Program-made: the position numbers and the translations under genes
Virus record (IMG/VR): IMGVR_UViG_3300040801_001224
Span: 1-64,000 of that record
Reading direction: 5' to 3' (one strand)
DNA: 64,000 bases
The notes under the pieces: generated by a model
Databases searched by the model: none
The model's input: only the letters and a program-made list of their open reading frames with translations
Told to the model about the DNA's origin: nothing
Part shown: one piece after another, positions 1 through 64,000 of the stretch
Numbering within the stretch: position 1 is the first letter of the stretch
Layout of the letters: each line of letters starts with the position of its first letter

Positions 1-34
1 AGGACAGTTTCCCGGCGTAGATGTACCATTTCTA

Positions 35-241
35 TTGATGATACACATAGATAAAGAACCTGCGCCATTTGCTCGTGTATACAAATACGTATTAACGGAT
101 CCAGTGACTCTAACTCTCACTCAGTGTGAAGATCAAGATCAACTAACTAAAGAAGAGCAGGTGTTTATAGCATTATCGTACGGTGATCTCAATAAGGTTG
201 ATGATGTAACAATCGATTATGAGATTAAATTGGAACTATGA
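35..241 (+). CDS. small hypothetical protein, C-terminal motif family A
   Basis: Motif EEQVFIALSYG; ATGA-coupled to the next gene. Confidence 0.7.
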   Translation: MMIHIDKEPAPFARVYKYVLTDPVTLTLTQCEDQDQLTKEEQVFIALSYGDLNKVDDVTIDYEIKLEL

Positions 242-405
242 TACACATTAATTTAGATAAACTGTATTGGCGTGAAGAGAACTACTTGTTGTGGGGTTCA
301 TTTGTTATTGCTGTTATGATGGATGGCGAACTGTTTTTCACCCATTCATATGGTTCACGATTAACTGACGAAGAAAGAGCATACATAAGGTTGAAATACC
401 TATGA
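238..405 (+). CDS. 55-aa hypothetical protein, family A (not in ORF track)
   Basis: Hand translation MIHINLDKLY...TDEERAYIRLKYL; ATGA overlaps on both sides. Confidence 0.75.
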   Translation: MIHINLDKLYWREENYLLWGSFVIAVMMDGELFFTHSYGSRLTDEERAYIRLKYL

Positions 406-632
406 TAGACATAGACGACACAAACACAGATTGGGCACTCATAGCAAAGCAACATTACTATATGAAAGGTGATGGCGTTATGGGATATCACCGTGTACAA
501 GGACCATTGTTATCTGAAACCGGACGGCCACTGTGGTATTGGCAGGGTAACCAGTATTCATTTGAACATTGGTGTATATTGTGCGGCCATAGTGATGAAG
601 AAGCAATGCTATTACGGATGAAATACTTGTGA
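402..632 (+). CDS. hypothetical protein, family A
   Basis: Ends SDEEAMLLRMKYL. Confidence 0.8.
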   Translation: MIDIDDTNTDWALIAKQHYYMKGDGVMGYHRVQGPLLSETGRPLWYWQGNQYSFEHWCILCGHSDEEAMLLRMKYL

Positions 633-820
633 TCAACGAAAGCAAATACGAATATATTGGTGCCTACCAAGATAAGTTAACACTCCAGGAAGGTGTTATA
701 CTTGAACACAACAATGGCGGGTGGTACGAAGTAATCATCCGGTATTGGACTGAAGAGTCAACTAAAAAAATGCCAATCGATCCAGAAACAGATCTATATC
801 TGAGGATGAAATACTTATGA
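629..820 (+). CDS. hypothetical protein, family A
   Basis: Ends ETDLYLRMKYL; GTGA overlap. Confidence 0.75.
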   Translation: MINESKYEYIGAYQDKLTLQEGVILEHNNGGWYEVIIRYWTEESTKKMPIDPETDLYLRMKYL

Positions 821-1038
821 TACGAATAAGGCCCAAATACGCAAAGGCAAACAAGACAATTACATTACAGGAATATAGGCATTACGTAAATACCATCACC
901 CAAATAAACAGTCTTGAATATGCTTGGGTAGAGGATAGCAATAGAACTATGGGTATAATCGAAATTGAATTTGACTGTGAAGACGATGCGGCCTTTTTCC
1001 TACTGTCATTTGACTTATCAGAGTTTAACGTGCTATGA
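817..1038 (+). CDS. hypothetical protein, family A
   Basis: FDCEDDAAFFLLSF; ATGA overlap. Confidence 0.8.
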   Translation: MIRIRPKYAKANKTITLQEYRHYVNTITQINSLEYAWVEDSNRTMGIIEIEFDCEDDAAFFLLSFDLSEFNVL

Positions 1039-1226
1039 GTATTGAGCTTATGGATTTAATCGACTTGGACGACATAGTACTTGAACTGAATGTATTCTGG
1101 TGGGGGTTAAACATGGTGGGTTATAAATCCCGGTCCGGTGAATGGCTATGGGATGATGTACTTGAAGAAGAAGACCGCTTATACCTACTCATAAAGCATG
1201 GGGAGGTTAGCCATGTTAGTGATTAA
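1035..1226 (+). CDS. hypothetical protein, family A
   Basis: EEEDRLYLLIKHG. Confidence 0.75.
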   Translation: MSIELMDLIDLDDIVLELNVFWWGLNMVGYKSRSGEWLWDDVLEEEDRLYLLIKHGEVSHVSD

Positions 1227-1422
1227 TATAGCACCCGACTTCATACGCATACCTATACTTGCGGCATTTGAACGTGAAGGAATAGAGTACGAATTTGTAG
1301 ACACCGCACACATAATGGTTGATGGTGAGGACGAACTAATGTTTAAGATGAAGTTTGATAAATCTAGCATATTCTATGCGGCTATTGTTCCCAGGACTAA
1401 CACAAAGTATTACGAAATATGA
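1213..1422 (+). CDS. hypothetical protein, family A
   Basis: EDELMFKMKF; start moved to the ATG after SD GGAGG. Confidence 0.75.
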   Translation: MLVINIAPDFIRIPILAAFEREGIEYEFVDTAHIMVDGEDELMFKMKFDKSSIFYAAIVPRTNTKYYEI

Positions 1423-1643
1423 TTAGAATTACGTGTAACAAACCAGGTGAAAAAGTATTATTTACCCGGGAACTAAAAAATAAGAATATCAATTATGGTA
1501 GGGGTGCCATATTTGATGCGTGGGGTACCATATTTGATACGTTCACGATAGCAAGAGATAGAGACATTTTCCTCTTTAAAATGACTTATGGAAGCGTGAG
1601 TGACTTCAAGCAAATGTGTAGGACTAATCATGAAAGAGAATGA
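1419..1643 (+). CDS. hypothetical protein, family A
   Basis: DRDIFLFKMTYG. Confidence 0.75.
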   Translation: MIRITCNKPGEKVLFTRELKNKNINYGRGAIFDAWGTIFDTFTIARDRDIFLFKMTYGSVSDFKQMCRTNHERE

Positions 1644-1893
1644 ACAAATATTTATAGAACGGAACCTTAAACGGATATTCGATGCCAACATACAGATACT
1701 GAGAACTCAGCACGATCCTGATAACGTATCCTTTATGCTGGATAGCCAGGATCAATTTAGACTACTCTTAACATTTGGGGATAAGGACACACTCGACCAA
1801 GCTATCGCTAAAGCAATAGTGAGCTTGGCTCTCACCTACGATTTATTTGAGGATCCACAACGAGTACTTGACCAAGTAGGATATTCAGTATGA
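1630..1893 (+). CDS. hypothetical protein, family A
   Basis: DSQDQFRLLLTFG; start at MKENEQ after AGGA. Confidence 0.75.
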   Translation: MKENEQIFIERNLKRIFDANIQILRTQHDPDNVSFMLDSQDQFRLLLTFGDKDTLDQAIAKAIVSLALTYDLFEDPQRVLDQVGYSV

Positions 1894-2138
1894 CAGACGA
1901 AGAATTCATGTATAAACTACTCATGGGATTAACCATTGAAGACATACCAGAACTTGTTATACGGGGGTACATCACTGAAGTGAACACCACACCTATACTT
2001 CAAGGCAAGGACAATTTACAGGTATGCCACTCCCTTAAAGAATTCATGCTTGAGGGAAAACACATACAAGAAGACGAAACCATCGCTTGGGTTGGTGATG
2101 ATCTCATACTTGATTTCGGTCAATTTGGAGACCACTAA
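1890..2138 (+). CDS. hypothetical protein, family A motif at N-terminus
   Basis: Starts MTDEEFMYKLLMG. Confidence 0.7.
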   Translation: MTDEEFMYKLLMGLTIEDIPELVIRGYITEVNTTPILQGKDNLQVCHSLKEFMLEGKHIQEDETIAWVGDDLILDFGQFGDH

Positions 2139-2338
2139 TGGACATCGTTATAGTAACCGATCACGCACCCATAGCTGAACTGTATTTTGAGGAGAGATCC
2201 ATTGAATACACAAAATGCCCACACGATCAATTCCCCTTAACCCTATACACTGTCCAGGGAGAGAACAGCCTTGCCTGGATACTTGCTGGCGGACCAGAAG
2301 AACTATACCAACGACTGGGGTATAATAGACGTGACTAA
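2138..2338 (+). CDS. hypothetical protein, family A
   Basis: ENSLAWILAGG; SD GGAG; TAATG overlap. Confidence 0.75.
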   Translation: MDIVIVTDHAPIAELYFEERSIEYTKCPHDQFPLTLYTVQGENSLAWILAGGPEELYQRLGYNRRD

Positions 2339-2540
2339 GAATCAATACGTGAGTGAACGACTCAGCGAATACTTTGACGTACACATAGATCTAGAAGAAC
2401 CCAATTTTGGCATAACTGATGAAGACCTATTCATACTTAAATTAAACTCAACCAGTGATGAATTCCTGGAACGTTATAGACTATACACGAACGAATATTT
2501 TGATACACACGGGGGCATAAGCCAATGGCTAGGACACTAA
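2331..2540 (+). CDS. hypothetical protein, family A
   Basis: TDEDLFILKLN; probable GTG start overlapping the previous gene. Confidence 0.65.
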   Translation: MTKNQYVSERLSEYFDVHIDLEEPNFGITDEDLFILKLNSTSDEFLERYRLYTNEYFDTHGGISQWLGH

Positions 2541-2541
2541 T

Positions 2542-2570
2542 TTGACACAACCACTTTTCCACTGTATAAT
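2542..2570 (+). promoter_or_regulatory. sigma70-type promoter giving a probably leaderless mRNA
   Basis: TTGACA-N17-TATAAT; ATG 6 nt after the -10 box. Confidence 0.85.
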
Positions 2571-2576
2571 ATAAGT

Positions 2577-2825
2577 ATGGATATTCCCGTACTCAATCTA
2601 TTTGAAATAAACTATGAAATAGCTGATAAGACGAAAGAAGACAGCTTAATTAAAACTGATCAAGCAGAACTATTCACTGGTATACTTGATCTAGAAGAAC
2701 AGTTGAATGGCAGAAGATATGCTCCCGTAGTTAATGGACGTATAGTAACAAAGGAAGTCTTAATAGAACATTTAAATCTCTCAGACGAAGACTTATTCAA
2801 GTATAGACTGGAAGGACTCTTATGA
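2577..2825 (+). CDS. hypothetical protein, family A
   Basis: Ends SDEDLFKYRLEGLL. Confidence 0.8.
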   Translation: MDIPVLNLFEINYEIADKTKEDSLIKTDQAELFTGILDLEEQLNGRRYAPVVNGRIVTKEVLIEHLNLSDEDLFKYRLEGLL

Positions 2826-3100
2826 AGTTCATATACGTGATAAGAGATACAGATATAAGTAAAGTCAATAACTTATTAGAAGAAGAACTGGGCCATATCC
2901 CATCGTACGAACGTTCCCCATATGATGAAGGTCAAATGTATATGCCATCCATATATAAAGTTACGTATATACTCGGGGAAGAAGAAGAACTATATCTAAG
3001 ACTTAGGTGGGGAAATATCAGTAACTTTGGCCCATATATAACATTTATGATGAGAAAGAACAGTATATATGCTTATGATAAACATAAATTCATTAAATGA
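2822..3100 (+). CDS. hypothetical protein, family A
   Basis: EEEELYLRLRWG. Confidence 0.8.
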   Translation: MKFIYVIRDTDISKVNNLLEEELGHIPSYERSPYDEGQMYMPSIYKVTYILGEEEELYLRLRWGNISNFGPYITFMMRKNSIYAYDKHKFIK

Positions 3101-3187
3101 TATCTATATAATGGGCAGAATCATTAGAAAATATCTTAACGATGCGATACTGGTAAAAATGGGCATGGCTCGGCTGGGGAGAAAAAG

Positions 3188-3412
3188 TTGAAAAAACTAT
3201 ATGTGACTGCGTCAGATCTAGAGTTAGCCGAGCTCTATCTATATAAGAATAACCTTGAATACGTGGTGGTAGAAGTTAAACCAATAGTAGCCGAGTCAAG
3301 AGTTCCCATATATGAAATAAACCTATTAGAAGATGAAGACGCAATGATGTTCGAAATACTCGGGGGAGAACCTGAGTTCAGAGACAATCTAATCAAATGG
3401 TGGGAATCATGA
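3188..3412 (+). CDS. hypothetical protein, family A
   Basis: EDEDAMMFEILGG; TTG start after GGGGAG. Confidence 0.75.
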   Translation: MKKLYVTASDLELAELYLYKNNLEYVVVEVKPIVAESRVPIYEINLLEDEDAMMFEILGGEPEFRDNLIKWWES

Positions 3413-3618
3413 GAGGAATTAAAGTTAAAGAGTGTAGATGCCCTGCCGCTGTAGAATATCTAAGAGATCACCTGGGTATAGAGTTCACTATACGATCTAG
3501 CGATGAATTCATTGATGAGTCTATAATAATAATTAAGGACCAACGTGATGAACTCATATGGCAATTAGCCGGGGGGATCGAAAGTATGGAAAGCTATATA
3601 TGGGAGAATGCTAAATGA
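3409..3618 (+). CDS. hypothetical protein, family A
   Basis: RDELIWQLAGG; ATGA overlap. Confidence 0.75.
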   Translation: MRGIKVKECRCPAAVEYLRDHLGIEFTIRSSDEFIDESIIIIKDQRDELIWQLAGGIESMESYIWENAK

Positions 3619-3857
3619 AGACATTCTATTGTGCGTATACCGACATCCCATATATAAGTAAGTTCTTCACTGATCGTGATATAGGATTCACGTACACAGA
3701 GCTTGATCACAGTTATGAGATCCAATTAACTGATGAAGAGTTCTTCTTATTGCGGATACATGGTGGTTGGGAAGCCGTAATAGACTATACTATAGAAGCC
3801 CGTAAACATAACGATCTAATCCGATCCACAATACCCAGAGTTACCACCACCAAATGA
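3615..3857 (+). CDS. hypothetical protein, family A
   Basis: TDEEFFLLRIHGG. Confidence 0.8.
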   Translation: MKTFYCAYTDIPYISKFFTDRDIGFTYTELDHSYEIQLTDEEFFLLRIHGGWEAVIDYTIEARKHNDLIRSTIPRVTTTK

Positions 3858-3992
3858 CCATAGCAGTACCGCCTGTTCATGGTTTAGTGATCGTGGGGTA
3901 ACTTCCTTATAGATAATCCACATGATCAGTTGTCTATTAGAAGATCAATACTATAGAGACTTTAATATACTGAGTCATGTATAAATACTTAT

Positions 3993-4259
3993 GTGACGGA
4001 ATCTTTTATAATACACAGTGGCAACATAGAGCTCATTCGAATAGCTGTTCACCGGGTATTGTCTGATTATGCCGTTGATTCCATAAACCTAGATCCAATC
4101 AGTGTCCCCCATCATTATAGTCGCACTCGAGTCACCGTATTGTTTAGTGATGCTGAATGCCACTTAGCTTATCGTATACGTTGGGATGATGCCAGTATAG
4201 CTACCCATACACAGAGTGTTATGTACCGTATGGTGTCTCAGAAGTATAACCTAGATTGA
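3993..4259 (+). CDS. hypothetical protein, family A
   Basis: FSDAECHLAYRIRW; GTG 5 nt after TATAAATA. Confidence 0.65.
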   Translation: MTESFIIHSGNIELIRIAVHRVLSDYAVDSINLDPISVPHHYSRTRVTVLFSDAECHLAYRIRWDDASIATHTQSVMYRMVSQKYNLD

Positions 4260-4358
4260 TTCACCTACCTGGATTAGCCAATCGGATTCACCTAGATGGA
4301 TCGTTCAGTCAGGTCATTTCGCTGGAATGAATCAGATGGATGGGCCAGTCGGTCAGTC

Positions 4359-4388
4359 TATCCTGTGGGATTATCCTGTGGGATTATC
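4359..4388. repeat. 13-bp tandem repeat TATCCTGTGGGAT x2 plus a partial copy
   Basis: Copies at 4359-4371 and 4372-4384, partial at 4385-4388. Confidence 0.8.
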
Positions 4389-4391
4389 TTA

Positions 4392-4420
4392 TTGACAAAA
4401 AAATTTGGTTGTGTTATAAT
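4392..4420 (+). promoter_or_regulatory. sigma70-type promoter, probably leaderless
   Basis: TTGACA-N17-TATAAT; ATG at 4427. Confidence 0.85.
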
Positions 4421-4426
4421 GTCTTT

Positions 4427-4768
4427 ATGGATGATTCAAATAAATTAATTTATGAGATAGATAATTTACAATGGTCGCCGTATGGATCCATACGACCTAT
4501 TGGTCATGATGGCGATTATAATAATAAGCGTTATGTATTCAATGGTGTTCGTCATATTATACGGGAAGTATTTAGTGAGCAAGGTTATGAAGTTGGTGAA
4601 ATCATTATACGGGAAATTGATACGAGTTTTAAGACCCAGTTCATAATATACCTGGAGAGTGCCGAAGACCAGTTTGCTTGGATCATGACAGATACTGATG
4701 TCATTAGTGAAAGAATAGATGATGAAGTCGAATCTTTTCTTGACATGATGGCCCTAAAGAGTATATAA
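4427..4768 (+). CDS. hypothetical protein, family A
   Basis: LESAEDQFAWIMT; the track start at 4340 runs through the promoter. Confidence 0.75.
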   Translation: MDDSNKLIYEIDNLQWSPYGSIRPIGHDGDYNNKRYVFNGVRHIIREVFSEQGYEVGEIIIREIDTSFKTQFIIYLESAEDQFAWIMTDTDVISERIDDEVESFLDMMALKSI

Positions 4769-4775
4769 TATACTT

Positions 4776-4856
4776 GTTCAGTTGTTTTTAAATTGAACTC
4801 CTTTTTTATTGGAACGAATTTTACCCCCAGTGTGAAAATGCCGGGGGTATTTTTTT
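4776..4856 (+). ncRNA. candidate sRNA 1 (hairpin, anti-SD CTCCTT, terminator)
   Basis: TTGACA 4740 / TATAAT 4764; stem GTTCAGTT/AATTGAAC; no ORF; intrinsic terminator. Confidence 0.55.
4822..4856 (+). terminator. intrinsic terminator
   Basis: TACCCCC...GGGGGTA followed by T7. Confidence 0.85.
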
Positions 4857-5011
4857 CAAGGACTTAGGGTCATTACTTATGTAATACTTTCAAGGACTTA
4901 GGCTCGTTGGAAACTCTATTAAAATCAAGGGCTTAGGCTCATCTCTTTCTTCAATGAAATCAAGGGTTTAGGTTCACAGTTACCTCAGAATAAAATCAAG
5001 GGTTTAGGGTC
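4852..5011. repeat. array of five ~20-bp repeats (core TCAAGGRYTTAGGNTC) with unique 14-16 bp spacers
   Basis: Cores start at 4856, 4890, 4925, 4960, 4996; partial inverted copy at 5037-5044. Confidence 0.9.
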
Positions 5012-5151
5012 GGTACCAGGAATGGTTCCTTAAAGTGAGCCTAAGTTGTACCGGTCCGTCGGAGTTCCGGTCTAGATCATTCAGGCAACCGGGGTGTTTG
5101 TCTCGTCCCACCCCCCGGGACCTCCTCAGCGTTATTCCTAACTATACCACT

Positions 5152-5180
5152 ATTATAGCGAATTGGCTGGTCAATGTCAA
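5152..5180 (-). promoter_or_regulatory. reverse-strand sigma70 promoter pointing into the repeat array
   Basis: Minus strand TTGACA-N17-TATAAT followed by AGTGGTATAGTTAGGAA. Confidence 0.85.
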
Positions 5181-5276
5181 GAAAAGATATAAAAAGATAT
5201 GTCTAGATATGCCTGGACCATAATAGTAATTCTGGTTTTCCAATGATAAATAAAAGTACAGGGGGGGATATATAGT

Positions 5277-5450
5277 ATGTTAACTGGTCCGAATGGAGTC
5301 AAGTATAATATTAGATTTGAAGATGAGACCAGTGATGTAATACTGATATTACCCAATCACTCTGGTAAGAATACCGAGTTGAGATTTAACAGTGTCCGTG
5401 ATGTATTGGATTTCATTGGGCAGAAGAGCATAGCACAAAGAACAGCATAA
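5277..5450 (+). CDS. 57-aa hypothetical protein (not in ORF track), paralogue of the next gene
   Basis: MLTGPNGVKY...FNSVRDVLDFIGQKS; GATAAATA at 5245 and G-rich SD. Confidence 0.7.
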   Translation: MLTGPNGVKYNIRFEDETSDVILILPNHSGKNTELRFNSVRDVLDFIGQKSIAQRTA

Positions 5451-5466
5451 ACACACCGGGGGATAT

Positions 5467-5652
5467 ATGTTTCGCACAAAGCAAGGTTTACCATACGAAT
5501 TAGAGTTTGAATCTAACAACAACATAACTCTAGTACTATACAGACCAAATGGCAGGGCCGCTCGCGTTACACACTTCAAATCAATTCCAGACGTTCTAGA
5601 TTTCCTGGGTGAGGAAAGTCTAAACGAAGTATCTTTAGACCAAGTATCATAG
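5467..5652 (+). CDS. hypothetical protein
   Basis: FKSIPDVLDFLGEES shared with the upstream paralogue. Confidence 0.7.
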   Translation: MFRTKQGLPYELEFESNNNITLVLYRPNGRAARVTHFKSIPDVLDFLGEESLNEVSLDQVS

Positions 5653-5867
5653 AAGACCTTCTTTTGAGGGTTAAGGATTTAAGGGTATACATAGGTATGC
5701 CTTTATTGTATAACGATTATCACTAAAATCCGTAAAATATTATACTGAAATAGGGCAGTTTCATAGTATAATATTAATCAAATCACATGTTTTTAATCAA
5801 TTTGTTTTAAGAAAAGGGTGTTTTTTAGCACAAAATATTGACGTGTCAGAAAAGAGTCATTTAAGGG

Positions 5868-6302
5868 TCATTTAATAATGAACTTAGGGCGTTTAGATTT
5901 CTCTCCAGGCGCCCGTATGTAATACTTATCGGGACGTTTTCCATATGTTTCGGTAAGCTTAGGACGGTCTTTAACTACAGTATTCTGTATATAGTCTTTA
6001 GATAATAAAACTTTCTCCATTATAACTGAGCCATACTTACCACCGGTCTTTAAGTTATATGTGTCTGGACGCAACACATAGTATTCGTCTACATAATACT
6101 CTTCACGCTCTTCAGCAGTTTCCCGATCAGTAAATACTTCTAGTATACGTTTAATAAAATATGGTCTATCATTGTTATAAGCCCATGTAACAAATGTCCC
6201 GCTACCCATATAGTCATCATTCTCTGGGTCTACTGCTGAGCGGACGCCGATGTATTCCATGTTTGTTTTAGTGTTTATTAGTTTATAAATATAATGTTTC
6301 AT
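5868..6302 (-). CDS. GIY-YIG (Seg-like) homing endonuclease
   Basis: HYIYKLIN...EYIGVR...YMGSG...YNLKTGG; start MKHYIYK. Confidence 0.85.
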   Translation of the reverse strand: MKHYIYKLINTKTNMEYIGVRSAVDPENDDYMGSGTFVTWAYNNDRPYFIKRILEVFTDRETAEEREEYYVDEYYVLRPDTYNLKTGGKYGSVIMEKVLLSKDYIQNTVVKDRPKLTETYGKRPDKYYIRAPGEKSKRPKFIIK

Positions 6303-6380
6303 AATAATACTTATCATATGTACGATCAGTTATGTAGAGTGAACGGTTGACTTCCGGTCTACCATTTGCTATAATGTGTT

Positions 6381-6671
6381 ATGGATCTAAAAGAAGAAAA
6401 CTTTAGTATATACGTTGCGCTAGTAAGCTTTACCCTATCTCTGGGTGCTATCGTGTGGCTTCACTGGTGGGTTGGCATTGTGACATTCATCTGTTGTGTG
6501 ATTGGCTTTGCCATATTCGTAGACCGTTACTACACTAAAGAGATTAAGATTATATCCCCATTCCCAGTTAAGCTTGAAGGCCAGTGGCGATTTGTGTTCT
6601 ACGTTATACGTGGTAGCTATATGGTAACACCCGAGCGGCTATTGATGGATAAAATTAAAAATAGTGGTTGA
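6381..6671 (+). CDS. membrane protein
   Basis: Two hydrophobic segments; TTGACT-N17-TATAAT ends 5 nt before the ATG. Confidence 0.75.
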   Translation: MDLKEENFSIYVALVSFTLSLGAIVWLHWWVGIVTFICCVIGFAIFVDRYYTKEIKIISPFPVKLEGQWRFVFYVIRGSYMVTPERLLMDKIKNSG

Positions 6672-6720
6672 CATCCACTATTAATGTTGTTATACTTCTG
6701 GAAATAGTTAGGAGAAACAC

Positions 6721-7005
6721 ATGAAATATTTTGCAGAGTTCTATAGGGCACCATTAAAATCATATCCACAGCGTAACCCAGAGACTGGCCGTTACGAAGT
6801 TATGCCTAATCCCGACCCAGAGTTGCCAGTACCAGTGTGTGGTACTAATGGCCATTTAATACTGGACGGTCGCAAGAGCAAGTATAGCCACATGTCACAG
6901 GCTCGTGCCGTTGCTGAAGCCAATGGTTGGGTGGCATATCAGATTGTGAAGGGTGAAACGTTTACCCGCAACACTCAGGCAGTCACACCAGTAATGTACA
7001 TTTAA
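6721..7005 (+). CDS. early hypothetical protein
   Basis: Own promoter and AGGAG SD. Confidence 0.85.
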   Translation: MKYFAEFYRAPLKSYPQRNPETGRYEVMPNPDPELPVPVCGTNGHLILDGRKSKYSHMSQARAVAEANGWVAYQIVKGETFTRNTQAVTPVMYI

Positions 7006-7069
7006 AAATAGTGGTTGACACGACCACTTCTTGATAGTATAATGGTTCTAAACAGTTAGGAGAACAATT

Positions 7070-7435
7070 ATGTTAGTATTTACAGAAAGCCCAGGTTTAA
7101 CTACAGACGGTACTGGTTTTTGGAGTACATCTGAACTTACAGTAACAGTAGAAAAGTTAGACCTATCCTCAAATATTAAACGTGACTTTGGTGAGTTGCG
7201 TGTTATATTTGACACTGATACTTGGGACGTACAGATGGAAGGTCTCATTTATACAGACAAAGGTTTTATGACCGAGCTTAAAGCGTTACTGGAAGCCAAT
7301 GGTTTAGACGCCAGTGATATTGGTTACAGTGAACAAGGTATGCAGGGCGAGAACTATGTTAGCCTGGATGTTGGTGAGAACTTTATTGGCTCATGGTTGG
7401 ATCGTGGCATTGACTTTGAGGAGTACAACTTCTAA
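7070..7435 (+). CDS. early hypothetical protein
   Basis: Own promoter and SD; LIYTD and YSEQGMQG segments. Confidence 0.85.
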   Translation: MLVFTESPGLTTDGTGFWSTSELTVTVEKLDLSSNIKRDFGELRVIFDTDTWDVQMEGLIYTDKGFMTELKALLEANGLDASDIGYSEQGMQGENYVSLDVGENFIGSWLDRGIDFEEYNF

Positions 7436-7668
7436 TGTTACAGTTATTTGCTGAACAACTTAACGCGGTTTACCTAGTAACAGGTAGGCCGCTCATTACA
7501 TTCCCCTTGAACGACGAGCAGTCTTACCTAATGGCTCTGGAGTTACGTAGAGCTCAACAAGGATTAACTGCCCAGGTTAGACAGTTTGGGGTTAATGAAG
7601 ACATGATAGAGCTTGCTGAGTTCTATCAGAACGTTTACGAAGAACTCGTGGAGTTAACTAATGAATAA
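7435..7668 (+). CDS. hypothetical protein
   Basis: TAATG coupling. Confidence 0.75.
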   Translation: MLQLFAEQLNAVYLVTGRPLITFPLNDEQSYLMALELRRAQQGLTAQVRQFGVNEDMIELAEFYQNVYEELVELTNE

Positions 7669-7762
7669 CAGAAAGAACTTTAAGGACGCATTGGTCATTG
7701 GCGTCATTGTTGTATTGGCGTTCACTTACTTTGGTGACATCTTTGCTACGGTGGTTATATGA
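7661..7762 (+). CDS. 33-aa membrane peptide (not in ORF track)
   Basis: SD GGAG; MNNRKNFKDALVIGVIVVLAF... Confidence 0.6.
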   Translation: MNNRKNFKDALVIGVIVVLAFTYFGDIFATVVI

Positions 7763-7929
7763 AGCCCGGCATGTTGTTTGTTGCCAGCTTAATGTTAATG
7801 TTCTGGCTGGGATTGGGCCTAGCCATTGCTATGCTGTTTGTGATTAACATCTTTGTTGGCCTAGCCATAGCACTTGGTTTAGGTATAGTAGCGGCATTTA
7901 TTTTATATTATATCGGACAAAGTGGTTGA
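7759..7929 (+). CDS. 56-aa membrane protein (not in ORF track)
   Basis: ATGA overlap; two hydrophobic helices; stop lies inside the next -35 box. Confidence 0.65.
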   Translation: MKPGMLFVASLMLMFWLGLGLAIAMLFVINIFVGLAIALGLGIVAAFILYYIGQSG

Positions 7930-7990
7930 CATAGTGGTCTGACTTTGTTATAATACGTCTATACTTAGTTAATAATGTACAGAGGTTATT

Positions 7991-8323
7991 ATGCAGGTCA
8001 CAAGAGATTGGATGATTAACTACATTGAGACTCGGGATCAAGCGCAAGTTAACCAGATGGTTGGTAGAGCATTAGTTCAAATATTTAAACGACAGACTGA
8101 TCACGAGCAGAGAGTTAACGACACTAATGTCTGGAATGACATTGGCTTCAGCGCAAGTGACGCATACTCTGGCAGTATCTGTGCTAAGACATTCATGAAG
8201 CGTGGTGCTCTAATTGACTTCCAGTTGGAGAAATGGTTAAAGCCCACACAACATGGCTACCCACGTATCACTAAATATTGGAAACAATTAAACGAAATCG
8301 CACAGAATAAAAAGAGTGGTTGA
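7991..8323 (+). CDS. early hypothetical protein
   Basis: Own promoter; SD GAGG. Confidence 0.85.
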   Translation: MQVTRDWMINYIETRDQAQVNQMVGRALVQIFKRQTDHEQRVNDTNVWNDIGFSASDAYSGSICAKTFMKRGALIDFQLEKWLKPTQHGYPRITKYWKQLNEIAQNKKSG

Positions 8324-8373
8324 CAAGTGGATACTATTTTGCTATACTGCTTATATACAGTTAGGAGAGTATC

Positions 8374-8583
8374 ATGAAATTTAATCATAGCGAATTAAGT
8401 AACGCATTAGAAACACACCTACTCAATGTAGAAGATTGTAATCTACTTGATTACGATGTGGACGGTGTACTGAACAATAAGGTTCTTGGTACAGTGGGAT
8501 TTGAAGCCATCGACGGACATAGCTCATGGGAGGCAGAGTTCGAATATAACATGGTTACAAAAAAAGTAGAATCAATTGGATAA
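8374..8583 (+). CDS. early hypothetical protein
   Basis: Own promoter and SD. Confidence 0.8.
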   Translation: MKFNHSELSNALETHLLNVEDCNLLDYDVDGVLNNKVLGTVGFEAIDGHSSWEAEFEYNMVTKKVESIG

Positions 8584-8650
8584 GTGGTTGACAGGACCAC
8601 TTTCTGATAGTATAATGTCGGTTATCAATTAAACAGTTAGGAATAATTAT

Positions 8651-9739
8651 ATGCCGTTAGTACGCATTATTTCCGGAACCTTCAAGCATGGTTCCAAAGT
8701 CACTCCAGTTAGCAACATCGTTGTAGAGCAAGCAAAAGCCTACAGTGTTGATGAGCGTAGTGGCCCACATGTCACTGTTATGGGTGATGCCAAGTATGGA
8801 CTTCCAAATCGTAAGTGTCGCATATGTGTTACAGGTCCTGAAGACTTTGTAGTACTTGATGATGGTGCTGAGGTGCCAGCAGTAGACACTCGCACAGCAC
8901 AAGAGAAGTTCTTCGCACAAGAGTCAGACGAAGCGGCTATGTCACGCATTGCCAAGAGCTTTGACATCCTCAATGAGATTACAGACGCGGCTGCCCAGGG
9001 TATTATTCGTGGCGTAGTTGTAAGCGGCCCACCAGGTATTGGTAAGTCGTATGGTGTTACTCGAACACTGGAGCAGGCTAACTTCACACGGTCTATTGCT
9101 AACCAGACTGAGAACTATGAGATTATATCAGGTAGCATGACCCCAATTGGTCTATACAAGAAGCTGTACTTGAACCGACATAAAGGTTTTGTTACTGTAC
9201 TTGACGACTGTGACACAGCACTCTTTGATGAGGCTAGCCTTAACTTACTCAAAGCGGCACTGGACACTACAGAGCGTCGTAGACTGTTCTGGTTGTCAGA
9301 GTCACATGCTCTGGCTAAAGAAGACATTCCAGACTGCTTTGACTTTGAGGGTTCCATCGTGTTCCTGACCAACCTGGACTTTGAAGATGTCAAGTCAAGC
9401 AAGCTCCAAGCACACTTGTCAGCGATACTGTCACGTTGTCACTACATGAACCTAGAGATTAGCACAGTACGTGACCAGCTCCTACGTATACGTCAGGTAG
9501 TTAAATTCGGTATGCTGGACAAGTATGCTCTTACTGGCGCACAGAAGCAAGAGGTTGTTGACTTTGTTATTGACAATGTAGACGACATGAAAGAATTAAG
9601 CTTACGTGCTGTGATCAAGATCGCTGACTTAGCTGAAGCTGACAGCAAGGGTTCACTCCAACGTAGCTGGAGAGAGTTAGCAGAGATGACCATGTTAACT
9701 AAAGAATCATACTACAAGCGGCAGTTAGCTAAAATATAG
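8651..9739 (+). CDS. AAA+-type P-loop ATPase
   Basis: Walker A GPPGIGKS, Walker B TVLDDCD, sensor-like FLTN, arginine-finger-like AILSRC. Confidence 0.9.
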   Translation: MPLVRIISGTFKHGSKVTPVSNIVVEQAKAYSVDERSGPHVTVMGDAKYGLPNRKCRICVTGPEDFVVLDDGAEVPAVDTRTAQEKFFAQESDEAAMSRIAKSFDILNEITDAAAQGIIRGVVVSGPPGIGKSYGVTRTLEQANFTRSIANQTENYEIISGSMTPIGLYKKLYLNRHKGFVTVLDDCDTALFDEASLNLLKAALDTTERRRLFWLSESHALAKEDIPDCFDFEGSIVFLTNLDFEDVKSSKLQAHLSAILSRCHYMNLEISTVRDQLLRIRQVVKFGMLDKYALTGAQKQEVVDFVIDNVDDMKELSLRAVIKIADLAEADSKGSLQRSWRELAEMTMLTKESYYKRQLAKI

Positions 9740-9802
9740 GTTGACAAGATGGTTAAAATACGCTATACTATATATAATGTAGAATCCCATAGGAAGAAGC
9801 CA

Positions 9803-9940
9803 ATGAAAGATTATGCAGACAGAAGCTGGACTACTAACGATAAACGTGAGAATTCACAGGGGAGTTGGATAGCTTTTGGTATACTAATGGTGCTCCTGGT
9901 AATCGGTAGTTCCGATATAGTAGAAAGACTGCTGTCCTGA
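9803..9940 (+). CDS. 45-aa single-TM protein
   Basis: SD AGGA; start MKDYADR; hydrophobic C-terminal half. Confidence 0.65.
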   Translation: MKDYADRSWTTNDKRENSQGSWIAFGILMVLLVIGSSDIVERLLS

Positions 9941-10020
9941 GTGAGACAATAAATCACTCTTCCTAACTGTACCCGACCAAGAGTCGGACTTAGCCCGGGT
10001 TAACCCCCGGGCATTTTTTT
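9939..10020 (+). ncRNA. candidate sRNA 2 / 3' UTR antisense to the early-gene RBS leader
   Basis: Unpaired TTCCTAACTGTA (9960-9971) between hairpins GAGTGA/TCACTC and CCGAC/GTCGG, then a terminator. Confidence 0.6.
9993..10020 (+). terminator. intrinsic terminator
   Basis: GCCCGGG-TTAACC-CCCGGGC-A-T7. Confidence 0.9.
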
Positions 10021-10109
10021 CTAAGTTACTGATTCCATTGACCTTTCATTTGTTGACATCCCCCGACCACTTTGCTATAATACACAGTATAAACAGTTAG
10101 GAGAGTAAG

Positions 10110-10325
10110 ATGGACACTGATAAAAGAAAACGTATATTAAGAGACCCTACTGGGTTTGTTCTTAGAACATGGCACGGTGGCCATCAAATTATGGCCAAGG
10201 GTGTAAAACGTTTGAGTGATCAGACCGTACAATTTGTCTATGACCCACTCTCTCCTAATCCAAAATATTATAATGTAAACATTGAACAAACAAACTTGTT
10301 GAATGATATAATAAAACGTAAATAA
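10110..10325 (+). CDS. early hypothetical protein
   Basis: Own promoter and SD. Confidence 0.8.
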   Translation: MDTDKRKRILRDPTGFVLRTWHGGHQIMAKGVKRLSDQTVQFVYDPLSPNPKYYNVNIEQTNLLNDIIKRK

Positions 10326-10389
10326 GTGGTTGACTTCATTACCACTTTCTTGCTATAATACACGTATAGTAAATAAACAGGTACACGTT

Positions 10390-10821
10390 GTGGAATACGA
10401 TCCATTATTAACAGTTAAAGGCACTCGGTCAAAGAAGCTCATAGACTATATTGGTCGCGTATACGATCACTTGGGCTTAGATGCTTTTGTTGAGGTTACA
10501 CTTGTTAAAGAACTACGTGGTGGTGCCCAGGGTTATGCTAACGGTGATGAAGAGACTGTTGACATAGACATTGCTCGCACAGCAGATGGTAGACGTCTAT
10601 CACGTGAGCGTGTTATGATCAACATAGCACATGAGATGATACATGCCCAGCAGTATAATCACGAGCGTATGATCAACGAAGGTATAAGTGTTAAGGATGG
10701 TATGCTTGTTTCAGTCGTTAACTGGGAAGGTACACAGTACATTGGCACACCATATGAAGAGCAACCCTGGGAATTGGAAGCATATACCAACGAAGAACGA
10801 GTATACGAGGCCTGCAAGTGA
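10390..10821 (+). CDS. putative zinc metallopeptidase (HExxH)
   Basis: IAHEMIHAQQY plus downstream PWELEAY; likely GTG start after the promoter. Confidence 0.75.
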   Translation: MEYDPLLTVKGTRSKKLIDYIGRVYDHLGLDAFVEVTLVKELRGGAQGYANGDEETVDIDIARTADGRRLSRERVMINIAHEMIHAQQYNHERMINEGISVKDGMLVSVVNWEGTQYIGTPYEEQPWELEAYTNEERVYEACK

Positions 10822-11063
10822 AAAATGTCCTGGGCATATTGGGTATAGCTATTGCGAGCGTTGCTCTCTTAGCCAGTGTCCTGATCATGTTCGAACAGCC
10901 CGAGCCTAAAGTTATTATTAAAGAGGTTCCCGTAGAGGTGATCAGAGAGCGTCTTGTAAACCCATGTGAACAGCATGGTATGACAGTATCCTACGTCAAG
11001 GAAGTCAAGTACTTTACTGGTGAAGTTCGAATTGGTATTGTTTGTAAGAAGGTTGACACATAA
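10818..11063 (+). CDS. membrane-anchored or secreted small protein
   Basis: N-terminal hydrophobic helix; Cys pair. Confidence 0.75.
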   Translation: MKNVLGILGIAIASVALLASVLIMFEQPEPKVIIKEVPVEVIRERLVNPCEQHGMTVSYVKEVKYFTGEVRIGIVCKKVDT

Positions 11064-11109
11064 TACCCACTTATGTTAAACTATATTTTTATTTAATGAG
11101 GTGAATAAA

Positions 11110-11310
11110 ATGGATAAAGTATCAGTGTTCCTTGGAATCGTAGTAGTTGTATTACTTGTTATGGCATTGGTAACCTACCCCTTCATGTGGGCTTGGAACT
11201 ATGGCATGGTTGTAGCTTTCCCAATGTTAGGAACACTTGAACCACTGCAAGCTTTCTCGGTATTGGTTGTGTTTGCGTTCATGAAGTCAAATACCAGCAA
11301 CTCCAAGTAA
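11110..11310 (+). CDS. membrane protein
   Basis: SD GAGGTG; YPFMWAWN segment; two TM segments. Confidence 0.75.
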   Translation: MDKVSVFLGIVVVVLLVMALVTYPFMWAWNYGMVVAFPMLGTLEPLQAFSVLVVFAFMKSNTSNSK

Positions 11311-11378
11311 TCAAAAAAAAGTGGTTGACATTACCACTTACCTATTATATAATATAGGAAATAGTTAGGAGAATAATT

Positions 11379-11708
11379 ATGTTAATATTCAGTAAAGATG
11401 GTTACACAGTAGAAAAGATCTGGGGTGGCCCAGCTGGTGACCGTATTGAATTCAGTCACCCTGACACTGCTATCCCTGAAGAGTATATCGACAACATCTC
11501 AGCTGGTATACGTGTAGCACAAGACCAAGAGCTTATTGAAGAGCTCAAGCGAGAAGTCGCTAGTGAGTTACAGTTAACAAACTATGAAGAGATTGTTGCT
11601 ATTGACTTCTTTGAAGTTATTTGGGAAGAGCGTATTAAAGGCGTCGTTGACATTGAATGTACGACAACTGGCCGAGTAATTGATCAAGAGTTTGATATTA
11701 AACTATGA
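11379..11708 (+). CDS. early hypothetical protein
   Basis: Own promoter and SD. Confidence 0.8.
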   Translation: MLIFSKDGYTVEKIWGGPAGDRIEFSHPDTAIPEEYIDNISAGIRVAQDQELIEELKREVASELQLTNYEEIVAIDFFEVIWEERIKGVVDIECTTTGRVIDQEFDIKL

Positions 11709-11909
11709 TATCCTGGATAGCAAACAATGAGAGAGTCTATGCCCCCACAAGGGACATAGCTCTCAGCCTGTTTAGTCTAAAAGGGTATACGGTCAATATA
11801 GATGACATCAAGTACTGTGGCCCAGAGAGACGCAAAAAGAAACGCAAATAGTGGTTGACATGTGGACCTAGTGATGTTATCATGTGGTAAATAGTTAGGA
11901 GTTAACACA

Positions 11910-12026
11910 ATGAAAAAAGTAAAAACCAACAACCCAGTTGCTAAATACGATTTCAATCGTGGTGGCTTCCATACCCCTAGCAAGTTCACCCGCAAAATCA
12001 AACACAAAGGTAAAAGATATGAATAG
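11910..12026 (+). CDS. 38-aa basic peptide, ArfA-like (not in ORF track)
   Basis: MKKVKTNNPVAKYDFNRGGFHTPSKFTRKIKHKGKRYE; own promoter and AGGAG SD. The ORF is well supported; the function is tentative. Confidence 0.55.
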   Translation: MKKVKTNNPVAKYDFNRGGFHTPSKFTRKIKHKGKRYE

Positions 12027-12210
12027 TAATTTAATGCGTCTCATCAAGACTGACGTGTATGCAGTTGTGACAGACGGTGCTAACGTATACGTTTACGAGA
12101 GTATCGACTGTGACAGCAACTATAATGAATTAGTCGGCGTATACGAAAGCATTGATAAGTTTATTGAAGCAGGTCTCCCCTGGGAAAAACCTACAGAAAA
12201 AGTAGCATAA
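12019..12210 (+). CDS. hypothetical protein
   Basis: Start MNSNLMR overlapping the previous peptide. Confidence 0.7.
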   Translation: MNSNLMRLIKTDVYAVVTDGANVYVYESIDCDSNYNELVGVYESIDKFIEAGLPWEKPTEKVA

Positions 12211-12280
12211 AGTGGTTGACAAGTGGATACCACTTTGCTATAATACACTTATACAGTAAACAAACAGTTAGGAAAAAGTT

Positions 12281-12838
12281 ATGTCAACGAACGCAACCAT
12301 TTCAGTTATTACCCCTGAAGGCAAAGTATTATCAGTATACAACCATTGGGATGGCTATCCTGATTATTTACTTGATATGCTGACCAAGCACTACAACACA
12401 CTAACCGACGCAATGGCACTGGTTAAGCCAGGCAACATTAGCTCGGTACGTGAGCGTTGTGATGGTGATGTAGGGCACACATTTAACAACCCAATCCCTG
12501 ACCAAACCATTTATTATGGTCGTGACCGTGGTGAGAAAAACCAGGAACCAATGGTACAGGATTTAGCTACATTCGATATTAGCAAGCACCTATTTGGTGG
12601 GCGCCAGGAATATAACTACATCTTTGCTAACGGCCAGTGGATGCACCTACATGAATGGGAGGCTGAGCAGGAGGCTACTAATGAAGTTGAAGACTTTGTT
12701 GGTGATGTTGTTGAGCAAATCCGGGATGACCTAAAGCGGGATGAAACCGGTGCTGTATACGAGTTAATCGAATACTTACACTGCCTGGCTAACCCAGCTG
12801 TTGACGATATCCTTAAGAACTACTTACCCCAGGACTAG
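12281..12838 (+). CDS. conserved phage hypothetical protein
   Basis: MSTNATI...YNHWDGYP...EYNYIF motifs; own promoter. Confidence 0.85.
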   Translation: MSTNATISVITPEGKVLSVYNHWDGYPDYLLDMLTKHYNTLTDAMALVKPGNISSVRERCDGDVGHTFNNPIPDQTIYYGRDRGEKNQEPMVQDLATFDISKHLFGGRQEYNYIFANGQWMHLHEWEAEQEATNEVEDFVGDVVEQIRDDLKRDETGAVYELIEYLHCLANPAVDDILKNYLPQD

Positions 12839-12997
12839 GAGTAACCATGTTATTGTATATTACGTTCACATTATTCTTCGGTAGTGTTATTGGTTTAGTC
12901 ACTAACGAATCCCTAAATTAATTTAAGAAAGTGGTTGACAAGGCCACTTTCTTTTGTTATAATACAGGCATAAGTTAAACAGTTAGGAGTAAAACTT

Positions 12998-13345
12998 ATG
13001 GAAAACTTAATAGACATTTACGCAGAAGCCCGTCAAGCGGCGATTGATGCCTCCAACAACGAAGAGATGGCTTGGAGACTGGCTGGTCGTATGGATGCTT
13101 GTGGCTTTGCTAGTGTTAAGATCTACAAGTACAACGACAAGACCATCCGTTCTAACTCAAAGCTTGGCAAAGCCCTGGAGCAGTTAGGCATCAAGAAATC
13201 ATCTTATGAACGTTGCTATTCATGGTGGAACCCAAGCGAGAATCCCACGCAAGAGATTTCTGTTAAAGAAGCTGGCGCCCGTGCGGCGGCGGAAGTCCTA
13301 AAGAAGTATGGCTTCACAGCATATCTCGACAGTCGCTTAGACTAA
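12998..13345 (+). CDS. conserved phage hypothetical protein
   Basis: CGFA...KEAGARA...SRLD motifs; own promoter. Confidence 0.85.
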   Translation: MENLIDIYAEARQAAIDASNNEEMAWRLAGRMDACGFASVKIYKYNDKTIRSNSKLGKALEQLGIKKSSYERCYSWWNPSENPTQEISVKEAGARAAAEVLKKYGFTAYLDSRLD

Positions 13346-13421
13346 AAAATAACTGTTGAAAGTGGTTGACATCTGTTGACCACTTTGCTATAATAGCTCT
13401 ACAAACAGTTAGGAGATTAAC

Positions 13422-13688
13422 ATGAAATTAACAGGTGAAGCTTACAACAAAGTCCGTGCTGACATTTACATCACAATGGAAGACCAGGGCCTGGGTACCG
13501 ACCTCTTAAACATTATGGACATGAAAGAAGTGCGTCCTAATGTATACGTTGCTATCACAGAAGATTGCTATGATGACACCTACGTTGTGAGCGAGTTCGA
13601 TATGTCTCAGAAGCAGATCAACTTATCACAGCCTTATGCTGTTCGCAACAACTATCCAGAAGCACAACATTTTTTCAACAATTGTTAG
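13422..13688 (+). CDS. early hypothetical protein
   Basis: Own promoter and SD. Confidence 0.8.
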   Translation: MKLTGEAYNKVRADIYITMEDQGLGTDLLNIMDMKEVRPNVYVAITEDCYDDTYVVSEFDMSQKQINLSQPYAVRNNYPEAQHFFNNC

Positions 13689-13697
13689 GAGCTAATC

Positions 13698-13916
13698 ATG
13701 TCACAGTTTGCAGATTTAGTTAGAGATTTTAAGACCCGCGTGGATTCAGGTAAAATAGAACTTGATGCCGCCGCTGATTTATTTGTTGATGTTATTCAAT
13801 CATTGGAGTGGGATTTGGAAGATTATATGACTGGTGACTTTGACAGTTTCGATAACTATGCTGAGTATCGTGAAGAAGAGATTAAGATTGCCACTCGTTT
13901 AATTAAAGGAAAATAG
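13698..13916 (+). CDS. acidic hypothetical protein
   Basis: SD TTAGGAG. Confidence 0.8.
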   Translation: MSQFADLVRDFKTRVDSGKIELDAAADLFVDVIQSLEWDLEDYMTGDFDSFDNYAEYREEEIKIATRLIKGK

Positions 13917-13982
13917 TGGTTGACAACGGTTAACCACTTTGCTATAATACGGTTATAAGTTAAACAGTTAGGAGTAAAACTT

Positions 13983-14324
13983 ATGCAGGACCAAATTCAA
14001 GAATTAGTAGAAGCAATCGTTGAAGACTTCCGCCAGTGGAGTGGACGTTCTAAAACACTTAACGGTTTTGGTTATGACCTGGACGAGCATGTACAGGAAT
14101 TTGCTGACGAGATTAGAGTTAAGCCTGGTCGCAAGTATATCAAGATCATTAAAGAAAATTGTGTTTGGGGTTTCATCGTTAACACTGACACTGACAAGAA
14201 GTTCCGCAAGGGAGACATCCTTAAAGCGGCTGGTTATAACGCACCGGCACGTAACCAAGCACGTGGTAACATCCTGGACGGTGGTTACGAAATTAACTGG
14301 ACTGGACCTTCATACCTTCGTTAA
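13983..14324 (+). CDS. conserved phage hypothetical protein
   Basis: GRKYIKI...GDILKAAGYNAPA..ARGN motif; own promoter. Confidence 0.85.
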   Translation: MQDQIQELVEAIVEDFRQWSGRSKTLNGFGYDLDEHVQEFADEIRVKPGRKYIKIIKENCVWGFIVNTDTDKKFRKGDILKAAGYNAPARNQARGNILDGGYEINWTGPSYLR

Positions 14325-14327
14325 CAT

Positions 14328-14346
14328 AAGGGGGCTTAGCCCCCTT
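14328..14346. terminator. hairpin terminator between convergent genes
   Basis: AAGGGGGC-TTA-GCCCCCTT. Confidence 0.75.
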
Positions 14347-15043
14347 TACACTTTCCGCCTTTATGATATTTGGTCCACATAGATGGATTTATTTCATCTT
14401 TACCACACACAGGACACCATCGCTTAACTTTCCATCTATTAGCTTCTTTCATTTTGGCTATGTCTTCTGGAGTTCTTGCCACACCTTTCTTTAAATCACT
14501 AAGTATTTTCTTCTGATGATCAGGACATGGTTTCATAACCTGTTTGGCTCTTGCATCTTTTATCTTGGCGCGAGCTTCTGGTGAATGGGTCTTGCCGTAG
14601 AAGTGATTGTTCTCACCTTTACTCATTTCTGATATACGAGTTTTATGTTCTTCAGTATGCTTCTTGCCATAAAACGGATTGTTTTTGCCACCGTTCTGTT
14701 TAGAAATGACCTTGGCTAGTTCAACTTTATTATGTTCGTATACTCTGGCAGTTATAGGTGTTTCGTAGTTGATCTTGAGAGTCGACATACGCATAGCATT
14801 AAGAGCTGTAACCATCTTCGCTCTGTCCTTACCAGTAGTCATATATTTAAGTAACCAATGACAGATAAAGTGTTCTCTTGGTGTTAGCAGTACTAGATTA
14901 TCTTTGCTGTTATCTCCACCTAATGACTTTGGGATTATATGGTGACTCTCGTAGTACTCGCCATTGCCTTTGGATCTTTTCTCTTGACTTCGAGAGTTGA
15001 TGATGTTATAATAGGTGGTAGTGTATTTGTTTTGTATAAACAT
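14336..15043 (-). CDS. HNH homing endonuclease with NUMOD3 repeats
   Basis: ESHHIIPKSLGG...NLVLLTPREHFICH; NPFYGKKHTEE and NHFYGKTHSPE. Confidence 0.9.
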   Translation of the reverse strand: MFIQNKYTTTYYNIINSRSQEKRSKGNGEYYESHHIIPKSLGGDNSKDNLVLLTPREHFICHWLLKYMTTGKDRAKMVTALNAMRMSTLKINYETPITARVYEHNKVELAKVISKQNGGKNNPFYGKKHTEEHKTRISEMSKGENNHFYGKTHSPEARAKIKDARAKQVMKPCPDHQKKILSDLKKGVARTPEDIAKMKEANRWKVKRWCPVCGKDEINPSMWTKYHKGGKCKGG

Positions 15044-15113
15044 AATTGCTGATACTCCTTGTTAGTATTAGAGTAGTCGGGACTGCCATCCGCGGACTAC
15101 ACCCTTATTTATC
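15044..15113 (-). promoter_or_regulatory. late-type promoter and structured 5' leader of the HNH gene
   Basis: GATAAATA; hairpin GTAGTC...GACTAC; hairpin ATACT...AGTAT over SD AAGGAG. Confidence 0.6.
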
Positions 15114-15125
15114 AGGAATGTATTT

Positions 15126-15359
15126 ATGATAGCAGAGGTACTGGGATATGTGGCGTTGGCATTCTTGCTATACGCCTACACCCACTCAGATATGTGGAAG
15201 CTCAGGATATTTGGATTCCTGGGCTCCGTTGTCTTCACAATTCAAGCAGGCATGGTGGAGCTACATAGTTTAGTGGTAGCTAATATAATCTTTGCCACCA
15301 TTCATTTATACCACCTAAGAAAACTACATTTAGATAAAAAAGTGGTTGACAATGGTTAA
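15126..15359 (+). CDS. small multi-TM protein (YgjV-like)
   Basis: Three hydrophobic segments; MWKLRIFGFLGSVVF. Confidence 0.65.
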   Translation: MIAEVLGYVALAFLLYAYTHSDMWKLRIFGFLGSVVFTIQAGMVELHSLVVANIIFATIHLYHLRKLHLDKKVVDNG

Positions 15360-15404
15360 CCACTTTGCTATAATAGTGGTATAGTTAGTTAGGAGTTAAA
15401 CAAA

Positions 15405-15593
15405 ATGAGATTTGTAGATTACAACGGTAAAGAACGCATTATAGTCCCACACAACGAGGACTATGATTGCTTAACCCGCACTCGTATCCTACACAATGTA
15501 CGTGGTACGCAGTTTGAAGTTAACGAGCATGGCGGTGTTTACAGAGTCCACCCATGCAGTGGTAAGCGCATTAAGATAGGTAACTTGTTATGA
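15405..15593 (+). CDS. early hypothetical protein
   Basis: Own promoter and SD. Confidence 0.8.
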   Translation: MRFVDYNGKERIIVPHNEDYDCLTRTRILHNVRGTQFEVNEHGGVYRVHPCSGKRIKIGNLL

Positions 15594-15868
15594 GACCATT
15601 AGCAGAGTTTTGCGAATACATGGTAAAGTCAGCGACTGATGCCAAGCAGTACTTCACAGCTGAAACATACGCAGACCTTAACGCACGATTTGGTCACATG
15701 AAGAACGATGTTGCTCACAGCCACTTGCTCAAGTTAGAGCGAGAGTTAACAGAAGTTATGAACAACACAACAACTTCTATTGACCCTGAGCATGGTGTTG
15801 CGTGGACTCAACGTTGCGATGTACAGCAAGCTATTCGCTGGATGGAAGGCAAAGTTAATCTAAAGTAG
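15590..15868 (+). CDS. hypothetical protein
   Basis: ATGA overlap. Confidence 0.75.
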   Translation: MRPLAEFCEYMVKSATDAKQYFTAETYADLNARFGHMKNDVAHSHLLKLERELTEVMNNTTTSIDPEHGVAWTQRCDVQQAIRWMEGKVNLK

Positions 15869-15877
15869 AAAACGATT

Positions 15878-16060
15878 ATGAAACTTCAAGAAGACATTAA
15901 GAGACACGTAAAAGACGAGAAGTATTTGAGTATTGTTAAACTGACTGATATATTTGACGCAGTAGTTGAACAGGCACATGCTAACTTTGGTAATTTTGAT
16001 GAGTACACCAACAACTTCTTACGCCAAGCATTAGAGGAATCTATTAAAGAAAAAGGCTAA
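15878..16060 (+). CDS. hypothetical protein
   Basis: Fills the gap in the operon. Confidence 0.7.
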   Translation: MKLQEDIKRHVKDEKYLSIVKLTDIFDAVVEQAHANFGNFDEYTNNFLRQALEESIKEKG

Positions 16061-16131
16061 AATAGTGGTTGACATCCCAACCACTTATTGCTATAATAGT
16101 GGCATAAGTTAATAAACAGTTAGGAAAAACG

Positions 16132-16416
16132 ATGGAACTATTAGACAAAATTGCACTCATATTAGGATACCTTGTAATGGTAGGCGTGGGTGTATTAATT
16201 GTAGCAATTGTACTGGAACAGATCGTTAGTTACCGTAATGACCATGAGTTCTTTACGTTAACTATATTTAAATTTGGTGTTGTGTACGCTCGCAGTGAGC
16301 AAGCACAATGGAAGATTGAAGCATACAGACCATCAGCTAAGGGTAAGCGAGTACACTTCTCAGCACCCATGTGGTTTAACAAGATTTTTAATAACGTTGG
16401 TGGACGTGAAGTATAG
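16132..16416 (+). CDS. membrane-anchored hypothetical protein
   Basis: Own promoter; N-terminal TM segment. Confidence 0.8.
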   Translation: MELLDKIALILGYLVMVGVGVLIVAIVLEQIVSYRNDHEFFTLTIFKFGVVYARSEQAQWKIEAYRPSAKGKRVHFSAPMWFNKIFNNVGGREV

Positions 16417-16447
16417 TCCACTCAGTATCTAAACCGAGGAAAAGAAA

Positions 16448-16816
16448 ATGAACCTGGCACAAGAATTAGTAGCAAACCGAAAAACAATCGCTGAAGCAAA
16501 TAACGCTGAGAAGAGATCTTATGGCGTTAAAGTAGAAGCGGCAGTTGGCGACTTAAAAGTTAAAAAGAACCTACGTACACGAGAAGTACCACAGGAACTG
16601 GCTCGTAAGTCTCCAGAACTCCCCGGACTGGGTAAAGTATCACGACGTAAGACAGACAACCCACTGGTTAAAGAGTTACTGGCTAACGGTGAAGTCATTG
16701 GTGAAGCAGTAGACACTCGTAAAGAGAAGCGTTGCTGGACTATTACTATCAATGGTAAGACAATTGAATGTCACACAATCAGCAAAGGCATTCGTCAGTA
16801 TGGAGCGCAATCATAA
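16448..16816 (+). CDS. basic hypothetical protein
   Basis: SD GAGGA. Confidence 0.8.
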   Translation: MNLAQELVANRKTIAEANNAEKRSYGVKVEAAVGDLKVKKNLRTREVPQELARKSPELPGLGKVSRRKTDNPLVKELLANGEVIGEAVDTRKEKRCWTITINGKTIECHTISKGIRQYGAQS

Positions 16817-17061
16817 TGGATAAGAAAACTGGATTCCTATTTGTAAGACTGGTACTGATTACCTGGGCATTTAGTGTGGCACTGTTTCTAACATTTGCTG
16901 GTCCTGGTAAAGACCTACAGTTCTACACCACTATTATTGTACTCATGGGTGTAATCAGTATAACACTTGCTCCATTCATGGCACAGATCAATGACATGGC
17001 ACAGAGTGCTATTGATCGGATGTTGAACAATGAAGATAGTAAACAGTCTAAAGAGTCTTAA
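16816..17061 (+). CDS. membrane protein
   Basis: TAATG coupling; two TM segments. Confidence 0.75.
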
Positions 17062-17152
17062 GAACCGTCCCGGCTGTAAAATAGTACGCAGACGTGGCAA
17101 GGTATTTGTAATCAACAAAGAGAACCCAAAGTTCAAAGCGAGACAACGATGA
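17030..17152 (+). CDS. rpmJ: 50S ribosomal protein bL36, zinc-independent (YkgO/RpmJ2-like) type; not in ORF track
   Basis: [40 protein letters not shown] matches bL36 end to end; ATGA-coupled to the next gene. Confidence 0.92.
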
Positions 17153-17400
17153 AATACGTAGAAGCAATCAACCAGTACCAACTATGCGGATGTAAGAACA
17201 TTGTTGTTCGCACACGATCCGGTAAAGAGTATGAGTTGAACCGAGACGTAGTTGAGAACGCACATGAAGAAAACGGTGACCTATATGTATATGGTGGTTA
17301 CTGGAAGAAAGTTCGCACAGCATTGAGACCCAAGTACCACCACAAATGGTTCTGGTTATCAAATGTAGAGTTTGTCCGACAGGGAGGACTGACACAGTGA
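17149..17400 (+). CDS. hypothetical protein
   Basis: ATGA overlap with bL36. Confidence 0.75.
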
Positions 17401-17618
17401 TAAACAACAAAGCAACATATGTCTGTTCTAAAAGCCATCTGGTTATAGAGCGAAATGAACATAAGCTATTCCTAAATCTGGGTGAGCTTGATGAACGACA
17501 GATAGTTCCACTGGATGCTGGTACACAGTACCTCAGAGGTGAAACCATTACTGGTGACCAACTGGAAAAGATCTGGGGGTTTTATTCTGACGTTGAAACT
17601 TATTGGTATGAAGCATGA
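17397..17618 (+). CDS. hypothetical protein
   Basis: GTGA overlap; SD GGAGG. Confidence 0.7.
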   Translation: MINNKATYVCSKSHLVIERNEHKLFLNLGELDERQIVPLDAGTQYLRGETITGDQLEKIWGFYSDVETYWYEA

Positions 17619-17857
17619 AACTATTAGCTGAAAATTATAACACCAAAGTCTACCAGAAAGACAACGATAAGCCTGGTCTCCTGATCATTCATCAGGGTGA
17701 ACCAGGTGACACTCGTGACACTCTCGTAGCCAACCTATCAGGTATATGGCCAAACACTGGTAAGTACTTACTAACCAGAGTGACTAAACGTGATGGCGCA
17801 TTCGACAGCCATTGGACTGGTTTTATTCCCTCCTATAAAATGCCCGATTTATCTTAA
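17615..17857 (+). CDS. hypothetical protein
   Basis: ATGA overlap. Confidence 0.75.
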   Translation: MKLLAENYNTKVYQKDNDKPGLLIIHQGEPGDTRDTLVANLSGIWPNTGKYLLTRVTKRDGAFDSHWTGFIPSYKMPDLS

Positions 17858-17921
17858 AAAAGTGGTTGACATGTGGTCCTAGCTTTGCTATAATGTGTTT
17901 ATACAAAGTTAGGAGTTAACC

Positions 17922-18212
17922 ATGTTAAGCAAAAAACAACTATTCATCTCACTGGACGAGTTCTATAACGATCGTTATGGATACGGTGAGTCAGCTTACC
18001 AGCTACAAGAGTTAAGCCATCCTTTTATCAGCAATGAGACTTATGGTCGCAAGAGCATGATATACATTCACACTGGTGACCTAGACATTCGCAAGAAGTT
18101 AGAGAGCTGGTTAGATGCTGATGGCTTTCGAGTAAACCGTAATTATGCTAAAGGCAACCCAGTAACTGAAGTTCAAGTTAGTTACTTCAAGGGTTGGCAC
18201 TGGGCGGAGTAA
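17922..18212 (+). CDS. early hypothetical protein
   Basis: Own promoter and SD. Confidence 0.85.
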   Translation: MLSKKQLFISLDEFYNDRYGYGESAYQLQELSHPFISNETYGRKSMIYIHTGDLDIRKKLESWLDADGFRVNRNYAKGNPVTEVQVSYFKGWHWAE

Positions 18213-18216
18213 GAAC

Positions 18217-18399
18217 ATGAATAATTATATAGTGACAGGTGAGTATGGCAACCAAGTGGGTGACCGTATCGAACTAGCACTAACTGCCAAGAACGAAACT
18301 AACGCCAGTAAGAACTTTGTTAAGCGTGTTAAGTCTGGTGAGTTTGGTTACATCGACACTAACTACATGACAGTAAACGTAGAGAAGGTATCAAAATGA
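18217..18399 (+). CDS. hypothetical protein
   Basis: SD GGAG. Confidence 0.75.
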   Translation: MNNYIVTGEYGNQVGDRIELALTAKNETNASKNFVKRVKSGEFGYIDTNYMTVNVEKVSK

Positions 18400-18626
18400 G
18401 ATATGTAAAGACTATCAACTTATGGGCTGAAGGAGTACAAGACAAACTCCGTTCAGGTGAACTTAAACCTCAGCGTGGTCAGTGGATGATCTGTGGTGAA
18501 GACAACCAATACAAGTGTCGCTTTGTTAAAGCTGACGAGCGTAGCATTTGGGTAATCCATAAGAAGCCAGGTTGTGGTAAAGCATTTATAGAACTGTGCC
18601 GTAACTGGAGGGAGCAAACAGCATGA
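18396..18626 (+). CDS. hypothetical protein
   Basis: ATGA overlap. Confidence 0.75.
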   Translation: MRYVKTINLWAEGVQDKLRSGELKPQRGQWMICGEDNQYKCRFVKADERSIWVIHKKPGCGKAFIELCRNWREQTA

Positions 18627-18868
18627 ATATACTAAACCCATCCTTATCCCTGCAAGAGATAATTGATGCGACTACAAGAATCATTATTTATGTTGCGACC
18701 GGATTTAGCCTTGCCAGTGGTATTTCGTTCTCAAGTTTGGTGCCTGACTATATGTTCTTATTGCCCATTATGGTTATGGCACTGATGATCGGCAGTCTTC
18801 TAGGCGCAGTGATTGCTGATCATATATTTGATGTGTGGGAAAAGAAGTATTACAAGTACCGAAAATAG
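18623..18868 (+). CDS. membrane protein
   Basis: ATGA overlap; two TM segments. Confidence 0.75.
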   Translation: MNILNPSLSLQEIIDATTRIIIYVATGFSLASGISFSSLVPDYMFLLPIMVMALMIGSLLGAVIADHIFDVWEKKYYKYRK

Positions 18869-18929
18869 TGGTTGACATGTGGTCAACCCTTTGCTATAAT
18901 AGTGGCATAAACAGTTAGGAGAAACAATT

Positions 18930-19586
18930 ATGTTTACTAGATCAACTATCAAAGTCCAAGACATACTTCGTGGTTATGCTCGCATTAACTACCAGGTAGA
19001 TGGCTACTGGAGTCGTGAAACAATCACTATATATGTTGACCGCAGGATGGACTGGGAAACCAAGAAAGCTATCTGGGTAGCCAATGTTAATCATTCAACA
19101 GGTGGTCGCGATACAGAGCAGGTTGCTGATGACAACCAAGCCACTCGCAACTTTGCTACTGCTCTTATGGATGCCGCTTATCAAGCAGACCTAATCATGG
19201 CACAGTCAGAAGGTTTAGAGCTTGCTTACAGGGCTAGTCAGAAAGCACAAGAGTTGAAAGAGCTGTATGCCGAAGCTGAGTTCCAGGCTAAGTTGGAACA
19301 GGATCTACCAATAGGAATGGATATGGCTACCAAGATCATCGACGACTTGCGTAACGAAGTTAAAGTTGGTCTCGAGAAGGATCCCTGGTTATGTCAGAGT
19401 AAACGCATAACATTGCGCTCACGTGTTACAAACTACGAGAACGAGATCTGTGCGTACACTACTAACAGTGCTAATCCAAAAATACGGTTTAGAGTTAATG
19501 GTGAATCAGTAGGCATTATCTGGGCCAAAGAGTTTGTTGCCAACATGAGCGCGAACAACAGCATGGCGGCCAAATTGGTCGCTTAG
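18930..19586 (+). CDS. early hypothetical protein
   Basis: Own promoter and SD; 218 aa. Confidence 0.85.
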   Translation: MFTRSTIKVQDILRGYARINYQVDGYWSRETITIYVDRRMDWETKKAIWVANVNHSTGGRDTEQVADDNQATRNFATALMDAAYQADLIMAQSEGLELAYRASQKAQELKELYAEAEFQAKLEQDLPIGMDMATKIIDDLRNEVKVGLEKDPWLCQSKRITLRSRVTNYENEICAYTTNSANPKIRFRVNGESVGIIWAKEFVANMSANNSMAAKLVA

Positions 19587-19597
19587 GAGTTAAGACA

Positions 19598-19834
19598 ATG
19601 ACAACTCGTAACACAAGAGAAGAACTTGAAAACTCAGTACACCAATATGGTGCTGAAGTAACTCGCTTACAAGCCAGACTGGATGAGCTTGAAGGTACTA
19701 TGAACTTTGGTGAAAGGGTTAAGCTCAGAGGTAATGGTGAGATCGTTGGTGAAGATACCAACACTCTTTTCGCAACATTTAACTATTATGCTGACGCCAA
19801 AGCATTCGTAGAATTAATCAATAATATGCGATAA
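19598..19834 (+). CDS. hypothetical protein
   Basis: SD TTAGGAG. Confidence 0.8.
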   Translation: MTTRNTREELENSVHQYGAEVTRLQARLDELEGTMNFGERVKLRGNGEIVGEDTNTLFATFNYYADAKAFVELINNMR

Positions 19835-19903
19835 AGTGGTTGACAACCACTCTTCCAGGCTGTATAATCCAGATATAAGTTAAACAGTTAAGGAATAAAC
19901 ATT

Positions 19904-20179
19904 ATGAACTCTCGTCACAAGCAAGCAATTGAATCAGTACTTAAAGAAATGAACTGGTATGCCAACATATTTGGTAAGGGTGAAGTTGTACCATTCCCAA
20001 CCAACGCTGAAGAGTGTGGTCGTATCCGTAGTTTCATTGAAGGACAACTGAGTCCAGAGAACTTACATTGTGATGGTGAAGCTGACCCAATGTACGTTAG
20101 ACAACGTTACAATGAACTGAACACTGCCTGGGATGCCCTGGCATTAATCGATGGCAACCAAGCTGAACCAATGGTATAA
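19904..20179 (+). CDS. conserved phage hypothetical protein
   Basis: LSPENLHCDGE motif; own promoter. Confidence 0.85.
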   Translation: MNSRHKQAIESVLKEMNWYANIFGKGEVVPFPTNAEECGRIRSFIEGQLSPENLHCDGEADPMYVRQRYNELNTAWDALALIDGNQAEPMV

Positions 20180-20189
20180 GGAGAGGAAC

Positions 20190-20354
20190 ATGAGCATGGA
20201 ACCCACCGACAAAGAAATCGAAAAGTATATGAAAGAGCATAATGAGAACTATTATGCCGCTCGAGAAGTTCTTCGTGAACGAGCGTATGGCAAGAAGTAT
20301 GGCAATGATAAGCCAGCACATCAAAGCTGGGGTGATTACTGGAAAGGATATTAG
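20190..20354 (+). CDS. hypothetical protein
   Basis: SD AAGGAG; start MSMEPTD. Confidence 0.75.
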   Translation: MSMEPTDKEIEKYMKEHNENYYAAREVLRERAYGKKYGNDKPAHQSWGDYWKGY

Positions 20355-20417
20355 TGGTTGACATGTGGTCTTAATGGATGTATAATCACGATATAAGTTA
20401 AACAGTAAGGAATAAAG

Positions 20418-20684
20418 ATGGCCCAGTTACTAAACACAGTCAACGTAATAGACTACAACACTCGTTATGAACGTGAGCTAACAATAGCAAGCGCACATAT
20501 TGAAATGAAACTACGTGATGAACTTGTAGGTAAGTTTGTAGAGTTTGTTGGCTTTGAGAATAGACCAGGTCCTACCAAATGGTTCCTGTTCCAAGAAGTA
20601 GCCCGCACAGTAGAGTTCACAAGTGCTGGTGGAATAGAAATCAACGGTCACACAGTATTAGACGGCAAGGTGGAAGTAGCATGA
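20418..20684 (+). CDS. early hypothetical protein
   Basis: Own promoter and SD. Confidence 0.8.
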   Translation: MAQLLNTVNVIDYNTRYERELTIASAHIEMKLRDELVGKFVEFVGFENRPGPTKWFLFQEVARTVEFTSAGGIEINGHTVLDGKVEVA

Positions 20685-20854
20685 ACTTAGTGACATTATT
20701 TTTTGTTGGCGTAATTGGCGTCCTTATACTCAAAGCAATCGCTACCTACTTTGGCTTTATTGGTCTTATGGTAGCACTGGTGGGCACAGCAGTAATATTT
20801 GGTGCTATTGTAGCATGGGATAAGATCAAGTACCCCAACTTCACACAGGAGTAG
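20681..20854 (+). CDS. small membrane protein
   Basis: ATGA overlap; two TM segments. Confidence 0.7.
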   Translation: MNLVTLFFVGVIGVLILKAIATYFGFIGLMVALVGTAVIFGAIVAWDKIKYPNFTQE

Positions 20855-20857
20855 TCC

Positions 20858-21220
20858 ATGAACGTATATGTAGTCGTAGCTGGTTTCCATTATGAAGGTG
20901 AGCAAGCACTTTTAGTGCTTGCTCACTTTGAGCAAGCACTCGCCTCATTCACAGACTCCAAGCAAGCAGAACAGTTCCGTGATTATCTAGAGATGTCACA
21001 GAAGCTGGGTCAAGCAGTTGCTGGTACTGATGGCTATGATTACTTCTGGGTTAACACTGTTCCAGTCAGCAACACCTGGGAAGATGCCGTTAATCGTTTA
21101 GAGCAGGAACGGGAAGACTATAACCAGATGCTTGAGGATGAACGTCAGGAACGTTTCCAGGAACTACAGGATCAACAACCCACACAACCAACTCTGGCAG
21201 ACGTATTCCCCACACAATAG
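20858..21220 (+). CDS. hypothetical protein
   Basis: SD AGGAG. Confidence 0.8.
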   Translation: MNVYVVVAGFHYEGEQALLVLAHFEQALASFTDSKQAEQFRDYLEMSQKLGQAVAGTDGYDYFWVNTVPVSNTWEDAVNRLEQEREDYNQMLEDERQERFQELQDQQPTQPTLADVFPTQ

Positions 21221-21230
21221 GATAGACATT

Positions 21231-21563
21231 ATGAATTACGAACAAGCACTAAAAGATATCAAGCGTAAGCGCAAAGAGCTGGCTAAAGCAGAAGCCGCCT
21301 TCAGAAAGATTGAAGCGGAGCATATGTTTACAGTTGGCAAGACCAACAACAAAGGTCTGAACACCAGGGTAAAGGTACTCAAGAACAATGAGAAGTTTAT
21401 CTTCACCAACACTAACACCGGTCACACTGTGACTACATTAAGGTATCCTAACAGTTACGGTGAGCGTAAGGTATACGAGATCGTGAACGGTAAACAACAA
21501 CTGGTTATGGGTGGTACTCGGGTATCCATCAACCAAATAAAAGAATACACCATGTCTAAATAA
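21231..21563 (+). CDS. basic hypothetical protein
   Basis: SD AGGA; start MNYEQAL. Confidence 0.75.
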   Translation: MNYEQALKDIKRKRKELAKAEAAFRKIEAEHMFTVGKTNNKGLNTRVKVLKNNEKFIFTNTNTGHTVTTLRYPNSYGERKVYEIVNGKQQLVMGGTRVSINQIKEYTMSK

Positions 21564-21631
21564 GTGGTTGACAACCACATTCCTTTCCTGTATAATCACG
21601 GTATAAGTTAAACAGTTAAGGAATAAACATT

Positions 21632-22375
21632 ATGAACCTAGAACAATACGCCCGTCAAGTATTCAACAAGTGTGTACAGGATTTCCAGGAAGCACGTTCA
21701 ATGCCAGTTGCTCTTATTCCAATGGAGTTCAGCAACCGTTTAAATAGTACTGGCGGCTATTTCCGTTATGATCGTTTCGGTCCAATCAAGATTGTTATTA
21801 ACAAGCGCATGATGGAAGCCAACGGTAAAGAGTTTGTTGATCAAGTAGTCCCTCATGAAGTTGCTCACTGGTTTACACATCTGGTACATGGTTCCAACCA
21901 CCAAGCACATGGTCGGGAATGGAAAGCAATGATGCGTTTACTTGGTCAGGAACCAAAAAGAACTCACAGCTTTAAACGTGCTGAACCAAAGAAAGGTTTC
22001 ACTTACGTTGTTAATGGCAACGAAATTCAAGTTGGTCCAATTAGACACAAGAAGATCCAAAACGGTACTGGCTCATACAGAGTTAGAGGTGGCGGTGCTA
22101 TTAAAGCAAGTGACTGGGAAGGCTACAAAGCTGAGAGAACAACAGAACTTCCAAATGGTTTTGTAAGCATCCGCCCACCAGTAACTAAAAAGAAGTCAGT
22201 ACGTAAGGGCAAGACTAAAGCGAACACAGTGAGAGCTCTTATTAACGATTACAAAGCGGCTGGCTTTACATCAGAAAGAGCACGTAAGAATAAGACAGTA
22301 GTAGAAGAAGTTATGGCAGTAGCCAATTTATCAGAGACTATGGCCAAACGTTACTTAAAGAACTTGTGGAGTTAA
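21632..22375 (+). CDS. SprT-like zinc metalloprotease with a basic C-terminal domain
   Basis: VVPHEVAH...HGREWKAMM. Confidence 0.85.
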   Translation: MNLEQYARQVFNKCVQDFQEARSMPVALIPMEFSNRLNSTGGYFRYDRFGPIKIVINKRMMEANGKEFVDQVVPHEVAHWFTHLVHGSNHQAHGREWKAMMRLLGQEPKRTHSFKRAEPKKGFTYVVNGNEIQVGPIRHKKIQNGTGSYRVRGGGAIKASDWEGYKAERTTELPNGFVSIRPPVTKKKSVRKGKTKANTVRALINDYKAAGFTSERARKNKTVVEEVMAVANLSETMAKRYLKNLWS

Positions 22376-22377
22376 TC

Positions 22378-22548
22378 ATGTTAGTATCAGAACTTATTGA
22401 ACATTTAGAAAAACTAAAGGAACAAGCAGGAGATGTTCCTGTAGAAGTTAACGACGAGGTGGGTACACTAACAGAGTTTACTGAACAATCAGTGTACACG
22501 TACAACTATAATGGTGGAAGCCATACCCGTATCATATTTGATGTATAG
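22378..22548 (+). CDS. hypothetical protein (MLVxELIExL family)
   Basis: SD GGAG; MLVSELIEHLEKL. Confidence 0.75.
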   Translation: MLVSELIEHLEKLKEQAGDVPVEVNDEVGTLTEFTEQSVYTYNYNGGSHTRIIFDV

Positions 22549-22557
22549 GATGTTATT

Positions 22558-22737
22558 ATGTTAGTTAAAGAACTTATAGAAATATTAGAAGGCCTCAATC
22601 CCAACCAGGAGTTAGAGATTAGAGCTGGCAAGTATCTAAAAGAGCTGAACATGTTACACACAGAACAGTATGAGTTCCGGGATGTATATGTTAGAGATGA
22701 TAAACGAGCCGTCATAGTATTTGAGGAGGCCCGATAA
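22558..22737 (+). CDS. 59-aa paralogue of the previous gene (not in ORF track)
   Basis: MLVKELIEILEGL...AVIVFEEAR; SD AGGA. Confidence 0.7.
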   Translation: MLVKELIEILEGLNPNQELEIRAGKYLKELNMLHTEQYEFRDVYVRDDKRAVIVFEEAR

Positions 22738-22745
22738 ATATATGT

Positions 22746-22955
22746 ATGTATATAGTGAGTAAGGATAAAGAGTATATAGAGAGGCTTGGGCTAGAGTACC
22801 AAGTCCTCTTTGATTATGCCATAGCCAGAGTTTCCGGCAGTGACGCAGTACACTATAACATGCAATTCCCAACACTGTTTCTCAGTGTACAAAAAGAAGC
22901 CAGATCGGCAGCCGTAGAATATAACAAATATTTAAGAAAAATTGGAAAAAACTGA
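22746..22955 (+). CDS. hypothetical protein
   Basis: ATG 5 nt after ATAAATA. Confidence 0.65.
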   Translation: MYIVSKDKEYIERLGLEYQVLFDYAIARVSGSDAVHYNMQFPTLFLSVQKEARSAAVEYNKYLRKIGKN

Positions 22956-23066
22956 CCCAAGGGGACTGTGTGCCGAAAAGGGGTATCGGGCGGAAAGGGA
23001 GCTACAAAACGACGCGAAATTTTTACCTACATCGAAGAGTCTTCAAACTCCCCGGTAAATATGCGT

Positions 23067-23234
23067 ATGTCCACTATACTATTCATTTTTCTATTCACCT
23101 GTATAATATACTCCACTATACTCTTCTCTATGGAACCGGACACCATACAACCAAAGTCTCTATATTCTCTTTCATTATTACTGGGCTTAACACTTGTCTT
23201 ATCTGTAAAAATAATATTTGGAATTCTTCTCTAA
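23067..23234 (+). CDS. small membrane protein
   Basis: ATG 5 nt after GTAAATA; two TM segments. Confidence 0.5.
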   Translation: MSTILFIFLFTCIIYSTILFSMEPDTIQPKSLYSLSLLLGLTLVLSVKIIFGILL

Positions 23235-23388
23235 TAACAGTATACAGAAAAAAATTTTTTCAAATTTTCTAAGAGCATCGAAGGAACAAATAGTGTAATA
23301 GAGTGGTCTTCGGAGAAACCACGAATATTAGGGTGAGCTTTGCGACCCCTGCCAGATGTTAGGGCGACAGCCCTACCCTTCCGGAACC

Positions 23389-23417
23389 TTGACATCACCA
23401 CTTTTCTGTGTTATAAT
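23389..23417 (+). promoter_or_regulatory. sigma70-type promoter with CCACT box
   Basis: TTGACA-N17-TATAAT. Confidence 0.85.
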
Positions 23418-23440
23418 ATGGACATTGTAAATTATATCGT

Positions 23441-23752
23441 GTGGTAACTGTGACTGTATTCTTAATATTAATGTGCCTAAACTATTTAGTGGCGGACGTA
23501 TATGTGAAAGCATTGAACTTTATTCGGGACTCTGGTGATGATCCCTCGATGCTCTTATTAGTTATTGCGTTAACACTATTATTAAATGTTTTTATGAGTA
23601 TGGCTATATACGCTATACTTAATGAAGCATTGGAACAAGGGTATATGGGCGTTATTTATATGATGCTCAGTATCCTAGCTGTGGGCATATTTATTAAACG
23701 TATTGAAACCCTCTGGGGTCAGCAAGAACTATATAACCGATTGGAGAACTAA
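23441..23752 (+). CDS. 3-TM membrane protein, family B
   Basis: Ends ELYNRLEN. Confidence 0.75.
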   Translation: MVTVTVFLILMCLNYLVADVYVKALNFIRDSGDDPSMLLLVIALTLLLNVFMSMAIYAILNEALEQGYMGVIYMMLSILAVGIFIKRIETLWGQQELYNRLEN

Positions 23753-23754
23753 TC

Positions 23755-24087
23755 ATGTTAATGGATTTTTTAAGCAACTATATGAATTCGCTAACTGCGT
23801 TCATACTGGTTGCTATCTGTTGTTATGTTTTTCTTCAAGTGATCTTTATCAGGAATTGGCATCGTCTACGTAAAGTATTTAAGGGCGATGATATGTATAT
23901 ACAGTATATAGCTGTTTCGATTCCCCTGGCCTTTCTGGCTTGTCTTATGGCGTTTATAGTAATTAACTTTGCGATTAATGCGTTAACTGGAGCGTTACTG
24001 GTAATGATATTAATGATTGGTTGGGGTATGTCACGGATAGCTGAATACGAACGTAACGAACGTCTAAAGGATAAATTGGAATCATGA
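23755..24087 (+). CDS. 3-TM membrane protein, family B
   Basis: Ends ERLKDKLES. Confidence 0.8.
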   Translation: MLMDFLSNYMNSLTAFILVAICCYVFLQVIFIRNWHRLRKVFKGDDMYIQYIAVSIPLAFLACLMAFIVINFAINALTGALLVMILMIGWGMSRIAEYERNERLKDKLES

Positions 24088-24292
24088 TTGCTTTTGGATT
24101 AGGTTATACTGGGTATTGGTATGGGTCTTAAAGATCCTACTGAACGCTGGATGTTCTTATTGTCCGGTTGTTTGTTTGTGGTCGCTGGAGTGGTGTTGTG
24201 AGAAAAGGCCTACATCTGGGGCTCTTCAGCCTCCGGGTTTGGTTTCAATCGGCGCTGAAGTCAGGGTCAGAAAGTGGTCCGGGGTATTGGTG

Positions 24293-24628
24293 ATGGATTT
24301 ATTGTTTGGATGGTTAATGGCAGTTAGCGTGGCGTATTTACATGTTGATCTGGTGGTGGCTCGTTGGTGGGAACGTTCTTCTCAGTATTGGCACAGTACT
24401 GGCGAACCAAAGTTTACTATGTCGGAAAAAGCTGGTTTCTGTTTTACCCTGCTGGTTGCGTTCTGTATTGTGTTCTTTATTTCAGCGGCAATGGCGCACC
24501 TAGCGTTAGACAGAGGCTTATTTGGTCTGGGAGCTCTAGCCATAATCGTATTGTCACTAGTGTTGTTACGTCAACGAATCATTAACGTTAGTGGTGAACT
24601 TGAATTTAAAAAGAAGTTGGAGAGTTAA
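24293..24628 (+). CDS. 3-TM membrane protein, family B
   Basis: Start MDLLFGW; ends LEFKKKLES. Confidence 0.75.
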   Translation: MDLLFGWLMAVSVAYLHVDLVVARWWERSSQYWHSTGEPKFTMSEKAGFCFTLLVAFCIVFFISAAMAHLALDRGLFGLGALAIIVLSLVLLRQRIINVSGELEFKKKLES

Positions 24629-24982
24629 ATGGAAGATCTAATATTCAAATACGTTATAGTGGGAATCTATCTAACCTATGTTTTCCTCATTGCTTTTTTC
24701 TGGGAACGCATACGTAACGACAAAGACCTAACTATCGGCAATATATTGGATAGTGGTAAGACTTCGGATATACTGGGGATGGCCATGTTAACATTATTCG
24801 TGGTCTTACCTATTACCACTTTAATGACTGCAATTTTCGTTATGTTAGTATTTATAATAACCATTGAGCTGATTCAGATGCCATCGTGGCTGTGGGTGCC
24901 AGTTATATTGACACTAATCGCAGTGGGCCGCATTGTTTTGTTTGAACGAGTACAAAAATTTAGAAACAAATTGGAGAGTTAA
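24629..24982 (+). CDS. 3-TM membrane protein, family B
   Basis: Ends QKFRNKLES. Confidence 0.8.
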   Translation: MEDLIFKYVIVGIYLTYVFLIAFFWERIRNDKDLTIGNILDSGKTSDILGMAMLTLFVVLPITTLMTAIFVMLVFIITIELIQMPSWLWVPVILTLIAVGRIVLFERVQKFRNKLES

Positions 24983-25186
24983 ATGACTAGATTTGAAGCA
25001 TATTATATTGGGGCTTGTGTGCCAGTATTCATCGTATTCCTACTATCGATCCTATCGGGTATCCCAGGTTGGAATATATGGATGACATTTGGTGTATGGG
25101 TTATAATGTTAGCATCAGTTGGTTACTGGGTTAAGGCAAAGGACGAAGCTGGTGAGCCAATTATAACGGAGAAAGACGATGATTAA
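24983..25186 (+). CDS. small membrane protein
   Basis: Two TM segments. Confidence 0.75.
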   Translation: MTRFEAYYIGACVPVFIVFLLSILSGIPGWNIWMTFGVWVIMLASVGYWVKAKDEAGEPIITEKDDD

Positions 25187-25550
25187 GCAAGTCATAATGT
25201 ATTTTGTTATTAATAGTGTGTTCCTATACTGTACTGTTATGGGGTTAGCTTACGATGTTGAAGGTGCGCTAAACATAAGTCTGTTTATTGCGTGGGCTAT
25301 TTCCCTCCTATCACTTGTGTTTTTGAGTGAAGAGTTTCAGAAGAAAGTATTCGAGGAACAGCCAAAGTCAGCTGTGCCAGCATGGTTCGATACGTGCTTT
25401 GATTTGGTTATTATCGGCATGTTTGTGTGGTATGGTGCCATTTTCACAGCAATCGCATACAGCATTCATTTAATACTTGTGATTGGGTACCGTAAAAATC
25501 GTGAAGACTATTTCTTAAAGAAATTAAAAGGCGAAGAGGTTGAAGTGTAA
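25179..25550 (+). CDS. membrane protein, family B-like
   Basis: DYFLKKLKG near the C-terminus. Confidence 0.8.
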   Translation: MIKQVIMYFVINSVFLYCTVMGLAYDVEGALNISLFIAWAISLLSLVFLSEEFQKKVFEEQPKSAVPAWFDTCFDLVIIGMFVWYGAIFTAIAYSIHLILVIGYRKNREDYFLKKLKGEEVEV

Positions 25551-25864
25551 TGTATTACTTGATGTTACTTATGCTATTGTGGGTGTTTCTCATGTTTGCG
25601 TGGGCACATTCCGTTTACCCACGTTTAATCGAATGGGATTCAGATGCTGACCAACTCGGCGGCTTCTGGCCAACCGTGCTCGTATCTCTCGTGAATTGTA
25701 TAATAGCAATGGTCTTATTCCTTGTTGTCTCTAAGTGGATATGGAGTATAAATTCCATGGTGCTAGTGGGTACAGTAGTTTTCTTGTTTGGATTTGGTAT
25801 GACACTCAGGATAACCGGACATCATAAACAGCTAAATAGAACTATGGAGACTTTAAAGTCATGA
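25550..25864 (+). CDS. 3-TM membrane protein, family B
   Basis: Ends NRTMETLKS. Confidence 0.8.
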   Translation: MYYLMLLMLLWVFLMFAWAHSVYPRLIEWDSDADQLGGFWPTVLVSLVNCIIAMVLFLVVSKWIWSINSMVLVGTVVFLFGFGMTLRITGHHKQLNRTMETLKS

Positions 25865-25952
25865 AACTTAAAGATGTTATTACTGGAATCGTAATGCTCA
25901 TAGCGTTGGGTGTTGCCCTATACTATATGGCATGGGAGTCGGGTTTAATCTA

Positions 25953-26147
25953 ATGCCTTACGTACCAGAGCTTGACGAATACCTACATGTTATCGAATCG
26001 CCCAAACGTTCTGATAAACTAAAGGCGAGAGAACTTGTTGCGGCTGGTAAGGCACTTGGATACAGCGTTCATCATACCGGTGATGGACATCTAGACATAT
26101 GGTTCGACAGTGAAGAAGATGCCCTGAGGTATATGCTTGTATGGTAG
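25953..26147 (+). CDS. hypothetical protein, family A
   Basis: Ends WFDSEEDALRYMLVW. Confidence 0.75.
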   Translation: MPYVPELDEYLHVIESPKRSDKLKARELVAAGKALGYSVHHTGDGHLDIWFDSEEDALRYMLVW

Positions 26148-26536
26148 ATGAAAATGTAACACTAATACACAGTGACGATTATTGTGTGATAATGCAGAGT
26201 AATGATCCACGTGAACAGTACTTGGGTAATCCCGTACAGCTCATGGAGCAGGTATGGTGCAATCAACCCAATGACTGTAATGAGTATCGCACAAACCTGC
26301 GTTCAGAACATTATGGCAAGCGTGTGTTCTATGTGTATTGTATGTCCGATCAGATCGTGGAATTTAAAGTTGTTGACTTAGCCGTAAAAGACAGAGCGTA
26401 TGATCCAAATGACATAAGATGTAGCCACCCGTTATTGGTTGATGGCGGTATTGTGATGACGCCACTAAAGAACAAACATGAGATTTTGGAATATGTTTTA
26501 TTTGATGAACTAGTTGGAAAAAGAGATGAAGAGTGA
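26141..26536 (+). CDS. hypothetical protein
   Basis: SD GAGG; overlap coupling. Confidence 0.75.
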   Translation: MVDENVTLIHSDDYCVIMQSNDPREQYLGNPVQLMEQVWCNQPNDCNEYRTNLRSEHYGKRVFYVYCMSDQIVEFKVVDLAVKDRAYDPNDIRCSHPLLVDGGIVMTPLKNKHEILEYVLFDELVGKRDEE

Positions 26537-26650
26537 AGAAATTATTTACAGGTTATTGATTGGCGGTATGCTAATACTGTTGATGCTGAGTATCGATCCA
26601 GTGATGTCACTGCTCAGTGGCATCGGCTTATACATTATGGGAACGCTGAG

Positions 26651-27055
26651 TTGATAGCAATTATTAATCCAGAATACACTGGTAGATTTTCAGGCAGAGT
26701 AATCGGCTATGTTTGTCGTGTGAGTGAACGAGCTCACTGGCCTGAGGAAGAACAGTGGGATGGACAAGGTGCTCCATACGCAGGTATGATCTACATAAAG
26801 TTCGGAGTCAAGGGTGAGGAAATCATGGAGGATCGTCTAGTGAATGGTGACGACTCTATGTATACTGGACACGCCACTGACAGCGATGTGGGCGGCCTAA
26901 TACGTGAGTTTGTGGAAGATTATCTGGATCGGGATAGGCGATTACTCAGTTTTCGTCAGGTTCCCGGCTGTAGAATCAAAGGCCAACTATATTATAGAAC
27001 TAGCGTAGAAGCAGACAAATACCGGGGAATCCCCTGCCTAATGTATGGACGATAA
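26651..27055 (+). CDS. hypothetical protein, start uncertain
   Basis: The frame is open from 26537. Confidence 0.6.
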   Translation: MIAIINPEYTGRFSGRVIGYVCRVSERAHWPEEEQWDGQGAPYAGMIYIKFGVKGEEIMEDRLVNGDDSMYTGHATDSDVGGLIREFVEDYLDRDRRLLSFRQVPGCRIKGQLYYRTSVEADKYRGIPCLMYGR

Positions 27056-27132
27056 ATAATACTAGAGGTACACACATATGAAAATAAAATTCCACCCAAT
27101 TTACATAGGCCCAATCCCACCTGGAAAATAAC

Positions 27133-27540
27133 ATGGACAAGAAAGATCGCACTATTGAAGAGATTAAGGGTCATTACGACAATGGCCAGTTAGCTGAACA
27201 CTACTTTGCTGACATACAGCACGACCAATATTTTGGAAAGTTTAGGCGTTGGTATAAAGACGGCACACCACAATGTGACTGTGAGTTTAACGATGACAAT
27301 CGACTAGTAGGGATTGCCAGGTGGTGGTGGCCCAACGGACAATTACAGATGATCAGTGAGAGTGTTGGTGGCGGTGATTGTGGCTTCTTTGCGGAATTCG
27401 AACAAGACGGCACACTTGTAGAAGCAGATTATACTACTGAATCGGAAACATATGACATTCAAAAAGAAGTGGAAGCTGTTGGGTCTGATGGAATTACTGA
27501 CGAATTTATAATGATGTTGAGGTTAAAGTATTACGAATGA
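27133..27540 (+). CDS. MORN-variant (YwqK-like) repeat protein with family A tail
   Basis: HYDNGQL, WYKDGTP, WWPNGQL repeats; ends TDEFIMMLRLKYYE. Confidence 0.8.
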   Translation: MDKKDRTIEEIKGHYDNGQLAEHYFADIQHDQYFGKFRRWYKDGTPQCDCEFNDDNRLVGIARWWWPNGQLQMISESVGGGDCGFFAEFEQDGTLVEADYTTESETYDIQKEVEAVGSDGITDEFIMMLRLKYYE

Positions 27541-27731
27541 GTTATTACCGTAGGGTTCACGTTAAAAACAAATATAAGATAGACCCGAACATTGCTAACT
27601 TCATGTTTGAGAGTTGGTTAGTTAATAACAATATAGGTTTTGAGAAGTTCAAAATTATAGACCTCAACACCGTTGACGTCTGGTTTCGCAGTAAGCAAGA
27701 TTATTTTATATACGAAATGCTTAAGCCTTAG
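27537..27731 (+). CDS. hypothetical protein, family A
   Basis: WFRSKQDYFIYEML. Confidence 0.7.
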   Translation: MSYYRRVHVKNKYKIDPNIANFMFESWLVNNNIGFEKFKIIDLNTVDVWFRSKQDYFIYEMLKP

Positions 27732-28473
27732 GGTCCTTGCGCTCTATATCATCCTCGCGAGTTTCTTCACCGTACTGTATTTCAATGATGTGGCATGGCT
27801 TCTTGCTGTTATTAATTAGTTGATGCCATTCTCGCTTCTGTATCTGATGAGTGTCATGCTTACGTAAGTTCACACTATACCCTTCACGACGAACAGTACA
27901 CTCTCCCTTACTGACAAACCATAATTCACTGCGTAGTTGGTGTCGTTGGTAGCTCAATGATTTGCCTGGCTCTACTATTAGTTCCTTTACCTTAACTTCA
28001 CTATCAACAAAGTAATTATAAAACCTACCCCACTGCCGTGTTTCAAAGTCTTCACTTGCCGCATTGCGTATTAACCAGCTTGACGAGTTTAATTTATCTT
28101 CACCGCCTACTCCAAACTCAAACTCAACACCACTAACACTCATTTCAGGAATGTTTTCTGATGTACGGTCACCGCCATTACAGAATACAATGTCATTATG
28201 TGGGTAGTCACGCTTTACGTCTTCAATTAACGAACAACATGATTTGTCATCAGCCATTGGCACTATACGTACTTCGTCTACCATTTCTAGATGCTTAACG
28301 ATATTGACACGTTCACTCTCAGACATAAACGTTTTGCCTTTCTTGTCCATGATCCACTCGTTAGAATTAACACCAACAATCAAGTAGTCACCAAGCTTTT
28401 TTGCGGCCTTTAGGTAACTCAAGTGTCCTTCGTGAAGGGGATCAAATCCGCCAGTACATATAGTAATCTTCAT
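27721..28473 (-). CDS. cytidylyltransferase-like domain fused to a mannose-6-phosphate isomerase type II cupin
   Basis: TGGFDPLHEGH (HxGH); RQWG, LSYQRHQLRSELW, IIEIQYG, EDDIER. Confidence 0.9.
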   Translation of the reverse strand: MKITICTGGFDPLHEGHLSYLKAAKKLGDYLIVGVNSNEWIMDKKGKTFMSESERVNIVKHLEMVDEVRIVPMADDKSCCSLIEDVKRDYPHNDIVFCNGGDRTSENIPEMSVSGVEFEFGVGGEDKLNSSSWLIRNAASEDFETRQWGRFYNYFVDSEVKVKELIVEPGKSLSYQRHQLRSELWFVSKGECTVRREGYSVNLRKHDTHQIQKREWHQLINNSKKPCHIIEIQYGEETREDDIERKDPKA

Positions 28474-28505
28474 ACCCATATTTATGCCAGTAGGTAAATA
28501 ATACT

Positions 28506-28865
28506 ATGATGAAATGGATTATAGCACTTCTTTTATTAGTGTCCACTAATGTTCTTGCTGAAGATTGTTTATACGAGTATGACATAGACACACGAAAAAA
28601 ATTCCTCAAATGGTATCCTGTACTCAGCATTAACTACTGGCCCTACTGGTATATGATGTACAACAATGACTCCGGATTAGAAAACACAATATGGGATAAT
28701 GATGTTGGTGGTGGCCTACAGTTCGGTGTACGGTATGATTTTGATGATGACCGGGGTTATTTAGAATTCAAACAAGAGTATGCCACCATGCCTATCAGTA
28801 GTTACGAATTTATAATCTCTGACGAAGAACCCATCATAATTTTTGAATTTCATAGATCATTTTAA
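28506..28865 (+). CDS. secreted, possibly outer-membrane protein
   Basis: Signal peptide ending VLA; aromatic beta-rich sequence; C-terminal FEFHRSF. Confidence 0.65.
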   Translation: MMKWIIALLLLVSTNVLAEDCLYEYDIDTRKKFLKWYPVLSINYWPYWYMMYNNDSGLENTIWDNDVGGGLQFGVRYDFDDDRGYLEFKQEYATMPISSYEFIISDEEPIIIFEFHRSF

Positions 28866-28886
28866 CACCGACCGGTAAATAATATT

Positions 28887-29066
28887 ATGCTTACTAATAT
28901 TAAATATTATAGAAAGTCCAAGGGTGGCGTCTGGTATAGGGACGGTGCCAACAAATGGACTCACGCTAAAACCAAAGAAAAAGCACAAGCTGAACTAGAG
29001 CAACTACGTGCCCTAGAACCATTTGGCCACGCTTTCCTAATCGAAGAAATCGAACACTACGTTTGA
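28887..29066 (+). CDS. 59-aa hypothetical protein (not in ORF track)
   Basis: MLTNIKYYRKSKGGVWY...; ATG 5 nt after GTAAATA. Confidence 0.65.
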   Translation: MLTNIKYYRKSKGGVWYRDGANKWTHAKTKEKAQAELEQLRALEPFGHAFLIEEIEHYV

Positions 29067-29123
29067 CAACGCCACTTTTTTGTGCTACTATAAGTAGTAC
29101 ATGTTCACTAGGTAAATATCTAT

Positions 29124-29333
29124 ATGAAGAAAATCGGGTTGGGGTATTTTATTCATGCGTTATTCTGGTTTTCCATGGGTGCCTTATTATTAGGACAACC
29201 CTGGAAGGAGAAGAGAGAACCTGTTACTATAGGCCATGAAATGTGCCTAACAGAAGATAGAGACCTAGAAGCAGTTGTTCACGTCAAGAAGATAGACTTA
29301 ATCAAAGTCGTATGTAAACCTCAGAAAGATTGA
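29124..29333 (+). CDS. membrane-anchored small protein
   Basis: N-terminal TM; Cys pair; sigma70 promoter at 29063 and GTAAATA at 29112. Confidence 0.7.
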   Translation: MKKIGLGYFIHALFWFSMGALLLGQPWKEKREPVTIGHEMCLTEDRDLEAVVHVKKIDLIKVVCKPQKD

Positions 29334-29414
29334 CAAGACCACTTTTTTATTATATAATAATGATAGTTAGAAACTATGACTAACTATTCTTTTAACCTTA
29401 ATTGGAGAGGACCA

Positions 29415-30587
29415 ATGAAAAAACTTTTATTCACATTATTAACTGTGTTCGCACTATCAGCCTGTGGTGGCGGTGGTGGCGGTGGTGGCAGTGAACCTGC
29501 ACCTACACCAACAAACCGTGCGCCTACTGTTAGTTTCACAGTGGCATGTACTGATTTAGAATGTGTGTTTGACGCAACTGCCAGAGATACTGACGGCACA
29601 GTCACATCATATGCCTGGGACTTTGGTGATGGCAATACCAGTACTACTGAAGATCCGAGCCACACTTATTCTAGTTATGGCGAATACAATGTTCGTGTAA
29701 CTGTCACAGATGATGACAATGCTACTGGCACCAGTGTTAAGCCGCTGACTGTTGCTATTGACATTCACGCTCAGACGGCAACTATTGATATGTTTGATAG
29801 CTCAATTATCTTCAAACAAGACTTTGACCATAGAGTTGATGGTGAGTACACGACTAATGACCTTAGTGACGACTTTGAATGTCTTGTCGGTTCCCTAGCA
29901 ACAATGGCTGGTGCCTGTTCAAGCCCAAGTATTAACTTAGAAGAGCTTGCTATTGAGAACGGGCAAATGAAAGTCACCTTTAAAGAAGGCATGGTTGGTA
30001 CTAACTTAGGCTTTGAGAAAAATTTAGGACAAGAGCATGATGAATTATATCTAACTTTCCAAGTTCGCTTTGATGATAACTACGATCAGTCTACTAACGG
30101 CGGTAAATTAATGGGCTTGGGTGGTAATGCAGACGGACGTAAAGATGGGTTTGTGCCAAGTGGCTGTGATGCTGTGGGTCCTAATGAAGGGTTTAGTACA
30201 AGATTTCAATATCGACAAGAAGGCAGGCTCGCGCACTACGTCTATCATCAGAACAAAACAGTTGATTGCGGCGATCAAAGATATATTGAAGACTTTGCTG
30301 AAGATGACAACTATTTTAGCTTCCGTAAAGAGCAGACTTATACTTTAGAAATGCGTGTAAAAATGAATGATGTTGGCCAAGCAAATGGCACAATGGAATC
30401 ATACATCAATGGTGTTAAGACACGTACTGATGAGTTTGTATTTAGTGAAGACGGCACAATTGGTATTAACAGATTCCTATTCGTACTTTATATAGGCGGT
30501 GGCCCAAATCAAGGATTTGAATTACTTAACCCAAGCACACTATACTTAGACAACTTTGTTCTAAGTACTGAGCGTGTAGTTCAGTGA
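29415..30587 (+). CDS. lipoprotein with PKD domain and polysaccharide lyase (PL14-like) domain
   Basis: Lipobox LSAC plus poly-Gly; YAWDFGDG...PSHTY PKD motif; GGKLMGLGG, GFSTRF, YVYH, YIGGG; promoter at 29330-29358. Confidence 0.8.
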   Translation: MKKLLFTLLTVFALSACGGGGGGGGSEPAPTPTNRAPTVSFTVACTDLECVFDATARDTDGTVTSYAWDFGDGNTSTTEDPSHTYSSYGEYNVRVTVTDDDNATGTSVKPLTVAIDIHAQTATIDMFDSSIIFKQDFDHRVDGEYTTNDLSDDFECLVGSLATMAGACSSPSINLEELAIENGQMKVTFKEGMVGTNLGFEKNLGQEHDELYLTFQVRFDDNYDQSTNGGKLMGLGGNADGRKDGFVPSGCDAVGPNEGFSTRFQYRQEGRLAHYVYHQNKTVDCGDQRYIEDFAEDDNYFSFRKEQTYTLEMRVKMNDVGQANGTMESYINGVKTRTDEFVFSEDGTIGINRFLFVLYIGGGPNQGFELLNPSTLYLDNFVLSTERVVQ

Positions 30588-30593
30588 TAAATA

Positions 30594-30837
30594 AGATGTA
30601 AGTTTGGTGGATTGTGATTGTTATAATAGTGGCGTCTAAATATTATAATGTATTGTAGTTACAATCCTCCGGCTCTTTACCTTTGTGTATATATTTTGGT
30701 TATATACACTATCAGCCGTCCTAGCAATACTAGAGGTACTGAAAATAGGTGTATGGGGCTTTTGTTTTTGAAGACACCTATGACAGCATATCAAAATGTC
30801 ATACAAAAACAACGAAGGGCTGATTAATTCAGCCCTT
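30594..30837 (+). ncRNA. candidate ~240-nt structured ncRNA
   Basis: GATAAATA upstream; several consecutive stems; terminator at the end. Confidence 0.5.
30815..30837. terminator. hairpin terminator between convergent units
   Basis: AAGGGCTGA-TTAAT-TCAGCCCTT. Confidence 0.8.
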
Positions 30838-30843
30838 TCCTAT

Positions 30844-31119
30844 CTACATTAAATTAACTGTATCGTCAGAACGACAATAAGACTGATAGTGTTGTGTGAC
30901 GTTGCCATCAATATCCCATACCATCGTTTCAGTAGGGCTGATGCCTTGCTCTACATAATGTAGATTGCCATTATCGTAAGTCTTATACATGATGGCTTTT
31001 TTATCCTTCTCATTAACTGCCATCATAGCGCCACGCAATAGCCCAATGTCTTCAAAGCCATTGGCTGTTAGTACATCACGCCAATTGTCTTTTGTTATTG
31101 TATATAAATCCATAATCAC
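30844..31119 (-). CDS. hypothetical protein
   Basis: ATAAATA at 31139-31145 and AGGTG SD upstream; exact start uncertain. Confidence 0.7.
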   Translation of the reverse strand: MIMDLYTITKDNWRDVLTANGFEDIGLLRGAMMAVNEKDKKAIMYKTYDNGNLHYVEQGISPTETMVWDIDGNVTQHYQSYCRSDDTVNLM

Positions 31120-31162
31120 CTATTCTCGTTTATATATGTATTTATTAAGAAGTTGAGTTCGG

Positions 31163-31351
31163 ATGAGATTAACTGAAAAAATTGTAATGGAAGTAATAAA
31201 TGAATTGAAACCATGCCAATATACAGAAGTAATTGGGCAGTTAATTGGTAGGGGTTATGATAGTTCTGAAGTTCACGCTATGCTGGATAAAATGGACAAA
31301 GAAGAAAAATTTGATGTTGATACTGACAGCATTGTGCCGCGCATCATTTAG
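31163..31351 (+). CDS. small hypothetical protein, possibly winged-helix-like
   Basis: Helix-turn-helix-like pattern YTEVIGQL..RGYDSSEVHAMLDKM. Confidence 0.6.
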   Translation: MRLTEKIVMEVINELKPCQYTEVIGQLIGRGYDSSEVHAMLDKMDKEEKFDVDTDSIVPRII

Positions 31352-31430
31352 CAACCCAAGCACACTATACTTAGACAACTTTGTTCTAAGTACTGAGCGT
31401 GTAGTTCAGTAACATCAATAACGACGTTAC

Positions 31431-31451
31431 GAAGGGCTGAATCAGCCCTTC
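31431..31451. terminator. hairpin terminator ending the late minus-strand operon
   Basis: GAAGGGCTGA-A-TCAGCCCTTC, a near copy of 30815-30837. Confidence 0.75.
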
Positions 31452-32029
31452 TTATCTTTTTCCAACACCGCGTAAATGTTTTTTTGCACTGACTTAGTTC
31501 TGGGCATAAACGAAATTTTTAAATTATTGTGATTGGCGTATTCATCAACTGCTTTCTTTACACCATCTCTAATAAAATAATCATCACAGACAATACTGCC
31601 TGTGACCATACTCCCCCAAATTTCTAAGTCACTTTTAACGTCTTCATAAAGGTGTGAGCCATCAATATGCAATAAATCAATTGGCTTCTTAAATTGAAAG
31701 TTGATATTTTTGGACATTACTGGGGTGTATGCACGAATTAATTCAAAATTTTCAATACTTTGTGTGAATTGGTTAAAATGGTGGATGCTATACGGTATGT
31801 CTCGCATGCCGTATCCATAATCAGTATCATGGGGGAAACTTGGAACTGGATCTATAGCAGTTAATAACACAGACGGATGTTTGTTCATACCCAACGAATA
31901 AGCACTCCTGCCGTAAAAAGATCCAATTTCTACTATCCAACCATTTTTCGGAATAGCCTTAGCAAGTGATGCCAAAAATAATAATTTATCAGGATGTGAC
32001 CATCCAGGTATGTCATTGTTTATTATCAT
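31442..32029 (-). CDS. class I SAM methyltransferase (Methyltransf_24-like)
   Basis: IVEIGSFYGRS, LLHIDGSHLYE, VCDDY. Confidence 0.9.
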   Translation of the reverse strand: MIINNDIPGWSHPDKLLFLASLAKAIPKNGWIVEIGSFYGRSAYSLGMNKHPSVLLTAIDPVPSFPHDTDYGYGMRDIPYSIHHFNQFTQSIENFELIRAYTPVMSKNINFQFKKPIDLLHIDGSHLYEDVKSDLEIWGSMVTGSIVCDDYFIRDGVKKAVDEYANHNNLKISFMPRTKSVQKNIYAVLEKDKKG

Positions 32030-33360
32030 TTCTTTATAATAATCGCCAGGTCGTCACACCCATAACGCTCGCCCGTATTCAGCGTAAGCCCATTCTCTTC
32101 AGCATATTCATCCACAGCTCTAGAAGCATCTGGAAAATCATGGTTGTTATAATCGTCAACAACAATGATGCCGCCCTTCTTCATTCTCGAATGCATCGTG
32201 TCTAGATACTTCTTGGTATCTTCATAGGTGTGGCCAGCATCCGCAAACAAAGCATCAACACTATCTTCTTCAATGTCTAGTATTTGCTCATCTAAATCAC
32301 CAGTATAGATCTCCATATTTTCATGCTCGCCTACATGACGCTTAAATAACTTCAATCCATAGCGATCAGTTTTCCTAAACTTGCCTTCAAATGGATTTTC
32401 AGCCATTATTTCAGATAACAATGTCCCACCCTTCTTCGGTAAGAAGTCATAACATTTCAGTTTAACTGACGAATCTCTGCGGTTATTAGCAAGTACATAT
32501 GTACTTCTTCCAACCCACGTACCTAATTCAACTATTGTAGAATTTCTAGGTAAGAATCTTGCTACTACTGCCAGGTAATACAATTTGTCAAGACTAGTCC
32601 ATCCAGGAATATCTTCGTTAATATCAAAATGCTTTGTGATTGGGCTCGCATATATTGGCTCATTAGATTTCCCAATGGCATGTTTAATGCCATATCTATT
32701 TAACAACTCATGAACCATTGTGTATGCCTTAGGTGTCACTGGCATCTGTTTTTTAATTAATTCTGCATCTACAGATAAAGTGACATCGACATCATCAGCA
32801 AATAACCTAATCAACGTAAACGGATCTTCAGATAACTCGTCATATGTTATACTTGGGTAGTCGTTGTTGATCGTATACGCTTGTTTGAAAAACTTAAACA
32901 TTAAGTGATAATCAATTTCAGAAAGTTTAACGCCGTCAAGTGCTGTGAATGTGTTGATAGTATGTAAGTTAATAATGACTACATTATACTTCCTTTTTAA
33001 CTCACCCAGCAAATCATGTGCTGTTTTGTGAAACAAACCAGGGTATAAGTAAAAAGCAAATGATTTTTTCTCTTTAATAATCTGTTCGTTGATGTGCCAT
33101 AGTCTTGAACCCACCTCGTTGTGTGGGTCTTCAAATCTTTCATGATCAATATATGTCATTACACCATCCATCATTTTGACACGTCGATCATCTTTATCAG
33201 CATCTATTTCAAATAATCCACGGCAGTCAGATTTTTGAAATTTATCTCCGTAGATTTCTTTTAAGTATGACTGAACAACCGCCACTGCGTATTCGGCACC
33301 TGAATTTGGTGCCGACTCAATACATACGACTGTTGGTTTCTTTGGATTAATTTTTTTCAT
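32026..33360 (-). CDS. sulfotransferase-like N-terminal domain fused to a Methyltransf_24-like domain
   Basis: SAPNSGAE and ITYDELSEDP; IVELGTWVGRST, LFADAGHTYE, IVVDDY; start MKKINPK. Confidence 0.8.
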   Translation of the reverse strand: MKKINPKKPTVVCIESAPNSGAEYAVAVVQSYLKEIYGDKFQKSDCRGLFEIDADKDDRRVKMMDGVMTYIDHERFEDPHNEVGSRLWHINEQIIKEKKSFAFYLYPGLFHKTAHDLLGELKRKYNVVIINLHTINTFTALDGVKLSEIDYHLMFKFFKQAYTINNDYPSITYDELSEDPFTLIRLFADDVDVTLSVDAELIKKQMPVTPKAYTMVHELLNRYGIKHAIGKSNEPIYASPITKHFDINEDIPGWTSLDKLYYLAVVARFLPRNSTIVELGTWVGRSTYVLANNRRDSSVKLKCYDFLPKKGGTLLSEIMAENPFEGKFRKTDRYGLKLFKRHVGEHENMEIYTGDLDEQILDIEEDSVDALFADAGHTYEDTKKYLDTMHSRMKKGGIIVVDDYNNHDFPDASRAVDEYAEENGLTLNTGERYGCDDLAIIIKK

Positions 33361-33361
33361 T

Positions 33362-34585
33362 TTATTTCCTTGTGTTACCGTAGTGAACAACCTTGACACC
33401 TTCAATATCTTCTTGACGTCTCCAAGGGTCAATAATCACACTGCCTTCAACTGGCGAGAAGTCTGATTCAGCTTCACTCTTACTCACACCTGCTTCTTGC
33501 TTAAAGTATGTTACGTCATAGTTATGTGCTAACAAGTATACTGCTGGACCTAGGTCTGCTGGTGGTGTGTCACCTGTCATTGGATCCAAATAATATAATG
33601 GTTGCTTGCCTTCGATAAACGCACCTGTTAGAATGCTTGGTGAACCGAACTCATAATCTACACCTGGTTTAAATGCTTTGCCAACAATAACGCAAGGCAT
33701 GTCGTATTTTAACATTGCCTCTGCCATATTCTTGGCTTGCTTTTCACGTGCGTCCATAATAGCGTGGAACAAGTCATAGCCTAAGTTCTGTTCTTGTGCC
33801 ATCCAACGTAGGGCAATGTTGTCACGTGGGTGACATGAACCGCCATCTCCCATACCTGCTGTCATATACTTTGGTCCCATAATACGCTGGTCACTCATTG
33901 CTAGTGCGTTAGTCACTACATCTACATTCATGTTACCCAAACGTTCCGCAACGTCCTGTATCATATTTACTAGGCCTAGTTTAGCACTAATGAACGTATT
34001 GTAAAATACTTTTGTGGCTTCCATCTCTTCCCAAGTACCTACAACATAACGTGGATCGTTACGCATAATAGTTCTGTAGAACTCAATAAGCTCCTTTGCG
34101 TCACCAGTTTCGCTACCATCTTCAGTACCAATCATTACCATTTCTGGATGAATCATATCCCATGCCACTGTGCCTTGTGCGATTAGATACGGATTGTAAA
34201 TGAAACGTGCGTTTGTAATTAGCTCAACAAATTCACGTCGAGTTGTGCCTGGCATTACAGTACTGATAAGAACAACTAACTGTTCTGGATTGGCATGTTT
34301 GTTGATTTCTTTTAGTACTTCCTCAACAATATGATAGCTGAAATCTTTTGGCTCTAAGTGGCTTGTGGGATCTCTACCATCATACGCAGGATCATGTGGG
34401 GTTGGTACAGCGATAAAGATCATATCACGATCCTTAACTGCTTCTTCAATAGTTGGTACCATGTCGAAGTTCTCTGGAGTACGTTCCTCCAAGTCATAGC
34501 CCAATACGTGATGGCCGCCACGTGCCATCTCTTGAGCGCATTCTAGTCCTAGTTGGCCACAGCCAATCATTGCTACTTTAGTCAT
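33362..34585 (-). CDS. ugd: UDP-glucose/GDP-mannose 6-dehydrogenase family
   Basis: GCGQLG, IAVPTP, STVMPGTT, GGSCHPRD with catalytic Cys; start MTKVAMIG after SD AAGGAG. Confidence 0.92.
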   Translation of the reverse strand: MTKVAMIGCGQLGLECAQEMARGGHHVLGYDLEERTPENFDMVPTIEEAVKDRDMIFIAVPTPHDPAYDGRDPTSHLEPKDFSYHIVEEVLKEINKHANPEQLVVLISTVMPGTTRREFVELITNARFIYNPYLIAQGTVAWDMIHPEMVMIGTEDGSETGDAKELIEFYRTIMRNDPRYVVGTWEEMEATKVFYNTFISAKLGLVNMIQDVAERLGNMNVDVVTNALAMSDQRIMGPKYMTAGMGDGGSCHPRDNIALRWMAQEQNLGYDLFHAIMDAREKQAKNMAEAMLKYDMPCVIVGKAFKPGVDYEFGSPSILTGAFIEGKQPLYYLDPMTGDTPPADLGPAVYLLAHNYDVTYFKQEAGVSKSEAESDFSPVEGSVIIDPWRRQEDIEGVKVVHYGNTRK

Positions 34586-37283
34586 TGTTTTTCTCCTTAA
34601 ATATTTCAATTTGTCTACGTAGTTCTTCTACGAATAATTCTAATCTTTTCCATTCATTAGGCTCATTGTCGTACGTTGAATGGTCGACCCAGTTTATATA
34701 TTCATTCCATTCTTCTTTTCGCCATGTCTCTTTGTGAGTTATTGACGAAAACAATTTCTGTGTGTAACCTTTTTGACCTAACGTCATAACTTTCTTTCTC
34801 ATATTCAATGCTTTAATTGGCTTTTCCGTTATAAAGGGTTCTGGAAATGTTTCGCCAAACTCTGTCTCTACAGCAACGACAAAATCACATGCGTTGTAGT
34901 ATGTTGGGTCGTATTCAGTAGTGTGTGCTTGATAAGGCTTGAACTCGCTAACGTCCAGTGTTAGTGGAAGTGTCAATTTATCCATTCCTTCTTTTATTTT
35001 TCGTTTTAGCTCTTCCGGCAATGTATATATATTGTATAAATCGGCAACTTTGTGATGAGAAAAATTGTTATCAATTAAGTCACCGAAATAAGACACATGG
35101 CCGTACTCTAGTAGATTGTAATAAGAAAGTAGGCCGATTAATGCTGTTCTGTGTGGACGAGTTTTGCCTGTAAACAATGTGTAGACTTTATGTTCTACAT
35201 TTTTCACTTGGGGCGTTGGCTGATATACTTGCTTGTTATCAACAAAATGATCTTTGTAATCTATTACCAAGCCTTTCATTAGGCATATTTCTTCACTAAC
35301 CGCGTTGTGTCCAGATTTGTGGCCGATTACCATTACATTAGACAAATCATCATAATCTTTTAATTCATCATATATTTTGTCATAAACAATTTCTTTAGAA
35401 AAATCAATAATAATTTTCTTAAAAGGATTTGTCTTAATAATGTGATGTAACTTGGCTATATCGGATTCTTGGTATAAGTTGCTAATAACATCGCACTCGT
35501 CGTTGTCCAAAGATAGATCTAATATAAAGCTAATCTTAGGCTCATATGTCAATACATAAGAAAATTGATCATCAAGTAAATTCTTTAGTGATGTGAAATT
35601 ACTATTTCTTTTAATGAACTTTTTGTCAAGAAATACTTTTCTATTATGCTCGAGTACATCCTGCATCTCAGTAATCATTTGACACTTTTCTTCATGTGGC
35701 AATTTTGTTAATCTTTCCACCTCATCCATAATAGCCTGTATACGTTGATGGCCATCTTTAACATCATCGTATGATTCATTAATCCAAGGACTAAATGTTT
35801 TAAATCCCATGTCACGTAACATCCTTAGGAACCCATGACAGCCCGTCACAATAAACGGATGCTTATATAATATTGGTTTAAATATTTTTTCTGTTGGGAA
35901 TTCGTCGTCATGGAAAAAGAATGTTTCGTTCACTAAGCTGAAGAATGACTTTTCATAAAAATCAACAGGCGTGAATGTGGTGGCTTGATTTTGGGTTGGA
36001 TCAATTTCATCTATGTATATACTGTCGATATCCTTGAGAATGTCGTAGTACTCATCAGCCACTTCCTTGCTCCACATAGGATCAGGCTCTGCGTACTTAT
36101 CCTTATAATTCAATGTTCTCATTAAGTGATTTTGTCTGTTTTCGTGTAAATTAAAATAACTTACATAGTTGTCATCTATTATATCACGCTTAATCATTTC
36201 AGCAACAATCGCCGCTCTATGACTACGTAATACCCTGTTAAACGATAAAAATGTTTTCTCCTTTTTGTCTAACCTAGAACAATCAGGAGTGTCTTCTCTG
36301 CCTTCAACACCCTGTGTCCAGTCAGCAATATATGGGCCATAAGAATAGCATTTTCTTAATTTTGATTTTTCAATTAATCGCTTACACACACTTCCAGTGA
36401 CAATAACTAAATCTTCCTCGATGTTCTTACCCATGTCCTCAAACACTTCAATTAAAAAGTCTTCTGCTCTTCCCATGTGATAAAAACCTTCTGGATAAGC
36501 GTTTAGAATAATTTTTTTATTTAGTCTTAGATTTTCACGCAACTCTTCTTCATAGCGTGGAATAGCACAAGCAATCATTGACTCGAATATTTTTACACCC
36601 GGTATCACTCGATCGTTTCTTTTGCCGACGATATATTCAACAGGATCCCACCTAAACTTTTCGATATGATCGTAATCTTCTTGTAAATCAGATTTGAATA
36701 AATGGAATATCAAGTTCATAAACTGATCTTCAATTGCTTGCTGAGCTTCTTCTAAATTGTTGTGTACCGAGTAAAAGCCTGCGTATATTGCCATCGCAAC
36801 GCTAGTTCCTGATATTTTGTAGCCGTCAACATTAATGTTGGTTCCTGGAGCATAAACATCGATATTCCCAACGCTATTGTGGCTCGCTATCTCATGACTC
36901 TTGTTGTATGACCCAACAGTTATTACATCAGGATGACATGCCGGAGATAGAGTATTGATATCTAATCCTGCGTTACCTGCGGCCACTATAAATGTAAACT
37001 TATCTTTTAACGAATCTATTTTTTCATCGATGTCTTTATTGCGATAAACAGTTAGTGATATGGTAATTATTCCACTATCATAAGTATCACGCAAATAGTC
37101 TAGAGCTGTCAATATTGTGTTATTATCAGGATGATATCCTAACTCAATTAATTTGATATTAGCATTCGGGTTTATAGAGCTAATAATTGTATGTAAGTTT
37201 TTGCCGTGATTACTCCCGTTATCTTGGCCAAAAGACTTTTCAACATCTAGATTAGTAAACCCTGTATCTAAAATAAATATCAC
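34578..37283 (-). CDS. S8 subtilisin-like peptidase fused to two glycosyltransferase-like domains
   Basis: ILDTG, NHG, AAGN, SGTSVA; two repeats of R.HR...VxET...TEK..K. Confidence 0.75.
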   Translation of the reverse strand: MIFILDTGFTNLDVEKSFGQDNGSNHGKNLHTIISSINPNANIKLIELGYHPDNNTILTALDYLRDTYDSGIITISLTVYRNKDIDEKIDSLKDKFTFIVAAGNAGLDINTLSPACHPDVITVGSYNKSHEIASHNSVGNIDVYAPGTNINVDGYKISGTSVAMAIYAGFYSVHNNLEEAQQAIEDQFMNLIFHLFKSDLQEDYDHIEKFRWDPVEYIVGKRNDRVIPGVKIFESMIACAIPRYEEELRENLRLNKKIILNAYPEGFYHMGRAEDFLIEVFEDMGKNIEEDLVIVTGSVCKRLIEKSKLRKCYSYGPYIADWTQGVEGREDTPDCSRLDKKEKTFLSFNRVLRSHRAAIVAEMIKRDIIDDNYVSYFNLHENRQNHLMRTLNYKDKYAEPDPMWSKEVADEYYDILKDIDSIYIDEIDPTQNQATTFTPVDFYEKSFFSLVNETFFFHDDEFPTEKIFKPILYKHPFIVTGCHGFLRMLRDMGFKTFSPWINESYDDVKDGHQRIQAIMDEVERLTKLPHEEKCQMITEMQDVLEHNRKVFLDKKFIKRNSNFTSLKNLLDDQFSYVLTYEPKISFILDLSLDNDECDVISNLYQESDIAKLHHIIKTNPFKKIIIDFSKEIVYDKIYDELKDYDDLSNVMVIGHKSGHNAVSEEICLMKGLVIDYKDHFVDNKQVYQPTPQVKNVEHKVYTLFTGKTRPHRTALIGLLSYYNLLEYGHVSYFGDLIDNNFSHHKVADLYNIYTLPEELKRKIKEGMDKLTLPLTLDVSEFKPYQAHTTEYDPTYYNACDFVVAVETEFGETFPEPFITEKPIKALNMRKKVMTLGQKGYTQKLFSSITHKETWRKEEWNEYINWVDHSTYDNEPNEWKRLELFVEELRRQIEIFKEKNND

Positions 37284-38281
37284 TTATTAATCTCTCTCAA
37301 CTCATTTAATTCTGCTTCAGTAACATACTTGCCGGTGCGTGGCAAGCCAGTATATGTTGCCTTAAAAAATTTGCTGGCGTCTTCATTAAACTCAGCAATT
37401 TCCATATCCAATCCTTTACGTAAACGTCTACCTAAATCAGCAATCTCGTTTAGTAATAGATTATTATCCCATGCGTAACCGGTCTTATAACACTTGTGTT
37501 CTGAACTTGACAAAGCAAACTTTTCTTCTATGTTTTCTTTCCAGTATGTATTCAAGTATTCAAAGTCACGTACTTGGACAAAGTCCCAGTCTGTTAATGT
37601 TGTTAGGTAACAACCTAAACGTGTTCCGTAAATAGCCCATAAACCATTTGGCACATCAGCACCCACAGTTGCCCAAACCAATAGGCGTGTGTAGTTACCG
37701 TGCCAGATCTGTTTGCGGAAATTTTCTGGTTCTACCCTGTCACCGCGATCCAAGCTCATCTTCACGCCTTCACGGAAGCCTGCTCGAAACGCCTGAAGTG
37801 GTGACCCGTTGTTGTATGTAGTGCAAAAACAATTGTTCATCTGTACGTATGTGTCTGCCCAACAAAAATCCACTTGGCCGTTGGGGTCGTTGGGGTCGGC
37901 AGCCTCGTGGGTTCTCATATTCATTACATACTCAACGGGCCAGCACTTCAAACCTCCATTGCCATACTCTAATGCGTTTATGGCGTTTGTTGCTGACCAT
38001 GAGATAACTTTATCCTTAAATTTCTCATGTTCGAAATTTATTTCCTGATCAAAGAATTTGACGTCTACAATGTTGTCTGCATCGACACCAATGAAGCGAT
38101 CAGTTTCTGATAATTGTGCGGCCGCTTTATGTGCCGCATCACTACCCTCGACACCATGTACACGTTTGGCCCATGGCACCTTGGCCAGTAAGTCTGCGTA
38201 GTTTTCTTCACAATTTGGCTCATCATAAGATATGAATATCACATCAAGATCAGAAATCAAAGTTTTATTTTCTTTATCCAT
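37280..38281 (-). CDS. putative glycosyltransferase (GT-A fold)
   Basis: DVIFISYDEPN, AHKAAA, VDADN (DxD), AFRAGFREGVK. Confidence 0.8.
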   Translation of the reverse strand: MDKENKTLISDLDVIFISYDEPNCEENYADLLAKVPWAKRVHGVEGSDAAHKAAAQLSETDRFIGVDADNIVDVKFFDQEINFEHEKFKDKVISWSATNAINALEYGNGGLKCWPVEYVMNMRTHEAADPNDPNGQVDFCWADTYVQMNNCFCTTYNNGSPLQAFRAGFREGVKMSLDRGDRVEPENFRKQIWHGNYTRLLVWATVGADVPNGLWAIYGTRLGCYLTTLTDWDFVQVRDFEYLNTYWKENIEEKFALSSSEHKCYKTGYAWDNNLLLNEIADLGRRLRKGLDMEIAEFNEDASKFFKATYTGLPRTGKYVTEAELNELREINK

Positions 38282-39104
38282 TATGCTCTCCTCTGAGAAA
38301 TCTGGTCCATTCGGGGAAATTTTCAGAAATACATCTTTTGACCACAGTGTCTCTATGTATGTTATACTTTTCAGCTATTTCAGTAAGAAAAAGTTCTTTG
38401 TCTTCAATAATGTATATAAATTTTGACGCTTTTCCTAGCGAGCTTTTTTTCATTTTTTCTTTTGTATTCTCGCTGTGTTTTTTTCCTAACATGGGAGGCT
38501 GTCTATTTTTGTTAGACTCAGATCTACTTTTACGTAACTCTCGTGCCTTTTCTTCACCGTACGCTTCTTCGTATGTTTTACCCTTGGTGGGATGATTATT
38601 TCTCACTGCTTCTGATATTTTCTTTCTAGACTCATTAGTATGTGATCTCCCCTCCATGCCTATATTAATTTGCTTTTTTCTCTTTTCTTTTATTTTGTCT
38701 ATTGTTTCTTCACTATGTGTCTTTCCATACATGCCATTTTTTGTTCCCTCGACTTTGTGGCCTTGGCCATACATACCATTTTTATCCCCAACTTGCCTAC
38801 CTTTCATAAATACACTCATTGTTTTTGATAATTTTGTCCTTAGCCAACCATATACCTTATTGCTACGCCGATAGCCTCCAGTCATTTTGATTACCGCACA
38901 GATTAGTCCGTGATGTCCAGGATATATTTTTACTAACAGTTGGTGTGCCACAAAATGTTCTTCTGGAGTCAACCTTACTAAGTTATCGGGATCATCACTA
39001 CCACCCATACACCGTGGTACAATGTGATGCCTTTCACTATACCCTTCTAATAATCTGCTTTTTGCTCTTTCAATCAATAAGTTATAGTGTTTTTGGTAAT
39101 CCAT
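38274..39104 (-). CDS. HNH homing endonuclease with NUMOD3 repeats
   Basis: ERHHIVPRCMGG..NLVRLTPEEHFVAH; GKTHSEET and GKKHSENT. Confidence 0.9.
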   Translation of the reverse strand: MDYQKHYNLLIERAKSRLLEGYSERHHIVPRCMGGSDDPDNLVRLTPEEHFVAHQLLVKIYPGHHGLICAVIKMTGGYRRSNKVYGWLRTKLSKTMSVFMKGRQVGDKNGMYGQGHKVEGTKNGMYGKTHSEETIDKIKEKRKKQINIGMEGRSHTNESRKKISEAVRNNHPTKGKTYEEAYGEEKARELRKSRSESNKNRQPPMLGKKHSENTKEKMKKSSLGKASKFIYIIEDKELFLTEIAEKYNIHRDTVVKRCISENFPEWTRFLRGEHNG

Positions 39105-39107
39105 ATA

Positions 39108-39767
39108 TTATTCCCCAATAATTTTATACCCATAGCGGTTTAGTACTCTGCGAGTGAATATACTGTAGTCCTTAATGTCAACTGTATAATCCATCACAAC
39201 TTCACCGTCACTTAACATTTTATTCACTGGTACATTGAATGATTCTATTAGCATAGATGGATCATTCCGTGTAGTACAGTAAAATTTTAAAATCTTTAAT
39301 CCATGTATTGTCGCCTGATGTATGTCATCTACTGATTCAAGTATGTTTTCACGCACACCATCAACAAATCTAAATGTTATTGATTTATTTTTCTCATCAG
39401 CAACAATCTCTAATTCATAATCTGCCTCGTAGCCTTCTGGCACTTCAGTTAAGAAACGATCCATAGTTCTCACATAGGATATTTCACTATTACGTTTCTT
39501 AACATAGTACTCGTTAACTTTGCCTTCCCGCTTTTCTATCTTGTATTTGTTTGGCGCAAGCTCGCCTGTAATAAACTTGTATACTTCTGCTATTGGCAGT
39601 TTAGTACTCATAAACTTTTCATGATGATCACTGTCCTGTATTGGCGATATACATTTAATATTTCCAGCATCGTCAAAGTAAACATACATTAACTTCTTGG
39701 CTTCTTCTTCGTGCTGTTGACGAAACTGCTCCACTGCTTCCTGGAAGGCATTATCTTTGTTAGCCAT
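39108..39767 (-). CDS. hypothetical protein of the glycosylation operon
   Basis: Start MANKDNAF; operon context. Confidence 0.8.
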   Translation of the reverse strand: MANKDNAFQEAVEQFRQQHEEEAKKLMYVYFDDAGNIKCISPIQDSDHHEKFMSTKLPIAEVYKFITGELAPNKYKIEKREGKVNEYYVKKRNSEISYVRTMDRFLTEVPEGYEADYELEIVADEKNKSITFRFVDGVRENILESVDDIHQATIHGLKILKFYCTTRNDPSMLIESFNVPVNKMLSDGEVVMDYTVDIKDYSIFTRRVLNRYGYKIIGE

Positions 39768-40608
39768 TATAACGTTCCTCCAATTTAGCAATGATATCGT
39801 CTGTTAGCCATGACTTAATGTGGTAATGGAATGGCAGTAATTGTTTATAGTTGCCTACCTTTAGAACACCGTCTGGACGATAATACGTTGGTATGTTTTC
39901 AACCCAGTTTTCTGTAATCTGGTTCTTGGGGATGTTCATCATCTGACTTTTCATATGAACAAATGATGGGAAATTTAAATCATTCATTGTGTCCTCAGTA
40001 CCCAGAATATGTTGTGCTAAACTAAACACAATGTCGCCTGACACGTTCTTTGGACGATATGTTGGGATGAATTCAAAGTAAAACTTCTCCCAATTCTGAT
40101 ATATGATTCTCGCCATTTCAAACATCTCTTCAGCTTCTTTGCTCTTGTTGAAATACATGAAAGCTGTGTAGACATTTGGTAAATTATTTTCACTGATTGC
40201 TCGTCTGTAATGATCTGACGTAGCAACTAAACCCTTGTAGTTATGTACTGATGTCGTGAAATATACATTCTTTGTGCTTAAGAAATCCCACCAGTGATCA
40301 ACACTTGATGTGAATATCATGTCTGAATCTAGAACAACTGTTTCATCAAATGGAGACATCTCAAAGTACTTCCATTTGTTTTGAATCTTCCATGTCTCAT
40401 CTTTAGCATCATCATTGCCTGGAATTTCTATAATATGATCAAATGCGTATTCCCATTCTCTAGGAACGTCTTTTTTATTGGTGACACAAACCGCAAAATC
40501 TTGTACCTCACTCTGCGAGTTCTTGATGCTGAGTGCTAGTGCGTATGCTTGGCGAACATAGTCAATGCCTGGCGTGTTCTGTGCGATGGTTATATATCCC
40601 TTAGACAT
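39760..40608 (-). CDS. putative glycosyltransferase (GT8-like, GT-A fold)
   Basis: SPFDETVVLDSDM (DxD); FVHMK. Confidence 0.85.
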   Translation of the reverse strand: MSKGYITIAQNTPGIDYVRQAYALALSIKNSQSEVQDFAVCVTNKKDVPREWEYAFDHIIEIPGNDDAKDETWKIQNKWKYFEMSPFDETVVLDSDMIFTSSVDHWWDFLSTKNVYFTTSVHNYKGLVATSDHYRRAISENNLPNVYTAFMYFNKSKEAEEMFEMARIIYQNWEKFYFEFIPTYRPKNVSGDIVFSLAQHILGTEDTMNDLNFPSFVHMKSQMMNIPKNQITENWVENIPTYYRPDGVLKVGNYKQLLPFHYHIKSWLTDDIIAKLEERYNG

Positions 40609-41488
40609 CGTATATCTCCAACAGTTTATCCGCGTGACGTAAAATACTCCACTTGTTCATAACGTGAAGGTCAATGTCCTTGACTCTTGATAATAGGAAT
40701 TTTGTCTTCTGATCTGGCTTCTGCATCAATACTGTTAGATCGTTCTCACCATTAACACTAACAAAGTCGTCATTATCAAATAGTTTTAGAAGTGACGGCA
40801 CTGGCATACGTGGCACTGATTTCATGTCCTGGTAGTCGTTTAGTTGGTGTACAGCAATAGCAAAAGCCCAGTCATTTCTAAACATTCTGTTCGGGAAATT
40901 ATATTGCTGGTTATAGAACTCATAATTGTCGAATACATGCTTGACTGTTTTGAATGTCATCTCTGCTTCTAATGACTTGCGAAAATATATAGCAGTTGCC
41001 CAGTATAAACGAATGCTGAAAGGGTCAATCCAGGGATCCATCATCTGGCGTGAATACAGTGCTTCCTGTGTATTATCTGATATCATGAAGTCATGTACTG
41101 ATCCCCAACAATGATTTAGAGCGTCACTCATTATTAGATAGTCAGCATCAATAAACAGTGTTTCTTCATATGGGCTTAACTCATATGCCGCCCAGTGGTT
41201 ACAGTTATAGAAGGAAAGTTTTGATGTCTTGCTTGATGTGTCTCTGTAAATACGCTTATTGTTGCGGTGGAAGTCGTAATCTTGTTCTACTGGAATGATA
41301 TTTTCAAAAGCACGATCAAGCATTTCTTGCCCGTTGTCTTTGATTGCCCATTCCAGTGTGCCTGGGTCTGTAATTAGAGTTGTACCAACGCCCAAGTTCT
41401 TTTTAACCATGAAGGCGTTAATGATCGCTATCTTTATATAGTCAATCTCTTTGTTGTTATGTGCGAACATGATTACGCCGCGTGACAT
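40601..41488 (-). CDS. putative glycosyltransferase (GT8-like, GT-A fold)
   Basis: SPYEETLFIDADY; RNDWAFAIA; paralogue of its neighbour. Confidence 0.85.
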   Translation of the reverse strand: MSRGVIMFAHNNKEIDYIKIAIINAFMVKKNLGVGTTLITDPGTLEWAIKDNGQEMLDRAFENIIPVEQDYDFHRNNKRIYRDTSSKTSKLSFYNCNHWAAYELSPYEETLFIDADYLIMSDALNHCWGSVHDFMISDNTQEALYSRQMMDPWIDPFSIRLYWATAIYFRKSLEAEMTFKTVKHVFDNYEFYNQQYNFPNRMFRNDWAFAIAVHQLNDYQDMKSVPRMPVPSLLKLFDNDDFVSVNGENDLTVLMQKPDQKTKFLLSRVKDIDLHVMNKWSILRHADKLLEIYDV

Positions 41489-41489
41489 A

Positions 41490-41852
41490 CTACTCTCCTA
41501 AATCAAGGTCTAAAACTGATTTAACAGAACGTGACTTACGAATCTTCATTACTTCTTCGTGTACATCCTGGGTAACATTCGTGTAGCGATCTAAAATTGT
41601 ATCTAAGAATTCTTTTAAATCAGTGACAAGAATTGGTGTATTATTTTTGTCTAATATAACAGCTTCATTTCGTTCTTTGCGGATTAATAAATCAACAAAG
41701 TTAATTAACTCCATGGTAATTGGAAATGTGCCACCGTTAACTGAATGTAATAATTCAACTTCCATGCGATGTTGCGCTTGGTCAAGTTGATTATTTAGAG
41801 TTGTCCTGTAGTTGGCAAATTTAATTGCCTCTTCTATTCTTATATCTTCCAT
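41490..41852 (-). CDS. hypothetical protein, first gene of the glycosylation operon
   Basis: GGTFPIT...ILDKNNTPI; late promoter upstream. Confidence 0.85.
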   Translation of the reverse strand: MEDIRIEEAIKFANYRTTLNNQLDQAQHRMEVELLHSVNGGTFPITMELINFVDLLIRKERNEAVILDKNNTPILVTDLKEFLDTILDRYTNVTQDVHEEVMKIRKSRSVKSVLDLDLGE

Positions 41853-41855
41853 GTC

Positions 41856-41905
41856 GACCCCTATGTCTGTATGTACGTATATTTATACAGAAAAATGTAG
41901 GGGTC
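41856..41905 (-). promoter_or_regulatory. late promoter TATAAATA inside an RBS-sequestering hairpin
   Basis: GACCCCTA...TAGGGGTC inverted repeat; TATAAATA at 41880-41887 on the minus strand. Confidence 0.75.
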
Positions 41906-41921
41906 TATGAAATATTGAGTA

Positions 41922-42863
41922 TTAACTACCTGTGAATACTGTTGTAGCGTATGTTGGGTCAGTTAGGGTGATAGCACCTGATGTAATTCTCTGGTCCACG
42001 TAGCTATTTAGTGTTCCATCTAATATACGATCTGGAGCTGGGTCAGTTGTAAATTCAACTTGGAACTCTAGGATGTTTCTCTGTGCGTCAGTAAATCTAG
42101 CACTCACTGTGATAGCTTCTGAACTATAATAAACCCCACCGCCAGCATCTACGTTCTTTTGTGCTAATTCCTGGAATGTAGTTGACAGTTCATAATAGCC
42201 GATTGGATTAGTAGAACCACTACTAGAACTAGTAGTCTCCCAATCAAATATCACTGTACCCATATCTGATAGGGCTTGTTGCCAATCCGTTTCTTCACCG
42301 TCTGGATTACTTGCGCCTGGCGTATATTCTCCACTCCAGCGTATCTCACCACCAGAGTTAAAGAAATAACGTGCTTCGTTGCCGTTAGCAAATGTTACCT
42401 GGAATGTATGTGTAACACTTGTTGTCCAAGGATCAGTTCGTGTTTCAGACAGTTTGCCACCACCCGCTGTGGTAGTCGTCTGTCCTGCGTCAACAGCTAG
42501 GCGTCCCGCACGTACTTGGTTGATTAGAGTATGTAGGTTTGAGTTTCCGTTAGTTCCGTCAAAAGCCTCAATTAAGTCTCCAACAGAAACGCTTGTAGGA
42601 ATGTTGCCGGTTGCGTTGCCTATGTGTGTAGCACAATCGTGAAATGCTTCAAACAAAGCAGTCCATTGTGCCGCAGTAACTACGTCACCAGGTGATACAG
42701 TAGCAATGGCTGGTGTCTGGCCGTAACCATATGTGCCATTTGTTAGGGTGAAGTCCCCTGAGTTTGTATCATTGTATACTTCGTTTAATAGCGCAACTAA
42801 CTCGTTAAAATCATCATTCGACGGGTTAGAAGCTTCGATTATGCCTGATGACTGATAAGCCAT
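41922..42863 (-). CDS. virion structural protein (tail/baseplate associated)
   Basis: T/S/G-rich; GYGQ, VTAAQW, ARYFFNSGGEI; late module context. Confidence 0.75.
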   Translation of the reverse strand: MAYQSSGIIEASNPSNDDFNELVALLNEVYNDTNSGDFTLTNGTYGYGQTPAIATVSPGDVVTAAQWTALFEAFHDCATHIGNATGNIPTSVSVGDLIEAFDGTNGNSNLHTLINQVRAGRLAVDAGQTTTTAGGGKLSETRTDPWTTSVTHTFQVTFANGNEARYFFNSGGEIRWSGEYTPGASNPDGEETDWQQALSDMGTVIFDWETTSSSSGSTNPIGYYELSTTFQELAQKNVDAGGGVYYSSEAITVSARFTDAQRNILEFQVEFTTDPAPDRILDGTLNSYVDQRITSGAITLTDPTYATTVFTGS

Positions 42864-42864
42864 A

Positions 42865-43647
42865 TTACTTTGCTCCTACGACTGCCTCTACTAAGTCTAC
42901 TTTCTTAGTTGTCTTGTTCTTTAATGCTCTACCAATAACTGCGAGAACGCTAACCATTCCTTCTGCCGCCATTGCGACACCTGGTTCGTCACTAGCTACT
43001 AGTCGCTGGCCTTTTTTAACTGGACCTTTAACTTTAACTGGTACACGACCTGCTAGAGCAACATACGGGTGAGTATTGTCGTCACCTGCGTCACTGTTTA
43101 GCATTAGGCCTGGTTCTGTTGAAACAACACCAAATACGTCTGGAGTGTTAGCTTCTTTAGTTTTAGTAATCTCTTTCGTGCCGCCGATCATAACAACGTC
43201 ACCTGGTTCCATAGCTTTGTCAGCGTGATAACGCTCTGCCAAGTCAGCGTACTGAGCTCTTGTGGCAGTACCGTTGAATGTGTTGGCGTAAACGTTGTTC
43301 CACTGTGCCGTTGTGCTACCGATGTCATATACTAGGTTGTCAGCTGGTAATATATTACCAAAACCGTTAGCATCTGCGCCAGTTAATACTGGTCTCCATT
43401 CAGTACCATCGTAAACAAATAAACCGTCAACGCTACTGTTATACCATATCTGGCCTTCAGTTGGGTTGGCTGGCTCACCGCTATTGGCAAAGTTTTCAAG
43501 CATATGGATAAAAGATTGCGCTATTTCCTCACCATATCCCTGGTGATTCTTACCAACTAGTGGAATACTTAATTGGCTAGTGTCGCTTACACCGTCATTA
43601 ATTGTGATAACGTCGACACCGTTTGATAATGTAATATTATATGGCAT
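42865..43647 (-). CDS. fibre/baseplate protein with a C-terminal peptidase-G2-like chaperone domain
   Basis: LVGKN..GYGE..MLENFA..GQIWYN; YADLAERY; VALAGRVPVKV. Confidence 0.8.
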   Translation of the reverse strand: MPYNITLSNGVDVITINDGVSDTSQLSIPLVGKNHQGYGEEIAQSFIHMLENFANSGEPANPTEGQIWYNSSVDGLFVYDGTEWRPVLTGADANGFGNILPADNLVYDIGSTTAQWNNVYANTFNGTATRAQYADLAERYHADKAMEPGDVVMIGGTKEITKTKEANTPDVFGVVSTEPGLMLNSDAGDDNTHPYVALAGRVPVKVKGPVKKGQRLVASDEPGVAMAAEGMVSVLAVIGRALKNKTTKKVDLVEAVVGAK

Positions 43648-43664
43648 AATAATTTATCCTTTGT

Positions 43665-43931
43665 TTATAAATTTGCTACAGCTTCGTCACCAGCCAATTT
43701 GGCTGCTTCTTCAACTGCTTTCTTCACTTTTGTTTCAGCACGTAGACGAACTACTTTCTCAAGCTGTGATGACCAAAGCTGAATAAAGCCTTCGCATTTT
43801 TGCTCGTCAGTTAGGTTCATCTCCGACTGGTAATTTGTAATTGTATCGATAAGCTCAACAAATTTTTCGTCTGTATAAGTCTTATCTAATAAAGACTCGA
43901 TAATAGTCTTTGCTCTTGAATAACTACTCAT
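43665..43931 (-). CDS. hypothetical protein (possible fibre accessory)
   Basis: Lies between fibre genes; overlap coupling. Confidence 0.7.
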   Translation of the reverse strand: MSSYSRAKTIIESLLDKTYTDEKFVELIDTITNYQSEMNLTDEQKCEGFIQLWSSQLEKVVRLRAETKVKKAVEEAAKLAGDEAVANL

Positions 43932-45426
43932 TTATTTTTTTCTCCAATTCGTTGATCATATCCATCATCTTATTCATTTTTACTTCTTGACTTGATAGTC
44001 TTCTGCGTAAATTCTCATTCTCTTTTGATAATTCTTTCACTGCGTTTATTAGTGGCAGAACAAACATTTCACGACTAACACCCTGTGTTTTATCCTTGTC
44101 GCTGTTTACTATGTGTCCGCCAAAAGTATCACAACCTGCGTCGTCTAATGACTTCTTAACGTCCTGCGCGATTAAGCCGTGCATCACAGTTTTTGTATCA
44201 ATCTGGTAATCTTCACGTTCTTTCCAAGTATAAGTTACTGGTCGTAAGCTATTAATGAAGTCTAAACCTAGATTATCATCTTGAATGTTTGTCTTAAAAC
44301 GTTCGTCTGAAGTACTAATCCAAGAACCAGACGTTAGGAAGTTTGCGTATATATGGCCACTTGCGTTACCAATATGTACACGGCCGTCTGCTGTGCCGTC
44401 AAGGCCGTGACCAATAACAATCTGATCAGAACCATTGATACTTGAATCTGCACTGTTACCAATAATAATGTTGTCGCTTAAACTATTGCTTAAACCCGCA
44501 AAGTGACCAATGGCAATGACATCATCAGCTGATACTAAGTTACTTCCTGCTCGTGTACCTATGGCAGTATTATCGTTGCCCGACACTGAAGCAGATAGTG
44601 CTTGCGCTCCGATGCCAACATTGTCTTTGCCCTGTGAATTCGCCATTGAAAACGCACCGATAGCAACAGACCCTGAATGATCAAAGTTTTCTGGGTTGGC
44701 TTGTTCCATTGACTTGTAGCCAATGGCAACGTTTAGATATGAATCAGTCATCTCTTCAGCCGCTTGTGAGCCAATGACTGTGTTTTTATTTCTTCTAAAA
44801 GTTAGGCCTGGGTTACCCCAAGCAGGGAATCCACCAACTAGGTTACGTCCTGCTCTAAATCCTACTGCCACCGTATTGTCATTTGCTACAGTATTCACTA
44901 ATGATTCTGCACCAATTGCCACACACGCCCATGTATCTGCTATTGCCGGATTGCCCAGAGCATTCCAGCCCACCGCTGTATTAGATGTTTCAATGTTTAC
45001 GGTAACGTCAGCCGGTTGGTGACCCGGAATACCAAGGCCTGAATATTTAACACCACCTGACGTCCATTCTGTACCATCATTAATGTATAGTAGATCTGTG
45101 TCAGGGTTATACCATAATGAGCCCGCATCGCCTGTTGGTTCAGTTGTTGATACTGAAGCATCACCACCGATTGGAATAAACGCTGAGCCGTTATATACCT
45201 GTAAGCTTTCTGTCGCAGTATTGTACCACAGCTGACCCAATGTCGCACCTGATGGTGGAACATTGTGGGCAAAGTTTTCAAGCTGATGGAAGAATGCTGT
45301 GGCAACTTCATCGCCATAGCCAATGTAATTCTGTCCTACCAATGGTATACTGAAATCAGTATTTACAGTATTGTCTTGAATACTGAAGTTTGATACGCCA
45401 TCGCTCTTTGTAATAATATATGCCAT
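43924..45426 (-). CDS. tail fibre with C-terminal intramolecular chaperone (peptidase S74)
   Basis: N-terminus paralogous to the 42865 gene; N.A(I/V)G repeats; SDERFKTNI...LRPVTY...GLIAQDV and a coiled coil. Confidence 0.88.
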   Translation of the reverse strand: MAYIITKSDGVSNFSIQDNTVNTDFSIPLVGQNYIGYGDEVATAFFHQLENFAHNVPPSGATLGQLWYNTATESLQVYNGSAFIPIGGDASVSTTEPTGDAGSLWYNPDTDLLYINDGTEWTSGGVKYSGLGIPGHQPADVTVNIETSNTAVGWNALGNPAIADTWACVAIGAESLVNTVANDNTVAVGFRAGRNLVGGFPAWGNPGLTFRRNKNTVIGSQAAEEMTDSYLNVAIGYKSMEQANPENFDHSGSVAIGAFSMANSQGKDNVGIGAQALSASVSGNDNTAIGTRAGSNLVSADDVIAIGHFAGLSNSLSDNIIIGNSADSSINGSDQIVIGHGLDGTADGRVHIGNASGHIYANFLTSGSWISTSDERFKTNIQDDNLGLDFINSLRPVTYTWKEREDYQIDTKTVMHGLIAQDVKKSLDDAGCDTFGGHIVNSDKDKTQGVSREMFVLPLINAVKELSKENENLRRRLSSQEVKMNKMMDMINELEKKINE

Positions 45427-46025
45427 TAGTTAACTTGAATCCTTAATGAATATTCAATTTCAATCTCACGGTTTGCCGCTTTTTTAACTGGGTGGAATAG
45501 TACATGCGTTAACATTAGTCCATATGGACTTCCCACTTCACCTGCTGAGTAAAGAGCAATTTCGTCAAATACGTAGTCACTATCGAAGCTCGCTGGATTA
45601 GTATCCGAACCGTCTGAAGCGTCTTGGTCTGCTGGCTCACCGTATGTCAATGTGCAGGTAACAACAATGTCAGTGTAGTTAGATGTGCTTTCTACAACTT
45701 CAATGAAGTTTTCTGCATCGTTTACGCTTACGTCTTTCTTATATGTTTCGTTATATAGTGCCGCAGTTTCGTCTTTAATATCAGAAACGTTAGCTGGCTT
45801 ATACGCAATAGCACCTGTAGCGTCAATTTGTGTGCCACCGTTACCAAATACCATGTACTTAAGATGTGCTGTGGTAAGTCCTGCTAATGACTCCGCTAGA
45901 GCGTTAGCCATGTTGCCGTTGTGTATAGCATTTGGTGAGTCTGCTAGAATTTGACCCGTATGCTTATCTCTTATAATAAGATGACCTTTTACAAAAGGAT
46001 TTACATTATCTTTTGGCATTGCCAT
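45426..46025 (-). CDS. virion structural protein (baseplate associated)
   Basis: NAIH, FGNGGT, VFDEIAL, LTHVLFHPVKK..NR..EIEYSLRI. Confidence 0.75.
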   Translation of the reverse strand: MAMPKDNVNPFVKGHLIIRDKHTGQILADSPNAIHNGNMANALAESLAGLTTAHLKYMVFGNGGTQIDATGAIAYKPANVSDIKDETAALYNETYKKDVSVNDAENFIEVVESTSNYTDIVVTCTLTYGEPADQDASDGSDTNPASFDSDYVFDEIALYSAGEVGSPYGLMLTHVLFHPVKKAANREIEIEYSLRIQVN

Positions 46026-46678
46026 CCTCCGCTATTCTGATATATGTATGAATATCTATGTCCATTTTCTTTGCACCATTTAGTTAGGTTGAAAACAACA
46101 AACGTTTCACCATCGGGGTTAGTGACTTGCCATGTTTTCGACGACCTTTTAATTCTTCTCTTTATTTCTTCCTGCGAATGTTTAAAACCAGTCACTGGGT
46201 GTTCTTTACCAAATTTGCCAGTATATGGGTTCGATCTAGATTCTTTCCATTTTTCTTTAGTAGAATCCTTGACCTTTTTACCAAACATCGGGTTGCCTTC
46301 ACCCATTCTCGATTCACTCAAATTTCGAACAAATTCCTTAGAACGCTTTCTCCCTTTATGGCTTGGTGGCCTGGCATCCTTACACAAGTTAGTGAGTATT
46401 CCGCCTTCGTTTCTTATCCCATATTTTTCAATAAGCGATGTTTCATAGTCATACGCTTCTTTTTCGCTATTAAATTCTGCAACAATTCTACTCTCAGGCC
46501 ACTGGGATGTTTCATTAAATATTTGATTTATGACATTCTCTTTATATTTATTTCCAGTATCCATTCCTAATTGAGTTAAATACACATGTCTATCTTTTCT
46601 ATCACCACATCCTTTGCCCACATAAAAGGGTTCGCCTGTCCTGTGATCTATTAGTTCATAAACATAATATAAATTCAT
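46001..46678 (-). CDS. GIY-YIG homing endonuclease with NUMOD3-like tail
   Basis: YYVYELID...PFYVGKG; start MNLYYVY after SD GAGGA. Confidence 0.88.
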   Translation of the reverse strand: MNLYYVYELIDHRTGEPFYVGKGCGDRKDRHVYLTQLGMDTGNKYKENVINQIFNETSQWPESRIVAEFNSEKEAYDYETSLIEKYGIRNEGGILTNLCKDARPPSHKGRKRSKEFVRNLSESRMGEGNPMFGKKVKDSTKEKWKESRSNPYTGKFGKEHPVTGFKHSQEEIKRRIKRSSKTWQVTNPDGETFVVFNLTKWCKENGHRYSYIYQNSGGWQCQKIM

Positions 46679-46679
46679 T

Positions 46680-46796
46680 CTATCCTCGTTTTTCCAGTAT
46701 AGTTTTATTCTTGGTCTTGTCCTTGATAACGATTTTATCAATAACTTTGCCATCAATTAGTAGAGTATTCTTGTTGTCTTTTTTATTTGTAATCAT
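46680..46796 (-). CDS. 38-aa protein (not in ORF track)
   Basis: MITNKKDNKNTLLIDGKVIDKIVIKDKTKNKTILEKRG; ATG 6 nt after ATAAATA; resembles the N-terminal strand of the 45426 gene. Confidence 0.6.
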   Translation of the reverse strand: MITNKKDNKNTLLIDGKVIDKIVIKDKTKNKTILEKRG

Positions 46797-46822
46797 TGCT
46801 ATTATTTATCACTCTTTTCCTT

Positions 46823-49800
46823 CTATGGGCATCCGCGGAGGAATGTGCCAATATTTGTGCCTGATAGTGCTAATGTGTTAGGTAATCCATACACAATGCT
46901 CGCAAAATTGTCTGTCCATAATGCCTGTTCACCGCCAATAATCATTTCACTCTCACCGCCAATCCAGACATCTGTTCCTGCTGGGCGTATTGAAATCTCC
47001 GCCGTATTACGTTCTGCTCTGTTGACACCAACCAGTGTGTTTCCATCAATGCCACGGTATGTAATCTTTTCCTGTCCAATCCAGGCAACCTGCGGTGTTG
47101 CTACAGTTGCTTCAGGCATTACAGACGCATCAGTTAATTCTACTTCAATGTCACCCTGGGCAAAGTCTGCGGCTAATGTCGTATTACAGCGTGATTTGCG
47201 TTCATAAGTCATTAACCCTGACATGTTTACATGCTGGCGATAATTAACCTCTGGGTAGTCAATCTCCACTGTTGATCCTGTCTGATCTGGTTCTCCGTCA
47301 AACTGGATTGCTAGGAAACTGTTATCCCAATCCTCTGAGCCACTGTCCCAGGCTTCCTGATCCCAGGCTTCTGGTTCTTCAAAAGTATAATCAGTGCGTG
47401 GAACACCGTCTACACGTACTTCTGTGAAGCCACGTACTACAGGGTATTCACCAATATTTGAACCCGGCAATGTAACCGTTACCCCCTGTGTCCTAACGTC
47501 TAACACGACGCCTTCGTGCATCTTCATTGGTACGAGCTCTTGTGGATTACCCGCCCTGTATAATGGGTCTAGGAAGAAATCGCCTTCAGGAAGTATAACT
47601 TCATATATGTCAATGACATCTGTTGGCAGTAGATCTTCAGCCATAATATAAACAGTTGAGTTGTAGATATAGTAGTTTAGTAACTGTTCACCATTTAAGT
47701 AAACACCCATAACACTGTAATCAATATCCTGTGTGGCCGTTTCAGTTGACAGATCAAACTCAACAGTGCCTGGAGATATGCTATCAACAAACTGATCACC
47801 AGTTAAACTTAATAGTGGTGCTCCTGGTTCAAATGTGTCTGGCACTAGGCCGGCTGCTTCATAATAAACTACAGGTGCGTCACCATCCCAATCTTCTTCG
47901 TCAAATGGAAGTATGTCCCATGGAATGCTTGGCGTAATGAAGTCATCAGCGTTAATGTAGTTGATCCATTCCTGGCATTCGTACCCTGGCAGTTCATCTT
48001 CAGCAAGCTCTGGGCATTCAACTCTGTTGAATCTCATCTTAACAAGTTTGTTGTCAAATTCAGTAACAGTTGCTTCCACTAGATCAAGTGTCTTAAATGC
48101 GTTCTTGTAATCACGCACTTTGGATTGGTAAGGTTTAACTTCATTAACATATTCAAGTAAACTTTCAAATGGATCATTAACTAGCGTAGGAGCCTGCTCT
48201 AAAGGTATAGCTTCCTGGTTTAGTGTAACATATGTTGTTTTAAACACCCAATCCACATCCTTCTGTTCTGACAGCACATAGTTGATCATAGCAAACATTA
48301 GCTCGTTCTGCTTGACAAAGTCATCACCAATAAATACGTGATTACGCATTGCGTCTAATATTTCACGTAACTCAGAGCGTAAGTCTTCCAGTATATAATC
48401 AGTATAAAGTGTTGACAAGATCTCCACATTACCTTCGTCATTGATAATCCAGTAATTGCTTGTTGAAACCCAGTTACTAAAATCAGTAGCATCGAATGAT
48501 TCCATGTTAGCAAATAAATCGTTTGCTTTTTGTGTGAATACTTTTCTTGCCGCTTGCTTGTCAATGAACCATGACTGACGTGGCCTGTTTTCAGTACCAT
48601 ATTTTTCAGCAACACTTAACGCCGGGTTAGGCACTGCTAATTGATATAGTGTTTCACCTGGGTTGTCATCGTCAGTACCCAGTAGGTAAGCCCCTGGCAG
48701 ATTAACAATGTATGGCATATCTGCTGTTGATATAGTCTTAGTAAACCCAACCAAAGAGTCAGTCATCTTGTCCCAGTGTATGTCTTTAACCGGTGAGTTT
48801 CTGTTACCATCACCCATTAGATACCACTCAACGTGTAAGTTAGTATCTTTATCAGTATCTTTATAGTTGATCTGGAATACTGCCTCGTTATTCTCGAACA
48901 AATCTTCTAAGTTAGCAAACACAAACTTGTCTGTGTCAATTGGTGAGAACCATTGGTAACCCTGTGCTTTAGGATTATTCATTAGCTGTTCTATATTAGC
49001 AATACTTAATGTACGGTTCTTGTCGTTTTCTGGACGAGTAGCCAAACCACGAACCCAGAAGTAATAGTAATTAACTTCAAAACCTGCGTCATCATTAAAC
49101 ACAGACTCAACAGTATAATCAGTCGTGTTTCTTGGTGTTCCAGCGCCATCATAGCTTGCTGGTGGATTTAAACTTTCAACCCATTCGTAAACAGATAGAT
49201 CACTTCCTGGAACTTGCTTGCCCCAACGTTCCCTTCTGTAACGCATGTCATCTTGTTCATAATCGTAATAAGCAAACGAGCTTAAGTCTAACCATGTCTT
49301 GCCCACGTCACGTTTTGTAAAGCGTAGTGACTCGTTTATTCTCGACTCGTTGTCTGAGTTTGTATAACGTGCTGGGTCAGTATATGACTTGATGTCAATG
49401 TTTTGTTCTGCTATACCTGGAATAAATCCTTTGACAGGGTCATATATATTGACTAGCGCAAGCGTGTCTTTTGTATCTGCTTCATATACAAATGCGTTCT
49501 TAATGATTTTTGTGTTGACACGTTGGTTATCCCAACGTCTAACCGCTGTAAACTCAGTTGCTGTGGCAGTATATACAGTAGAGTCATCCTCAACATATAG
49601 TATGTCGCCTTCAAAGCCAGGGTCAAATGCTGGCAGTACTGTAAATCTTCTGCTAGAAAATACTTTAACTTCGTCAGTTAACTCAAAGTCTGTAAGTTGT
49701 ACCTCTTCGCCTGTTGCGTCAAATAATTTTAATGGGCCTAGAGAATCTGACTGTCTTTCATAACGGTAAACGATGTCATTAACAACAACGTAACCATAAT

Positions 49801-52800
49801 TTATAATTTGTCCTGAACCAGCAGTATCATCAACATAAAAACCAAAGTCATTGTTGTTCTCAATTGTTGGTGCGAACAGTATTGTGTTGCCATCATTTAA
49901 TTGTGATATAGACATTGTTCCATTGCCATAATCAGTGACAAGGTTATATATGTCCCATGTATCGTTAAGTGTGCGGGCTATACCAACATTAACGTAATCT
50001 GTTACATTAGTGCTTACTAATGAATCACCGCTAAATGTTAGTTCACTTAAGTCTTTAGTGTTCAGTGGACCTGCTGTTGGCATTACTGCCATTGGTTCGA
50101 TCATGCTCCATAGCCCAGTCTTATCACAGCCACGTGTTGGTTTTGTTAACCAACTTTCAGTGTCATCCTTGTCGATTAATACTAGATCATCTGCTGGATC
50201 ATCTTCAGTGACTTCATATCCTAAAATAGCAATAGCACGGTCTACACCACCATCCCAGGGTAGTGCTGACCAACCATCAGGTTCAACTGACGGATCCCAC
50301 TCCACTAAAGGAATGTAAACGTTAGGTTCCTGTGTATAGCCTGAACCTGGATGTGTTACTTCAATACTTGCCACTTTGCCGTCATCACCCAGTATAGCAA
50401 CGGCTTGGGCGTGATCTGTAATTGGATTAGTTTCATTAATGGAAGGTCTTATTTCAATTAATGGTGGCTCGCTGTATGTTGATTCAACATTAACTAGCAC
50501 AACTTCCTTAACAAAACCAGATGTTTCTGGGTTAATATCTAGCTGAACAATCTGTGGATTTGTTTTAATTTGTCTAGGATCAATAGCTAGGTCTAACTGC
50601 TGTGTTGTACACGTAGCGCCTGAATGGCCTAAACGTAACGCAAATTCTTCAAACACCTCAATAGTCTGATCAGTGCCATCTACAATGTTTGTAGAGCGTA
50701 GGATTTTATTAATCGCATCCTCTGTACCCTTCTGTCTCACAACGCCCTGGTAGAACTGATACTGCGTATCCTGGCGGATGTCTAGATCAACTAAGTAATC
50801 TCTATTCTCAAAGCCAATAATGTGACGTGCTGTATCCTCAACTTCCTGTCTGTCTAAACGTGATTCTGTATCGTGGAATCTACGGATGGATTCAGCAAGT
50901 GTATCCAAGTTTGGAATTAAGCGGTTGTCATCTGTGATAACATAACCAGGTGCTTCACGCTTACCACTCCAGTCTAGGGTACGTGGACCAATGAAACGTA
51001 GGCGGTTTTGTCTAACACCTAGCAATGGATCGTAAATAATGTCTGCGAATGATGTCTTGTTATCAAATGTCACACGATGTTCTGTTTCAGTAGCGTACAC
51101 ACGTAATAGGTATATGCCACGCTGATCTTGGTTCAATGGCTTAACATTTACCGTAAAGTCATCACGCTCAACAACTAGGTCTTTGGCTTTAATCTCAAAT
51201 CCATTTTCGTCTAATATACTGTATACACCGTTGTATTGTATTTTCAAGTCACCTGCGTATCCACGTGCTAGGTCTAGTTTTGTGTAACGACTCGATGGGC
51301 TCAGACGTATTGCTTGACCTGGTGCCCAGTTTGCTGTTACCCAGAATAAGTATTCCTTGGCAGACTCTAGCCAATTCTGTAAGCGGTAATTTATGTTATC
51401 TGTTTCATCAAATTTCCATCCAACAGCTTCTAAATAGTCACCATAACCGATTAAGAAATCAAATACTTCTTGTTCTGTTTGGAAAATTGTACCATAAGGG
51501 ACTGTCTGTATTACGCCCTGCTGGCCACGCTTTGTGTATGAAACTTCAATACCACCTGTTGATGGCAACTTGCTTAATCTATTCCAGTTGTCATCATCGA
51601 AACTTCCAGGTGCTAGGTCTTCTTTAGCAGAATAATAGACACCATTGTATTTTACAATGTCGCCTTTCTGGTACGCGACACCTCGGTCGAATAATGTAAA
51701 TGGTGCTTCGTCATTGCCCACTCTTACTTCTTGTTTAGGAGCAAACTGATCACGTGGAATAATCTTAAAGTTATTGCTGATGATGTCGTAACCGAAGACT
51801 CTGTAAGAGCCATCTTCTTGAGCCAACACAACAACGCCTGAATATGTGTATTCATCAATAGCAGGTGATGTGTGTATGTTTGTCTCAACGTTTTCTTTTG
51901 GAATTAATAATCCGTTTGTAGTTGACTCAGCACTTGTTCCTTCTAGGAATGTTTCAATAGTATCTGGGTTAGTGAAGCCGCCCATCTTATGCCCTAGCTT
52001 AACGCCTAAACGTCTTACTTTGTCGCCTAGTTCTGATTTAATTGTGCGAGCGTTGAAGAATAGACCATCAGCAATCCATTGTTGATAACCTTCTCTGTAT
52101 ACTAATTCGCCATCAATTAATTCACCATGTACTGATAGTGAACTGTACTTTCTTCTGTCCAAAGTTTCTGCGCTGATATGTTGCGACGGTTGCGCTAATG
52201 ATGTTGCGTTGTCGTTCGTATCCCAGAATCTGTAACCAAATTGTGCTGGACGCATAAGGAATAAGAATTCCATTACTGCGAACGGATAAACTTCTGTGTT
52301 CATCCAACCTGATTCGGTAGGAGCTTGGTCACCAATTAACCAACTGTTATCGCTGTTAGTCGTTAGAACGTAGTCAATATCAATTTCATCTGGTGATAAC
52401 AGATCACCACTGGCGTCAACAGGTATTACCATTCCTGGACGAGCAAAGCGTGAGTCAACGCCTTGGCGTGAGCCCATTCGTATGATGCCAGCTTCTAAAT
52501 CGGACCACATGCCAGTATTAGTACTTGTGTAATTTCCTAGATACTGAACGTCCCACCAGTCCGGCTTCTTAGCAAAGCCTAGCATCTCCCATGGGTGAGT
52601 GTGAGGGCGGAATGTATCATAGAAGTATTGGTATAACCCTTTCCAGTGTCCAGGTACGCCATGCTCACTGTAGTTCCAGGTCTTCCAATCACCTGCGTCA
52701 AACGTTGTGTTGTCTTGCCATTGGGCGTTAACATTGTTCGACCATTTGCTGAATGACTGACTATAAACAGAAACATATTCACCATAGCTGTATTGCGTAT

Positions 52801-55579
52801 CACGGAATGCGCCTGGCTTGATATCTTCTTTTGTTAGTGGCGGGATATAGTCACCTAGGAATTTTTCATTAATTCCATTATAAATTCTTGTTTCAAATTC
52901 TAATATTAGATCGTCAATAAAATCACTACCAGTTGATGGTGTGCGTGAGCCATCGTGGCCCACGATGACATCCATTGGAGTAACAAAAGATGTGTCAGTT
53001 GTTTTCTCTGGAGTATATGTTTGGTACATCCCTAACTTAGACGGTGTGGCTGGAACAAATGCTGGCTCAACATTTTCATAAATATAAAATTCAGCCGTTT
53101 CGCCAGCCAATACACTGAAATCAAACACAAGTTGGTCGCCAGTCACAGTAAATAACTCTTGTTCTATATGATTGCCGTTAATGTAGGCATAAACTTGGTT
53201 GCTTCTATCCGTTAAATCAACATTCTTGGATAGTGTGAACGTGTCTGTATCTGCTAGGGGCGTTTCACTATCAATAGTTGGTGTGCCCCAGGCAAACATA
53301 TATGAATACTGAAATGCTTCGTCAAATTGTGTGCCGTTTGTTAGGCGTGTAATTACTTCATCAAAGTTTGAACGTGCTGTGCCAAAGCCTGCTGTTTCTA
53401 TTTCTAGTTGACGTGCTTCCTTAATGAATCTATTCTTATAGCGTGTATATTCTTGTGACGCAAATCGTATGGCAGTCACAACATCTAGCTCTTTACTTGA
53501 GCTTGATAGCATTGCTAATGGCAATGGATCACGTGTTTGTAACATATATGTGCCAAGACTGTTGTCCTGACAAGTATCACGGAAGTTATTGCTCGCACCT
53601 AATGCTTGGCCAGTGAATCCTGGTTGATTCTCAATAATACTTACAAAGTGTTTGTACATATCATTCTGTGAGTATTCAACTACTTCACTGTTGCCTGCGT
53701 TATTTTCTAATGCGTCTGGAATCTCATAATAACCACGCGATCCTAAATCTTTATTTCCATTTTTATAAGAGTAAAACTCAATAACATCATTAGCTTTGGT
53801 TGATGTGCCGATTGTTACTGATGTGCCATTTACAGAGAATGTATCCTCTAGGACACCGTTTACTCTTACAGTTAGATCATCTGGAGTTTGACTAATAACA
53901 AACGTGTCGTTGCCATCCTGTGTTACAACATAACGATCAATAACATTTTGTTCTGTCTGGCCTAACACTAGAGAACTTTCAGTGTCAGCAGTGTCAAATG
54001 ATTCCTGAGCCGCCCACGTAGTTTTTAGTTCATCATTTATTTTGTAGTAGTAGAAGCCTGGGATTTCTGTTGGGTTGTCTTCCACTGATTCCTGAGTAGT
54101 TGCTCTAACAGCTTCTAAATCATGTTCAAATACAATGTCACCCACCTGACCCAGTCCAGTGAATTCTAACGGGAAACCTAACTCAGTGTCGTCTACAATG
54201 CTGTATTCGTTTACCTTATAAGAGAATATTTCGTTGCCAACAAACGATGGAAAGCTATATGTATTTTCGTCATCCAACGCCACACCATTGCTGTCATATA
54301 AACTGTATAAAGGTGCTTGGTTAATGCTGAACTTTTGATTGGCAACTTGTAGCCAACGTCCACCTGACACGTAATCAACACCTTCGAAGTAGTAGGTGTA
54401 CCCAGCGTAATTCTCACCGCTTTCAACAATAACAATATTGTCTTCACCTAGTAATGTACTCAGTGTTAGATTAATGATACCACCGGTTGTATCTACGTCA
54501 TATATTCTACCATTAGCTTCAATTAAAATCTTGTCACCAGTCACAAGGTTTGAGTTGTCAACTGTGACATCGCCGACTATGGCGCCTTCTAGTTCAGAAA
54601 ACGTCAGGGTATCTTCCACATAATCAATATAGTCTAGGAAGTTTCTGCCAGATTTATATAGTTCAATGTTTTTCTTAAATTCTATAATTGGGCGTGACGC
54701 AACTACGTATGCGCCAATTTCTTCTTCAAGGAACGCTAGAACACCAAACACTAAATCTCTATGATACCAACGGTTAGTGCGTGACCAAGCATTGTTGTCT
54801 TGTGCGCCACGTTCAATAGTAATGTAATCAAATGGTAAACTTGTTTTAATAGCATCCCAGGGTAGCTGATCCCAGAATCCATTTTCTGTAGAAACGTTTT
54901 GCCCACTCAACTCTGCTCCACCATCCCATGGTAAGAATTCAAATTGGTCGAATGCCGTTAATGGATTTGGCAGAGGGACAAGCTCAATGCCACAACCAAC
55001 GCCTTCAAGAATATATTCTTCACCTGCGTTAGCTGGGTTATTAAATGTAACGTGTATACCTGAACTTGCTTCAATCGTTTTGCTGTCAACTGTAATTGTA
55101 TAGTTTAGTTGGCCTTCGATGTCAGCAGGCGTCACAGTAGGGTCTAACTGAATAGTAGGCAAGTCATTTGTCATCCACAAATAGTTCTGATAGTTAATGA
55201 ACTTGTCAGCATCAATTGGCGGAGCGAAACTATAAGGTGTTGTTTTAAATAAGCGGTCGTGGTTGTTAATTAAACCGTTATGTTGTTTAATGTAGTTTAG
55301 GAAGTCCTCATAGAACATCACATTAGTTTCTTCTAATGTATCCGGATCACGTGAGAACGCAATAGGCTCTAATTGATAATCCACACGATTAAACGAACCT
55401 TCACTCAGAAAATAATCATTCTGTGGATCATAACGGCCGCCTACTCGACGTCCAATCCAACCAATTTCAGTATCAGCTTGCTTCTTCTGAAATAGTTGCT
55501 CAAATGTTGCTTCAAAGAATTTCTTCTGTGTGTCAGTTTGTAATACAACCGGTAATTGGCTTATTATTGTATTCTTCAT
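46823..55579 (-). CDS. very large baseplate wedge/structural protein (gp7-like position)
   Basis: 2918 aa; follows the gp6-like gene; YVNEVKPYQSKVR motif; PWD repeats. Confidence 0.8.
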   Translation of the reverse strand: MKNTIISQLPVVLQTDTQKKFFEATFEQLFQKKQADTEIGWIGRRVGGRYDPQNDYFLSEGSFNRVDYQLEPIAFSRDPDTLEETNVMFYEDFLNYIKQHNGLINNHDRLFKTTPYSFAPPIDADKFINYQNYLWMTNDLPTIQLDPTVTPADIEGQLNYTITVDSKTIEASSGIHVTFNNPANAGEEYILEGVGCGIELVPLPNPLTAFDQFEFLPWDGGAELSGQNVSTENGFWDQLPWDAIKTSLPFDYITIERGAQDNNAWSRTNRWYHRDLVFGVLAFLEEEIGAYVVASRPIIEFKKNIELYKSGRNFLDYIDYVEDTLTFSELEGAIVGDVTVDNSNLVTGDKILIEANGRIYDVDTTGGIINLTLSTLLGEDNIVIVESGENYAGYTYYFEGVDYVSGGRWLQVANQKFSINQAPLYSLYDSNGVALDDENTYSFPSFVGNEIFSYKVNEYSIVDDTELGFPLEFTGLGQVGDIVFEHDLEAVRATTQESVEDNPTEIPGFYYYKINDELKTTWAAQESFDTADTESSLVLGQTEQNVIDRYVVTQDGNDTFVISQTPDDLTVRVNGVLEDTFSVNGTSVTIGTSTKANDVIEFYSYKNGNKDLGSRGYYEIPDALENNAGNSEVVEYSQNDMYKHFVSIIENQPGFTGQALGASNNFRDTCQDNSLGTYMLQTRDPLPLAMLSSSSKELDVVTAIRFASQEYTRYKNRFIKEARQLEIETAGFGTARSNFDEVITRLTNGTQFDEAFQYSYMFAWGTPTIDSETPLADTDTFTLSKNVDLTDRSNQVYAYINGNHIEQELFTVTGDQLVFDFSVLAGETAEFYIYENVEPAFVPATPSKLGMYQTYTPEKTTDTSFVTPMDVIVGHDGSRTPSTGSDFIDDLILEFETRIYNGINEKFLGDYIPPLTKEDIKPGAFRDTQYSYGEYVSVYSQSFSKWSNNVNAQWQDNTTFDAGDWKTWNYSEHGVPGHWKGLYQYFYDTFRPHTHPWEMLGFAKKPDWWDVQYLGNYTSTNTGMWSDLEAGIIRMGSRQGVDSRFARPGMVIPVDASGDLLSPDEIDIDYVLTTNSDNSWLIGDQAPTESGWMNTEVYPFAVMEFLFLMRPAQFGYRFWDTNDNATSLAQPSQHISAETLDRRKYSSLSVHGELIDGELVYREGYQQWIADGLFFNARTIKSELGDKVRRLGVKLGHKMGGFTNPDTIETFLEGTSAESTTNGLLIPKENVETNIHTSPAIDEYTYSGVVVLAQEDGSYRVFGYDIISNNFKIIPRDQFAPKQEVRVGNDEAPFTLFDRGVAYQKGDIVKYNGVYYSAKEDLAPGSFDDDNWNRLSKLPSTGGIEVSYTKRGQQGVIQTVPYGTIFQTEQEVFDFLIGYGDYLEAVGWKFDETDNINYRLQNWLESAKEYLFWVTANWAPGQAIRLSPSSRYTKLDLARGYAGDLKIQYNGVYSILDENGFEIKAKDLVVERDDFTVNVKPLNQDQRGIYLLRVYATETEHRVTFDNKTSFADIIYDPLLGVRQNRLRFIGPRTLDWSGKREAPGYVITDDNRLIPNLDTLAESIRRFHDTESRLDRQEVEDTARHIIGFENRDYLVDLDIRQDTQYQFYQGVVRQKGTEDAINKILRSTNIVDGTDQTIEVFEEFALRLGHSGATCTTQQLDLAIDPRQIKTNPQIVQLDINPETSGFVKEVVLVNVESTYSEPPLIEIRPSINETNPITDHAQAVAILGDDGKVASIEVTHPGSGYTQEPNVYIPLVEWDPSVEPDGWSALPWDGGVDRAIAILGYEVTEDDPADDLVLIDKDDTESWLTKPTRGCDKTGLWSMIEPMAVMPTAGPLNTKDLSELTFSGDSLVSTNVTDYVNVGIARTLNDTWDIYNLVTDYGNGTMSISQLNDGNTILFAPTIENNNDFGFYVDDTAGSGQIINYGYVVVNDIVYRYERQSDSLGPLKLFDATGEEVQLTDFELTDEVKVFSSRRFTVLPAFDPGFEGDILYVEDDSTVYTATATEFTAVRRWDNQRVNTKIIKNAFVYEADTKDTLALVNIYDPVKGFIPGIAEQNIDIKSYTDPARYTNSDNESRINESLRFTKRDVGKTWLDLSSFAYYDYEQDDMRYRRERWGKQVPGSDLSVYEWVESLNPPASYDGAGTPRNTTDYTVESVFNDDAGFEVNYYYFWVRGLATRPENDKNRTLSIANIEQLMNNPKAQGYQWFSPIDTDKFVFANLEDLFENNEAVFQINYKDTDKDTNLHVEWYLMGDGNRNSPVKDIHWDKMTDSLVGFTKTISTADMPYIVNLPGAYLLGTDDDNPGETLYQLAVPNPALSVAEKYGTENRPRQSWFIDKQAARKVFTQKANDLFANMESFDATDFSNWVSTSNYWIINDEGNVEILSTLYTDYILEDLRSELREILDAMRNHVFIGDDFVKQNELMFAMINYVLSEQKDVDWVFKTTYVTLNQEAIPLEQAPTLVNDPFESLLEYVNEVKPYQSKVRDYKNAFKTLDLVEATVTEFDNKLVKMRFNRVECPELAEDELPGYECQEWINYINADDFITPSIPWDILPFDEEDWDGDAPVVYYEAAGLVPDTFEPGAPLLSLTGDQFVDSISPGTVEFDLSTETATQDIDYSVMGVYLNGEQLLNYYIYNSTVYIMAEDLLPTDVIDIYEVILPEGDFFLDPLYRAGNPQELVPMKMHEGVVLDVRTQGVTVTLPGSNIGEYPVVRGFTEVRVDGVPRTDYTFEEPEAWDQEAWDSGSEDWDNSFLAIQFDGEPDQTGSTVEIDYPEVNYRQHVNMSGLMTYERKSRCNTTLAADFAQGDIEVELTDASVMPEATVATPQVAWIGQEKITYRGIDGNTLVGVNRAERNTAEISIRPAGTDVWIGGESEMIIGGEQALWTDNFASIVYGLPNTLALSGTNIGTFLRGCP

Positions 55580-55583
55580 TTAG

Positions 55584-58500
55584 TTACCTAATTCTTAAAT
55601 TTGTATCAGTTAAGCTCTTAACAATATCAATGTTATTTACTGTCGCAGTTGACAGGAATAATTCGTTTACTTCTGCGCGGATTTGGAATAAGTTACCAAA
55701 TTCTGACTCCGCATCAGTTGGGACAATAACAACAGACGCTACAGACTTCTGTAACTGCTGGTGTATGTATGCCGCCAATTCAGTGTAATAGAATGCTTCG
55801 CCAAAGTCCCAGTTGGCAATGTTAAAGAACTCGTCAATCGCGTCTACAACACTCGACTTGATTTCATTATCACTCAATGTTGCGTTTGGAAGTTTAACAA
55901 CTTTAAAGTTGGCACGTAACTGTTCATCAGCATTATCACCAAACAACAATTTAAACTTCGCACTTTCAAATACAATCTGGTCCGAAAGCATCTTAAAGTT
56001 ATTCAAATCGCTGAACTGTACACGTAGCTCTTCTGTTGTTGGTGGCTCTGGTTGATCCGCAAGAGCTCCTGATTCCTTCTTCCAAACAAGCGTGTCATCA
56101 TAAAACGTTTGTGTTAGTATTAGCATATCCTGTATGTTTGATATGCTTGGATCAATTCTATTTTCAGCTGGCGCATAGTGTAGCCACTTGTAGAAGAATG
56201 GATCTTGCTCGCCATTGTCAGCGTAGTGATCACGTCCAATACGTGTGTAATGGTCTATGTCATCCTGGCTCGCAAAGTTGTTTTCAACACCAGGGTTAGT
56301 GTTTACGCTACCAACGATATCATAGAACGCACCGTTTTCATCAATCACAACCTTTCCTGCGATACCACCGTCTTCTTCTAAGTTGGTATATGAATTTAAT
56401 TCATCAACAAAGTCTGTAATTGTAACACCTGCTGGCAGTTCAATTAAGTCTACGTCACCAAATAGTTGGTTGCCATCAGCAGTTAATATCTCAAGTCTAA
56501 CAGCGAGTGTAACGTCAGTCGTTACTGCGTCACTCGCGTCATAGGCTGTAATGACACCAATGGCCTTTCTCGCTCCCCAAACTCTGAAATATTCATATTC
56601 ATCAAAGTCTGTAAATCTCTCAAAATAGACGATGTCAGTTTGTTGATTCACCAGTTCATCAAATGCCATCGGATTGTCTGGAACACCGTCTTCATCTGAA
56701 TCAACAGGAACAATCTTAACCTTGCGTTGATCAACATATCCATCGGCCATAATAAATGTATCGCTGATATTCCAGCGTACTGGCTCAGATAATTTTTCTG
56801 GATTTTCATATGCTATTGTGATCACGTCACCATTAGCTGGTGTAGCAGTAATGCCTACGATGCCGTTTGCTAGATTATATGTCAGTGTTCCTGCGTCAAT
56901 AGTTGGTGTTGCGTCACGTTCACGTAATGTAATGTAACCGGTCTGAGCGCCACCACCGTTGCCTGGGAAACTAAGTCCCAGTGTTTCTTCTTCCCAACGT
57001 CCTGACAATGAGTTGTAAATGTATTCTTCAACATACGTAGATTTGTTATTTAAATCTAATAATACAATCTCATCTTGTAGGGCTTTGCCCGTTTCAATAT
57101 CAAGTATTTGCTGTTCTGGCTCAAAGAAGAAACGTATTTCTTCACTTGACTCAAACACATATGCTAGACCACGTGTTGTGACATTATAGACTGGGAATAC
57201 AAGAGCTTCATTTACAGTGTAATCAGCTTCTAATAACCAACTCGCATCCTGACCACCATTTGTATCACCAGCAGTACTCAAATCAAATGCCGCGCCAAGT
57301 GCTATGTTATCATTAGCAATAACAAACCATTGGTCACCTGCGCCTGAAATATCATAGCGTAAACCAAATGGTTGTTCAGTTGCTATAGCCGCCGCAATTG
57401 AATCTGGATTATTTACTGATCCAAACTTTTCTTCGTCTGATAATTCTGTTCTAAAGAATGGAATAACTTCAACTAAATCCCAGCCAGTCTCAACTTCAGC
57501 TGATAGTGTGAAAGGACCTGTTGGTGACACGTTACTCACTATGCCGAAGTCATCCAATGTTCTAACGGTTACCCATTTCTGATTAGTTGAGTCACTTGGA
57601 TCAACAAATTTTAATTTTGCTCCCTGGCGTATAAATTTATAATCGCTTGTGGTTACCGTGATGTATCCAAGTGTGTTGCCTGGATCTACTGACGCTGGCG
57701 ATGAAAGATAACCAGTGTCGTTTTGTGATGTACCTGGCAGGGTAACCCATGTTACATCACGTTCATCGCCTGAGCCAGGTGTGTAGGAAAATTCTGAATC
57801 ACCATATATTGTCTTGTATTGCTTCAAGTATTCGTCATAAAAGAATGTACGCAACTTAACGCTCTCCAGTTGTGCCTGTAAGTCGTCTATAATTTCTTCA
57901 GTTGTGATTGTATCAGGGATATCAATGGATGTTCTTGAGTTATCCTCTTCACGGTAAATGCTGCCATCTTCTGCGAATAGAACAATATCCGAATGTTGTC
58001 CAGTTGGATCCTGGATATCAATAAAGCGACTGTGTCCTGAATGCGTTCTGTTTACTACACGAGTTTTAGCAATTTCATTACCACGTGTTAGTGGGAAAAC
58101 ATTATAGTCTTCATTGTTAACCATGCGGTCTTGCGTGTAGAATACCTGTGGTGCGTTTTCACGAATGTCGTCAGTTGTTTCGCTTAATGCTTGGTTGGAT
58201 ACAGTTGTCTCTAATGTGAACTGAATTGTAAGTAAATGCTCACGTCCTGACTTAGCAATGTAGGGCATTGATACTGTTTTAACGCCTACGTCAGCTGGAC
58301 GGAATACTGCGTTAGTATTAGCACTCGTTCTTGCCCACACCCTCATACTATCCTTTGGAACTTCACCAAAGTTACCGTCTGAATACTTAATAGTAATTGA
58401 ATCGTTAAAGCCACTAATTACTGAGTACACAGTTTTAACGTCAAGTGCGATATTGTTGTATGCTATGTTGCTACCGACCACACTTGGAACTTGGGTCCAT

Positions 58501-59414
58501 TCTTCCAACACTGATCCATTATCATTTACTTTTTGTACATAGACATCATCATTGTTGATGTTAGATGCTGGAATTTCTTCTGTTCTATTTTCTAATGGAA
58601 ATGCGTATTGGTAATCGTAATTATTTAATGTTCCTTGTTTGAAATGTAAGAAGAAACCAGTGTCAGCTGAACCTAATCCATTATTGTCATTTCTATATAA
58701 AATGTGCATCGGGTTTTCTGGATTTGGATGACGCTCAAAAAATGTTTCACCATCTGTGAAATCAGTATTGACAATATCAACTGGGTATGACTCGCCTTCA
58801 GAAGAAATCGTTACAGGGTAAGTAACTGTTGAGAATGGTGTCGTATTAACTCTATAAAGATGCGTCTTAATGCCACCAACTGTGCCTTTCTTAAATGGTT
58901 TACCAAATGTATTCGTTTCTGAAAAAGCCGCGTTCATTATTGCGATAATTTGTTCATATGAATTTGGGTTATTGGCATCGTTCCAGATAATTGTTCGTCC
59001 AGTTAGGTCAACACCTAAACTGTCAGTTAATGTTTCTGTAGTTGACACTGAATATAGTTTGAAGAGACCTTCTGCTGGTATGTTACGCTTAGGCTGATAA
59101 CTAACCATACGTGCTAAACGTATGATACTTTCACGTCTTTGTGCTGTGTCTAAAAAGTTCTCACGACTGTTAAGGTCTGTTCTGAACGCAAGTGACGTAC
59201 CTAAGTACGCAAGCAATTCAATTACCGCTATAAATTCCGAGCTTTCGATATAATCGTTAAAGTCTTCTGGGAAGTTTTCTCTGATATACTCAACTAAAGA
59301 GTCCTTAATTGTGTCAAAGTCATAGGCTTGGAAGTCTACATTTTTAAAACTCTGATAGATTTTAGTAAAGTCTTCTGCGGCAAATAAATTGGACTGTCTA
59401 ACTGACTGACTCAT
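55584..59414 (-). CDS. baseplate wedge subunit (T4 gp6-like)
   Basis: YDFDTIK...FNDYIESS..IELLAY...RENFLDTAQRRESI; QDRMVNNEDY. Confidence 0.9.
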   Translation of the reverse strand: MSQSVRQSNLFAAEDFTKIYQSFKNVDFQAYDFDTIKDSLVEYIRENFPEDFNDYIESSEFIAVIELLAYLGTSLAFRTDLNSRENFLDTAQRRESIIRLARMVSYQPKRNIPAEGLFKLYSVSTTETLTDSLGVDLTGRTIIWNDANNPNSYEQIIAIMNAAFSETNTFGKPFKKGTVGGIKTHLYRVNTTPFSTVTYPVTISSEGESYPVDIVNTDFTDGETFFERHPNPENPMHILYRNDNNGLGSADTGFFLHFKQGTLNNYDYQYAFPLENRTEEIPASNINNDDVYVQKVNDNGSVLEEWTQVPSVVGSNIAYNNIALDVKTVYSVISGFNDSITIKYSDGNFGEVPKDSMRVWARTSANTNAVFRPADVGVKTVSMPYIAKSGREHLLTIQFTLETTVSNQALSETTDDIRENAPQVFYTQDRMVNNEDYNVFPLTRGNEIAKTRVVNRTHSGHSRFIDIQDPTGQHSDIVLFAEDGSIYREEDNSRTSIDIPDTITTEEIIDDLQAQLESVKLRTFFYDEYLKQYKTIYGDSEFSYTPGSGDERDVTWVTLPGTSQNDTGYLSSPASVDPGNTLGYITVTTSDYKFIRQGAKLKFVDPSDSTNQKWVTVRTLDDFGIVSNVSPTGPFTLSAEVETGWDLVEVIPFFRTELSDEEKFGSVNNPDSIAAAIATEQPFGLRYDISGAGDQWFVIANDNIALGAAFDLSTAGDTNGGQDASWLLEADYTVNEALVFPVYNVTTRGLAYVFESSEEIRFFFEPEQQILDIETGKALQDEIVLLDLNNKSTYVEEYIYNSLSGRWEEETLGLSFPGNGGGAQTGYITLRERDATPTIDAGTLTYNLANGIVGITATPANGDVITIAYENPEKLSEPVRWNISDTFIMADGYVDQRKVKIVPVDSDEDGVPDNPMAFDELVNQQTDIVYFERFTDFDEYEYFRVWGARKAIGVITAYDASDAVTTDVTLAVRLEILTADGNQLFGDVDLIELPAGVTITDFVDELNSYTNLEEDGGIAGKVVIDENGAFYDIVGSVNTNPGVENNFASQDDIDHYTRIGRDHYADNGEQDPFFYKWLHYAPAENRIDPSISNIQDMLILTQTFYDDTLVWKKESGALADQPEPPTTEELRVQFSDLNNFKMLSDQIVFESAKFKLLFGDNADEQLRANFKVVKLPNATLSDNEIKSSVVDAIDEFFNIANWDFGEAFYYTELAAYIHQQLQKSVASVVIVPTDAESEFGNLFQIRAEVNELFLSTATVNNIDIVKSLTDTNLRIR

Positions 59415-59777
59415 TTATGATTCCTCTGTAAAATTTAAGTAAAGGACGTCTGATATGTCACCAGGAACGTATTGTAACTCAACTACTAGTTCAACTAAAT
59501 GTTCTTTTTCATTAACGTTCATGCCAATAAATTCTACCCTTGGATCTGCATCAAATACTTCAAGCAATTCTGACTCAATAGTTTCTAATAACCCTTGAGT
59601 TTTTGGCTCGAATATGTAAAGCGGGATGTTAGTTCCGAATGTAGGCATCATCACTCTCTCACCACGTCTCGTATGAATATGGTTTGTTAGGTCACGCTTG
59701 ACAAGTTCTAAGTCACGTAATGTAAACGGTGGCTTAATTTGATCAACTGTGTTAAAACCTTTGAATGTTGCTGACAT
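59415..59777 (-). CDS. baseplate wedge subunit (T4 gp25/GPW-like)
   Basis: TRRGERVMMPTFGT...DPRV; GATAAATA promoter at ~59805-59812. Confidence 0.92.
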   Translation of the reverse strand: MSATFKGFNTVDQIKPPFTLRDLELVKRDLTNHIHTRRGERVMMPTFGTNIPLYIFEPKTQGLLETIESELLEVFDADPRVEFIGMNVNEKEHLVELVVELQYVPGDISDVLYLNFTEES

Positions 59778-59839
59778 CTTATTATCCTTTGTTATATATT
59801 AACTTATTTATCAACCAAATTAACCACTGTTATAATAGG

Positions 59840-60173
59840 TTGACAAGACCACATTATATCCAGTATAATAGTGTTATGTTTACATATAGCGGCATTGTTG
59901 TTCCAGATCTTTATGAAATAGAAAAGCGTTTGCTGGATAATGGATTAGTTTTTCAGGAAGGAAATACCTTCCATTGCTTCTCTGAGTATCTGGATGAAGA
60001 TAGATTTGCCATGATCCTAAAAGATAAAAAGCCAGTATTGTTTGAAAACGAGTCTGCTATTATAAGAGCATTGGGCGGGCATTCGGACAGGCCAGTCTAC
60101 AGCATATCTGTAAAAAACTTTCAGATAATAGCTGAAGAAGTAGGTTGACAAGACCACTTATAATTGCTATAAT
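59840..60173 (+). promoter_or_regulatory. two early-type promoters inside the late module
   Basis: TTGACAAGACCAC..TATAAT at 59840-59869 and 60145-60173. Confidence 0.85.
59876..60148 (+). CDS. hypothetical protein (family A-like motif)
   Basis: ATG 6 nt after TATAAT; DEDRFAMILK. Confidence 0.7.
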   Translation: MFTYSGIVVPDLYEIEKRLLDNGLVFQEGNTFHCFSEYLDEDRFAMILKDKKPVLFENESAIIRALGGHSDRPVYSISVKNFQIIAEEVG

Positions 60174-60204
60174 ACACGTATAAATTAACACAAAGGGTTA
60201 CAAA

Positions 60205-60450
60205 ATGATTAAAGAAGTTAAGTACAACCTTTCATTTGCGAACGAGCAGTTTGCGGCAGAATTCAACGATGCGCTATTAACCGATGATCGACTCAACCAA
60301 ACACCCATTAACTTTACGGGTACTGAAATCTCTTTTACAGTTCCACGTAACCTTGTTCGTGCTTTTGAGAACGTTCGAAAGCGTGTTTACCCACTACAGT
60401 ATAAACAACAACTTGTTCCGATGACGACGGTGTCGGAATACGTTGCCTAA
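60205..60450 (+). CDS. hypothetical protein
   Basis: Own promoter. Confidence 0.75.
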   Translation: MIKEVKYNLSFANEQFAAEFNDALLTDDRLNQTPINFTGTEISFTVPRNLVRAFENVRKRVYPLQYKQQLVPMTTVSEYVA

Positions 60451-60486
60451 TAACTACCGTCGAAAACAACATAAGGAATTAAACTT

Positions 60487-60753
60487 ATGAATCGTAAAGA
60501 GGCTGAAGCCAAATTTCGAGAACTCGTCCGTCAGGCCGAGGAGTTTAATGCCCGACCAGGTACTGACAAGCGGTTCTTCCCAATGTCAGACGTCCGTCGG
60601 GGTCGTTTAATTACTGTCGGCATGTACGACGACAAGAGCAAGAAGTACGCATTGGGCGATCTTTTAGCTCACAACATCGAACAGGTGCTTGGTGATATTG
60701 AAGATATGATCACTAACCCTGGTCCTACAAAGCGTTTTCCAAACGTAGCGTAA
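60487..60753 (+). CDS. hypothetical protein
   Basis: SD AAGGA. Confidence 0.8.
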   Translation: MNRKEAEAKFRELVRQAEEFNARPGTDKRFFPMSDVRRGRLITVGMYDDKSKKYALGDLLAHNIEQVLGDIEDMITNPGPTKRFPNVA

Positions 60754-60770
60754 GGGTAGCGGTGATTTAG

Positions 60771-60799
60771 GAAAGGGACTTTTTAGTCCCTTTTCTTTT
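60771..60799. terminator. terminator between convergent units
   Basis: AAAGGGACT-TTTT-AGTCCCTTT followed by T-rich sequence. Confidence 0.8.
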
Positions 60800-62420
60800 C
60801 TGGACAAGGTTCCCTAGTAATCCATCTCTTTAGAAGTGTTGTAATATCTGACTCACGAACTTTGCCTACGATCTTTTCAATAGCACTTTTAATATTATTA
60901 TTTTTGCCGTCATATTCTAATCCTAAGTCTTGATGCTCAATATTCTTTTTAGTTTCTAATGGTTCTTTTGTGACTTCCTGTGCTGTACCCGCACCAGGTC
61001 CTGAGGCTGAAGTTGTTGAGCCACCTTGTCCAAATGGAGCTGTGTTGCCAGGACCACTTTGAATGCCACCGTGAGTGTGATTGAATAGGGCATTGAGTGA
61101 CTGTTGTGACGAAACTACGTCTCCACCAGCACTTAAGGCGCCGCCTGATCTGAAGGTGCCTGAAACTTGGGTGTTACCTCCCGACTCTACATTCAGGTTA
61201 CCACTTGTCATTGCGATTGTTGATGCTTCTAATTGATAAGCACCTGATGCCTTGATATCAGTAGTGCCACCAGAATTAAATGTAATATTCCCAGTCAATA
61301 TGTTGACATCAAGGTTTCCAGTTTCATTTGTAATCCAAGTGTTATTCTTAACTCTGGCCAATAAGTCATTACGTGCCTCAATATAAATGTCACCGCCTGT
61401 GCCAGCTTCTTCACCCTTTGGATGCTTGCCTGTTTCACCATAATCCTTAGCGGCTTTCATATAAATGTTTTGGCCTGCTTCCATCGTAATGTTTCGGTCT
61501 GCTCTAATATTAAAATCTTCTTCAGATCGCATTGTGATTGATTTAGAACTAAATACGTCAACGTTGCCTTCAGCGTCCATTTCAAACCATGCTGTGCCAT
61601 CTCTATTCACCATGTAAACTAATCCATTAGATTCGTCTAATATAAGTTGACTACCTGAACGTGTGCGTAAACGTATTTTCTCTTCACCGTCTTGATCATC
61701 CATGATGAATGATGAGCCACCTTTACGTTTTGCGTTGTCCTTGCCTTCTTCGCCTTCAACCACAGGCCCAGGAGTAGATATGCCATAGACATTACTTGGT
61801 GCTCCACGCCTTGCGCTTGCGGTTGTGGTGCCACGGATTGGGTCTTCAACTAATCCTTGGCGTACTAGGCCGTCAGCTACATACTTTGAGTAAGGGCGTA
61901 AACGATCTAAATCCTGCCCATCCTGTACTGCGGCGTGTGGTGGGTTGTCGTCCAATGTTCTATTTGTTTCTGCAACTGGAACCTTTTCAGTTATTTTATC
62001 TGATTTGCCTGCATTTGTGTGTGCTGTTCCAGATGCATTACCCGGTATCATTACATCACTAAATGCTTGTGGATAAGATCCTAACCAAAAACAATTGGTA
62101 ATATCACCATTAATAAAGCCGACAATAACTTTTGTGCCGATATCTGGCGGTACCATCCACATGCCATATGAGGTTTGTGTTGCTTCAAATGTTTCTTTTT
62201 TGTCTAGACCGTATATACTTGTAGCTCCCATAAATGGTGAGCAATATTGCGCCATAACCCAATTACGTGGATTCTTTCTTTCTGCCACTGAGCCACCTGA
62301 AATGTCAGCAATGAAAACTTGTAGACGTCCTGCTCCTTGGCCATCAACGATGTCCATGATTTCTGCTACATACAGTCCATAATATTTCTTTGATGGATCT
62401 TTAGTACGACCGTAACTCAT
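60783..62420 (-). CDS. baseplate central spike (gp5/VgrG-like OB-fold plus beta-helix)
   Basis: GRLQVFI, GMWMVPPDIGTKVIVGF..FWLG; IRLRTRSG; HTHGG apex motif. Confidence 0.88.
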   Translation of the reverse strand: MSYGRTKDPSKKYYGLYVAEIMDIVDGQGAGRLQVFIADISGGSVAERKNPRNWVMAQYCSPFMGATSIYGLDKKETFEATQTSYGMWMVPPDIGTKVIVGFINGDITNCFWLGSYPQAFSDVMIPGNASGTAHTNAGKSDKITEKVPVAETNRTLDDNPPHAAVQDGQDLDRLRPYSKYVADGLVRQGLVEDPIRGTTTASARRGAPSNVYGISTPGPVVEGEEGKDNAKRKGGSSFIMDDQDGEEKIRLRTRSGSQLILDESNGLVYMVNRDGTAWFEMDAEGNVDVFSSKSITMRSEEDFNIRADRNITMEAGQNIYMKAAKDYGETGKHPKGEEAGTGGDIYIEARNDLLARVKNNTWITNETGNLDVNILTGNITFNSGGTTDIKASGAYQLEASTIAMTSGNLNVESGGNTQVSGTFRSGGALSAGGDVVSSQQSLNALFNHTHGGIQSGPGNTAPFGQGGSTTSASGPGAGTAQEVTKEPLETKKNIEHQDLGLEYDGKNNNIKSAIEKIVGKVRESDITTLLKRWITREPCPEKKRD

Positions 62421-64000
62421 TAACTACTCCCCAAGTTTTCTTCAATTTGATCAGGAAATACTCTGACTTCCTTAACACAATTTAATAGCTGTACAAATTT
62501 GCCACCTTGGAATTTACTTGTAAGGGACAATACGTAGTAAAGTCCATTTATAACATTACCTTTAGCATTTTCATTTACATTATAAAGACCCGTGTTTTCG
62601 TCATAAAGACCAGGTGGCAGTAGTCTGAACGCAACCATTGGCGGACTGTCAACAAATTGTATTTCCCTTCCACTTGTATCGTCAGCAGTTGGGCCATTGT
62701 CAGCAAGTCCTTGGAAAGCAAATGGGTTTGATAGTCTTTCTTTTGATTGCCCAGCAAGCTCTAGTCTATTGAAATCAACAGTGTCAGTTGAGAATCCCTT
62801 GCCCAACCAATCTGGATCACCTTTAATGTCCAATTCAATTTTAATTAGGTCACCGCTTTGCATTGATTGTGACAGCAACGAGTTAAAGAATGATCTATCC
62901 CCAGTTGATGTTGATTCTAAGTTATGCATCATACCATCTGGATTTTTTCCTGTTGATGCGAGTATTTCTGTTTCAGTCCCGCCATTTTCTAAACAACTAG
63001 CGATGAGTTTTTCTGTTCTCTTCTTATCCCTTTCCTGTTCGTCAGCAATGTTGATGTTTTCTGCCCCTTGTGCATTTTGGGCATCTTTATTCCTAAGTGT
63101 AGATGTAAATGGAATTAGGAATGCTGTATTAAAGTTTAAATCAAAGTCATTCACTTGATCGTTTCGTCCAGTGAAAATGTAATCATATCTTTTTCTGACT
63201 AGATCTTGTATTTCATCCATCCTTTCTTTTGATGTTTGCTTCGTCACAATGTTCTGGTTGTCGATATATAATTTTGGTGTATCGTGTTTCATAATATAAT
63301 ACACGATTAATTTGCTGTAGTCTCCCGATTCAGTATTTATGTCAACTGGGTCAGATAATTCTCCACTCTCAAGTATTTCAGGTTTTAGTACATTTAAATT
63401 TGATTGCGGTGGAAATCCATTTTCCGGATTTATAGGGACCACTTTAGTGAGTACCTTAAACATTGGCACCTTAGTGACCTTATCACATCCCTTTTTGTCG
63501 TTTATGCGAACTATTTCCCTAACTTCTTCAAATAATCCCGTAACTGACATGACATTGTTTATCACATCAATGACTGGTGTCCCTAATGCCCAAGATAAAG
63601 TCTTCTTACCACCGGCAGAACCGTCACTAAACCTATCGGTATTAGTGGGTGTGTTTGGTTCAATTTTTTTAGTATTGAAGTCTAAATTTTTTAAATTTGG
63701 ATCCACATGTATGTAGTATTTGTTTTTGTAAATCCTCTTGTTAGCGTTTGACTTATTTGTGTTTACGTTAGGATCAGCACCCACGTTCATCAACTTCTCT
63801 AACTCGTTGAACACAGCACCGGCACTGTCAATATCTCCTTCAGGTTGGAAGTCCTGCGGTAGTGTGCCGTGTGAATCCGAGTATCCAAGGTCGTCATAAA
63901 TCAATGCTTCAAAGTCATATGATGCACCACTTGAATTAACATTCAGTGAAACATTTTTAACAATGATTGGATAGATCCATCTGCGATCAAGCCTTGTTGG
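62420..64000 (-). CDS. baseplate hub-like protein, 5' end beyond the window
   Basis: Frame open to 64000; IKGDPDWLG and GLYYVLSLTSKFQGGKFVQ; upstream of the spike gene. Confidence 0.7.
   Translation of the reverse strand, partial: PTRLDRRWIYPIIVKNVSLNVNSSGASYDFEALIYDDLGYSDSHGTLPQDFQPEGDIDSAGAVFNELEKLMNVGADPNVNTNKSNANKRIYKNKYYIHVDPNLKNLDFNTKKIEPNTPTNTDRFSDGSAGGKKTLSWALGTPVIDVINNVMSVTGLFEEVREIVRINDKKGCDKVTKVPMFKVLTKVVPINPENGFPPQSNLNVLKPEILESGELSDPVDINTESGDYSKLIVYYIMKHDTPKLYIDNQNIVTKQTSKERMDEIQDLVRKRYDYIFTGRNDQVNDFDLNFNTAFLIPFTSTLRNKDAQNAQGAENINIADEQERDKKRTEKLIASCLENGGTETEILASTGKNPDGMMHNLESTSTGDRSFFNSLLSQSMQSGDLIKIELDIKGDPDWLGKGFSTDTVDFNRLELAGQSKERLSNPFAFQGLADNGPTADDTSGREIQFVDSPPMVAFRLLPPGLYDENTGLYNVNENAKGNVINGLYYVLSLTSKFQGGKFVQLLNCVKEVRVFPDQIEENLGSS

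What the first reader, a model, noticed from the sequence alone, without database searches (positions are those of the whole stretch)
35..4768. Array of ~19 small proteins with unrelated N-termini but a shared acidic-hydrophobic C-terminal tag
Seen: translationally coupled 55-113 aa ORFs carry a motif like [DE][DE][DE]-x-hydrophobic(3-4)-[KRL]-[LMI]-x-[YWFG]: DEERAYIRLKYL, DEEAMLLRMKYL, ETDLYLRMKYL, EDDAAFFLLSF, EEDRLYLLIKHG, EDELMFKMKF, DEDLFILKLN, EEELYLRLRWG, DEEFFLLRIHGG. One ORF (1890) has it at the N-terminus, and it recurs at 25953, 27133, 27537 and 59876. Inference: a common docking or oligomerisation helix presents a diversified library of effector domains, for example anti-defence or host-interaction proteins, on one partner or scaffold.
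Basis: partly seen in the sequence, partly recalled or inferred. Interest (0 to 1): 0.7.

Follow-up and report, generated by a model that had tools for sequence, protein, structure and literature searches.

The report
Expanded small-protein family of huge phages
The array is a tandem expansion of an undescribed family of tiny early phage proteins whose shared "tag" is the last strand and helix of their compact fold, and the same family has 37-64 six-frame matches in each of five other huge phages, so it is a major unexplored part of huge-phage genomes rather than a detachable docking peptide.

Summary
The motif is real and far beyond chance. The array runs across the artificial ends of a circularly assembled 328-kb phage genome, from about 319 kb to 4.8 kb. 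It consists of translationally coupled genes fed by perfect sigma-70 consensus promoters, so the genes are probably early.

The N-termini are not unrelated. There are two full-length subfamilies: A (strand-helix-strand-strand-helix, ACT-like shape) and B (three-strand meander plus C-terminal helix). One MORN-repeat protein also carries the motif. AlphaFold places the motif helix inside each compact fold at pLDDT about 95, so it is structural core and not a free tag.

Subfamily A is homologous (hhalign probability 95.7%) to small proteins ending in ...DAxxFKLxWG. These give 37-64 six-frame matches in each of five other huge phages, including cultured Sinorhizobium phage Phosso, and 4 in PA5oct. 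None has a Pfam or PHROG family, a paper that I could find, or a name other than "hypothetical protein".

Function is not shown. My inference is a diversified set of early cytoplasmic binders of host factors. A common docking partner is not excluded.

The parts
1..241 (+). 3' part of a gene that crosses the record ends (it starts a few dozen bases before the end of the 328,096-bp record). Weak copy of the unit at 143-181 (LTKEEQVFIALSY).
238..405 (+). Subfamily B-like gene, 55 aa. Motif 361-402 ends at the stop codon, with ATGA overlap to the next gene.
402..632 (+). Subfamily B-like gene, 76 aa. Motif 588-629 ends at the stop codon.
629..820 (+). Subfamily B gene, 63 aa (the modelled member). 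Motif 776-817. The last 45 nt are 89% identical to 327283-327327.
817..1038 (+). Gene of 73 aa, pairwise related to genes at 181.6, 307.8 and 322.0 kb. Motif 970-1014.
1035..1226 (+). Subfamily B-like gene, 63 aa. Motif 1161-1202.
1213..1422 (+). Subfamily A gene, 69 aa. Motif 1321-1359.
1419..1643 (+). Subfamily A gene, 74 aa, found by the profile and not among its seeds. Motif core 1569-1592.
1630..1893 (+). A-like gene (paralogue of 324010-324300). Internal motif 1738-1779.
1890..2138 (+). Gene of 82 aa with a weak (E 0.03-0.3) motif-like string at its N-terminus (1893-1928). The rest is unassigned.
2138..2338 (+). Subfamily A gene, 66 aa. Degenerate motif 2258-2293: hydrophobic pattern kept, charges lost.
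2331..2540 (+). Gene with probable GTG start at 2331. Motif 2412-2444.
2542..2570 (+). Perfect TTGACA-17-TATAAT promoter-like site. The ATG at 2577 lies 6 nt after the -10 hexamer, which suggests a leaderless start.
2577..2825 (+). Gene of 82 aa. Motif 2778-2810 near the C-terminus.
2822..3100 (+). Subfamily A gene, 92 aa. Motif 2972-3013, followed by a 28-residue tail.
3188..3412 (+). Subfamily A gene, 74 aa. Motif about 3326-3367.
3409..3618 (+). Subfamily A gene, 69 aa. Degenerate motif about 3538-3576.
3615..3857 (+). Subfamily A gene, 80 aa (the modelled member). Motif 3726-3764 is helix 2 of a strand-helix-strand-strand-helix-helix fold.
3993..4259 (+). A-like gene, 88 aa. Motif about 4143-4187.
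4392..4420 (+). Perfect sigma-70 consensus promoter-like site. The ATG at 4427 lies 6 nt after the -10 hexamer.
4427..4768 (+). Gene of 113 aa with an A-like domain in its second half. Unit about 4640-4693.
25932..26147 (+). Outlying A-type member, 71 aa. Motif about 26103-26144 at the C-terminus.
27133..27540 (+). MORN_2-repeat protein, 135 aa, that ends in the motif (about 27493-27537). This is a third N-terminal architecture.
27537..27731 (+). Outlying A-type member, 64 aa. Motif about 27684-27728.
59876..60148 (+). Outlying A-type member. It starts 6 nt after a perfect promoter-like site (59840-59869). Motif about 59990-60025.

Best explanation
The window holds the downstream third of a roughly 14-kb tandem array, from about 319.0 kb across the record junction to 4.8 kb. 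The array holds about 50-55 small genes of a 328-kb uncultured phage from a microbial mat, distantly related to PA5oct.

Most of these genes belong to one fast-diverging superfamily of 55-115-residue, mostly acidic proteins. Its hallmark is a C-terminal strand-plus-amphipathic-helix unit: phi-x-phi-x-F, then [STD]-E-E-D, then phi-phi-F-[KR]-[LM]-x-[YFW]-[GL].

The unit is the core of a tiny fold. It packs on a three-stranded sheet supplied by the N-terminal half. That half has diverged into at least two architectures:
- Subfamily A: strand-helix-strand-strand-helix, with an ACT-like or ferredoxin-like shape.
- Subfamily B: a conserved N-terminal string followed by a three-strand meander and the helix.

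Subfamily A is the local branch of a much wider undescribed family of large and huge phages, with consensus W-[CL]-x-x-N ... phi-x-F-x-F-x4-D-A-M-x-F-K-L-x-W-G at the C-terminus. Six-frame searches find tens of matches per genome.

Steps that are shown: the motif, the array, the two subfamilies, the homology to the wider family, the copy numbers, the consensus promoter-like sites and the overlapping gene junctions.

Steps that are inferred:
(a) The genes are transcribed early by host RNA polymerase.
(b) The helix is buried.
(c) The proteins are soluble cytoplasmic binders whose variable surfaces recognise different host factors (host take-over or counter-defence), with copy number and divergence driven by an arms race.
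For: Motif significance. Protein-level conservation with synonymous codon variety.

Continuity across the 23-bp assembly overlap, and coupled junctions.

Full-length subfamilies. Pairwise phmmer clusters found without any seed alignment.

AlphaFold models. Subfamily A: mean pLDDT 89.3, pTM 0.73, motif is helix 40-48 straight after strand 33-38. Subfamily B: mean pLDDT 92.0, pTM 0.76, motif is helix 52-62 after strand 41-47.

Profile comparisons. A against B shares only the motif (probability 74.6%, E 2.6e-5). A against external homologues aligns 44 columns spanning helix 1 to helix 2 (probability 95.7%, E 1e-8).

Wider family:
- The DNA pattern found at least 120 IMG/VR stretches. In 76 of 87 ORFs the motif ends 0-3 residues before the stop codon.
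- The subfamily-A HMM, built from this genome only, hits 64 ORFs there and 0 in shuffles. Of these, 29 lack the searched pattern.
- Six-frame matches at E <= 0.01: 56, 64, 37 and 53 in four 417-608-kb phages, 18 in a 125-kb fragment, 37 in Phosso, 4 in PA5oct, 1 in Atu_ph07 and 23 in this genome.

Early expression. There are 75 perfect TTGACA-N16-18-TATAAT sites on the + strand against 2 on the - strand and 0-1 in shuffles. Sites at 318964, 321535, 2542, 4392 and 4740 (12 of 12 matches) and one at about 325508 (11 of 12) feed the array. The relative PA5oct depends on host RNA polymerase and has similar promoters (PMC7318152).

Charge: median pI 5.1 for members against 6.0 for other small ORFs.

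Virion: the PA5oct homologues carry no virion mass-spectrometry flag in the record.
Against: No expression data exist for this phage; only DNA runs hold it.

The models are predictions from shallow alignments of paralogues (14 and 11 rows), and burial of the helix was not measured.

Subfamily B is linked to the wider family only through the motif, so convergence or transfer of a module is possible.

Conserved acidic and basic positions, and the near-invariable ending right after W-G, could also reflect a recognition function.

No fold or sequence match gives any function. The host-factor-binder role is therefore by analogy only.
Confidence: 0.6

Rival explanations
1. The strand-helix unit is a common docking or oligomerisation element. 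All members bind one shared partner or scaffold (phage or host) through it, and their variable parts are the cargo.
For: The unit sits on at least three N-terminal architectures, and A against B shares nothing else.

Charged positions are well conserved in this genome: E-E-D, and K/R at column 11 in 24 of 29.

In the wider family the protein ends 0-3 residues after W-G in 76 of 87 cases. Longer proteins of 336-573 aa also carry the unit near the C-terminus.
Against: Both models put the helix in the fold at pLDDT about 95 with no linker.

The N-terminal parts are too small to fold alone.

Degenerate members lose the charges and keep the hydrophobic pattern.

In the external alignment the nearly invariant residues are W, F, A, F and L, which are core-type, and the two solvent-facing helix positions vary freely.

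The Arg at column 11 is partly explained by an embedded Shine-Dalgarno-like AGG.

No partner is known.
Confidence: 0.2
2. The shared C-terminal unit was acquired more than once, by recombination between neighbouring genes or by convergence. On this view subfamilies A and B and the MORN protein are not one family, and the motif is a mobile C-terminal cap module.
For: A against B aligns only 21 columns, and B against the external family shows nothing.

Two B paralogues that are 49% identical overall share 89% DNA identity over their last 45 nt.

A MORN-repeat protein carries the motif.

A similar strand-helix string closes PH-like Ran-binding domains, which shows the pattern can arise independently (E 0.16, not significant).
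Against: Fast divergence of 60-residue proteins erases N-terminal similarity easily. A and B genes are interleaved in one array on one strand. No recombination breakpoint was shown.
Confidence: 0.12
3. The conservation is a nucleotide-level by-product: ribosome-binding sites and ATGA overlaps for translational coupling, or a repeated DNA element, rather than a protein motif.
For: In terminal copies column 11 is the rare codon AGG in 8 of 12, placing GAGG or AAGG 10-12 nt before the next ATG. The last codon is constrained to xxA before TGA.
Against: Seventeen of 29 strong copies are internal, 6-60 residues from the stop codon, and never use AGG there.

The conserved columns use many synonymous codons.

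BLASTN finds almost no DNA similarity between copies.

The motif is conserved as protein in unrelated genomes with other codon usage.
Confidence: 0.03

Closest known systems
Hyperplastic regions of T4-type phages, with their early small ORFs and PeSL promoter-stem-loop cassettes (PMC2839356, PMC4122927)
   Same: Both are runs of small, poorly conserved genes on one strand, driven by strong sigma-70-type early promoters in a T4-like-baseplate myovirus. The promoters of this genome also carry a stem (GTGG...CCAC) around the -35 hexamer.
   Different: Here most genes are paralogues of one superfamily rather than unrelated ORFans. Inside the array genes are coupled by overlaps and are not separated by cassettes. 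The family recurs in tens of copies in distant huge phages.
Host-takeover module of Bacillus phage SPO1 (24 small early genes in the terminal redundancy); from my own knowledge, not checked here
   Same: Both are a compact block of small genes with strong early promoters. In SPO1 the products shut down host functions.
   Different: As far as I know the SPO1 genes are not one paralogous family. No functional data exist for the present genes. No sequence relation was found.
ACT / ferredoxin-like small alpha-beta domains
   Same: The subfamily-A model has the strand-helix-strand-strand-helix order. The Atlas model of another subfamily-A member (L006:11773-11961) superposes on ACT-domain clusters with TM 0.65-0.76 by query.
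   Different: There is no significant Pfam ACT match. The final strand is absent, and there is no conserved ligand loop. All PDB and AFDB matches are at chance level (Z at most 6.2, Foldseek E at least 0.03).
C-terminal strand-helix cap of PH-like domains such as the Ran-binding domain of RanBP2
   Same: The local string is of the same type: phi-x-phi-x-F, a short acidic turn, then A-x-x-F-K-x-K-F. It was the best PDB profile hit.
   Different: E is 0.16, which is not significant. It covers about 20 residues only. PH domains have seven strands. This is an analogy of a supersecondary element, not membership.
Expanded multigene families of giant eukaryotic viruses (ankyrin, BTB, MORN and similar); from my own knowledge
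   Same: Both are tens of diverged copies of one small domain per genome, often in tandem, and presumed to be host-interaction proteins.
   Different: The hosts and domains differ. Here the whole protein is usually just the one 60-90-residue domain.

Membership tests
Any Pfam-A or PHROG family | Match to a curated profile at or near its threshold | tested here: not met
   The window members, own-genome paralogues and external homologues including those of PA5oct and Phosso were scanned. Nothing reached a curated cut-off, and no family recurred among the 30 members of alignment A4. Only the MORN_2 part of 27133-27540 matched.
Sigma-70 region 4.1 mimic (a T4 Srd-like decoy idea, suggested by the LRMRFG string of sigma-70) | Significant similarity to Sigma70_r4, or of the motif profile to RpoD region 4.1 | tested here: not met
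   No member has a Sigma70_r4 hit. The motif HMM scores E. coli RpoD 559-564 at -2.9 bits. The best of 2000 shuffles of RpoD scored up to 4.5 bits.
ACT domain | Strand-helix-strand-strand-helix-strand fold with a profile match | tested here: not met
   The shape is similar (TM up to 0.76 by query). There is only one weak ACT_AHAS_ss hit at E 0.22 among 30 members. The sixth element is absent from the model.
Glutaredoxin / thioredoxin fold | CxxC active site and a Glutaredoxin profile match | tested here: not met
   A tandem glutaredoxin (P0017) matched profile positions 10-45 only. Members have no CxxC and no Glutaredoxin hit. Fold searches did not return glutaredoxins.
Virion-packaged proteins with a targeting signal (as for T4 internal proteins) | Presence in virion proteome and late expression | tested here: inconclusive
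   The four PA5oct homologues (gp202, gp209, gp210, gp237) lack the ESI-MS/MS note that marks virion proteins in that record. The genes of this phage lie behind sigma-70 consensus promoter-like sites. There is no proteome for this phage.
Early host-takeover or hyperplastic-region gene block of large myoviruses | Small genes on one strand behind strong host-type early promoters | tested here: met
Early host-takeover or hyperplastic-region gene block of large myoviruses | Early transcription and an effect on the host, demonstrated | not testable with these tools
   Only DNA runs from a microbial-mat metagenome hold the sequence.
Self-associating (homodimeric) small protein | Supported homodimer interface | tested here: inconclusive
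   The complex job on two copies of 629-817 gave no verdict for or against.

The most novel reading that the evidence does not exclude
The strand-helix unit ending in F-K-L-x-W-G is a shared recognition element for one hub. The hub could be a host chaperone, a protease, RNA polymerase or a phage-encoded scaffold. On this reading the 20-60 copies per huge-phage genome form a combinatorial adaptor library that brings many different small surfaces to one machine. That would be a kind of phage system not described so far.
Probability: 0.15. Interest if true: 0.85.

Novelty: new variant of a known kind. Interest (0 to 1): 0.55.

Why it matters
Huge phages are mostly made of unannotated small genes. 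This work shows that a sizeable share of those genes belongs to one recognisable superfamily with a simple sequence signature: at least 40 ORFs in this genome and 37-64 six-frame matches in each of five other huge phages. A single profile would therefore annotate hundreds of "unique" ORFs. The family also offers a tractable model for how phages generate and diversify small early proteins. Two cultured phages carry it: Sinorhizobium phage Phosso (37 matches) and Pseudomonas phage PA5oct (4 matches, with an existing RNA-seq data set). Its function can therefore be tested directly. If the members turn out to be inhibitors of host factors or defences, the family is a large natural library of small protein binders.

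Tried and rejected
- Megablast of the array, and tblastn of two members, against 50,697 phage records found no match.
With 3615-3854 it found no relative in IMG/VR.
- A 23-column profile found nothing in PA5oct. The longer A4 profile later found four copies, so that blank was a sensitivity failure.
- Fold searches of both models in PDB, BFVD, AFDB clusters, the ESM Atlas and VIA-align wide gave only chance-level generic alpha-beta or OB/PH-like matches.
- The sigma-70 region 4.1 resemblance, a lead from memory, was rejected.
- Glutaredoxin and ACT membership were rejected.
- The long repetitive proteins P0007, P0014, P0018 and P0019 in the representative search are compositional false positives.
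- The homodimer prediction for the subfamily-B member scored 0.12 against a mark of 0.42. That is no answer either way and is not used as evidence.
- The tRNA and Rfam scans of 1-8000 were empty.
- Gene context in a 27-kb phage contig (methyltransferase, 5'-3' deoxyribonucleotidase, small ORFs) was uninformative.
- The literature gave no paper containing the motif strings, and nothing on such a family in the PA5oct or Sinorhizobium jumbo-phage papers. The PA5oct supplements are not held.
- No RNA run holds the phage.

Full report
WHERE THE WINDOW LIES. The window is bases 1-64000 of a 328,096-bp IMG/VR virus record classed as having direct terminal repeats. The repeat is only 23 bp and identical at both ends, so it is an assembly overlap of a circular or circularly permuted genome. 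Three DNA runs from one microbial-mat metagenome sample hold the sequence, and no listed holder is an RNA run. There is no near relative among 50,697 phage records. The 1275-residue baseplate wedge protein is 42% identical to that of Pseudomonas phage PA5oct and 37% to those of Salicola phage SCTP-2, Agrobacterium phage Atu_ph07 and Sinorhizobium phage Phosso. The phage is therefore a distant member of that group of jumbo myoviruses.

THE OBSERVATION. The recurrences at 25953, 27133, 27537 and 59876 are also real.

Five hundred shuffles of the array proteins give a mean of 0.022 and never more than 1. A 15-column profile iterated within the genome finds 40 ORFs at E <= 1, against 0-2 in five shuffled ORF sets.

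The signal is at protein level. The conserved Leu column is written with five Leu codons beside Met. Tyr, Asp, Glu and Lys each use both of their codons. BLASTN finds almost no DNA similarity between copies.

The consensus of 29 strong copies is F-[LI]-[DTS]-E-E-D-[AE]-[LM]-[YA]-F-[KR]-[LM]-[KT]-[YF]-[LGDN]. It is preceded by a strand-like phi-x-phi-x pattern.

THE ARRAY IS LARGER THAN THE FINDING. Joined across the record ends, the first 'ORF at 35' becomes the 3' part of a gene that starts before the end of the record. The run of + strand small genes is continuous from about 319.0 kb to 4.77 kb, and most junctions overlap by 1-8 nt, with ATGA the commonest. Further members lie at 296-309 kb, 179-182 kb and 196.6 kb, and in the window at 25932, 27133, 27537 and 59876.

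THE N-TERMINI ARE NOT UNRELATED. An all-against-all phmmer run with no prior alignment already groups the genes into clusters. Alignments show two full-length subfamilies.
- Subfamily A reads M-x-x-I..., then a helix ending L-x-x-x-G-I, two strands, and the motif.
- Subfamily B reads M-I-D-x-D-K-Y-D-Y-I-G, then strands with a conserved Trp, and the motif ending at the stop codon.

Profiles iterated in the genome include 19 (A) and 11 (B) ORFs at E <= 1e-3, against 0-4 hits at E <= 1 in shuffles. Seed sequences match by construction, but several genes were new finds: 1419-1643, 324010-324300 and a minus-strand copy at 325251-325472. In the window, seven genes match A at E 1e-15 to 1e-19 and four match B at E 2e-9 to 8e-22. 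The rest carry weaker copies of the unit.

Profile-profile comparison of A and B aligns only 21 columns around the motif (probability 74.6%, E 2.6e-5). One gene, 27133-27540, is a MORN_2-repeat protein that ends in the motif.

STRUCTURE. AlphaFold2 on the paralogue alignments gave confident single-domain models.
- For 3615-3854 (A): mean pLDDT 89.3, pTM 0.73, order E2-7, H8-20, E26-29, E33-38, H40-48 (the motif), H51-72.
- For 629-817 (B): mean pLDDT 92.0, pTM 0.76, order E9-11, E21-28, E31-38, E41-47, H52-62 (the motif).

In both models the motif helix follows the last strand without a linker, and its block pLDDT is 95-97. I could not read solvent exposure from the models. The sequence pattern does speak, though. 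On a helical wheel the residues A, M, F, L and W of D-A-M-x-F-K-L-x-W-G span an arc of about 200 degrees. The two freely variable positions fall on the remaining side (my reading). Degenerate members such as 2138-2338 and 3409-3618 keep the hydrophobic pattern and lose the charges. Conserved buried positions with variable exposed ones is the signature of a core element.

No fold search gave a meaningful neighbour. For A the best values were Foldseek E 0.03-0.3 and VIA Z 6.2, and the matches were generic KH, ACT, EF-G domain V or ring-building-motif shapes. The Atlas model of another A member (L006:11773-11961) superposed on ACT clusters with TM up to 0.76. For B the best Z was 3.6.

THE FAMILY IS NOT PRIVATE TO THIS GENOME. 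A profile of A against 1.84 billion representative proteins found only 26 hits. Most were the genome's own proteins. A few were small metagenomic proteins ending in ...E-D-A-x-L-F-K-L-x-W-G. Their contigs are large-phage fragments that carry several such genes each.

Many lay in contigs of 125-608 kb, and several hits fell in one contig. In 87 ORFs carrying the string, it ends 0-3 residues before the stop codon in 76, and the median length is 89 residues.

The A profile, built from this genome only, hits 64 ORFs in those loci at E <= 0.01 and none in shuffles. Of these, 29 lack the searched string and so are independent of the search. Several matches extend over helix 1 and strand 2, with strings of the type ...E-W-L-x-E-N-x-I-x-F...

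An alignment of 23 external proteins has the consensus W-[CL]-x-x-N ... F-x-F-x4-D-A-M-x-F-K-L-x-W. F is invariant, and W, F, A and L are nearly so. This alignment matches subfamily A with probability 95.7% and E 1e-8 over 44 columns, from helix 1 to helix 2. Subfamily B does not match it.

Six-frame searches with a mixed alignment gave these matches at E <= 0.01:
- 56, 64, 37 and 53 in four phage genomes of 417-608 kb;
- 18 in a 125-kb fragment;
- 23 in the window's own genome;
- 37 in cultured Sinorhizobium phage Phosso;
- 4 in PA5oct, 1 in Atu_ph07 and 0 in SCTP-2.

In Phosso the genes again stand in tandem, coupled runs. All are annotated 'hypothetical protein'.

None of these proteins matches Pfam or PHROGs. 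No held paper contains the motif strings, and the PA5oct and Sinorhizobium jumbo-phage papers do not mention such a family. A few longer proteins (573, at least 353 and 336 residues) carry the unit near the C-terminus, and their other parts have no known domain.

EXPRESSION CONTEXT. The genome has 75 perfect TTGACA-N16-18-TATAAT sites on the + strand and 2 on the - strand. Ten shuffles give 0-1. Sites at 318964, 321535, 2542, 4392 and 4740 (12 of 12 matches) and one at about 325508 (11 of 12) stand in the few gaps of the array. PA5oct is rifampicin-sensitive and uses similar -35 and -10 boxes (PMC7318152). Early transcription by host RNA polymerase is therefore a reasonable inference, but it is not shown. 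The PA5oct homologues lack the virion mass-spectrometry flag carried by structural genes of that record. That argues against a packaging signal.

AN OVERPRINT FROM TRANSLATIONAL COUPLING. Twelve genes have the motif ending at the stop codon with the next gene overlapping. In these, motif column 11 is Arg written AGG in eight. AGG makes up 8% of Arg codons in long genes of this genome. The codon creates GAGG or AAGG 10-12 nt before the next ATG. In seventeen internal copies the column is mostly Lys and never AGG. The last residue (Leu as TTA or CTA, Gly as GGA) is what an xxA-TGA overlap permits. The 'R-M-K-Y-L-stop' flavour seen at 238-820 is thus partly a nucleotide constraint laid over a protein motif. 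It cannot explain the motif as a whole.

WHAT IT MOST LIKELY IS AND DOES. Shown: this is a tandem expansion of a widespread, undescribed superfamily of tiny phage proteins, defined by a C-terminal strand-helix unit. Inferred: the unit is the folding core, the genes are early, and the products are soluble, mostly acidic cytoplasmic proteins (median pI 5.1). I further infer that their diverged surfaces bind different host factors, by analogy with the small early inhibitors of T4, T7 and SPO1. I put about 0.6 on this overall picture, more on the structural part and less on the functional part.

It is favoured by the sharing of the unit across architectures and by the strict C-terminal position. 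It is disfavoured by the models and by the conservation pattern. Independent acquisition of the unit by subfamily B and the MORN protein is a third possibility, at about 0.12.

LEADS THAT FAILED.
- The resemblance of the motif to sigma-70 region 4.1 (LRMRFG) does not hold. The motif profile scores RpoD at -2.9 bits, below many shuffles, and no member matches Sigma70_r4.
- A tandem glutaredoxin and several repetitive proteins in the representative search are partial or compositional matches.
- The best PDB profile hit is the last strand and helix of Ran-binding domains at E 0.16. That is an analogy of a supersecondary element only.
- A homodimer prediction gave no verdict.

VERDICT. The kind of thing, blocks of small early genes in large myoviruses, is known. 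This superfamily, its signature and its scale in huge phages appear to be undescribed.

Noticed in passing
Window 2542, 4392, 4740, 7015, 7926, 8588, 10053, 11325, 12216, 12935, 13366, 13920, 15346, 16069, 17866, 18872, 19840, 20358, 21568, 23389, 29330, 59840, 60145 (start of each -35 hexamer, + strand): The genome has 75 perfect TTGACA-N16-18-TATAAT sites on the + strand against 2 on the - strand, and 0-1 in shuffles. Many share an extended consensus in which GTGG before the -35 hexamer pairs with CCAC after it. This recalls the PeSL promoter-stem-loop cassettes of T4-type phages (PMC2839356, PMC4122927). It explains a spurious 'family' of short minus-strand ORFs at 6.6-19 kb.
   Followed up: partly
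Window 2577, 4427, 59876; also about 321570, 139.7, 177.6, 178.3, 189.1, 255.7, 269.4, 277.7 and 296.2 kb of the genome: In one class of these promoter-like sites the ATG follows the -10 hexamer by only 5-7 nt, which would give leaderless mRNAs. In another class (7-22 kb) a conserved leader AAACAGTTAGGAG precedes the start codon.
   Followed up: no
Window 361-402, 588-629, 776-817 and the matching 3' ends at 326.2-327.8 kb: The rare Arg codon AGG (8% of Arg codons) occupies motif column 11 in 8 of 12 genes whose motif ends at the stop codon. It gives a Shine-Dalgarno-like GAGG or AAGG 10-12 nt before the overlapping start of the next gene. It is never used in 17 internal copies.
   Followed up: partly
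Window 1-23 and genome 328074-328096: The 'direct terminal repeat' of the record is a 23-bp exact overlap. A gene reads through the junction, so the record is a circular assembly cut inside a gene.
   Followed up: yes
Window 5277-5450 and 5467-5652 (+): Two adjacent ORFs of 57 and 61 residues are paralogues of each other and unrelated to the motif family. Pfam gave nothing for the first.
   Followed up: no
Window 5868-6317 (-): A lone minus-strand ORF of 149 residues sits between + strand early genes. Its N-terminus looks GIY-YIG-like by eye, but Pfam gave no hit at E <= 0.01.
   Followed up: partly
Window 24116-25864 (+): Five consecutive small ORFs with very hydrophobic sequences, probably membrane proteins, lie just upstream of the outlying family members at 25932-27731.
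   Followed up: no
Window 27721-28479 (-) and 29376-30587 (+): A cytidylyltransferase fused to a mannose-6-phosphate-isomerase-type cupin, and a PKD plus polysaccharide-lyase-14 protein that may be a depolymerase.
   Followed up: no
Window 31442-63904 (-): A minus-strand structural module. It includes a 2918-residue ORF (46823-55579), a baseplate wedge protein 42% identical to that of PA5oct (55584-59414), a baseplate hub/lysozyme-like protein (60783-62420) and a tail fibre or spike-like protein (43924-45426). No consensus promoter-like site lies between 29330 and 59840.
   Followed up: partly
Genome 87.9-93.4 kb (- strand), outside the window: Twelve short ORFs related to one another in a row, probably a DNA repeat region or another small gene family. 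Not examined.
   Followed up: no
Genome 325251-325472 (- strand), outside the window: One subfamily-A member is inverted relative to the rest of the array, in a gap between + strand genes.
   Followed up: no

What the first reader, a model, noticed from the sequence alone, without database searches (positions are those of the whole stretch)
2542..59878. Systematic leaderless gene starts from both promoter classes
Seen: the T4-late-like motif RTAAATA is followed by exactly 5 nt and then the start codon at 3981 (GTG 3993), 22734 (22746), 23055 (23067), 28494 (28506), 28875 (28887), 29112 (29124) and minus-strand 28485 (28473). The variant ATAAGTA does the same on the minus strand at 6314 (6302), and 46809 has a 6-nt gap (46796). 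Sigma70 -10 boxes are followed by ATG after 5-6 nt at 2577, 4427, 6381 and 59876. There is no room for an SD. Established: T4 gp55-dependent late promoters are TATAAATA with +1 a few nt downstream.
Basis: partly seen in the sequence, partly recalled or inferred. Interest (0 to 1): 0.6.

Follow-up and report, generated by a model that had tools for sequence, protein, structure and literature searches.

The report
Leaderless gene cassettes in jumbo phage
About one gene in ten of this uncultivated 328-kb phage sits so close behind a promoter that its mRNA should begin at the AUG start codon with no ribosome-binding leader; the sequence pattern is real and statistically strong, but no RNA data exist to confirm the start sites.

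Summary
The window is the first 64 kb of a 328,096-bp phage genome from a microbial mat, distantly related to Pseudomonas phage PA5oct.

- **Late motif:** its true form is G[AG]TAAATA. It is followed by ATG after exactly 5 nt at 28 of 125 sites (2.45 expected, p=1.6e-21).
- **Sigma-70 promoters:** TTGACA-N17-TATAAT is followed by ATG after 6 nt at 19 of 184 sites (3.6 expected, p=5.6e-9).
- **Start codon:** both peaks are ATG-specific, and the ATGs open real ORFs.
- **Gap distribution:** it is bimodal. Gaps are 5-8 nt, or at least 16-17 nt with a Shine-Dalgarno sequence, with nothing between.
- **Geometry:** the 5-nt and 6-nt gaps equal the known distance from each promoter type to +1. Leadered promoters of both classes prefer T then A at that same position.
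- **Sigma factor:** a gp55-family late sigma is encoded just outside the window.

"Systematic" overstates it. About 48 of 480 ORFs are leaderless-configured, and most genes use a Shine-Dalgarno sequence. Two listed sites (GTG 3993, 46796) are doubtful.

The arrangement recurs in some environmental relatives. It is absent or at background in T4, PA5oct, CBB, Atu_ph07 and SCTP-2. No transcription start could be mapped because no RNA runs exist. I rate it a new member of a known kind, of moderate interest.

The parts
2542..2825 (+). Sigma-70-type leaderless cassette: -35 TTGACA 2542-2547, 17-nt spacer, -10 TATAAT 2565-2570, 6-nt gap, ATG 2577, 82-aa ORF
   Evidence: 12/12 consensus
4392..4768 (+). 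Sigma-70-type leaderless cassette: -35 4392-4397, -10 4415-4420, 6-nt gap, ATG 4427, 113-aa ORF (an in-frame ATG at 4340 would place the promoter inside the ORF)
6347..6671 (+). Sigma-70-type leaderless cassette: -35 TTGACT 6347-6352, -10 6370-6375, 5-nt gap, ATG 6381, 96-aa ORF
59840..60148 (+). Sigma-70-type leaderless cassette: -35 59840-59845, 18-nt spacer, -10 59864-59869, 6-nt gap, ATG 59876, 90-aa ORF (in-frame ATG also at 59765)
22733..22955 (+). Late-type leaderless cassette: GATAAATA 22733-22740, 5-nt gap, ATG 22746, 69-aa ORF. The upstream gene's TAA stop lies inside the motif.
23054..23234 (+). Late-type leaderless cassette: GGTAAATA 23054-23061, 5-nt gap, ATG 23067, 55-aa hydrophobic ORF (not called by my crude gene caller; in-frame ATG also at 23061)
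27721..28486 (-). Late-type leaderless cassette on the minus strand: CATAAATA 28486-28479, 5-nt gap, ATG 28473, 250-aa cytidylyltransferase-like gene. Homologs start at the same Met.
   Evidence: (residues 1-113 match profile 1-106)
28493..28865 (+). Late-type leaderless cassette: GGTAAATA 28493-28500, 5-nt gap, ATG 28506, 119-aa ORF. It is divergent from the 28473(-) cassette across a 32-nt intergenic region.
28874..29066 (+). Late-type leaderless cassette: GGTAAATA 28874-28881, 5-nt gap, ATG 28887, 59-aa ORF. No terminator-like site upstream.
29111..29333 (+). Late-type leaderless cassette: GGTAAATA 29111-29118, 5-nt gap, ATG 29124, 69-aa ORF
5868..6315 (-). Variant motif ATAAGTA 6314-6308, 5-nt gap, ATG 6302, 144-aa homing endonuclease with a GIY-YIG-like N-terminus (MKHYIYKL...). 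An in-frame ATG also lies at 6317.
   Evidence: phrog_314, E 1e-27
3980..4259 (+). Doubtful site: TATAAATA 3980-3987, 5-nt gap, GTG 3993, 88-aa ORF. GTG at gap 5 is at background frequency genome-wide.
46679..46810 (-). Doubtful site: GATAAATA 46810-46803, 6-nt gap, ATG 46796, 38-aa ORF ending just before the SD-led ATG at 46678. It may be a small leaderless ORF or the 5' leader of the next gene.
59775..59812 (-). Comparator in the window: a leadered late promoter, GATAAATA 59812-59805, with a 27-nt leader carrying AAGGA, then ATG 59777 of the gp25-like baseplate gene. In many environmental relatives the ortholog is leaderless.

Best explanation
**What it is.** This is an uncultivated jumbo phage of 328 kb, distantly related to PA5oct and Rak2-like phages. 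It uses two promoter classes. The first is the host sigma-70 type (TTGACA-N17-TATAAT). The second is a T4-type late class (G[AG]TAAATA with no -35 element), presumably read by its own gp55-family sigma.

**The arrangement.** In about 48 compact cassettes, the promoter is placed so that the predicted transcription start is the A of the ATG. That means a 6-nt gap after TATAAT and a 5-nt gap after TAAATA. The mRNA would therefore begin with AUG and carry no Shine-Dalgarno sequence.

**Inferred mechanism.**
- Translation would occur by direct binding of ribosomes to the 5'-terminal AUG, the established route for leaderless mRNAs.
- An internal AUG without an SD is poorly used. Each such gene would then be translated only from transcripts that start at its own promoter, and not from read-through transcripts of the densely packed, mostly co-oriented upstream genes or tRNA precursors.
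- The effect would be tight early or late timing, probably modest expression, and a saving of 20-30 nt per cassette.

**Shown versus inferred.**
- Shown: the sequence pattern, its statistics, the promoter identity of the motifs, the gp55 homolog, correct start codons for several genes, and recurrence in relatives.
- Inferred: the actual TSS, translation of the leaderless RNAs, and the gating role.
For: 1. **Enrichment.** There is a sharp, ATG-specific peak at one gap per promoter class.
2. **Bimodal gaps.** Gaps are 5-8 nt, or at least 16-17 nt with an SD.
3. **Class-specific offset.** The 5-nt and 6-nt gaps equal the known -10-to-+1 geometry of gp55 promoters (PMC7892883) and sigma-70 promoters. 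Leadered promoters here show the same T(-1)A(+1) preference at that position. In T4, 81% of the bases at TATAAATA+6 are purines.
4. **Real ORFs.** 32 of 36 RTAAATA-N5-ATG sites open ORFs of at least 50 aa.
5. **Start codons.** They are corroborated by homolog N-termini for 28473(-). Profile matches also begin at residue 1 for 28473(-), 277761, 178319, 139741 and 269438.
6. **No SD.** None of the 48 leaderless starts has an SD-like 4-mer.
7. **Late sigma.** A gp55-family late sigma is present (phrog_12791, E 4e-73; T4 gp55, E 4e-6). ATAAATA is already proposed as the late promoter in the relatives CBB and GAP32 (PMC5259590).
8. **Recurrence in relatives, with diverged spacers.**
   - gp25-like and 72-75-aa membrane-protein genes carry ATAAATA-N5-ATG in many IMG/VR contigs.
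   - Exonuclease orthologs carry a TTGACA-type promoter with an N6-7 gap before ATG.
   - Relative G003 has 13 sites at gap 5.
9. **Compact context.** Intergenic space is 31-42 nt for 13 of the 19 sigma-70 cassettes. Upstream stop codons lie inside the -35 hexamer or inside the late motif. No terminator-like site separates the three successive cassettes at 28.5-29.3 kb.
10. **tRNA island.** Eight late-type and one sigma-70-type cassette lie among the tRNA genes at 263-277 kb.
Against: - No TSS, RNA or proteomic data exist. Only DNA runs of one microbial-mat study hold the sequence.
- The host is unknown, so the efficiency of leaderless translation in it is unknown.
- Most leaderless-configured ORFs are small ORFans with no PHROG match, so some may not be genes.
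- Several sites have an alternative in-frame start nearby (4340, 59765, 6317, 23061).
- In six late cassettes the upstream stop is only 4-8 nt from the ATG, so reinitiation could also explain translation there.
- The gating idea is untested. Leaderless genes are not significantly less conserved than other small genes once size is matched.
- The 5' ends are not significantly less structured than those of SD-led genes (p=0.085).
Confidence: 0.72

Rival explanations
1. The motifs are promoters, but these ATG-initiated ORFs are translated mainly as internal cistrons of longer read-through transcripts. Translation would occur by termination-reinitiation or SD-independent initiation. The exact promoter-ATG spacing would then reflect only packing of a promoter that serves downstream genes.
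For: - 31 of 48 cassettes follow a co-oriented gene, and 4 follow a tRNA gene.
- In six late cassettes the upstream stop lies 4-8 nt before the ATG.
- No terminator-like site lies between the cassettes at 28.5-29.3 kb.
Against: - 13 cassettes are divergent from their neighbour, so no upstream co-transcription is possible. Two such pairs share only 32 nt of intergenic DNA.
- Packing alone does not predict one exact gap per promoter class, or ATG-only starts.
- Packing alone does not predict the empty range of gaps 9-16.
Confidence: 0.12
2. The ATG is part of the promoter's preferred initiating sequence (a T-A-T-G initiation context) rather than a start codon, and many of the small downstream ORFs are not genes.
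For: - Most cassette ORFs are 55-170-aa ORFans with no PHROG family.
- Leadered promoters also prefer T then A at -1/+1.
Against: - 32 of 36 sites open ORFs of at least 50 aa.
- Leadered promoters show no T/G preference at +2/+3.
- At least 15 cassette ORFs match protein families: exonuclease, metallophosphoesterase, NUDIX, UDP-glucose dehydrogenase-like, QueC-like, cytidylyltransferase-like and homing endonucleases. Several alignments begin at residue 1.
Confidence: 0.06
3. TAAATA-N5-ATG is an AU-rich translational signal on leadered mRNAs, for example an S1- or phage-bS21-dependent enhancer that replaces the SD, and not a promoter at all.
For: - The motif is AU-rich and lies at a fixed distance from the ATG.
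- The phage encodes a bS21 homolog.
Against: - The identical motif lies 17-45 nt upstream of 50 genes that carry their own SD.
- The phage encodes a gp55-family sigma.
- The parallel class has a complete -35/-10 consensus at its own class-specific gap.
- Relatives' papers assign ATAAATA as the late promoter.
Confidence: 0.05
4. The pattern is a chance or compositional artefact of an AT-rich genome.
For: The genome is 40% GC, and TAAATA and TATAAT are common words (495 and 434 copies).
Against: - Binomial p=1.6e-21 and p=5.6e-9 against the genome's ATG frequency.
- Neighbouring gaps serve as an internal control.
- T4, PA5oct, CBB, Atu_ph07 and SCTP-2 show background counts for the same pattern.
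Confidence: 0.01

Closest known systems
Thermus phages phiYS40 and Lalka27a (leaderless phage transcripts)
   Same: [quoted passage not shown]
   Different: - In those phages most transcripts are leaderless, and the host phylum uses leaderless mRNAs widely.
- Here only about 10% of genes are leaderless-configured, and the rest use a strong SD.
- Here one of the two promoter classes is the T4 gp55 type.
- Here nothing has been mapped experimentally.
T4 late promoters (TATAAATA, gp55/gp33/gp45)
   Same: - The -10-like element has the same core and no -35 element.
- A gp55-family sigma is encoded.
- The motif-to-+1 distance is the same (PMC7892883).
- Homing-endonuclease genes sit under late control (for T4, from my own knowledge).
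   Different: - T4 has no ATG within 12 nt of any of its 32 TATAAATA copies; all are leadered, with a mode of 28 nt.
- The consensus here is G[AG]TAAATA rather than TATAAATA.
- The sigma here is 302 aa against 185 aa in T4.
- No T4-like gp45 was detected by sequence.
ATAAATA putative late promoters of Rak2-like jumbo phages (CBB, GAP32) and sigma-70-like promoters of PA5oct
   Same: The same motif classes have been predicted in the nearest cultivated relatives (PMC5259590; bioRxiv 10.1101/406421).
   Different: - Those reports do not mention leaderless starts.
- RTAAATA-N5-ATG is at background in CBB and PA5oct.
Leaderless genes predicted from a -10 box about 10 nt upstream of the start codon (Zheng et al. 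2011, PMC3160421; GeneMarkS-2, PMC6028130); lambda cI from PRM
   Same: The inference logic is the same, and so is the presumed translation route through a 5'-terminal AUG (Brock et al. 2008, cited). The lambda cI example is from my own knowledge.
   Different: Those cases are cellular genomes or single phage genes. Here there are two promoter classes with different exact offsets in one phage genome.

Membership tests
Leaderless transcription unit | A -10-type promoter element at a fixed distance that places +1 on the start codon | tested here: met
   Gap 5 after G[AG]TAAATA occurs at 28 of 125 sites (p=1.6e-21). Gap 6 after TATAAT in full sigma-70 promoters occurs at 19 of 184 sites (p=5.6e-9).
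Leaderless transcription unit | No Shine-Dalgarno sequence and no 5' UTR | tested here: met
   None of the 48 starts has an SD-like 4-mer at 3-12 nt. Only 5-6 nt separate the promoter from the ATG.
Leaderless transcription unit | Strong preference for AUG as the 5'-terminal start codon | tested here: met
   32 ATG, 2 GTG and 1 TTG at gap 5. 18 ATG, 0 GTG and 0 TTG at gap 6.
Leaderless transcription unit | The mapped transcription start coincides with the start codon | not testable with these tools
   Only three DNA runs from one microbial-mat study hold the sequence, and there is no RNA run.
Leaderless transcription unit | The protein N-terminus is at that Met | tested here: inconclusive
   Homolog N-termini agree for 28473(-). 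Profile matches start at residue 1 for five genes. Most of the others are ORFans.
T4-type (gp55-dependent) late promoter | A TATAAATA-like -10 element with no conserved -35 element | tested here: met
   G[AG]TAAATA has 95 intergenic and 30 coding copies. The base-frequency tables show no conserved upstream element.
T4-type (gp55-dependent) late promoter | A phage-encoded gp55-family sigma factor | tested here: met
   G000 65476-66384 matches phrog_12791 (E 3.7e-73), phrog_234 (E 9e-22) and T4 gp55 (E 3.9e-6).
T4-type (gp55-dependent) late promoter | gp45 sliding clamp and gp33 co-activator | tested here: inconclusive
   Neither T4 gp45 nor Pfam PF09116 finds a match. gp33 was not searched. CBB also lacks detectable homologs of both.
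T4-type (gp55-dependent) late promoter | Late timing, upstream of structural genes | not testable with these tools
   The motif precedes the gp25-like baseplate gene. No expression data exist.
Sigma-70-type promoter | -35 TTGACA, 16-18-nt spacer, -10 TATAAT | tested here: met
   98 sites have at most 1 mismatch of 12 with a 17-nt spacer, 94 of them on the + strand. The consensus scan reports 12/12 matches.
Globally leaderless phage transcription (phiYS40/Lalka type) | Most transcripts are leaderless | tested here: not met
   About 48 of 480 ORFs are leaderless-configured. About 300 have a clear SD. 50 late and 61 sigma-70-like promoters are leadered.

The most novel reading that the evidence does not exclude
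Leaderless placement may be a deliberate 'promoter-gated translation' device in a clade of environmental jumbo phages. Accessory genes would be translated only from transcripts that begin at their own early or late promoter, and would stay silent on read-through RNAs. Such genes include four homing endonucleases and the ORFs wedged between tRNA genes. The effect would match what T4 achieves with RBS-sequestering hairpins, but with a 16- or 35-nt self-contained cassette that can be dropped anywhere. The phage bS21 homolog might further tune ribosomes toward such mRNAs.
Probability: 0.3. Interest if true: 0.65.

Novelty: new member of a known kind. Interest (0 to 1): 0.45.

Why it matters
- **Annotation.** Gene callers that rely on an SD would mis-start or miss these genes. 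They would extend 4427 to 4340, 59876 to 59765 and 6302 to 6317.
- **Scope of leaderless expression.** If the start sites are confirmed, T4-type gp55 late promoters and consensus sigma-70 promoters would both drive leaderless mRNAs in a phage whose other genes use a strong SD. Leaderless expression would then be a selectable design choice for particular genes, not a property of the host phylum.
- **Practical use.** The cassettes would be very compact, timing-specific expression modules.
- **Evolution.** The graded occurrence across relatives gives a system for studying how leadered and leaderless states interconvert. Counts of the late motif followed by ATG at gap 5 are 28 here, 13 in G003, 2 in G001 and none in T4, and PA5oct is at background.

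Tried and rejected
- **Near-identity search.** A megablast of 12 kb against the phage collection found nothing.
- **Host inference.** The phage bS21 gave one weak hit against species genomes, 37% identity to a Clostridia MAG. This is uninformative.
- **Other factors.** T4 gp45 and Pfam gp45-slide_C gave no match, and IF3_C gave no match.
- **Less structured 5' ends?** The trend in the first 30 nt was not significant (p=0.085).
- **Smaller genes?** Not significant (p=0.13).
- **Less conserved genes?** 12-15% of leaderless genes have a homolog in two relatives, against 28-30% of other genes (p=0.057 and 0.011). The difference is not significant after size matching.
- **Are all homing endonucleases leaderless?** No. 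Two GIY-YIG genes (66471 and 260373) have leadered late promoters.
- **Literature.** Searches for leaderless with gp55, T4-like, jumbo phage or PA5oct found no prior description of this arrangement in the searchable library. That is not proof of absence.
Full report
**What the window is.** The window is bases 1-64000 of a 328,096-bp virus record with direct terminal repeats, 40% GC, and 88% of predicted ORFs on the + strand. No near-identical phage is in the phage collection. The 1276-aa baseplate wedge protein is 42% identical to that of Pseudomonas jumbo phage PA5oct. It is 35-40% identical to those of Salicola SCTP-2, Agrobacterium Atu_ph07 and the Rak2-like phages. The only public runs holding the sequence are three DNA runs of one microbial-mat metagenome study. 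The host is unknown.

**Check of the observation.** The pattern is far beyond chance genome-wide:
- [AG]TAAATA is followed by a start codon opening an ORF of at least 50 aa 35 times at a 5-nt gap, against 0-4 at the other gaps 0-17.
- TATAAT is followed 18 times at a 6-nt gap, against 0-4 at the other gaps 0-11.
- Both peaks are ATG-specific: 32 ATG, 2 GTG and 1 TTG for the late motif, and 18, 0 and 0 for TATAAT.
- 32 of the 36 raw RTAAATA-N5-ATG occurrences open long ORFs.

The true late motif is one base longer, G[AG]TAAATA. It has 95 intergenic copies and 30 coding copies in a genome that is 90% coding. Of its 125 copies, 28 have ATG at gap 5, where 2.45 are expected (p=1.6e-21). Of 184 sigma-70-like promoters, 19 have ATG at gap 6, where 3.6 are expected (p=5.6e-9). 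The tool's own consensus scan reports 12/12 matches at 2542-2570 and 4392-4420, and 11/12 at 6347-6375.

**Are the motifs promoters, and is the ATG at +1?** Four arguments support this.

1. *The same motifs also occur at leadered distances.* 50 G[AG]TAAATA copies lie 17-45 nt upstream of genes with a visible SD, and 61 sigma-70-like promoters lie 15-60 nt upstream. Assignable late sites have gaps of 5-8 nt or at least 17 nt, with none at 9-16. Sigma-70 promoters have none at 7-15. This is what a fixed +1 predicts: a leader is either absent or long enough to hold an SD.

2. *The two classes have different offsets, and each equals the known geometry.*
   - The cryo-EM structure of the gp55 open complex places the flipped adenines at -12, -9 and -8. 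TATAAATA therefore spans -13 to -6, and +1 is the sixth base after it (PMC7892883).
   - For sigma-70, the hexamer spans -12 to -7 and +1 is the seventh base after it (established knowledge).

3. *Leadered promoters show the same initiating dinucleotide at that position.*
   - Late promoters: A in 78% at motif+6, with T or A before it.
   - Sigma-70 promoters: T in 54% at hexamer+6 and A in 67% at hexamer+7.
   - Many early promoters share the initial sequence A-TAAGTTAAA, starting exactly at hexamer+7.
   - In the leaderless sites the base before the ATG is T in 84%.
   - In T4, purines make up 81% of bases at TATAAATA+6.

4. *The phage encodes a gp55-family late sigma* at G000 65476-66384, just outside the window (phrog_12791, E 3.7e-73; T4 gp55, E 3.9e-6). 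ATAAATA has already been proposed as the late promoter of the relatives CBB and GAP32 (PMC5259590).

**Are the ATGs real start codons?**
- No leaderless-configured start has an SD-like 4-mer at 3-12 nt (0 of 48). The remaining genes show a clear SD peak at -11.
- For the 250-aa cytidylyltransferase-like gene at 28473(-), 19 of 21 homologs in other viral contigs begin at the equivalent Met or Val, as M/V-K/R-[IV]-x-V-V-S-G-G-F-D-P.
- Profile alignments start at residue 1 for 28473(-), 277761, 178319, 139741 and 269438.
- The gene at 6302(-) starts MKHYIYKL, the usual position of a GIY-YIG motif.
- Caveats: 4427, 59876, 6302 and 23067 have in-frame ATGs a little upstream. Most cassette ORFs are ORFans of 55-170 aa.
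- Two listed sites are doubtful:
  - GTG 3993, because GTG at gap 5 is at background.
  - 46796, with a 6-nt gap and a 38-aa ORF ending just before the SD-led ATG at 46678.

**How widespread is it in this genome?** My crude gene call of 480 ORFs gives 29 late-type and 19 sigma-70-type leaderless configurations, about 10% of genes. About 296 have a clear SD. So the arrangement is recurrent but not systematic.

The cassettes are very compact:
- 13 of the 19 sigma-70 cassettes have an intergenic distance of 31-42 nt. In five of them the upstream gene's TGA stop lies inside the -35 hexamer (tTGAca).
- In six late cassettes the upstream stop lies inside the motif or spacer.
- Two divergent pairs share 32-nt intergenic regions.
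- Eight late-type and one sigma-70-type cassette lie among about 25 tRNA genes at 261.5-276.3 kb. Some start about 20 nt after a tRNA 3' end.

Identified products include three homing-endonuclease-like genes in that island plus the one at 6302(-), and NUDIX, QueC-like, exonuclease, metallophosphoesterase and UDP-glucose-dehydrogenase-like proteins. All six homing-endonuclease-like genes I found sit behind late-type motifs. Four are leaderless and two are leadered.

**Relatives.** Counts of RTAAATA-N5-ATG equal the reversed-pattern control in PA5oct, CBB, Atu_ph07, SCTP-2 and T4. T4 has no ATG within 12 nt of any of its 32 TATAAATA copies.

Environmental relatives do show the arrangement:
- In the 80 best of at least 585 IMG/VR loci around the gp55-like gene, 23 sites have RTAAATA-N5-ATG. 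Most precede orthologs of a gp25-like baseplate protein or of a 72-75-aa membrane protein. Their spacers and flanks have diverged, but the gap is conserved.
- In this genome the gp25-like gene (59777(-)) has instead a 27-nt leader behind GATAAATA, so the two states interconvert.
- About 16-28 of 54 distinct exonuclease orthologs carry a TTGACA-type promoter 6-7 nt before the ATG. Others have short SD leaders.
- Whole-genome histograms give 13 (+5 at gap 6) of 67 GRTAAATA copies in a 340-kb relative (G003), and 2 of 76 in a 363-kb relative (G001).
- Only 7 and 6 of the 48 cassette proteins have homologs in those two genomes. The ortholog of 141054 is leaderless in G003, and those of 157764 have a 6-nt gap in both relatives.

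**Mechanism.** The best-supported reading is that these are leaderless transcription units from both promoter classes.

It is established that ribosomes bind leaderless mRNAs through their 5'-terminal AUG (Brock et al. 2008, cited). Some phages express most genes this way: phiYS40 and Lalka27a. phiKZ and AR9 do not.

I infer that the arrangement couples translation to initiation at the gene's own promoter. On read-through RNAs from the many co-oriented upstream genes or tRNA precursors, the internal AUG has no SD. T4 achieves a similar coupling for some late genes with RBS-sequestering hairpins (my own knowledge, not tested here). This gating role is a hypothesis. My tests of 5' structure, size and conservation gave no significant support for or against it.

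The rival explanations are reinitiation on polycistronic RNA, ATG as part of an initiating motif, an AU-rich translational enhancer, and chance. They are weighed in their own section of this report, and none accounts for the class-specific gap, the ATG specificity and the divergent pairs together.

**Novelty.**
- Leaderless genes and their prediction from a -10 box are known (PMC3160421, PMC6028130).
- Leaderless phage transcripts are known.
- The ATAAATA late motif is known in relatives.
- I found no description of gp55-type or consensus sigma-70 promoters abutting the ATG in T4-related or jumbo phages.
- I therefore file it as a new member of a known kind, supported by sequence only.

**Limits.**
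- Gene calls come from my own simple codon-usage caller, and SD assignment picks the best SD among candidate starts.
- No RNA, proteomic or host data exist.
- Read laying was not used because no RNA run exists.

Noticed in passing
window 6660-6682, 7007-7040, 8580-8615 and dozens more across G000: There are 98 near-perfect sigma-70 consensus promoters (at most 1 mismatch of 12), 94 of them on the + strand. About half carry an inverted repeat AGTGG...CCACT(T) that brackets the -35 hexamer and is followed by a T-rich run. This could be a terminator/promoter hybrid or an operator.
   Followed up: partly
G000 266270-266347 (L016:4270-4347): ARAGORN calls a tRNA with a four-base anticodon (tttg) inside a tRNA island of about 25 genes at 261.5-276.3 kb.
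   Followed up: no
G000 184216-185698 (L205:204-1698): A ribosomal protein bS21 homolog (PF01165, E 1e-14, 90 aa) lies directly after a ClpX-like 409-aa ORF. Its nearest match in species genomes is only 37% identical, to a Clostridia MAG. A link to leaderless translation is speculative.
   Followed up: partly
G000 178284, 255691, 291972, 316003, 321535 (-35 hexamers); window 22738-22740: The stop codon of the upstream gene is embedded in the next gene's promoter. In five sigma-70 cassettes the TGA lies inside tTGAca. In six late cassettes the TAA or TAG lies inside or just after TAAATA.
   Followed up: yes
window 28471-28508; G000 135288-135325: Two head-to-head pairs of late-type leaderless cassettes share 32-nt intergenic regions. 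Their two -10-like elements are 10 nt apart on opposite strands, so the two promoters probably compete for polymerase.
   Followed up: partly
G000, all G[AG]TAAATA sites: Leaderless and leadered late sites differ in their flanks. The base before the G is T in 70% of leadered sites and 20% of leaderless sites. The GG variant makes up 32% of leaderless sites and 8% of leadered sites. These may be strength or timing subclasses.
   Followed up: no
window 46679-46796 (-): A 38-aa ORF lies behind GATAAATA with a 6-nt gap. It ends one base before the SD-led ATG at 46678 of the gene downstream of the 2918-aa protein gene. It could be a small leaderless upstream ORF or just a leader.
   Followed up: partly
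window 6302(-); G000 66471, 260373, 267218, 270823, 274434: All six homing-endonuclease-like genes found lie behind late-type motifs. Four are leaderless and two are leadered.
   Followed up: yes
window 46823-55579 (-) and 34578-37283 (-): A 2918-aa ORF lies next to the baseplate wedge gene, and a 901-aa ORF has an N-terminal protease-like match (phrog_3677). Neither was characterised further.
   Followed up: no

Follow-up and report, generated by a model that had tools for sequence, protein, structure and literature searches.

A candidate anti-leader RNA and a class of predicted leaderless genes in a T4-type jumbo phage

Introduction

The motif of the T4 protein RegB is GGAG, and RegB helps to shift the phage away from early expression. 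The c4 antisense RNA of phages P1 and P7 is made from the 5' part of an operon and has one target, and CpxQ is a bacterial small RNA derived from a 3'UTR. PeSL (promoter-early stem-loop) elements are described, in the available text of Arbiol 2010 (PMC2839356) and Comeau 2014 (PMC4122927), as mobile regulatory cassettes of T4-type phages. Leaderless mRNAs include that of lambda cI, transcribed from PRM, and are abundant in Actinobacteria (PMC4633059). Among large phages, phiKZ showed no leaderless transcripts, and every mapped 5'UTR of AR9 is at least 26 nt long. Pseudomonas phage PA5oct is a distantly related jumbo phage whose nrdC.10-like protein is 45-53% identical to the one found here. 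It depends on host RNA polymerase and has TTGAC/TATAATA promoters and abundant left-end non-coding RNAs of unknown function (PMC7318152). Those RNAs lack sequence similarity to the elements described below, and the words "antisense" and "tmRNA" are both absent from the main text of that paper.

Here we analyze the first 64 kb (the window) of a 328,096-bp IMG/VR phage record, a T4-type jumbo phage from a microbial mat whose sequence occurs only in DNA runs. The genome contains a T4-type Gp23 capsid gene and encodes a gp55-like sigma factor. Its translation-related genes comprise a bL36, a permuted tmRNA and 26 tRNAs; neither a RegB nor a RegA homologue was found in it. The features are listed in Table 1.

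Table 1. Coordinates of the features in the window; promoters and starts are predicted from sequence
Feature	Coordinates	Strand	Description
Leaderless, sigma70 class	2542..2825	+	Perfect promoter 2542-2570; ATG 2577 (6 nt past -10); 82-aa ORF
Leaderless, sigma70 class	4392..4768	+	Perfect promoter 4392-4420; ATG 4427; 113-aa ORF
RNA1	4740..4856	+	Perfect promoter (N18 spacer) 4740-4769; ~80-nt RNA; terminator 4824-4856
Five iteron-like direct repeats	4857..5015	.	TCAAGGRYTTAGG; ~35-bp spacing
Reverse-strand unit	5004..5180	-	Perfect promoter 5180-5152; leader AUAGUUAGGAA; SD GAGGAGG 5127-5121; GTG 5111
Leaderless, sigma70 class	6347..6671	+	Promoter 6347-6375; ATG 6381 (d=5); 96-aa ORF
Array of ~20 PeSL-like cassettes	6668..21650	+	AGTGG-TTGACA-..CCACT..-TATAAT; leader (A)ACAGTTAGGAG/A; ATG
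nrdC.10-like gene	8588..9739	+	362 aa; cassette promoter; leader ACAGUUAGGAA
Gene with hydrophobic stretch	9803..9940	+	45 aa (44-48 aa in relatives); 3'UTR is RNA2
RNA2	9939..10020	+	Hairpin, unpaired seed 9960-9972 (UUCCUAACUGUAC), hairpin, terminator 9993-10012
Lysine/arginine-rich peptide	11910..12026	+	38 aa; matches phrog_1359, weakly DUF7230
Phage bL36, type B	17030..17152	+	One Cys; inside early cassette-driven operon
Leaderless, late-type (strict)	22733..22955	+	GATAAATA 22733-22740; ATG 22746; 69 aa
Leaderless, late-type (strict)	23054..23234	+	GGTAAATA 23054-23061; ATG 23067; 55 aa
Leaderless nucleotidyltransferase/cupin gene (looser class)	27721..28485	-	ATAAATA 28485-28479; ATG 28473
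Leaderless, late-type (strict)	28493..28865	+	GGTAAATA 28493-28500; ATG 28506; 119 aa
Leaderless, late-type (strict)	28874..29066	+	GGTAAATA 28874-28881; ATG 28887; 59 aa
Leaderless, late-type (strict)	29111..29333	+	GGTAAATA 29111-29118; ATG 29124; 69 aa
Possible leaderless (looser)	30635..30827	+	TCTAAATA, off-consensus; ATG 30648; 59 aa
Looser leaderless candidate, end of range of the sequence-only reading	46680..46810	-	GATAAATA 46810-46803; ATG 46796 (d=6); 38-aa lysine-rich ORF
Leaderless, sigma70 class, beyond that range	59840..60148	+	Promoter 59840-59869; ATG 59876; 90 aa

Results and Discussion

Promoter-leader cassettes of the early region

Near-consensus TTGACA-N17-TATAAT sites number 101 on the plus strand and 8 on the minus strand of the genome. 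The window appears to hold the early hyperplastic region of a T4-superfamily jumbo phage, read by host RNA polymerase from the roughly 100 consensus sigma70 promoters; later transcription would start at about 100 G[AG]TAAATA promoters, presumably with the phage gp55-like sigma factor. The SD-led starts include those of a PeSL-type mobile promoter-leader cassette, present about 20 times and with the leader ACAGUUAGGAG/A. The 10-mer ACAGTTAGGA occurs in 10 copies on the plus strand, compared with 0.19 expected over both strands.

As in the PeSLs of the available descriptions, a composite unit recurs in many copies and comprises AT-rich DNA upstream, a promoter stem-loop, TTGACA-N17-TATAAT in near-perfect form, an SD and a start codon. 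The copies precede small ORFans in an early region that is hyperplastic, and the genome has a T4-type capsid gene. The palindrome AGTGG...CCACT, however, flanks the -35 element of the cassette promoters and so straddles it, whereas the stem-loop of a PeSL, as described there, lies upstream of the -35. The transcribed leader (ACAGTTAGGAG/A) is also strongly conserved here, and there is a conserved leader-complementary RNA, of which the available text of PMC4122927 makes no mention.

An anti-leader element in the 3'UTR of an early operon

This RNA (RNA2) lacks its own promoter and consists of the 3'UTR and terminator of the 45-aa gene; the nrdC.10-like gene opens the unit that terminates there. 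The leader and SD common to about 20 early cassettes are exactly complementary to the seed UUCCUAACUGUAC, which is unpaired in a fold with a z-score of -4.8. Duplexes of RNA2 with the 20 cassette leaders have a mean energy of -14.6 kcal/mol, compared with -6.4 kcal/mol for shuffled sequences (z = -6.6, 0 of 300), whereas the z-score against 47 other SD-led phage leaders is -0.5. Because of this difference, RNA2 cannot serve as a general anti-SD against host mRNAs; its specificity is for the cassette leader of the phage itself. The sequence-only reading had described an RNA exposing an anti-SD at 9939-10020. The unpaired complement of leader and SD is indeed present, but it targets the phage cassettes alone and lies in a 3'UTR rather than on its own transcript. 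No sequence similarity of RNA2 to Rfam families was detected.

Homologues occur at the matching 3'UTR position in three relative lineages (L187/L188, L190/L191 and L192). Throughout, TCCTAACTGT is identical, and each homologue folds as hairpin-seed-hairpin-hairpin with differing stem sequences (z from -2.8 to -4.7). Contigs with a homologue carry 7-12 cassette leaders each. The element is present in every leader-rich relative contig long enough to show the site, the contigs being short fragments; none was seen on contigs with 1-3 cassette leaders, where, on such fragments, absence is incompletely sampled. In L192 the seed ends in UG, most leaders of that lineage read CACAG there, and no U-tract follows the last hairpin. 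The MAFFT/RNAalifold consensus contains 9 pairs only, because the hairpins differ in length, and the shared architecture is drawn from the individual folds. True covariation between seed and target is almost absent because both are invariant.

A putative shut-off of the early cassette genes

The architecture, conservation and complementarity are direct observations; RNA processing, pairing in vivo and timing we infer from them. RNA2, whether released by processing of the early operon transcript or remaining part of it, would base-pair with cassette mRNAs at their leader and SD, and pairing would block initiation or trigger decay. With RNA2 accumulating, the cassette genes would be turned off, an RNA counterpart of the role of RegB in T4. 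Leaderless and other SD-led phage mRNAs would be left untouched because they lack the target; this sparing is a consequence of the design and no evidence of a designed switch. The most likely role of RNA2 is to shut off the early cassette genes as an RNA, with an effect resembling that of RegB. The whole explanation, with parallel start designs, RNA2 as the early-cassette shut-off and the other parts separate, has in our estimate a probability of about 0.5.

Like RegB and RegA (reviewed in PMC3014915), the proposed mechanism is a post-transcriptional inactivation of early mRNAs via a short motif in or at the SD. Both of these are proteins, whereas the candidate effector here is an RNA with a 10-13-nt seed and a predicted activity. 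With c4 and CpxQ, RNA2 shares a short structured RNA from a coding transcript, an unpaired seed for a ribosome-binding site and an intrinsic terminator. It differs from c4 in its 3'UTR position and in the number of its targets, about 20 near-identical ones that arose as the cassette spread.

The absence of an own promoter would also suit an anti-leader whose action is confined to the transcript that carries it, with the operon mRNA (from the promoter at 8588 or 9741) folding its 3' end onto its own 5' leader. Such a helix could limit translation, protect the ends or make an RNase III site, with no regulation of other cassette genes in trans. The longest complement of the seed is in fact the operon's own leader (arms 8633-8650 and 9953-9970, 18 nt at 83%), and distant relatives have a ~200-nt RNA closed by a 20-bp helix between its 5' ACAGUUAGGAAAG and its 3' CUUUCCUAACUG, a helix that shows compensatory changes. 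We nevertheless consider this arrangement unlikely: several other cassette leaders pair with the seed about as strongly or more so (-18 to -19 kcal/mol for those at 8320 and 10053), the flanking hairpins and terminator resemble the body of a stable, releasable small RNA, and a covariance model built on the 200-nt RNA from the relatives has no match in the genome.

Chance or history might also account for the complementarity. PeSL-type cassettes recombine, according to the available text of PMC2839356 and PMC4122927, and could leave inverted fragments, so that TCCTAACTGT would be a recombination scar, or else a motif that binds a protein or is associated with termination and is retained for a purpose other than RNA-RNA pairing, and the parts would be unrelated. 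Each genome fragment has just one site; the bare 10-mer alone is only moderately unlikely by chance, with about 0.1 expected per strand per window where one is found, and allowing up to 2 mismatches the genome contains no further anti-leader sites above background. A scar, however, would not keep 10 unpaired nucleotides identical while three stems change and still pair in four lineages, and no promoter remnant lies beside the seed. We regard a non-regulatory origin as distinctly improbable.

Leaderless genes under two promoter classes

For the sigma70 class, the distance d that separates the -10 element from the first ATG opening an ORF of 35 aa or longer has a bimodal distribution, with 14 genes at d=6, 3 at d=5, 1 at d=4 and the remainder at 16-47. 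The triplet at d=6 is ATA in 22 cases, ATG in 16 and ATT in 8; 15 of the 16 ATGs open long ORFs, and no GTG or TTG at this position does. The 125 late-type G[AG]TAAATA sites include 27 at d=5 and have a second, SD-led mode at 16-34, whereas the profile of the remaining 370 TAAATA sites is nearly flat (6 at d=5). TAAATA-N5-ATG opens ORFs of at least 35 aa at 33 of 41 sites. Genome-wide this gives about 18-20 leaderless genes of the sigma70 class and 27-33 of the late type, about 50 in total, or between one-fifth and one-quarter of transcription units under host-type and late-type promoters alike. Transcription start sites being predictions, the A of the AUG would be at +1. Pfam domains begin at or next to Met1 of several products (a metallophosphoesterase from residue 1, a PP-loop from residue 7, a cytidylyltransferase), and the first residues of a UDP-glucose dehydrogenase-type product, MKVAIVGYGFVG, read as a Rossmann motif.

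These genes resemble known leaderless mRNAs in the AUG at the predicted +1, in AUG as the sole start codon and in the lack of an SD. They differ in that about 50 of them, roughly one in four promoter-proximal genes, occur in a T4-type jumbo phage otherwise reliant on strong SDs, and in that they stand under sigma70-type and T4-late-type promoters alike. Leaderless starts would thus run parallel to SD-led starts as a second gene-start design. The architecture is likewise present in relatives, and L051 has a non-homologous leaderless gene at the position matching 4392..4768. At least 12 such genes had been proposed between 2542 and 46809; the class is real, but the count in this range is 8-11. 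The coding status of the ORF at 46796(-) is uncertain because it overlaps the start region of a 251-aa ORF. Some leaderless genes form divergent pairs, with ATGs just 32 bp apart at 28473(-) and 28506.

Is there one translation switch?

Most of the parts named in the sequence-only reading are real, and their link into one translation switch is a hypothesis. In that scheme, anti-SD RNAs would block SD-led early or host mRNAs, while a decoy RNA, bL36 and an ArfA-like peptide would remodel or occupy ribosomes in favor of leaderless phage mRNAs. It draws on the large leaderless class, on an RNA covering the SD of about 20 early mRNAs, on the genome's investment in translation (bL36, tmRNA and tRNAs) and on the GTGG half-site that marks cassette promoters, found in 0 of 18 sigma70-type leaderless promoters vs 18 of 67 leadered ones. 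Both promoter classes, however, are common to leaderless and SD-led genes, so the leaderless starts do not form one temporal pole or class, and the RNA2 seed fits the cassette leader and not SD sequences generally. L051, moreover, has bL36 and leaderless genes but no cassette leaders within its 6 kb. With the evidence on the remaining parts, which look like separate features, we find the integrated scheme very doubtful; its narrower version, an anti-leader RNA against cassette mRNAs, gains support.

The phage bL36 was confirmed and is under strong purifying selection. Having one Cys, it lacks a zinc ribbon. We know of no link between type-B bL36 and the way in which translation is initiated. 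Across 50,697 deposited phage records, the only bL36 match is a weak one in a 735-kb uncultured phage (two accessions). As with other virus-encoded ribosomal proteins (Mizuno 2019, PMC6375957; Al-Shayeb 2020, PMC7162821), this is a small ribosomal protein gene under purifying selection in a large phage; it differs in being the zinc-independent type-B paralogue, and "L36" is absent from the main text of both papers. The 38-aa peptide at 11910..12026, probably the one called ArfA-like, belongs with DUF7230/phrog_1359; it matched no ArfA at E<=10 and neither the ArfA nor the RF-1 family. In CC31/S16-type T4-like phages its homologues carry the annotation "hypothetical protein".

RNA1 had likewise been credited with an exposed anti-SD (4776-4856). 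Its fold has a z-score of -3.8, but the pairing of its CUCCUU with phage leaders is at shuffle level (z = 0.0), and it is absent from the matching position in the nearest relative, L051. It is a plausible candidate for an orphan small RNA gene. With its promoter, the -35 region of the reverse-strand unit forms a 15-nt perfect inverted repeat. The unit was said to carry the leader and a perfect SD without an ATG, which holds, but a GTG 9 nt past the SD opens a 35-aa ORF ending at 5004. The RNA folds no better than shuffles, and its candidacy as a decoy was rejected in favor of an ordinary small ORF with SD and GTG. The adjacent iteron-like repeats are kept in L051 as at least 6 copies.

A 3'UTR RNA complementary to the cassette leader

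Between 6.7 and 21.6 kb, the arrangement AGTGG-TTGACA-..CCACT..-TATAAT is common to about 20 promoters, together with the leader (A)ACAGTTAGGAG/A. These repeated promoter-leader units are referred to here as cassettes, and the cassette leader includes the Shine-Dalgarno (SD) sequence. The leader 10-mer is present in 10 copies on the + strand, where 0.19 would be expected for the two strands together. The PeSLs of T4-type phages (PMC4122927) are repeated units of a stem-loop with a near-consensus sigma70 promoter, an SD sequence, and a start codon; the cassettes agree with this definition, as repeated units that precede ORFans in a genome of the T4 type. In the cassettes, the −35 hexamer is situated in the loop of a palindrome, AGTGG-TTGACA-N2-3-CCACT, which resembles the operator of a dimeric regulator.

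RNA2 is the 3'UTR of a 45-residue gene and does not have a promoter of its own. Its predicted fold (z −4.8) consists of a hairpin, 13 unpaired nucleotides (UUCCUAACUGUAC), a second hairpin, and a strong terminator with a U-tract. The unpaired stretch, or seed, is an exact complement of the cassette leader, including the SD sequence, over 10-12 nt. Predicted duplexes between the seed and the 20 cassette leaders have a mean energy of −14.6 kcal/mol, compared with −6.4 kcal/mol for shuffled seeds (z −6.6), and none of 300 shuffles matched the observed pairing energy. The seed shows no pairing excess with 47 other phage leaders (z −0.5). By these predictions, RNA2 is an anti-leader and not a general anti-SD RNA. 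The sequence-only reading had RNA2 exposing an anti-SD sequence, which holds for the unpaired complement of this SD-containing leader but not for SD sequences in general. No second anti-leader site was found in the genome.

Relatives of this region were reached through homologues of the neighboring 362-residue protein, which led to syntenic contigs from other samples. The contigs L187/L188, L190/L191, and L192 contain one element each, situated past the homologous small gene, with TCCTAACTGT unchanged. Across five sequences from four lineages, the seed does not vary. The three-hairpin layout is kept with different stem sequences, and the individual folds in the relatives have z values of −2.8 to −4.7; a formal RNAalifold consensus is weak because of length variation. 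These contigs carry 7-12 cassette leaders each. No RNA2-like element was seen in the contigs with 1-3 cassette leaders, which are short.

Coordinates of the features discussed (window positions unless a record or contig is named)
Feature	Position	Strand	Remark
Gene preceding RNA2	9803-9940		
RNA2	9939-10020	+	
RNA2 seed	9960-9972	+	
RNA2 terminator	9993-10012	+	
Cassette palindromes	6660-6682, 7010-7028, 11319-11339		also at other cassette promoters
RNA1	4776-4856	+	
RNA1 promoter	4740-4769	+	
RNA1 terminator	4824-4856	+	
Reverse-strand unit	5180-5004	−	
Reverse-strand promoter	5180-5152	−	
Region of the facing promoters	4732-5188		
Repeat-rich intergenic stretch	4260-4392		
Small tandem genes	5278-5450, 5467-5652		
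38-residue peptide	11910-12026		
Homing-endonuclease-like gene	14336-15043	−	HNH plus NUMOD3
bL36	17030-17152		
Divergent gene pair	28473-28506		32 bp between start codons; TAAATA motif ahead of each gene on its own strand
Divergent gene pair	G000:C1:135290-135323		32 bp between start codons; TAAATA motif ahead of each gene on its own strand
Lysine-rich ORF region	46680-46810	−	
Permuted tmRNA	G000:C1:124149-124495		outside the window
tRNA with four-base anticodon	G000:C1:266270-266347		outside the window
~200-nt RNA of relatives	L005:627-839		promoter-driven, no ORF
~200-nt RNA of relatives	L011:7556-7751		promoter-driven, no ORF
~200-nt RNA of relatives	L017:1965-2167	−	promoter-driven, no ORF
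~200-nt RNA of relatives	L026:3305-3523		promoter-driven, no ORF
~200-nt RNA of relatives	L028:333-535		promoter-driven, no ORF
nrdC.10-like gene of relatives	L187-L189, 366-1520		

Predicted leaderless genes under two promoter types

The genome was scanned for sigma70-type promoters (TTGACA-N16-18-TATAAT, at most one mismatch), and spacing was measured from the −10 element to the first ATG with an open frame of 35 codons or more. The scan gave 101 promoter sites on the + and 8 on the − strand. The spacing has two modes, one narrow (14 sites at 6 nt, three at 5 nt, and one at 4 nt) and one broad, at 16-47 nt, with SD sequences. In 17-18 near-perfect promoters, the ATG lies 5-6 nt past TATAAT, and the predicted transcription start is the A of the ATG. 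As the triplet 6 nt past the −10 element, 22 promoters have ATA, 16 have ATG, and eight have ATT, so that the A at this position is the usual predicted start. Leadered promoters of this class have 'AT' at the position where leaderless promoters have ATG. The ATG at 6 nt opens an ORF of at least 35 residues in 15 of 16 cases. GTG or TTG does not occur at 6 nt, and a single TTG at 7 nt opens a long ORF; recognition of a leaderless mRNA at its 5' terminus needs an AUG start codon. A GTGG half-site upstream is present in none of the 18 leaderless promoters versus 18 of the 67 leadered ones, and the cassette palindrome is missing from every leaderless sigma70 promoter.

The second class is associated with G[AG]TAAATA, a putative variant of the late promoters of T4. 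Late promoters of the T4 type are gp55-dependent and have a −10 element similar to TATAAATA but no −35 element. The motif occurs 125 times, with a bimodal, promoter-like spacing to ATG: 27 sites are at 5 nt, and the other mode, at 16-34 nt, is SD-led. For the remaining 370 TAAATA sites the spacing profile is nearly flat, with six at 5 nt. An ORF of at least 35 residues is opened at 33 of the 41 TAAATA-N5-ATG sites.

Judged from the encoded sequences, the ATGs of leaderless genes appear to be true protein N termini. Three leaderless products, a metallophosphoesterase, a PP-loop/QueC-like protein, and a cytidylyltransferase, have Pfam profiles that begin at residue 1-7, and the UDP-glucose dehydrogenase-type product starts with MKVAIVGYGFVG, which was read as a Rossmann-type motif. 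In addition, the start codons of two divergent gene pairs are separated by only 32 bp. Both leaderless classes are present in the relatives, and about 50 leaderless genes of both promoter types are predicted genome-wide. The sequence-only reading had placed at least 12 such genes in the range 2542-46809, which runs from the −35 element of the first leaderless gene to the motif of the last. The class itself stands, with bimodal spacing in both promoter classes, and the count in this range comes out slightly lower, at three sigma70 and 5-8 late-type genes.

At the far end of this range, a 38-residue lysine-rich ORF starts 6 nt past GATAAATA, in a different frame from the adjoining downstream ORF of 251 residues, whose only start is TTG/ATG, with no SD sequence ahead of it. 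There may be another true start here, or a frameshift at the A-run.

RNA1 and the facing promoters

RNA1 has a promoter that matches the consensus at 12 of 12 positions, a terminator, and a fold with z −3.8, and because of these three properties it qualifies as a credible gene for a small RNA. Its proposed role as an anti-SD RNA found no support: pairing of its CUCCUU is at chance level with early leaders (z 0.0) and with other leaders (z −0.7). In a search for other targets of RNA1, the longest complements measured 10-13 nt, and none of them was outstanding; they fall at arbitrary sites in a number near chance, and a match of 10 nt to the SD region of the capsid gene does not exceed chance expectation. 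Rfam gave nothing convincing at 4600-5400 and no family at gathering score across the window.

The reverse-strand promoter is also perfect, and its transcript opens with the leader motif and GAGGAGG. The sequence-only reading described an RNA with the leader and a perfect SD sequence but no ATG. The leader and SD sequence are there and an ATG is not, but a GTG 9 nt downstream opens a 35-residue ORF, and the unit is as likely to be a regulatory or replication module as a decoy. The two perfect promoters face each other, and a perfect inverted repeat of 15 nt (ATCTTTTCTTGACAT) is formed by their −35 regions. The stretch that the promoters enclose contains RNA1, a terminator that is shared, and five iteron-like repeats (TCAAGGRYTTAGG) with a spacing of about 35 bp. 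The repeats are conserved in L051, the nearest relative, where there are at least six copies, most with GATC just before; the array is directly 3' of the syntenic gene, without RNA1. The whole region may function as an origin or as a hub of regulation. A metagenome scan for the repeat gave 103 stretches; by BLAST, there was no relative of the window among the 80 loci listed, and the seven of these that were inspected are telomere-like satellites. As a structured RNA, the reverse-strand transcript was rejected, since it folds no better than shuffled sequences (z −0.2 to −0.6).

Just past the reverse-strand promoter, the first of two small tandem genes, which by eye are apparent paralogues, sits behind a GATAAATA site with an SD sequence (24 nt between the −10 element and ATG). 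On the other side of the region, the intergenic stretch that precedes the leaderless gene at 4427 shares about 76% identity with L051 over 104 nt, and the flanking proteins are about 40% identical to those of L051 or unrelated. This stretch is rich in direct repeats of short length, one of which is TATCCTGTGGGAT x2 in tandem.

A phage bL36 and a 38-residue peptide

The presence of a bL36 gene was confirmed. The 40-residue product matches Pfam PF00444 with 62.2 bits (cut-off 26.1) and the type-B family NCBIfam NF002021 with 79.1 bits (cut-off 70), and it shares 70-80% identity with type-B L36 of bacteria. It contains a single cysteine and consequently lacks the zinc-binding cysteines of type A. 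Differences from the L051 copy are mostly synonymous (dN/dS about 0.03), an indirect sign that the product may be incorporated into ribosomes. A phage type-B bL36 under purifying selection is an addition to the ribosomal proteins in two virus surveys (PMC6375957, PMC7162821), as the term 'L36' is absent from their main text.

An ArfA-like peptide had also been proposed, yet a six-frame search of the whole genome gave no match to Pfam PF03889 at E ≤ 10. A search for an RF-1 domain (ArfB/PrfH) was likewise negative. The peptide in question is likely the 38-residue product at 11910-12026, which matches phrog_1359 (1e-8), scores below the cut-off for DUF7230 (19.5 bits), and has unnamed homologues in T4-like phages.

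The phage and its gene complement

The 328,096-bp IMG/VR record, of which the window is bases 1-64000, has terminal repeats and is judged complete. It comes from a microbial-mat metagenome, and the sequence is present in DNA runs only; no RNA run contains it. There are no near relatives among 50,697 deposited phage records (megablast and blastn), and none were found in IMG/VR by single-protein or DNA-pattern scans. A promoter-plus-leader pattern scan of IMG/VR yielded 47 distant loci, which served for the comparisons of leaderless genes and non-coding RNAs. The phage encodes a T4-type Gp23 capsid protein, a weak match to a gp55-like late sigma factor (E 3.9e-6, 34% identity over 77 residues), and an nrdC.10-like protein that is 45-53% identical to its counterparts in PA5oct-type jumbo phages. 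No homologue of RegB, RegA, AsiA, or MotA was found. The first 31 kb of the window is an array of small ORFs on the + strand, and 31-64 kb contains large genes on the − strand, one of them similar to tail-spike proteins.

Proposed control by one RNA, or an integrated switch

The individual observations of the sequence-only reading are largely real. The integrated switch built from them, in which anti-SD RNAs, leaderless genes, bL36, an ArfA-like peptide, and the reverse-strand RNA would together favor leaderless mRNAs, is not supported. The best-supported mechanism is a narrower one, in which the conserved 3'UTR RNA would pair with the shared cassette leader and shut off those early genes; leaderless starts would be a general, parallel design beyond the reach of this anti-leader control. 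If the anti-leader works in this way, one short RNA would control a whole class of phage genes, because one mobile regulatory cassette was passed on to all of them. T4 RegB would then have a counterpart made of RNA, and PeSL-type cassettes would have a role that is new for them.

A bolder reading extends this to an uncultured clade of T4-type jumbo phages, in which the conserved 3'UTR RNA would be a master antisense switch, its invariant seed silencing in trans all genes with the shared leader, while the leaderless genes, roughly a quarter of transcription units, would escape. We regard this as unlikely, with a probability of about 0.2. Were it true, any gene that gains the mobile cassette would fall under the same early shut-off, and translation would move from the early cassette genes to the remaining phage programme without a protein factor such as RegB. 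In a phage with strong SD sequences elsewhere, the approximately 50 predicted leaderless genes, under two promoter types, are unusual, and the phage is a natural system for the competition of leaderless and SD-led mRNAs for ribosomes.

Other features of the genome and its relatives

A homing-endonuclease-like gene lies in antisense orientation within the early cassette array. Outside the window, the genome contains a permuted (two-piece) tmRNA with the tag ENDEIFALAA, which scores 95.6 bits against the Rfam model tmRNA_permuted; the betaproteobacterial model is nearest. There are 26 tRNA genes at 261-291 kb. An ARAGORN tRNA of unassigned identity has a four-base anticodon (tttg); it may be similar to frameshift-suppressor tRNAs, or the call may be false.

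For the nrdC.10-like homologue of L187-L189, the public gene call matches the stored protein only when TAG is read as Gln. The call exceeds the protein of the window by 22 residues, and promoter and leader fall inside the extension; the gene call is probably over-extended rather than recoded.

Five loci of distant relatives contain an RNA about 200 nt long that matches nothing in Rfam and of which a covariance model found no copy in this genome. Its own 5' ACAGUUAGGAAAG and 3' CUUUCCUAACUG form a 20-bp closing helix with compensatory changes, and in another locus, L036, the 5' motif of this RNA heads a tRNA operon.
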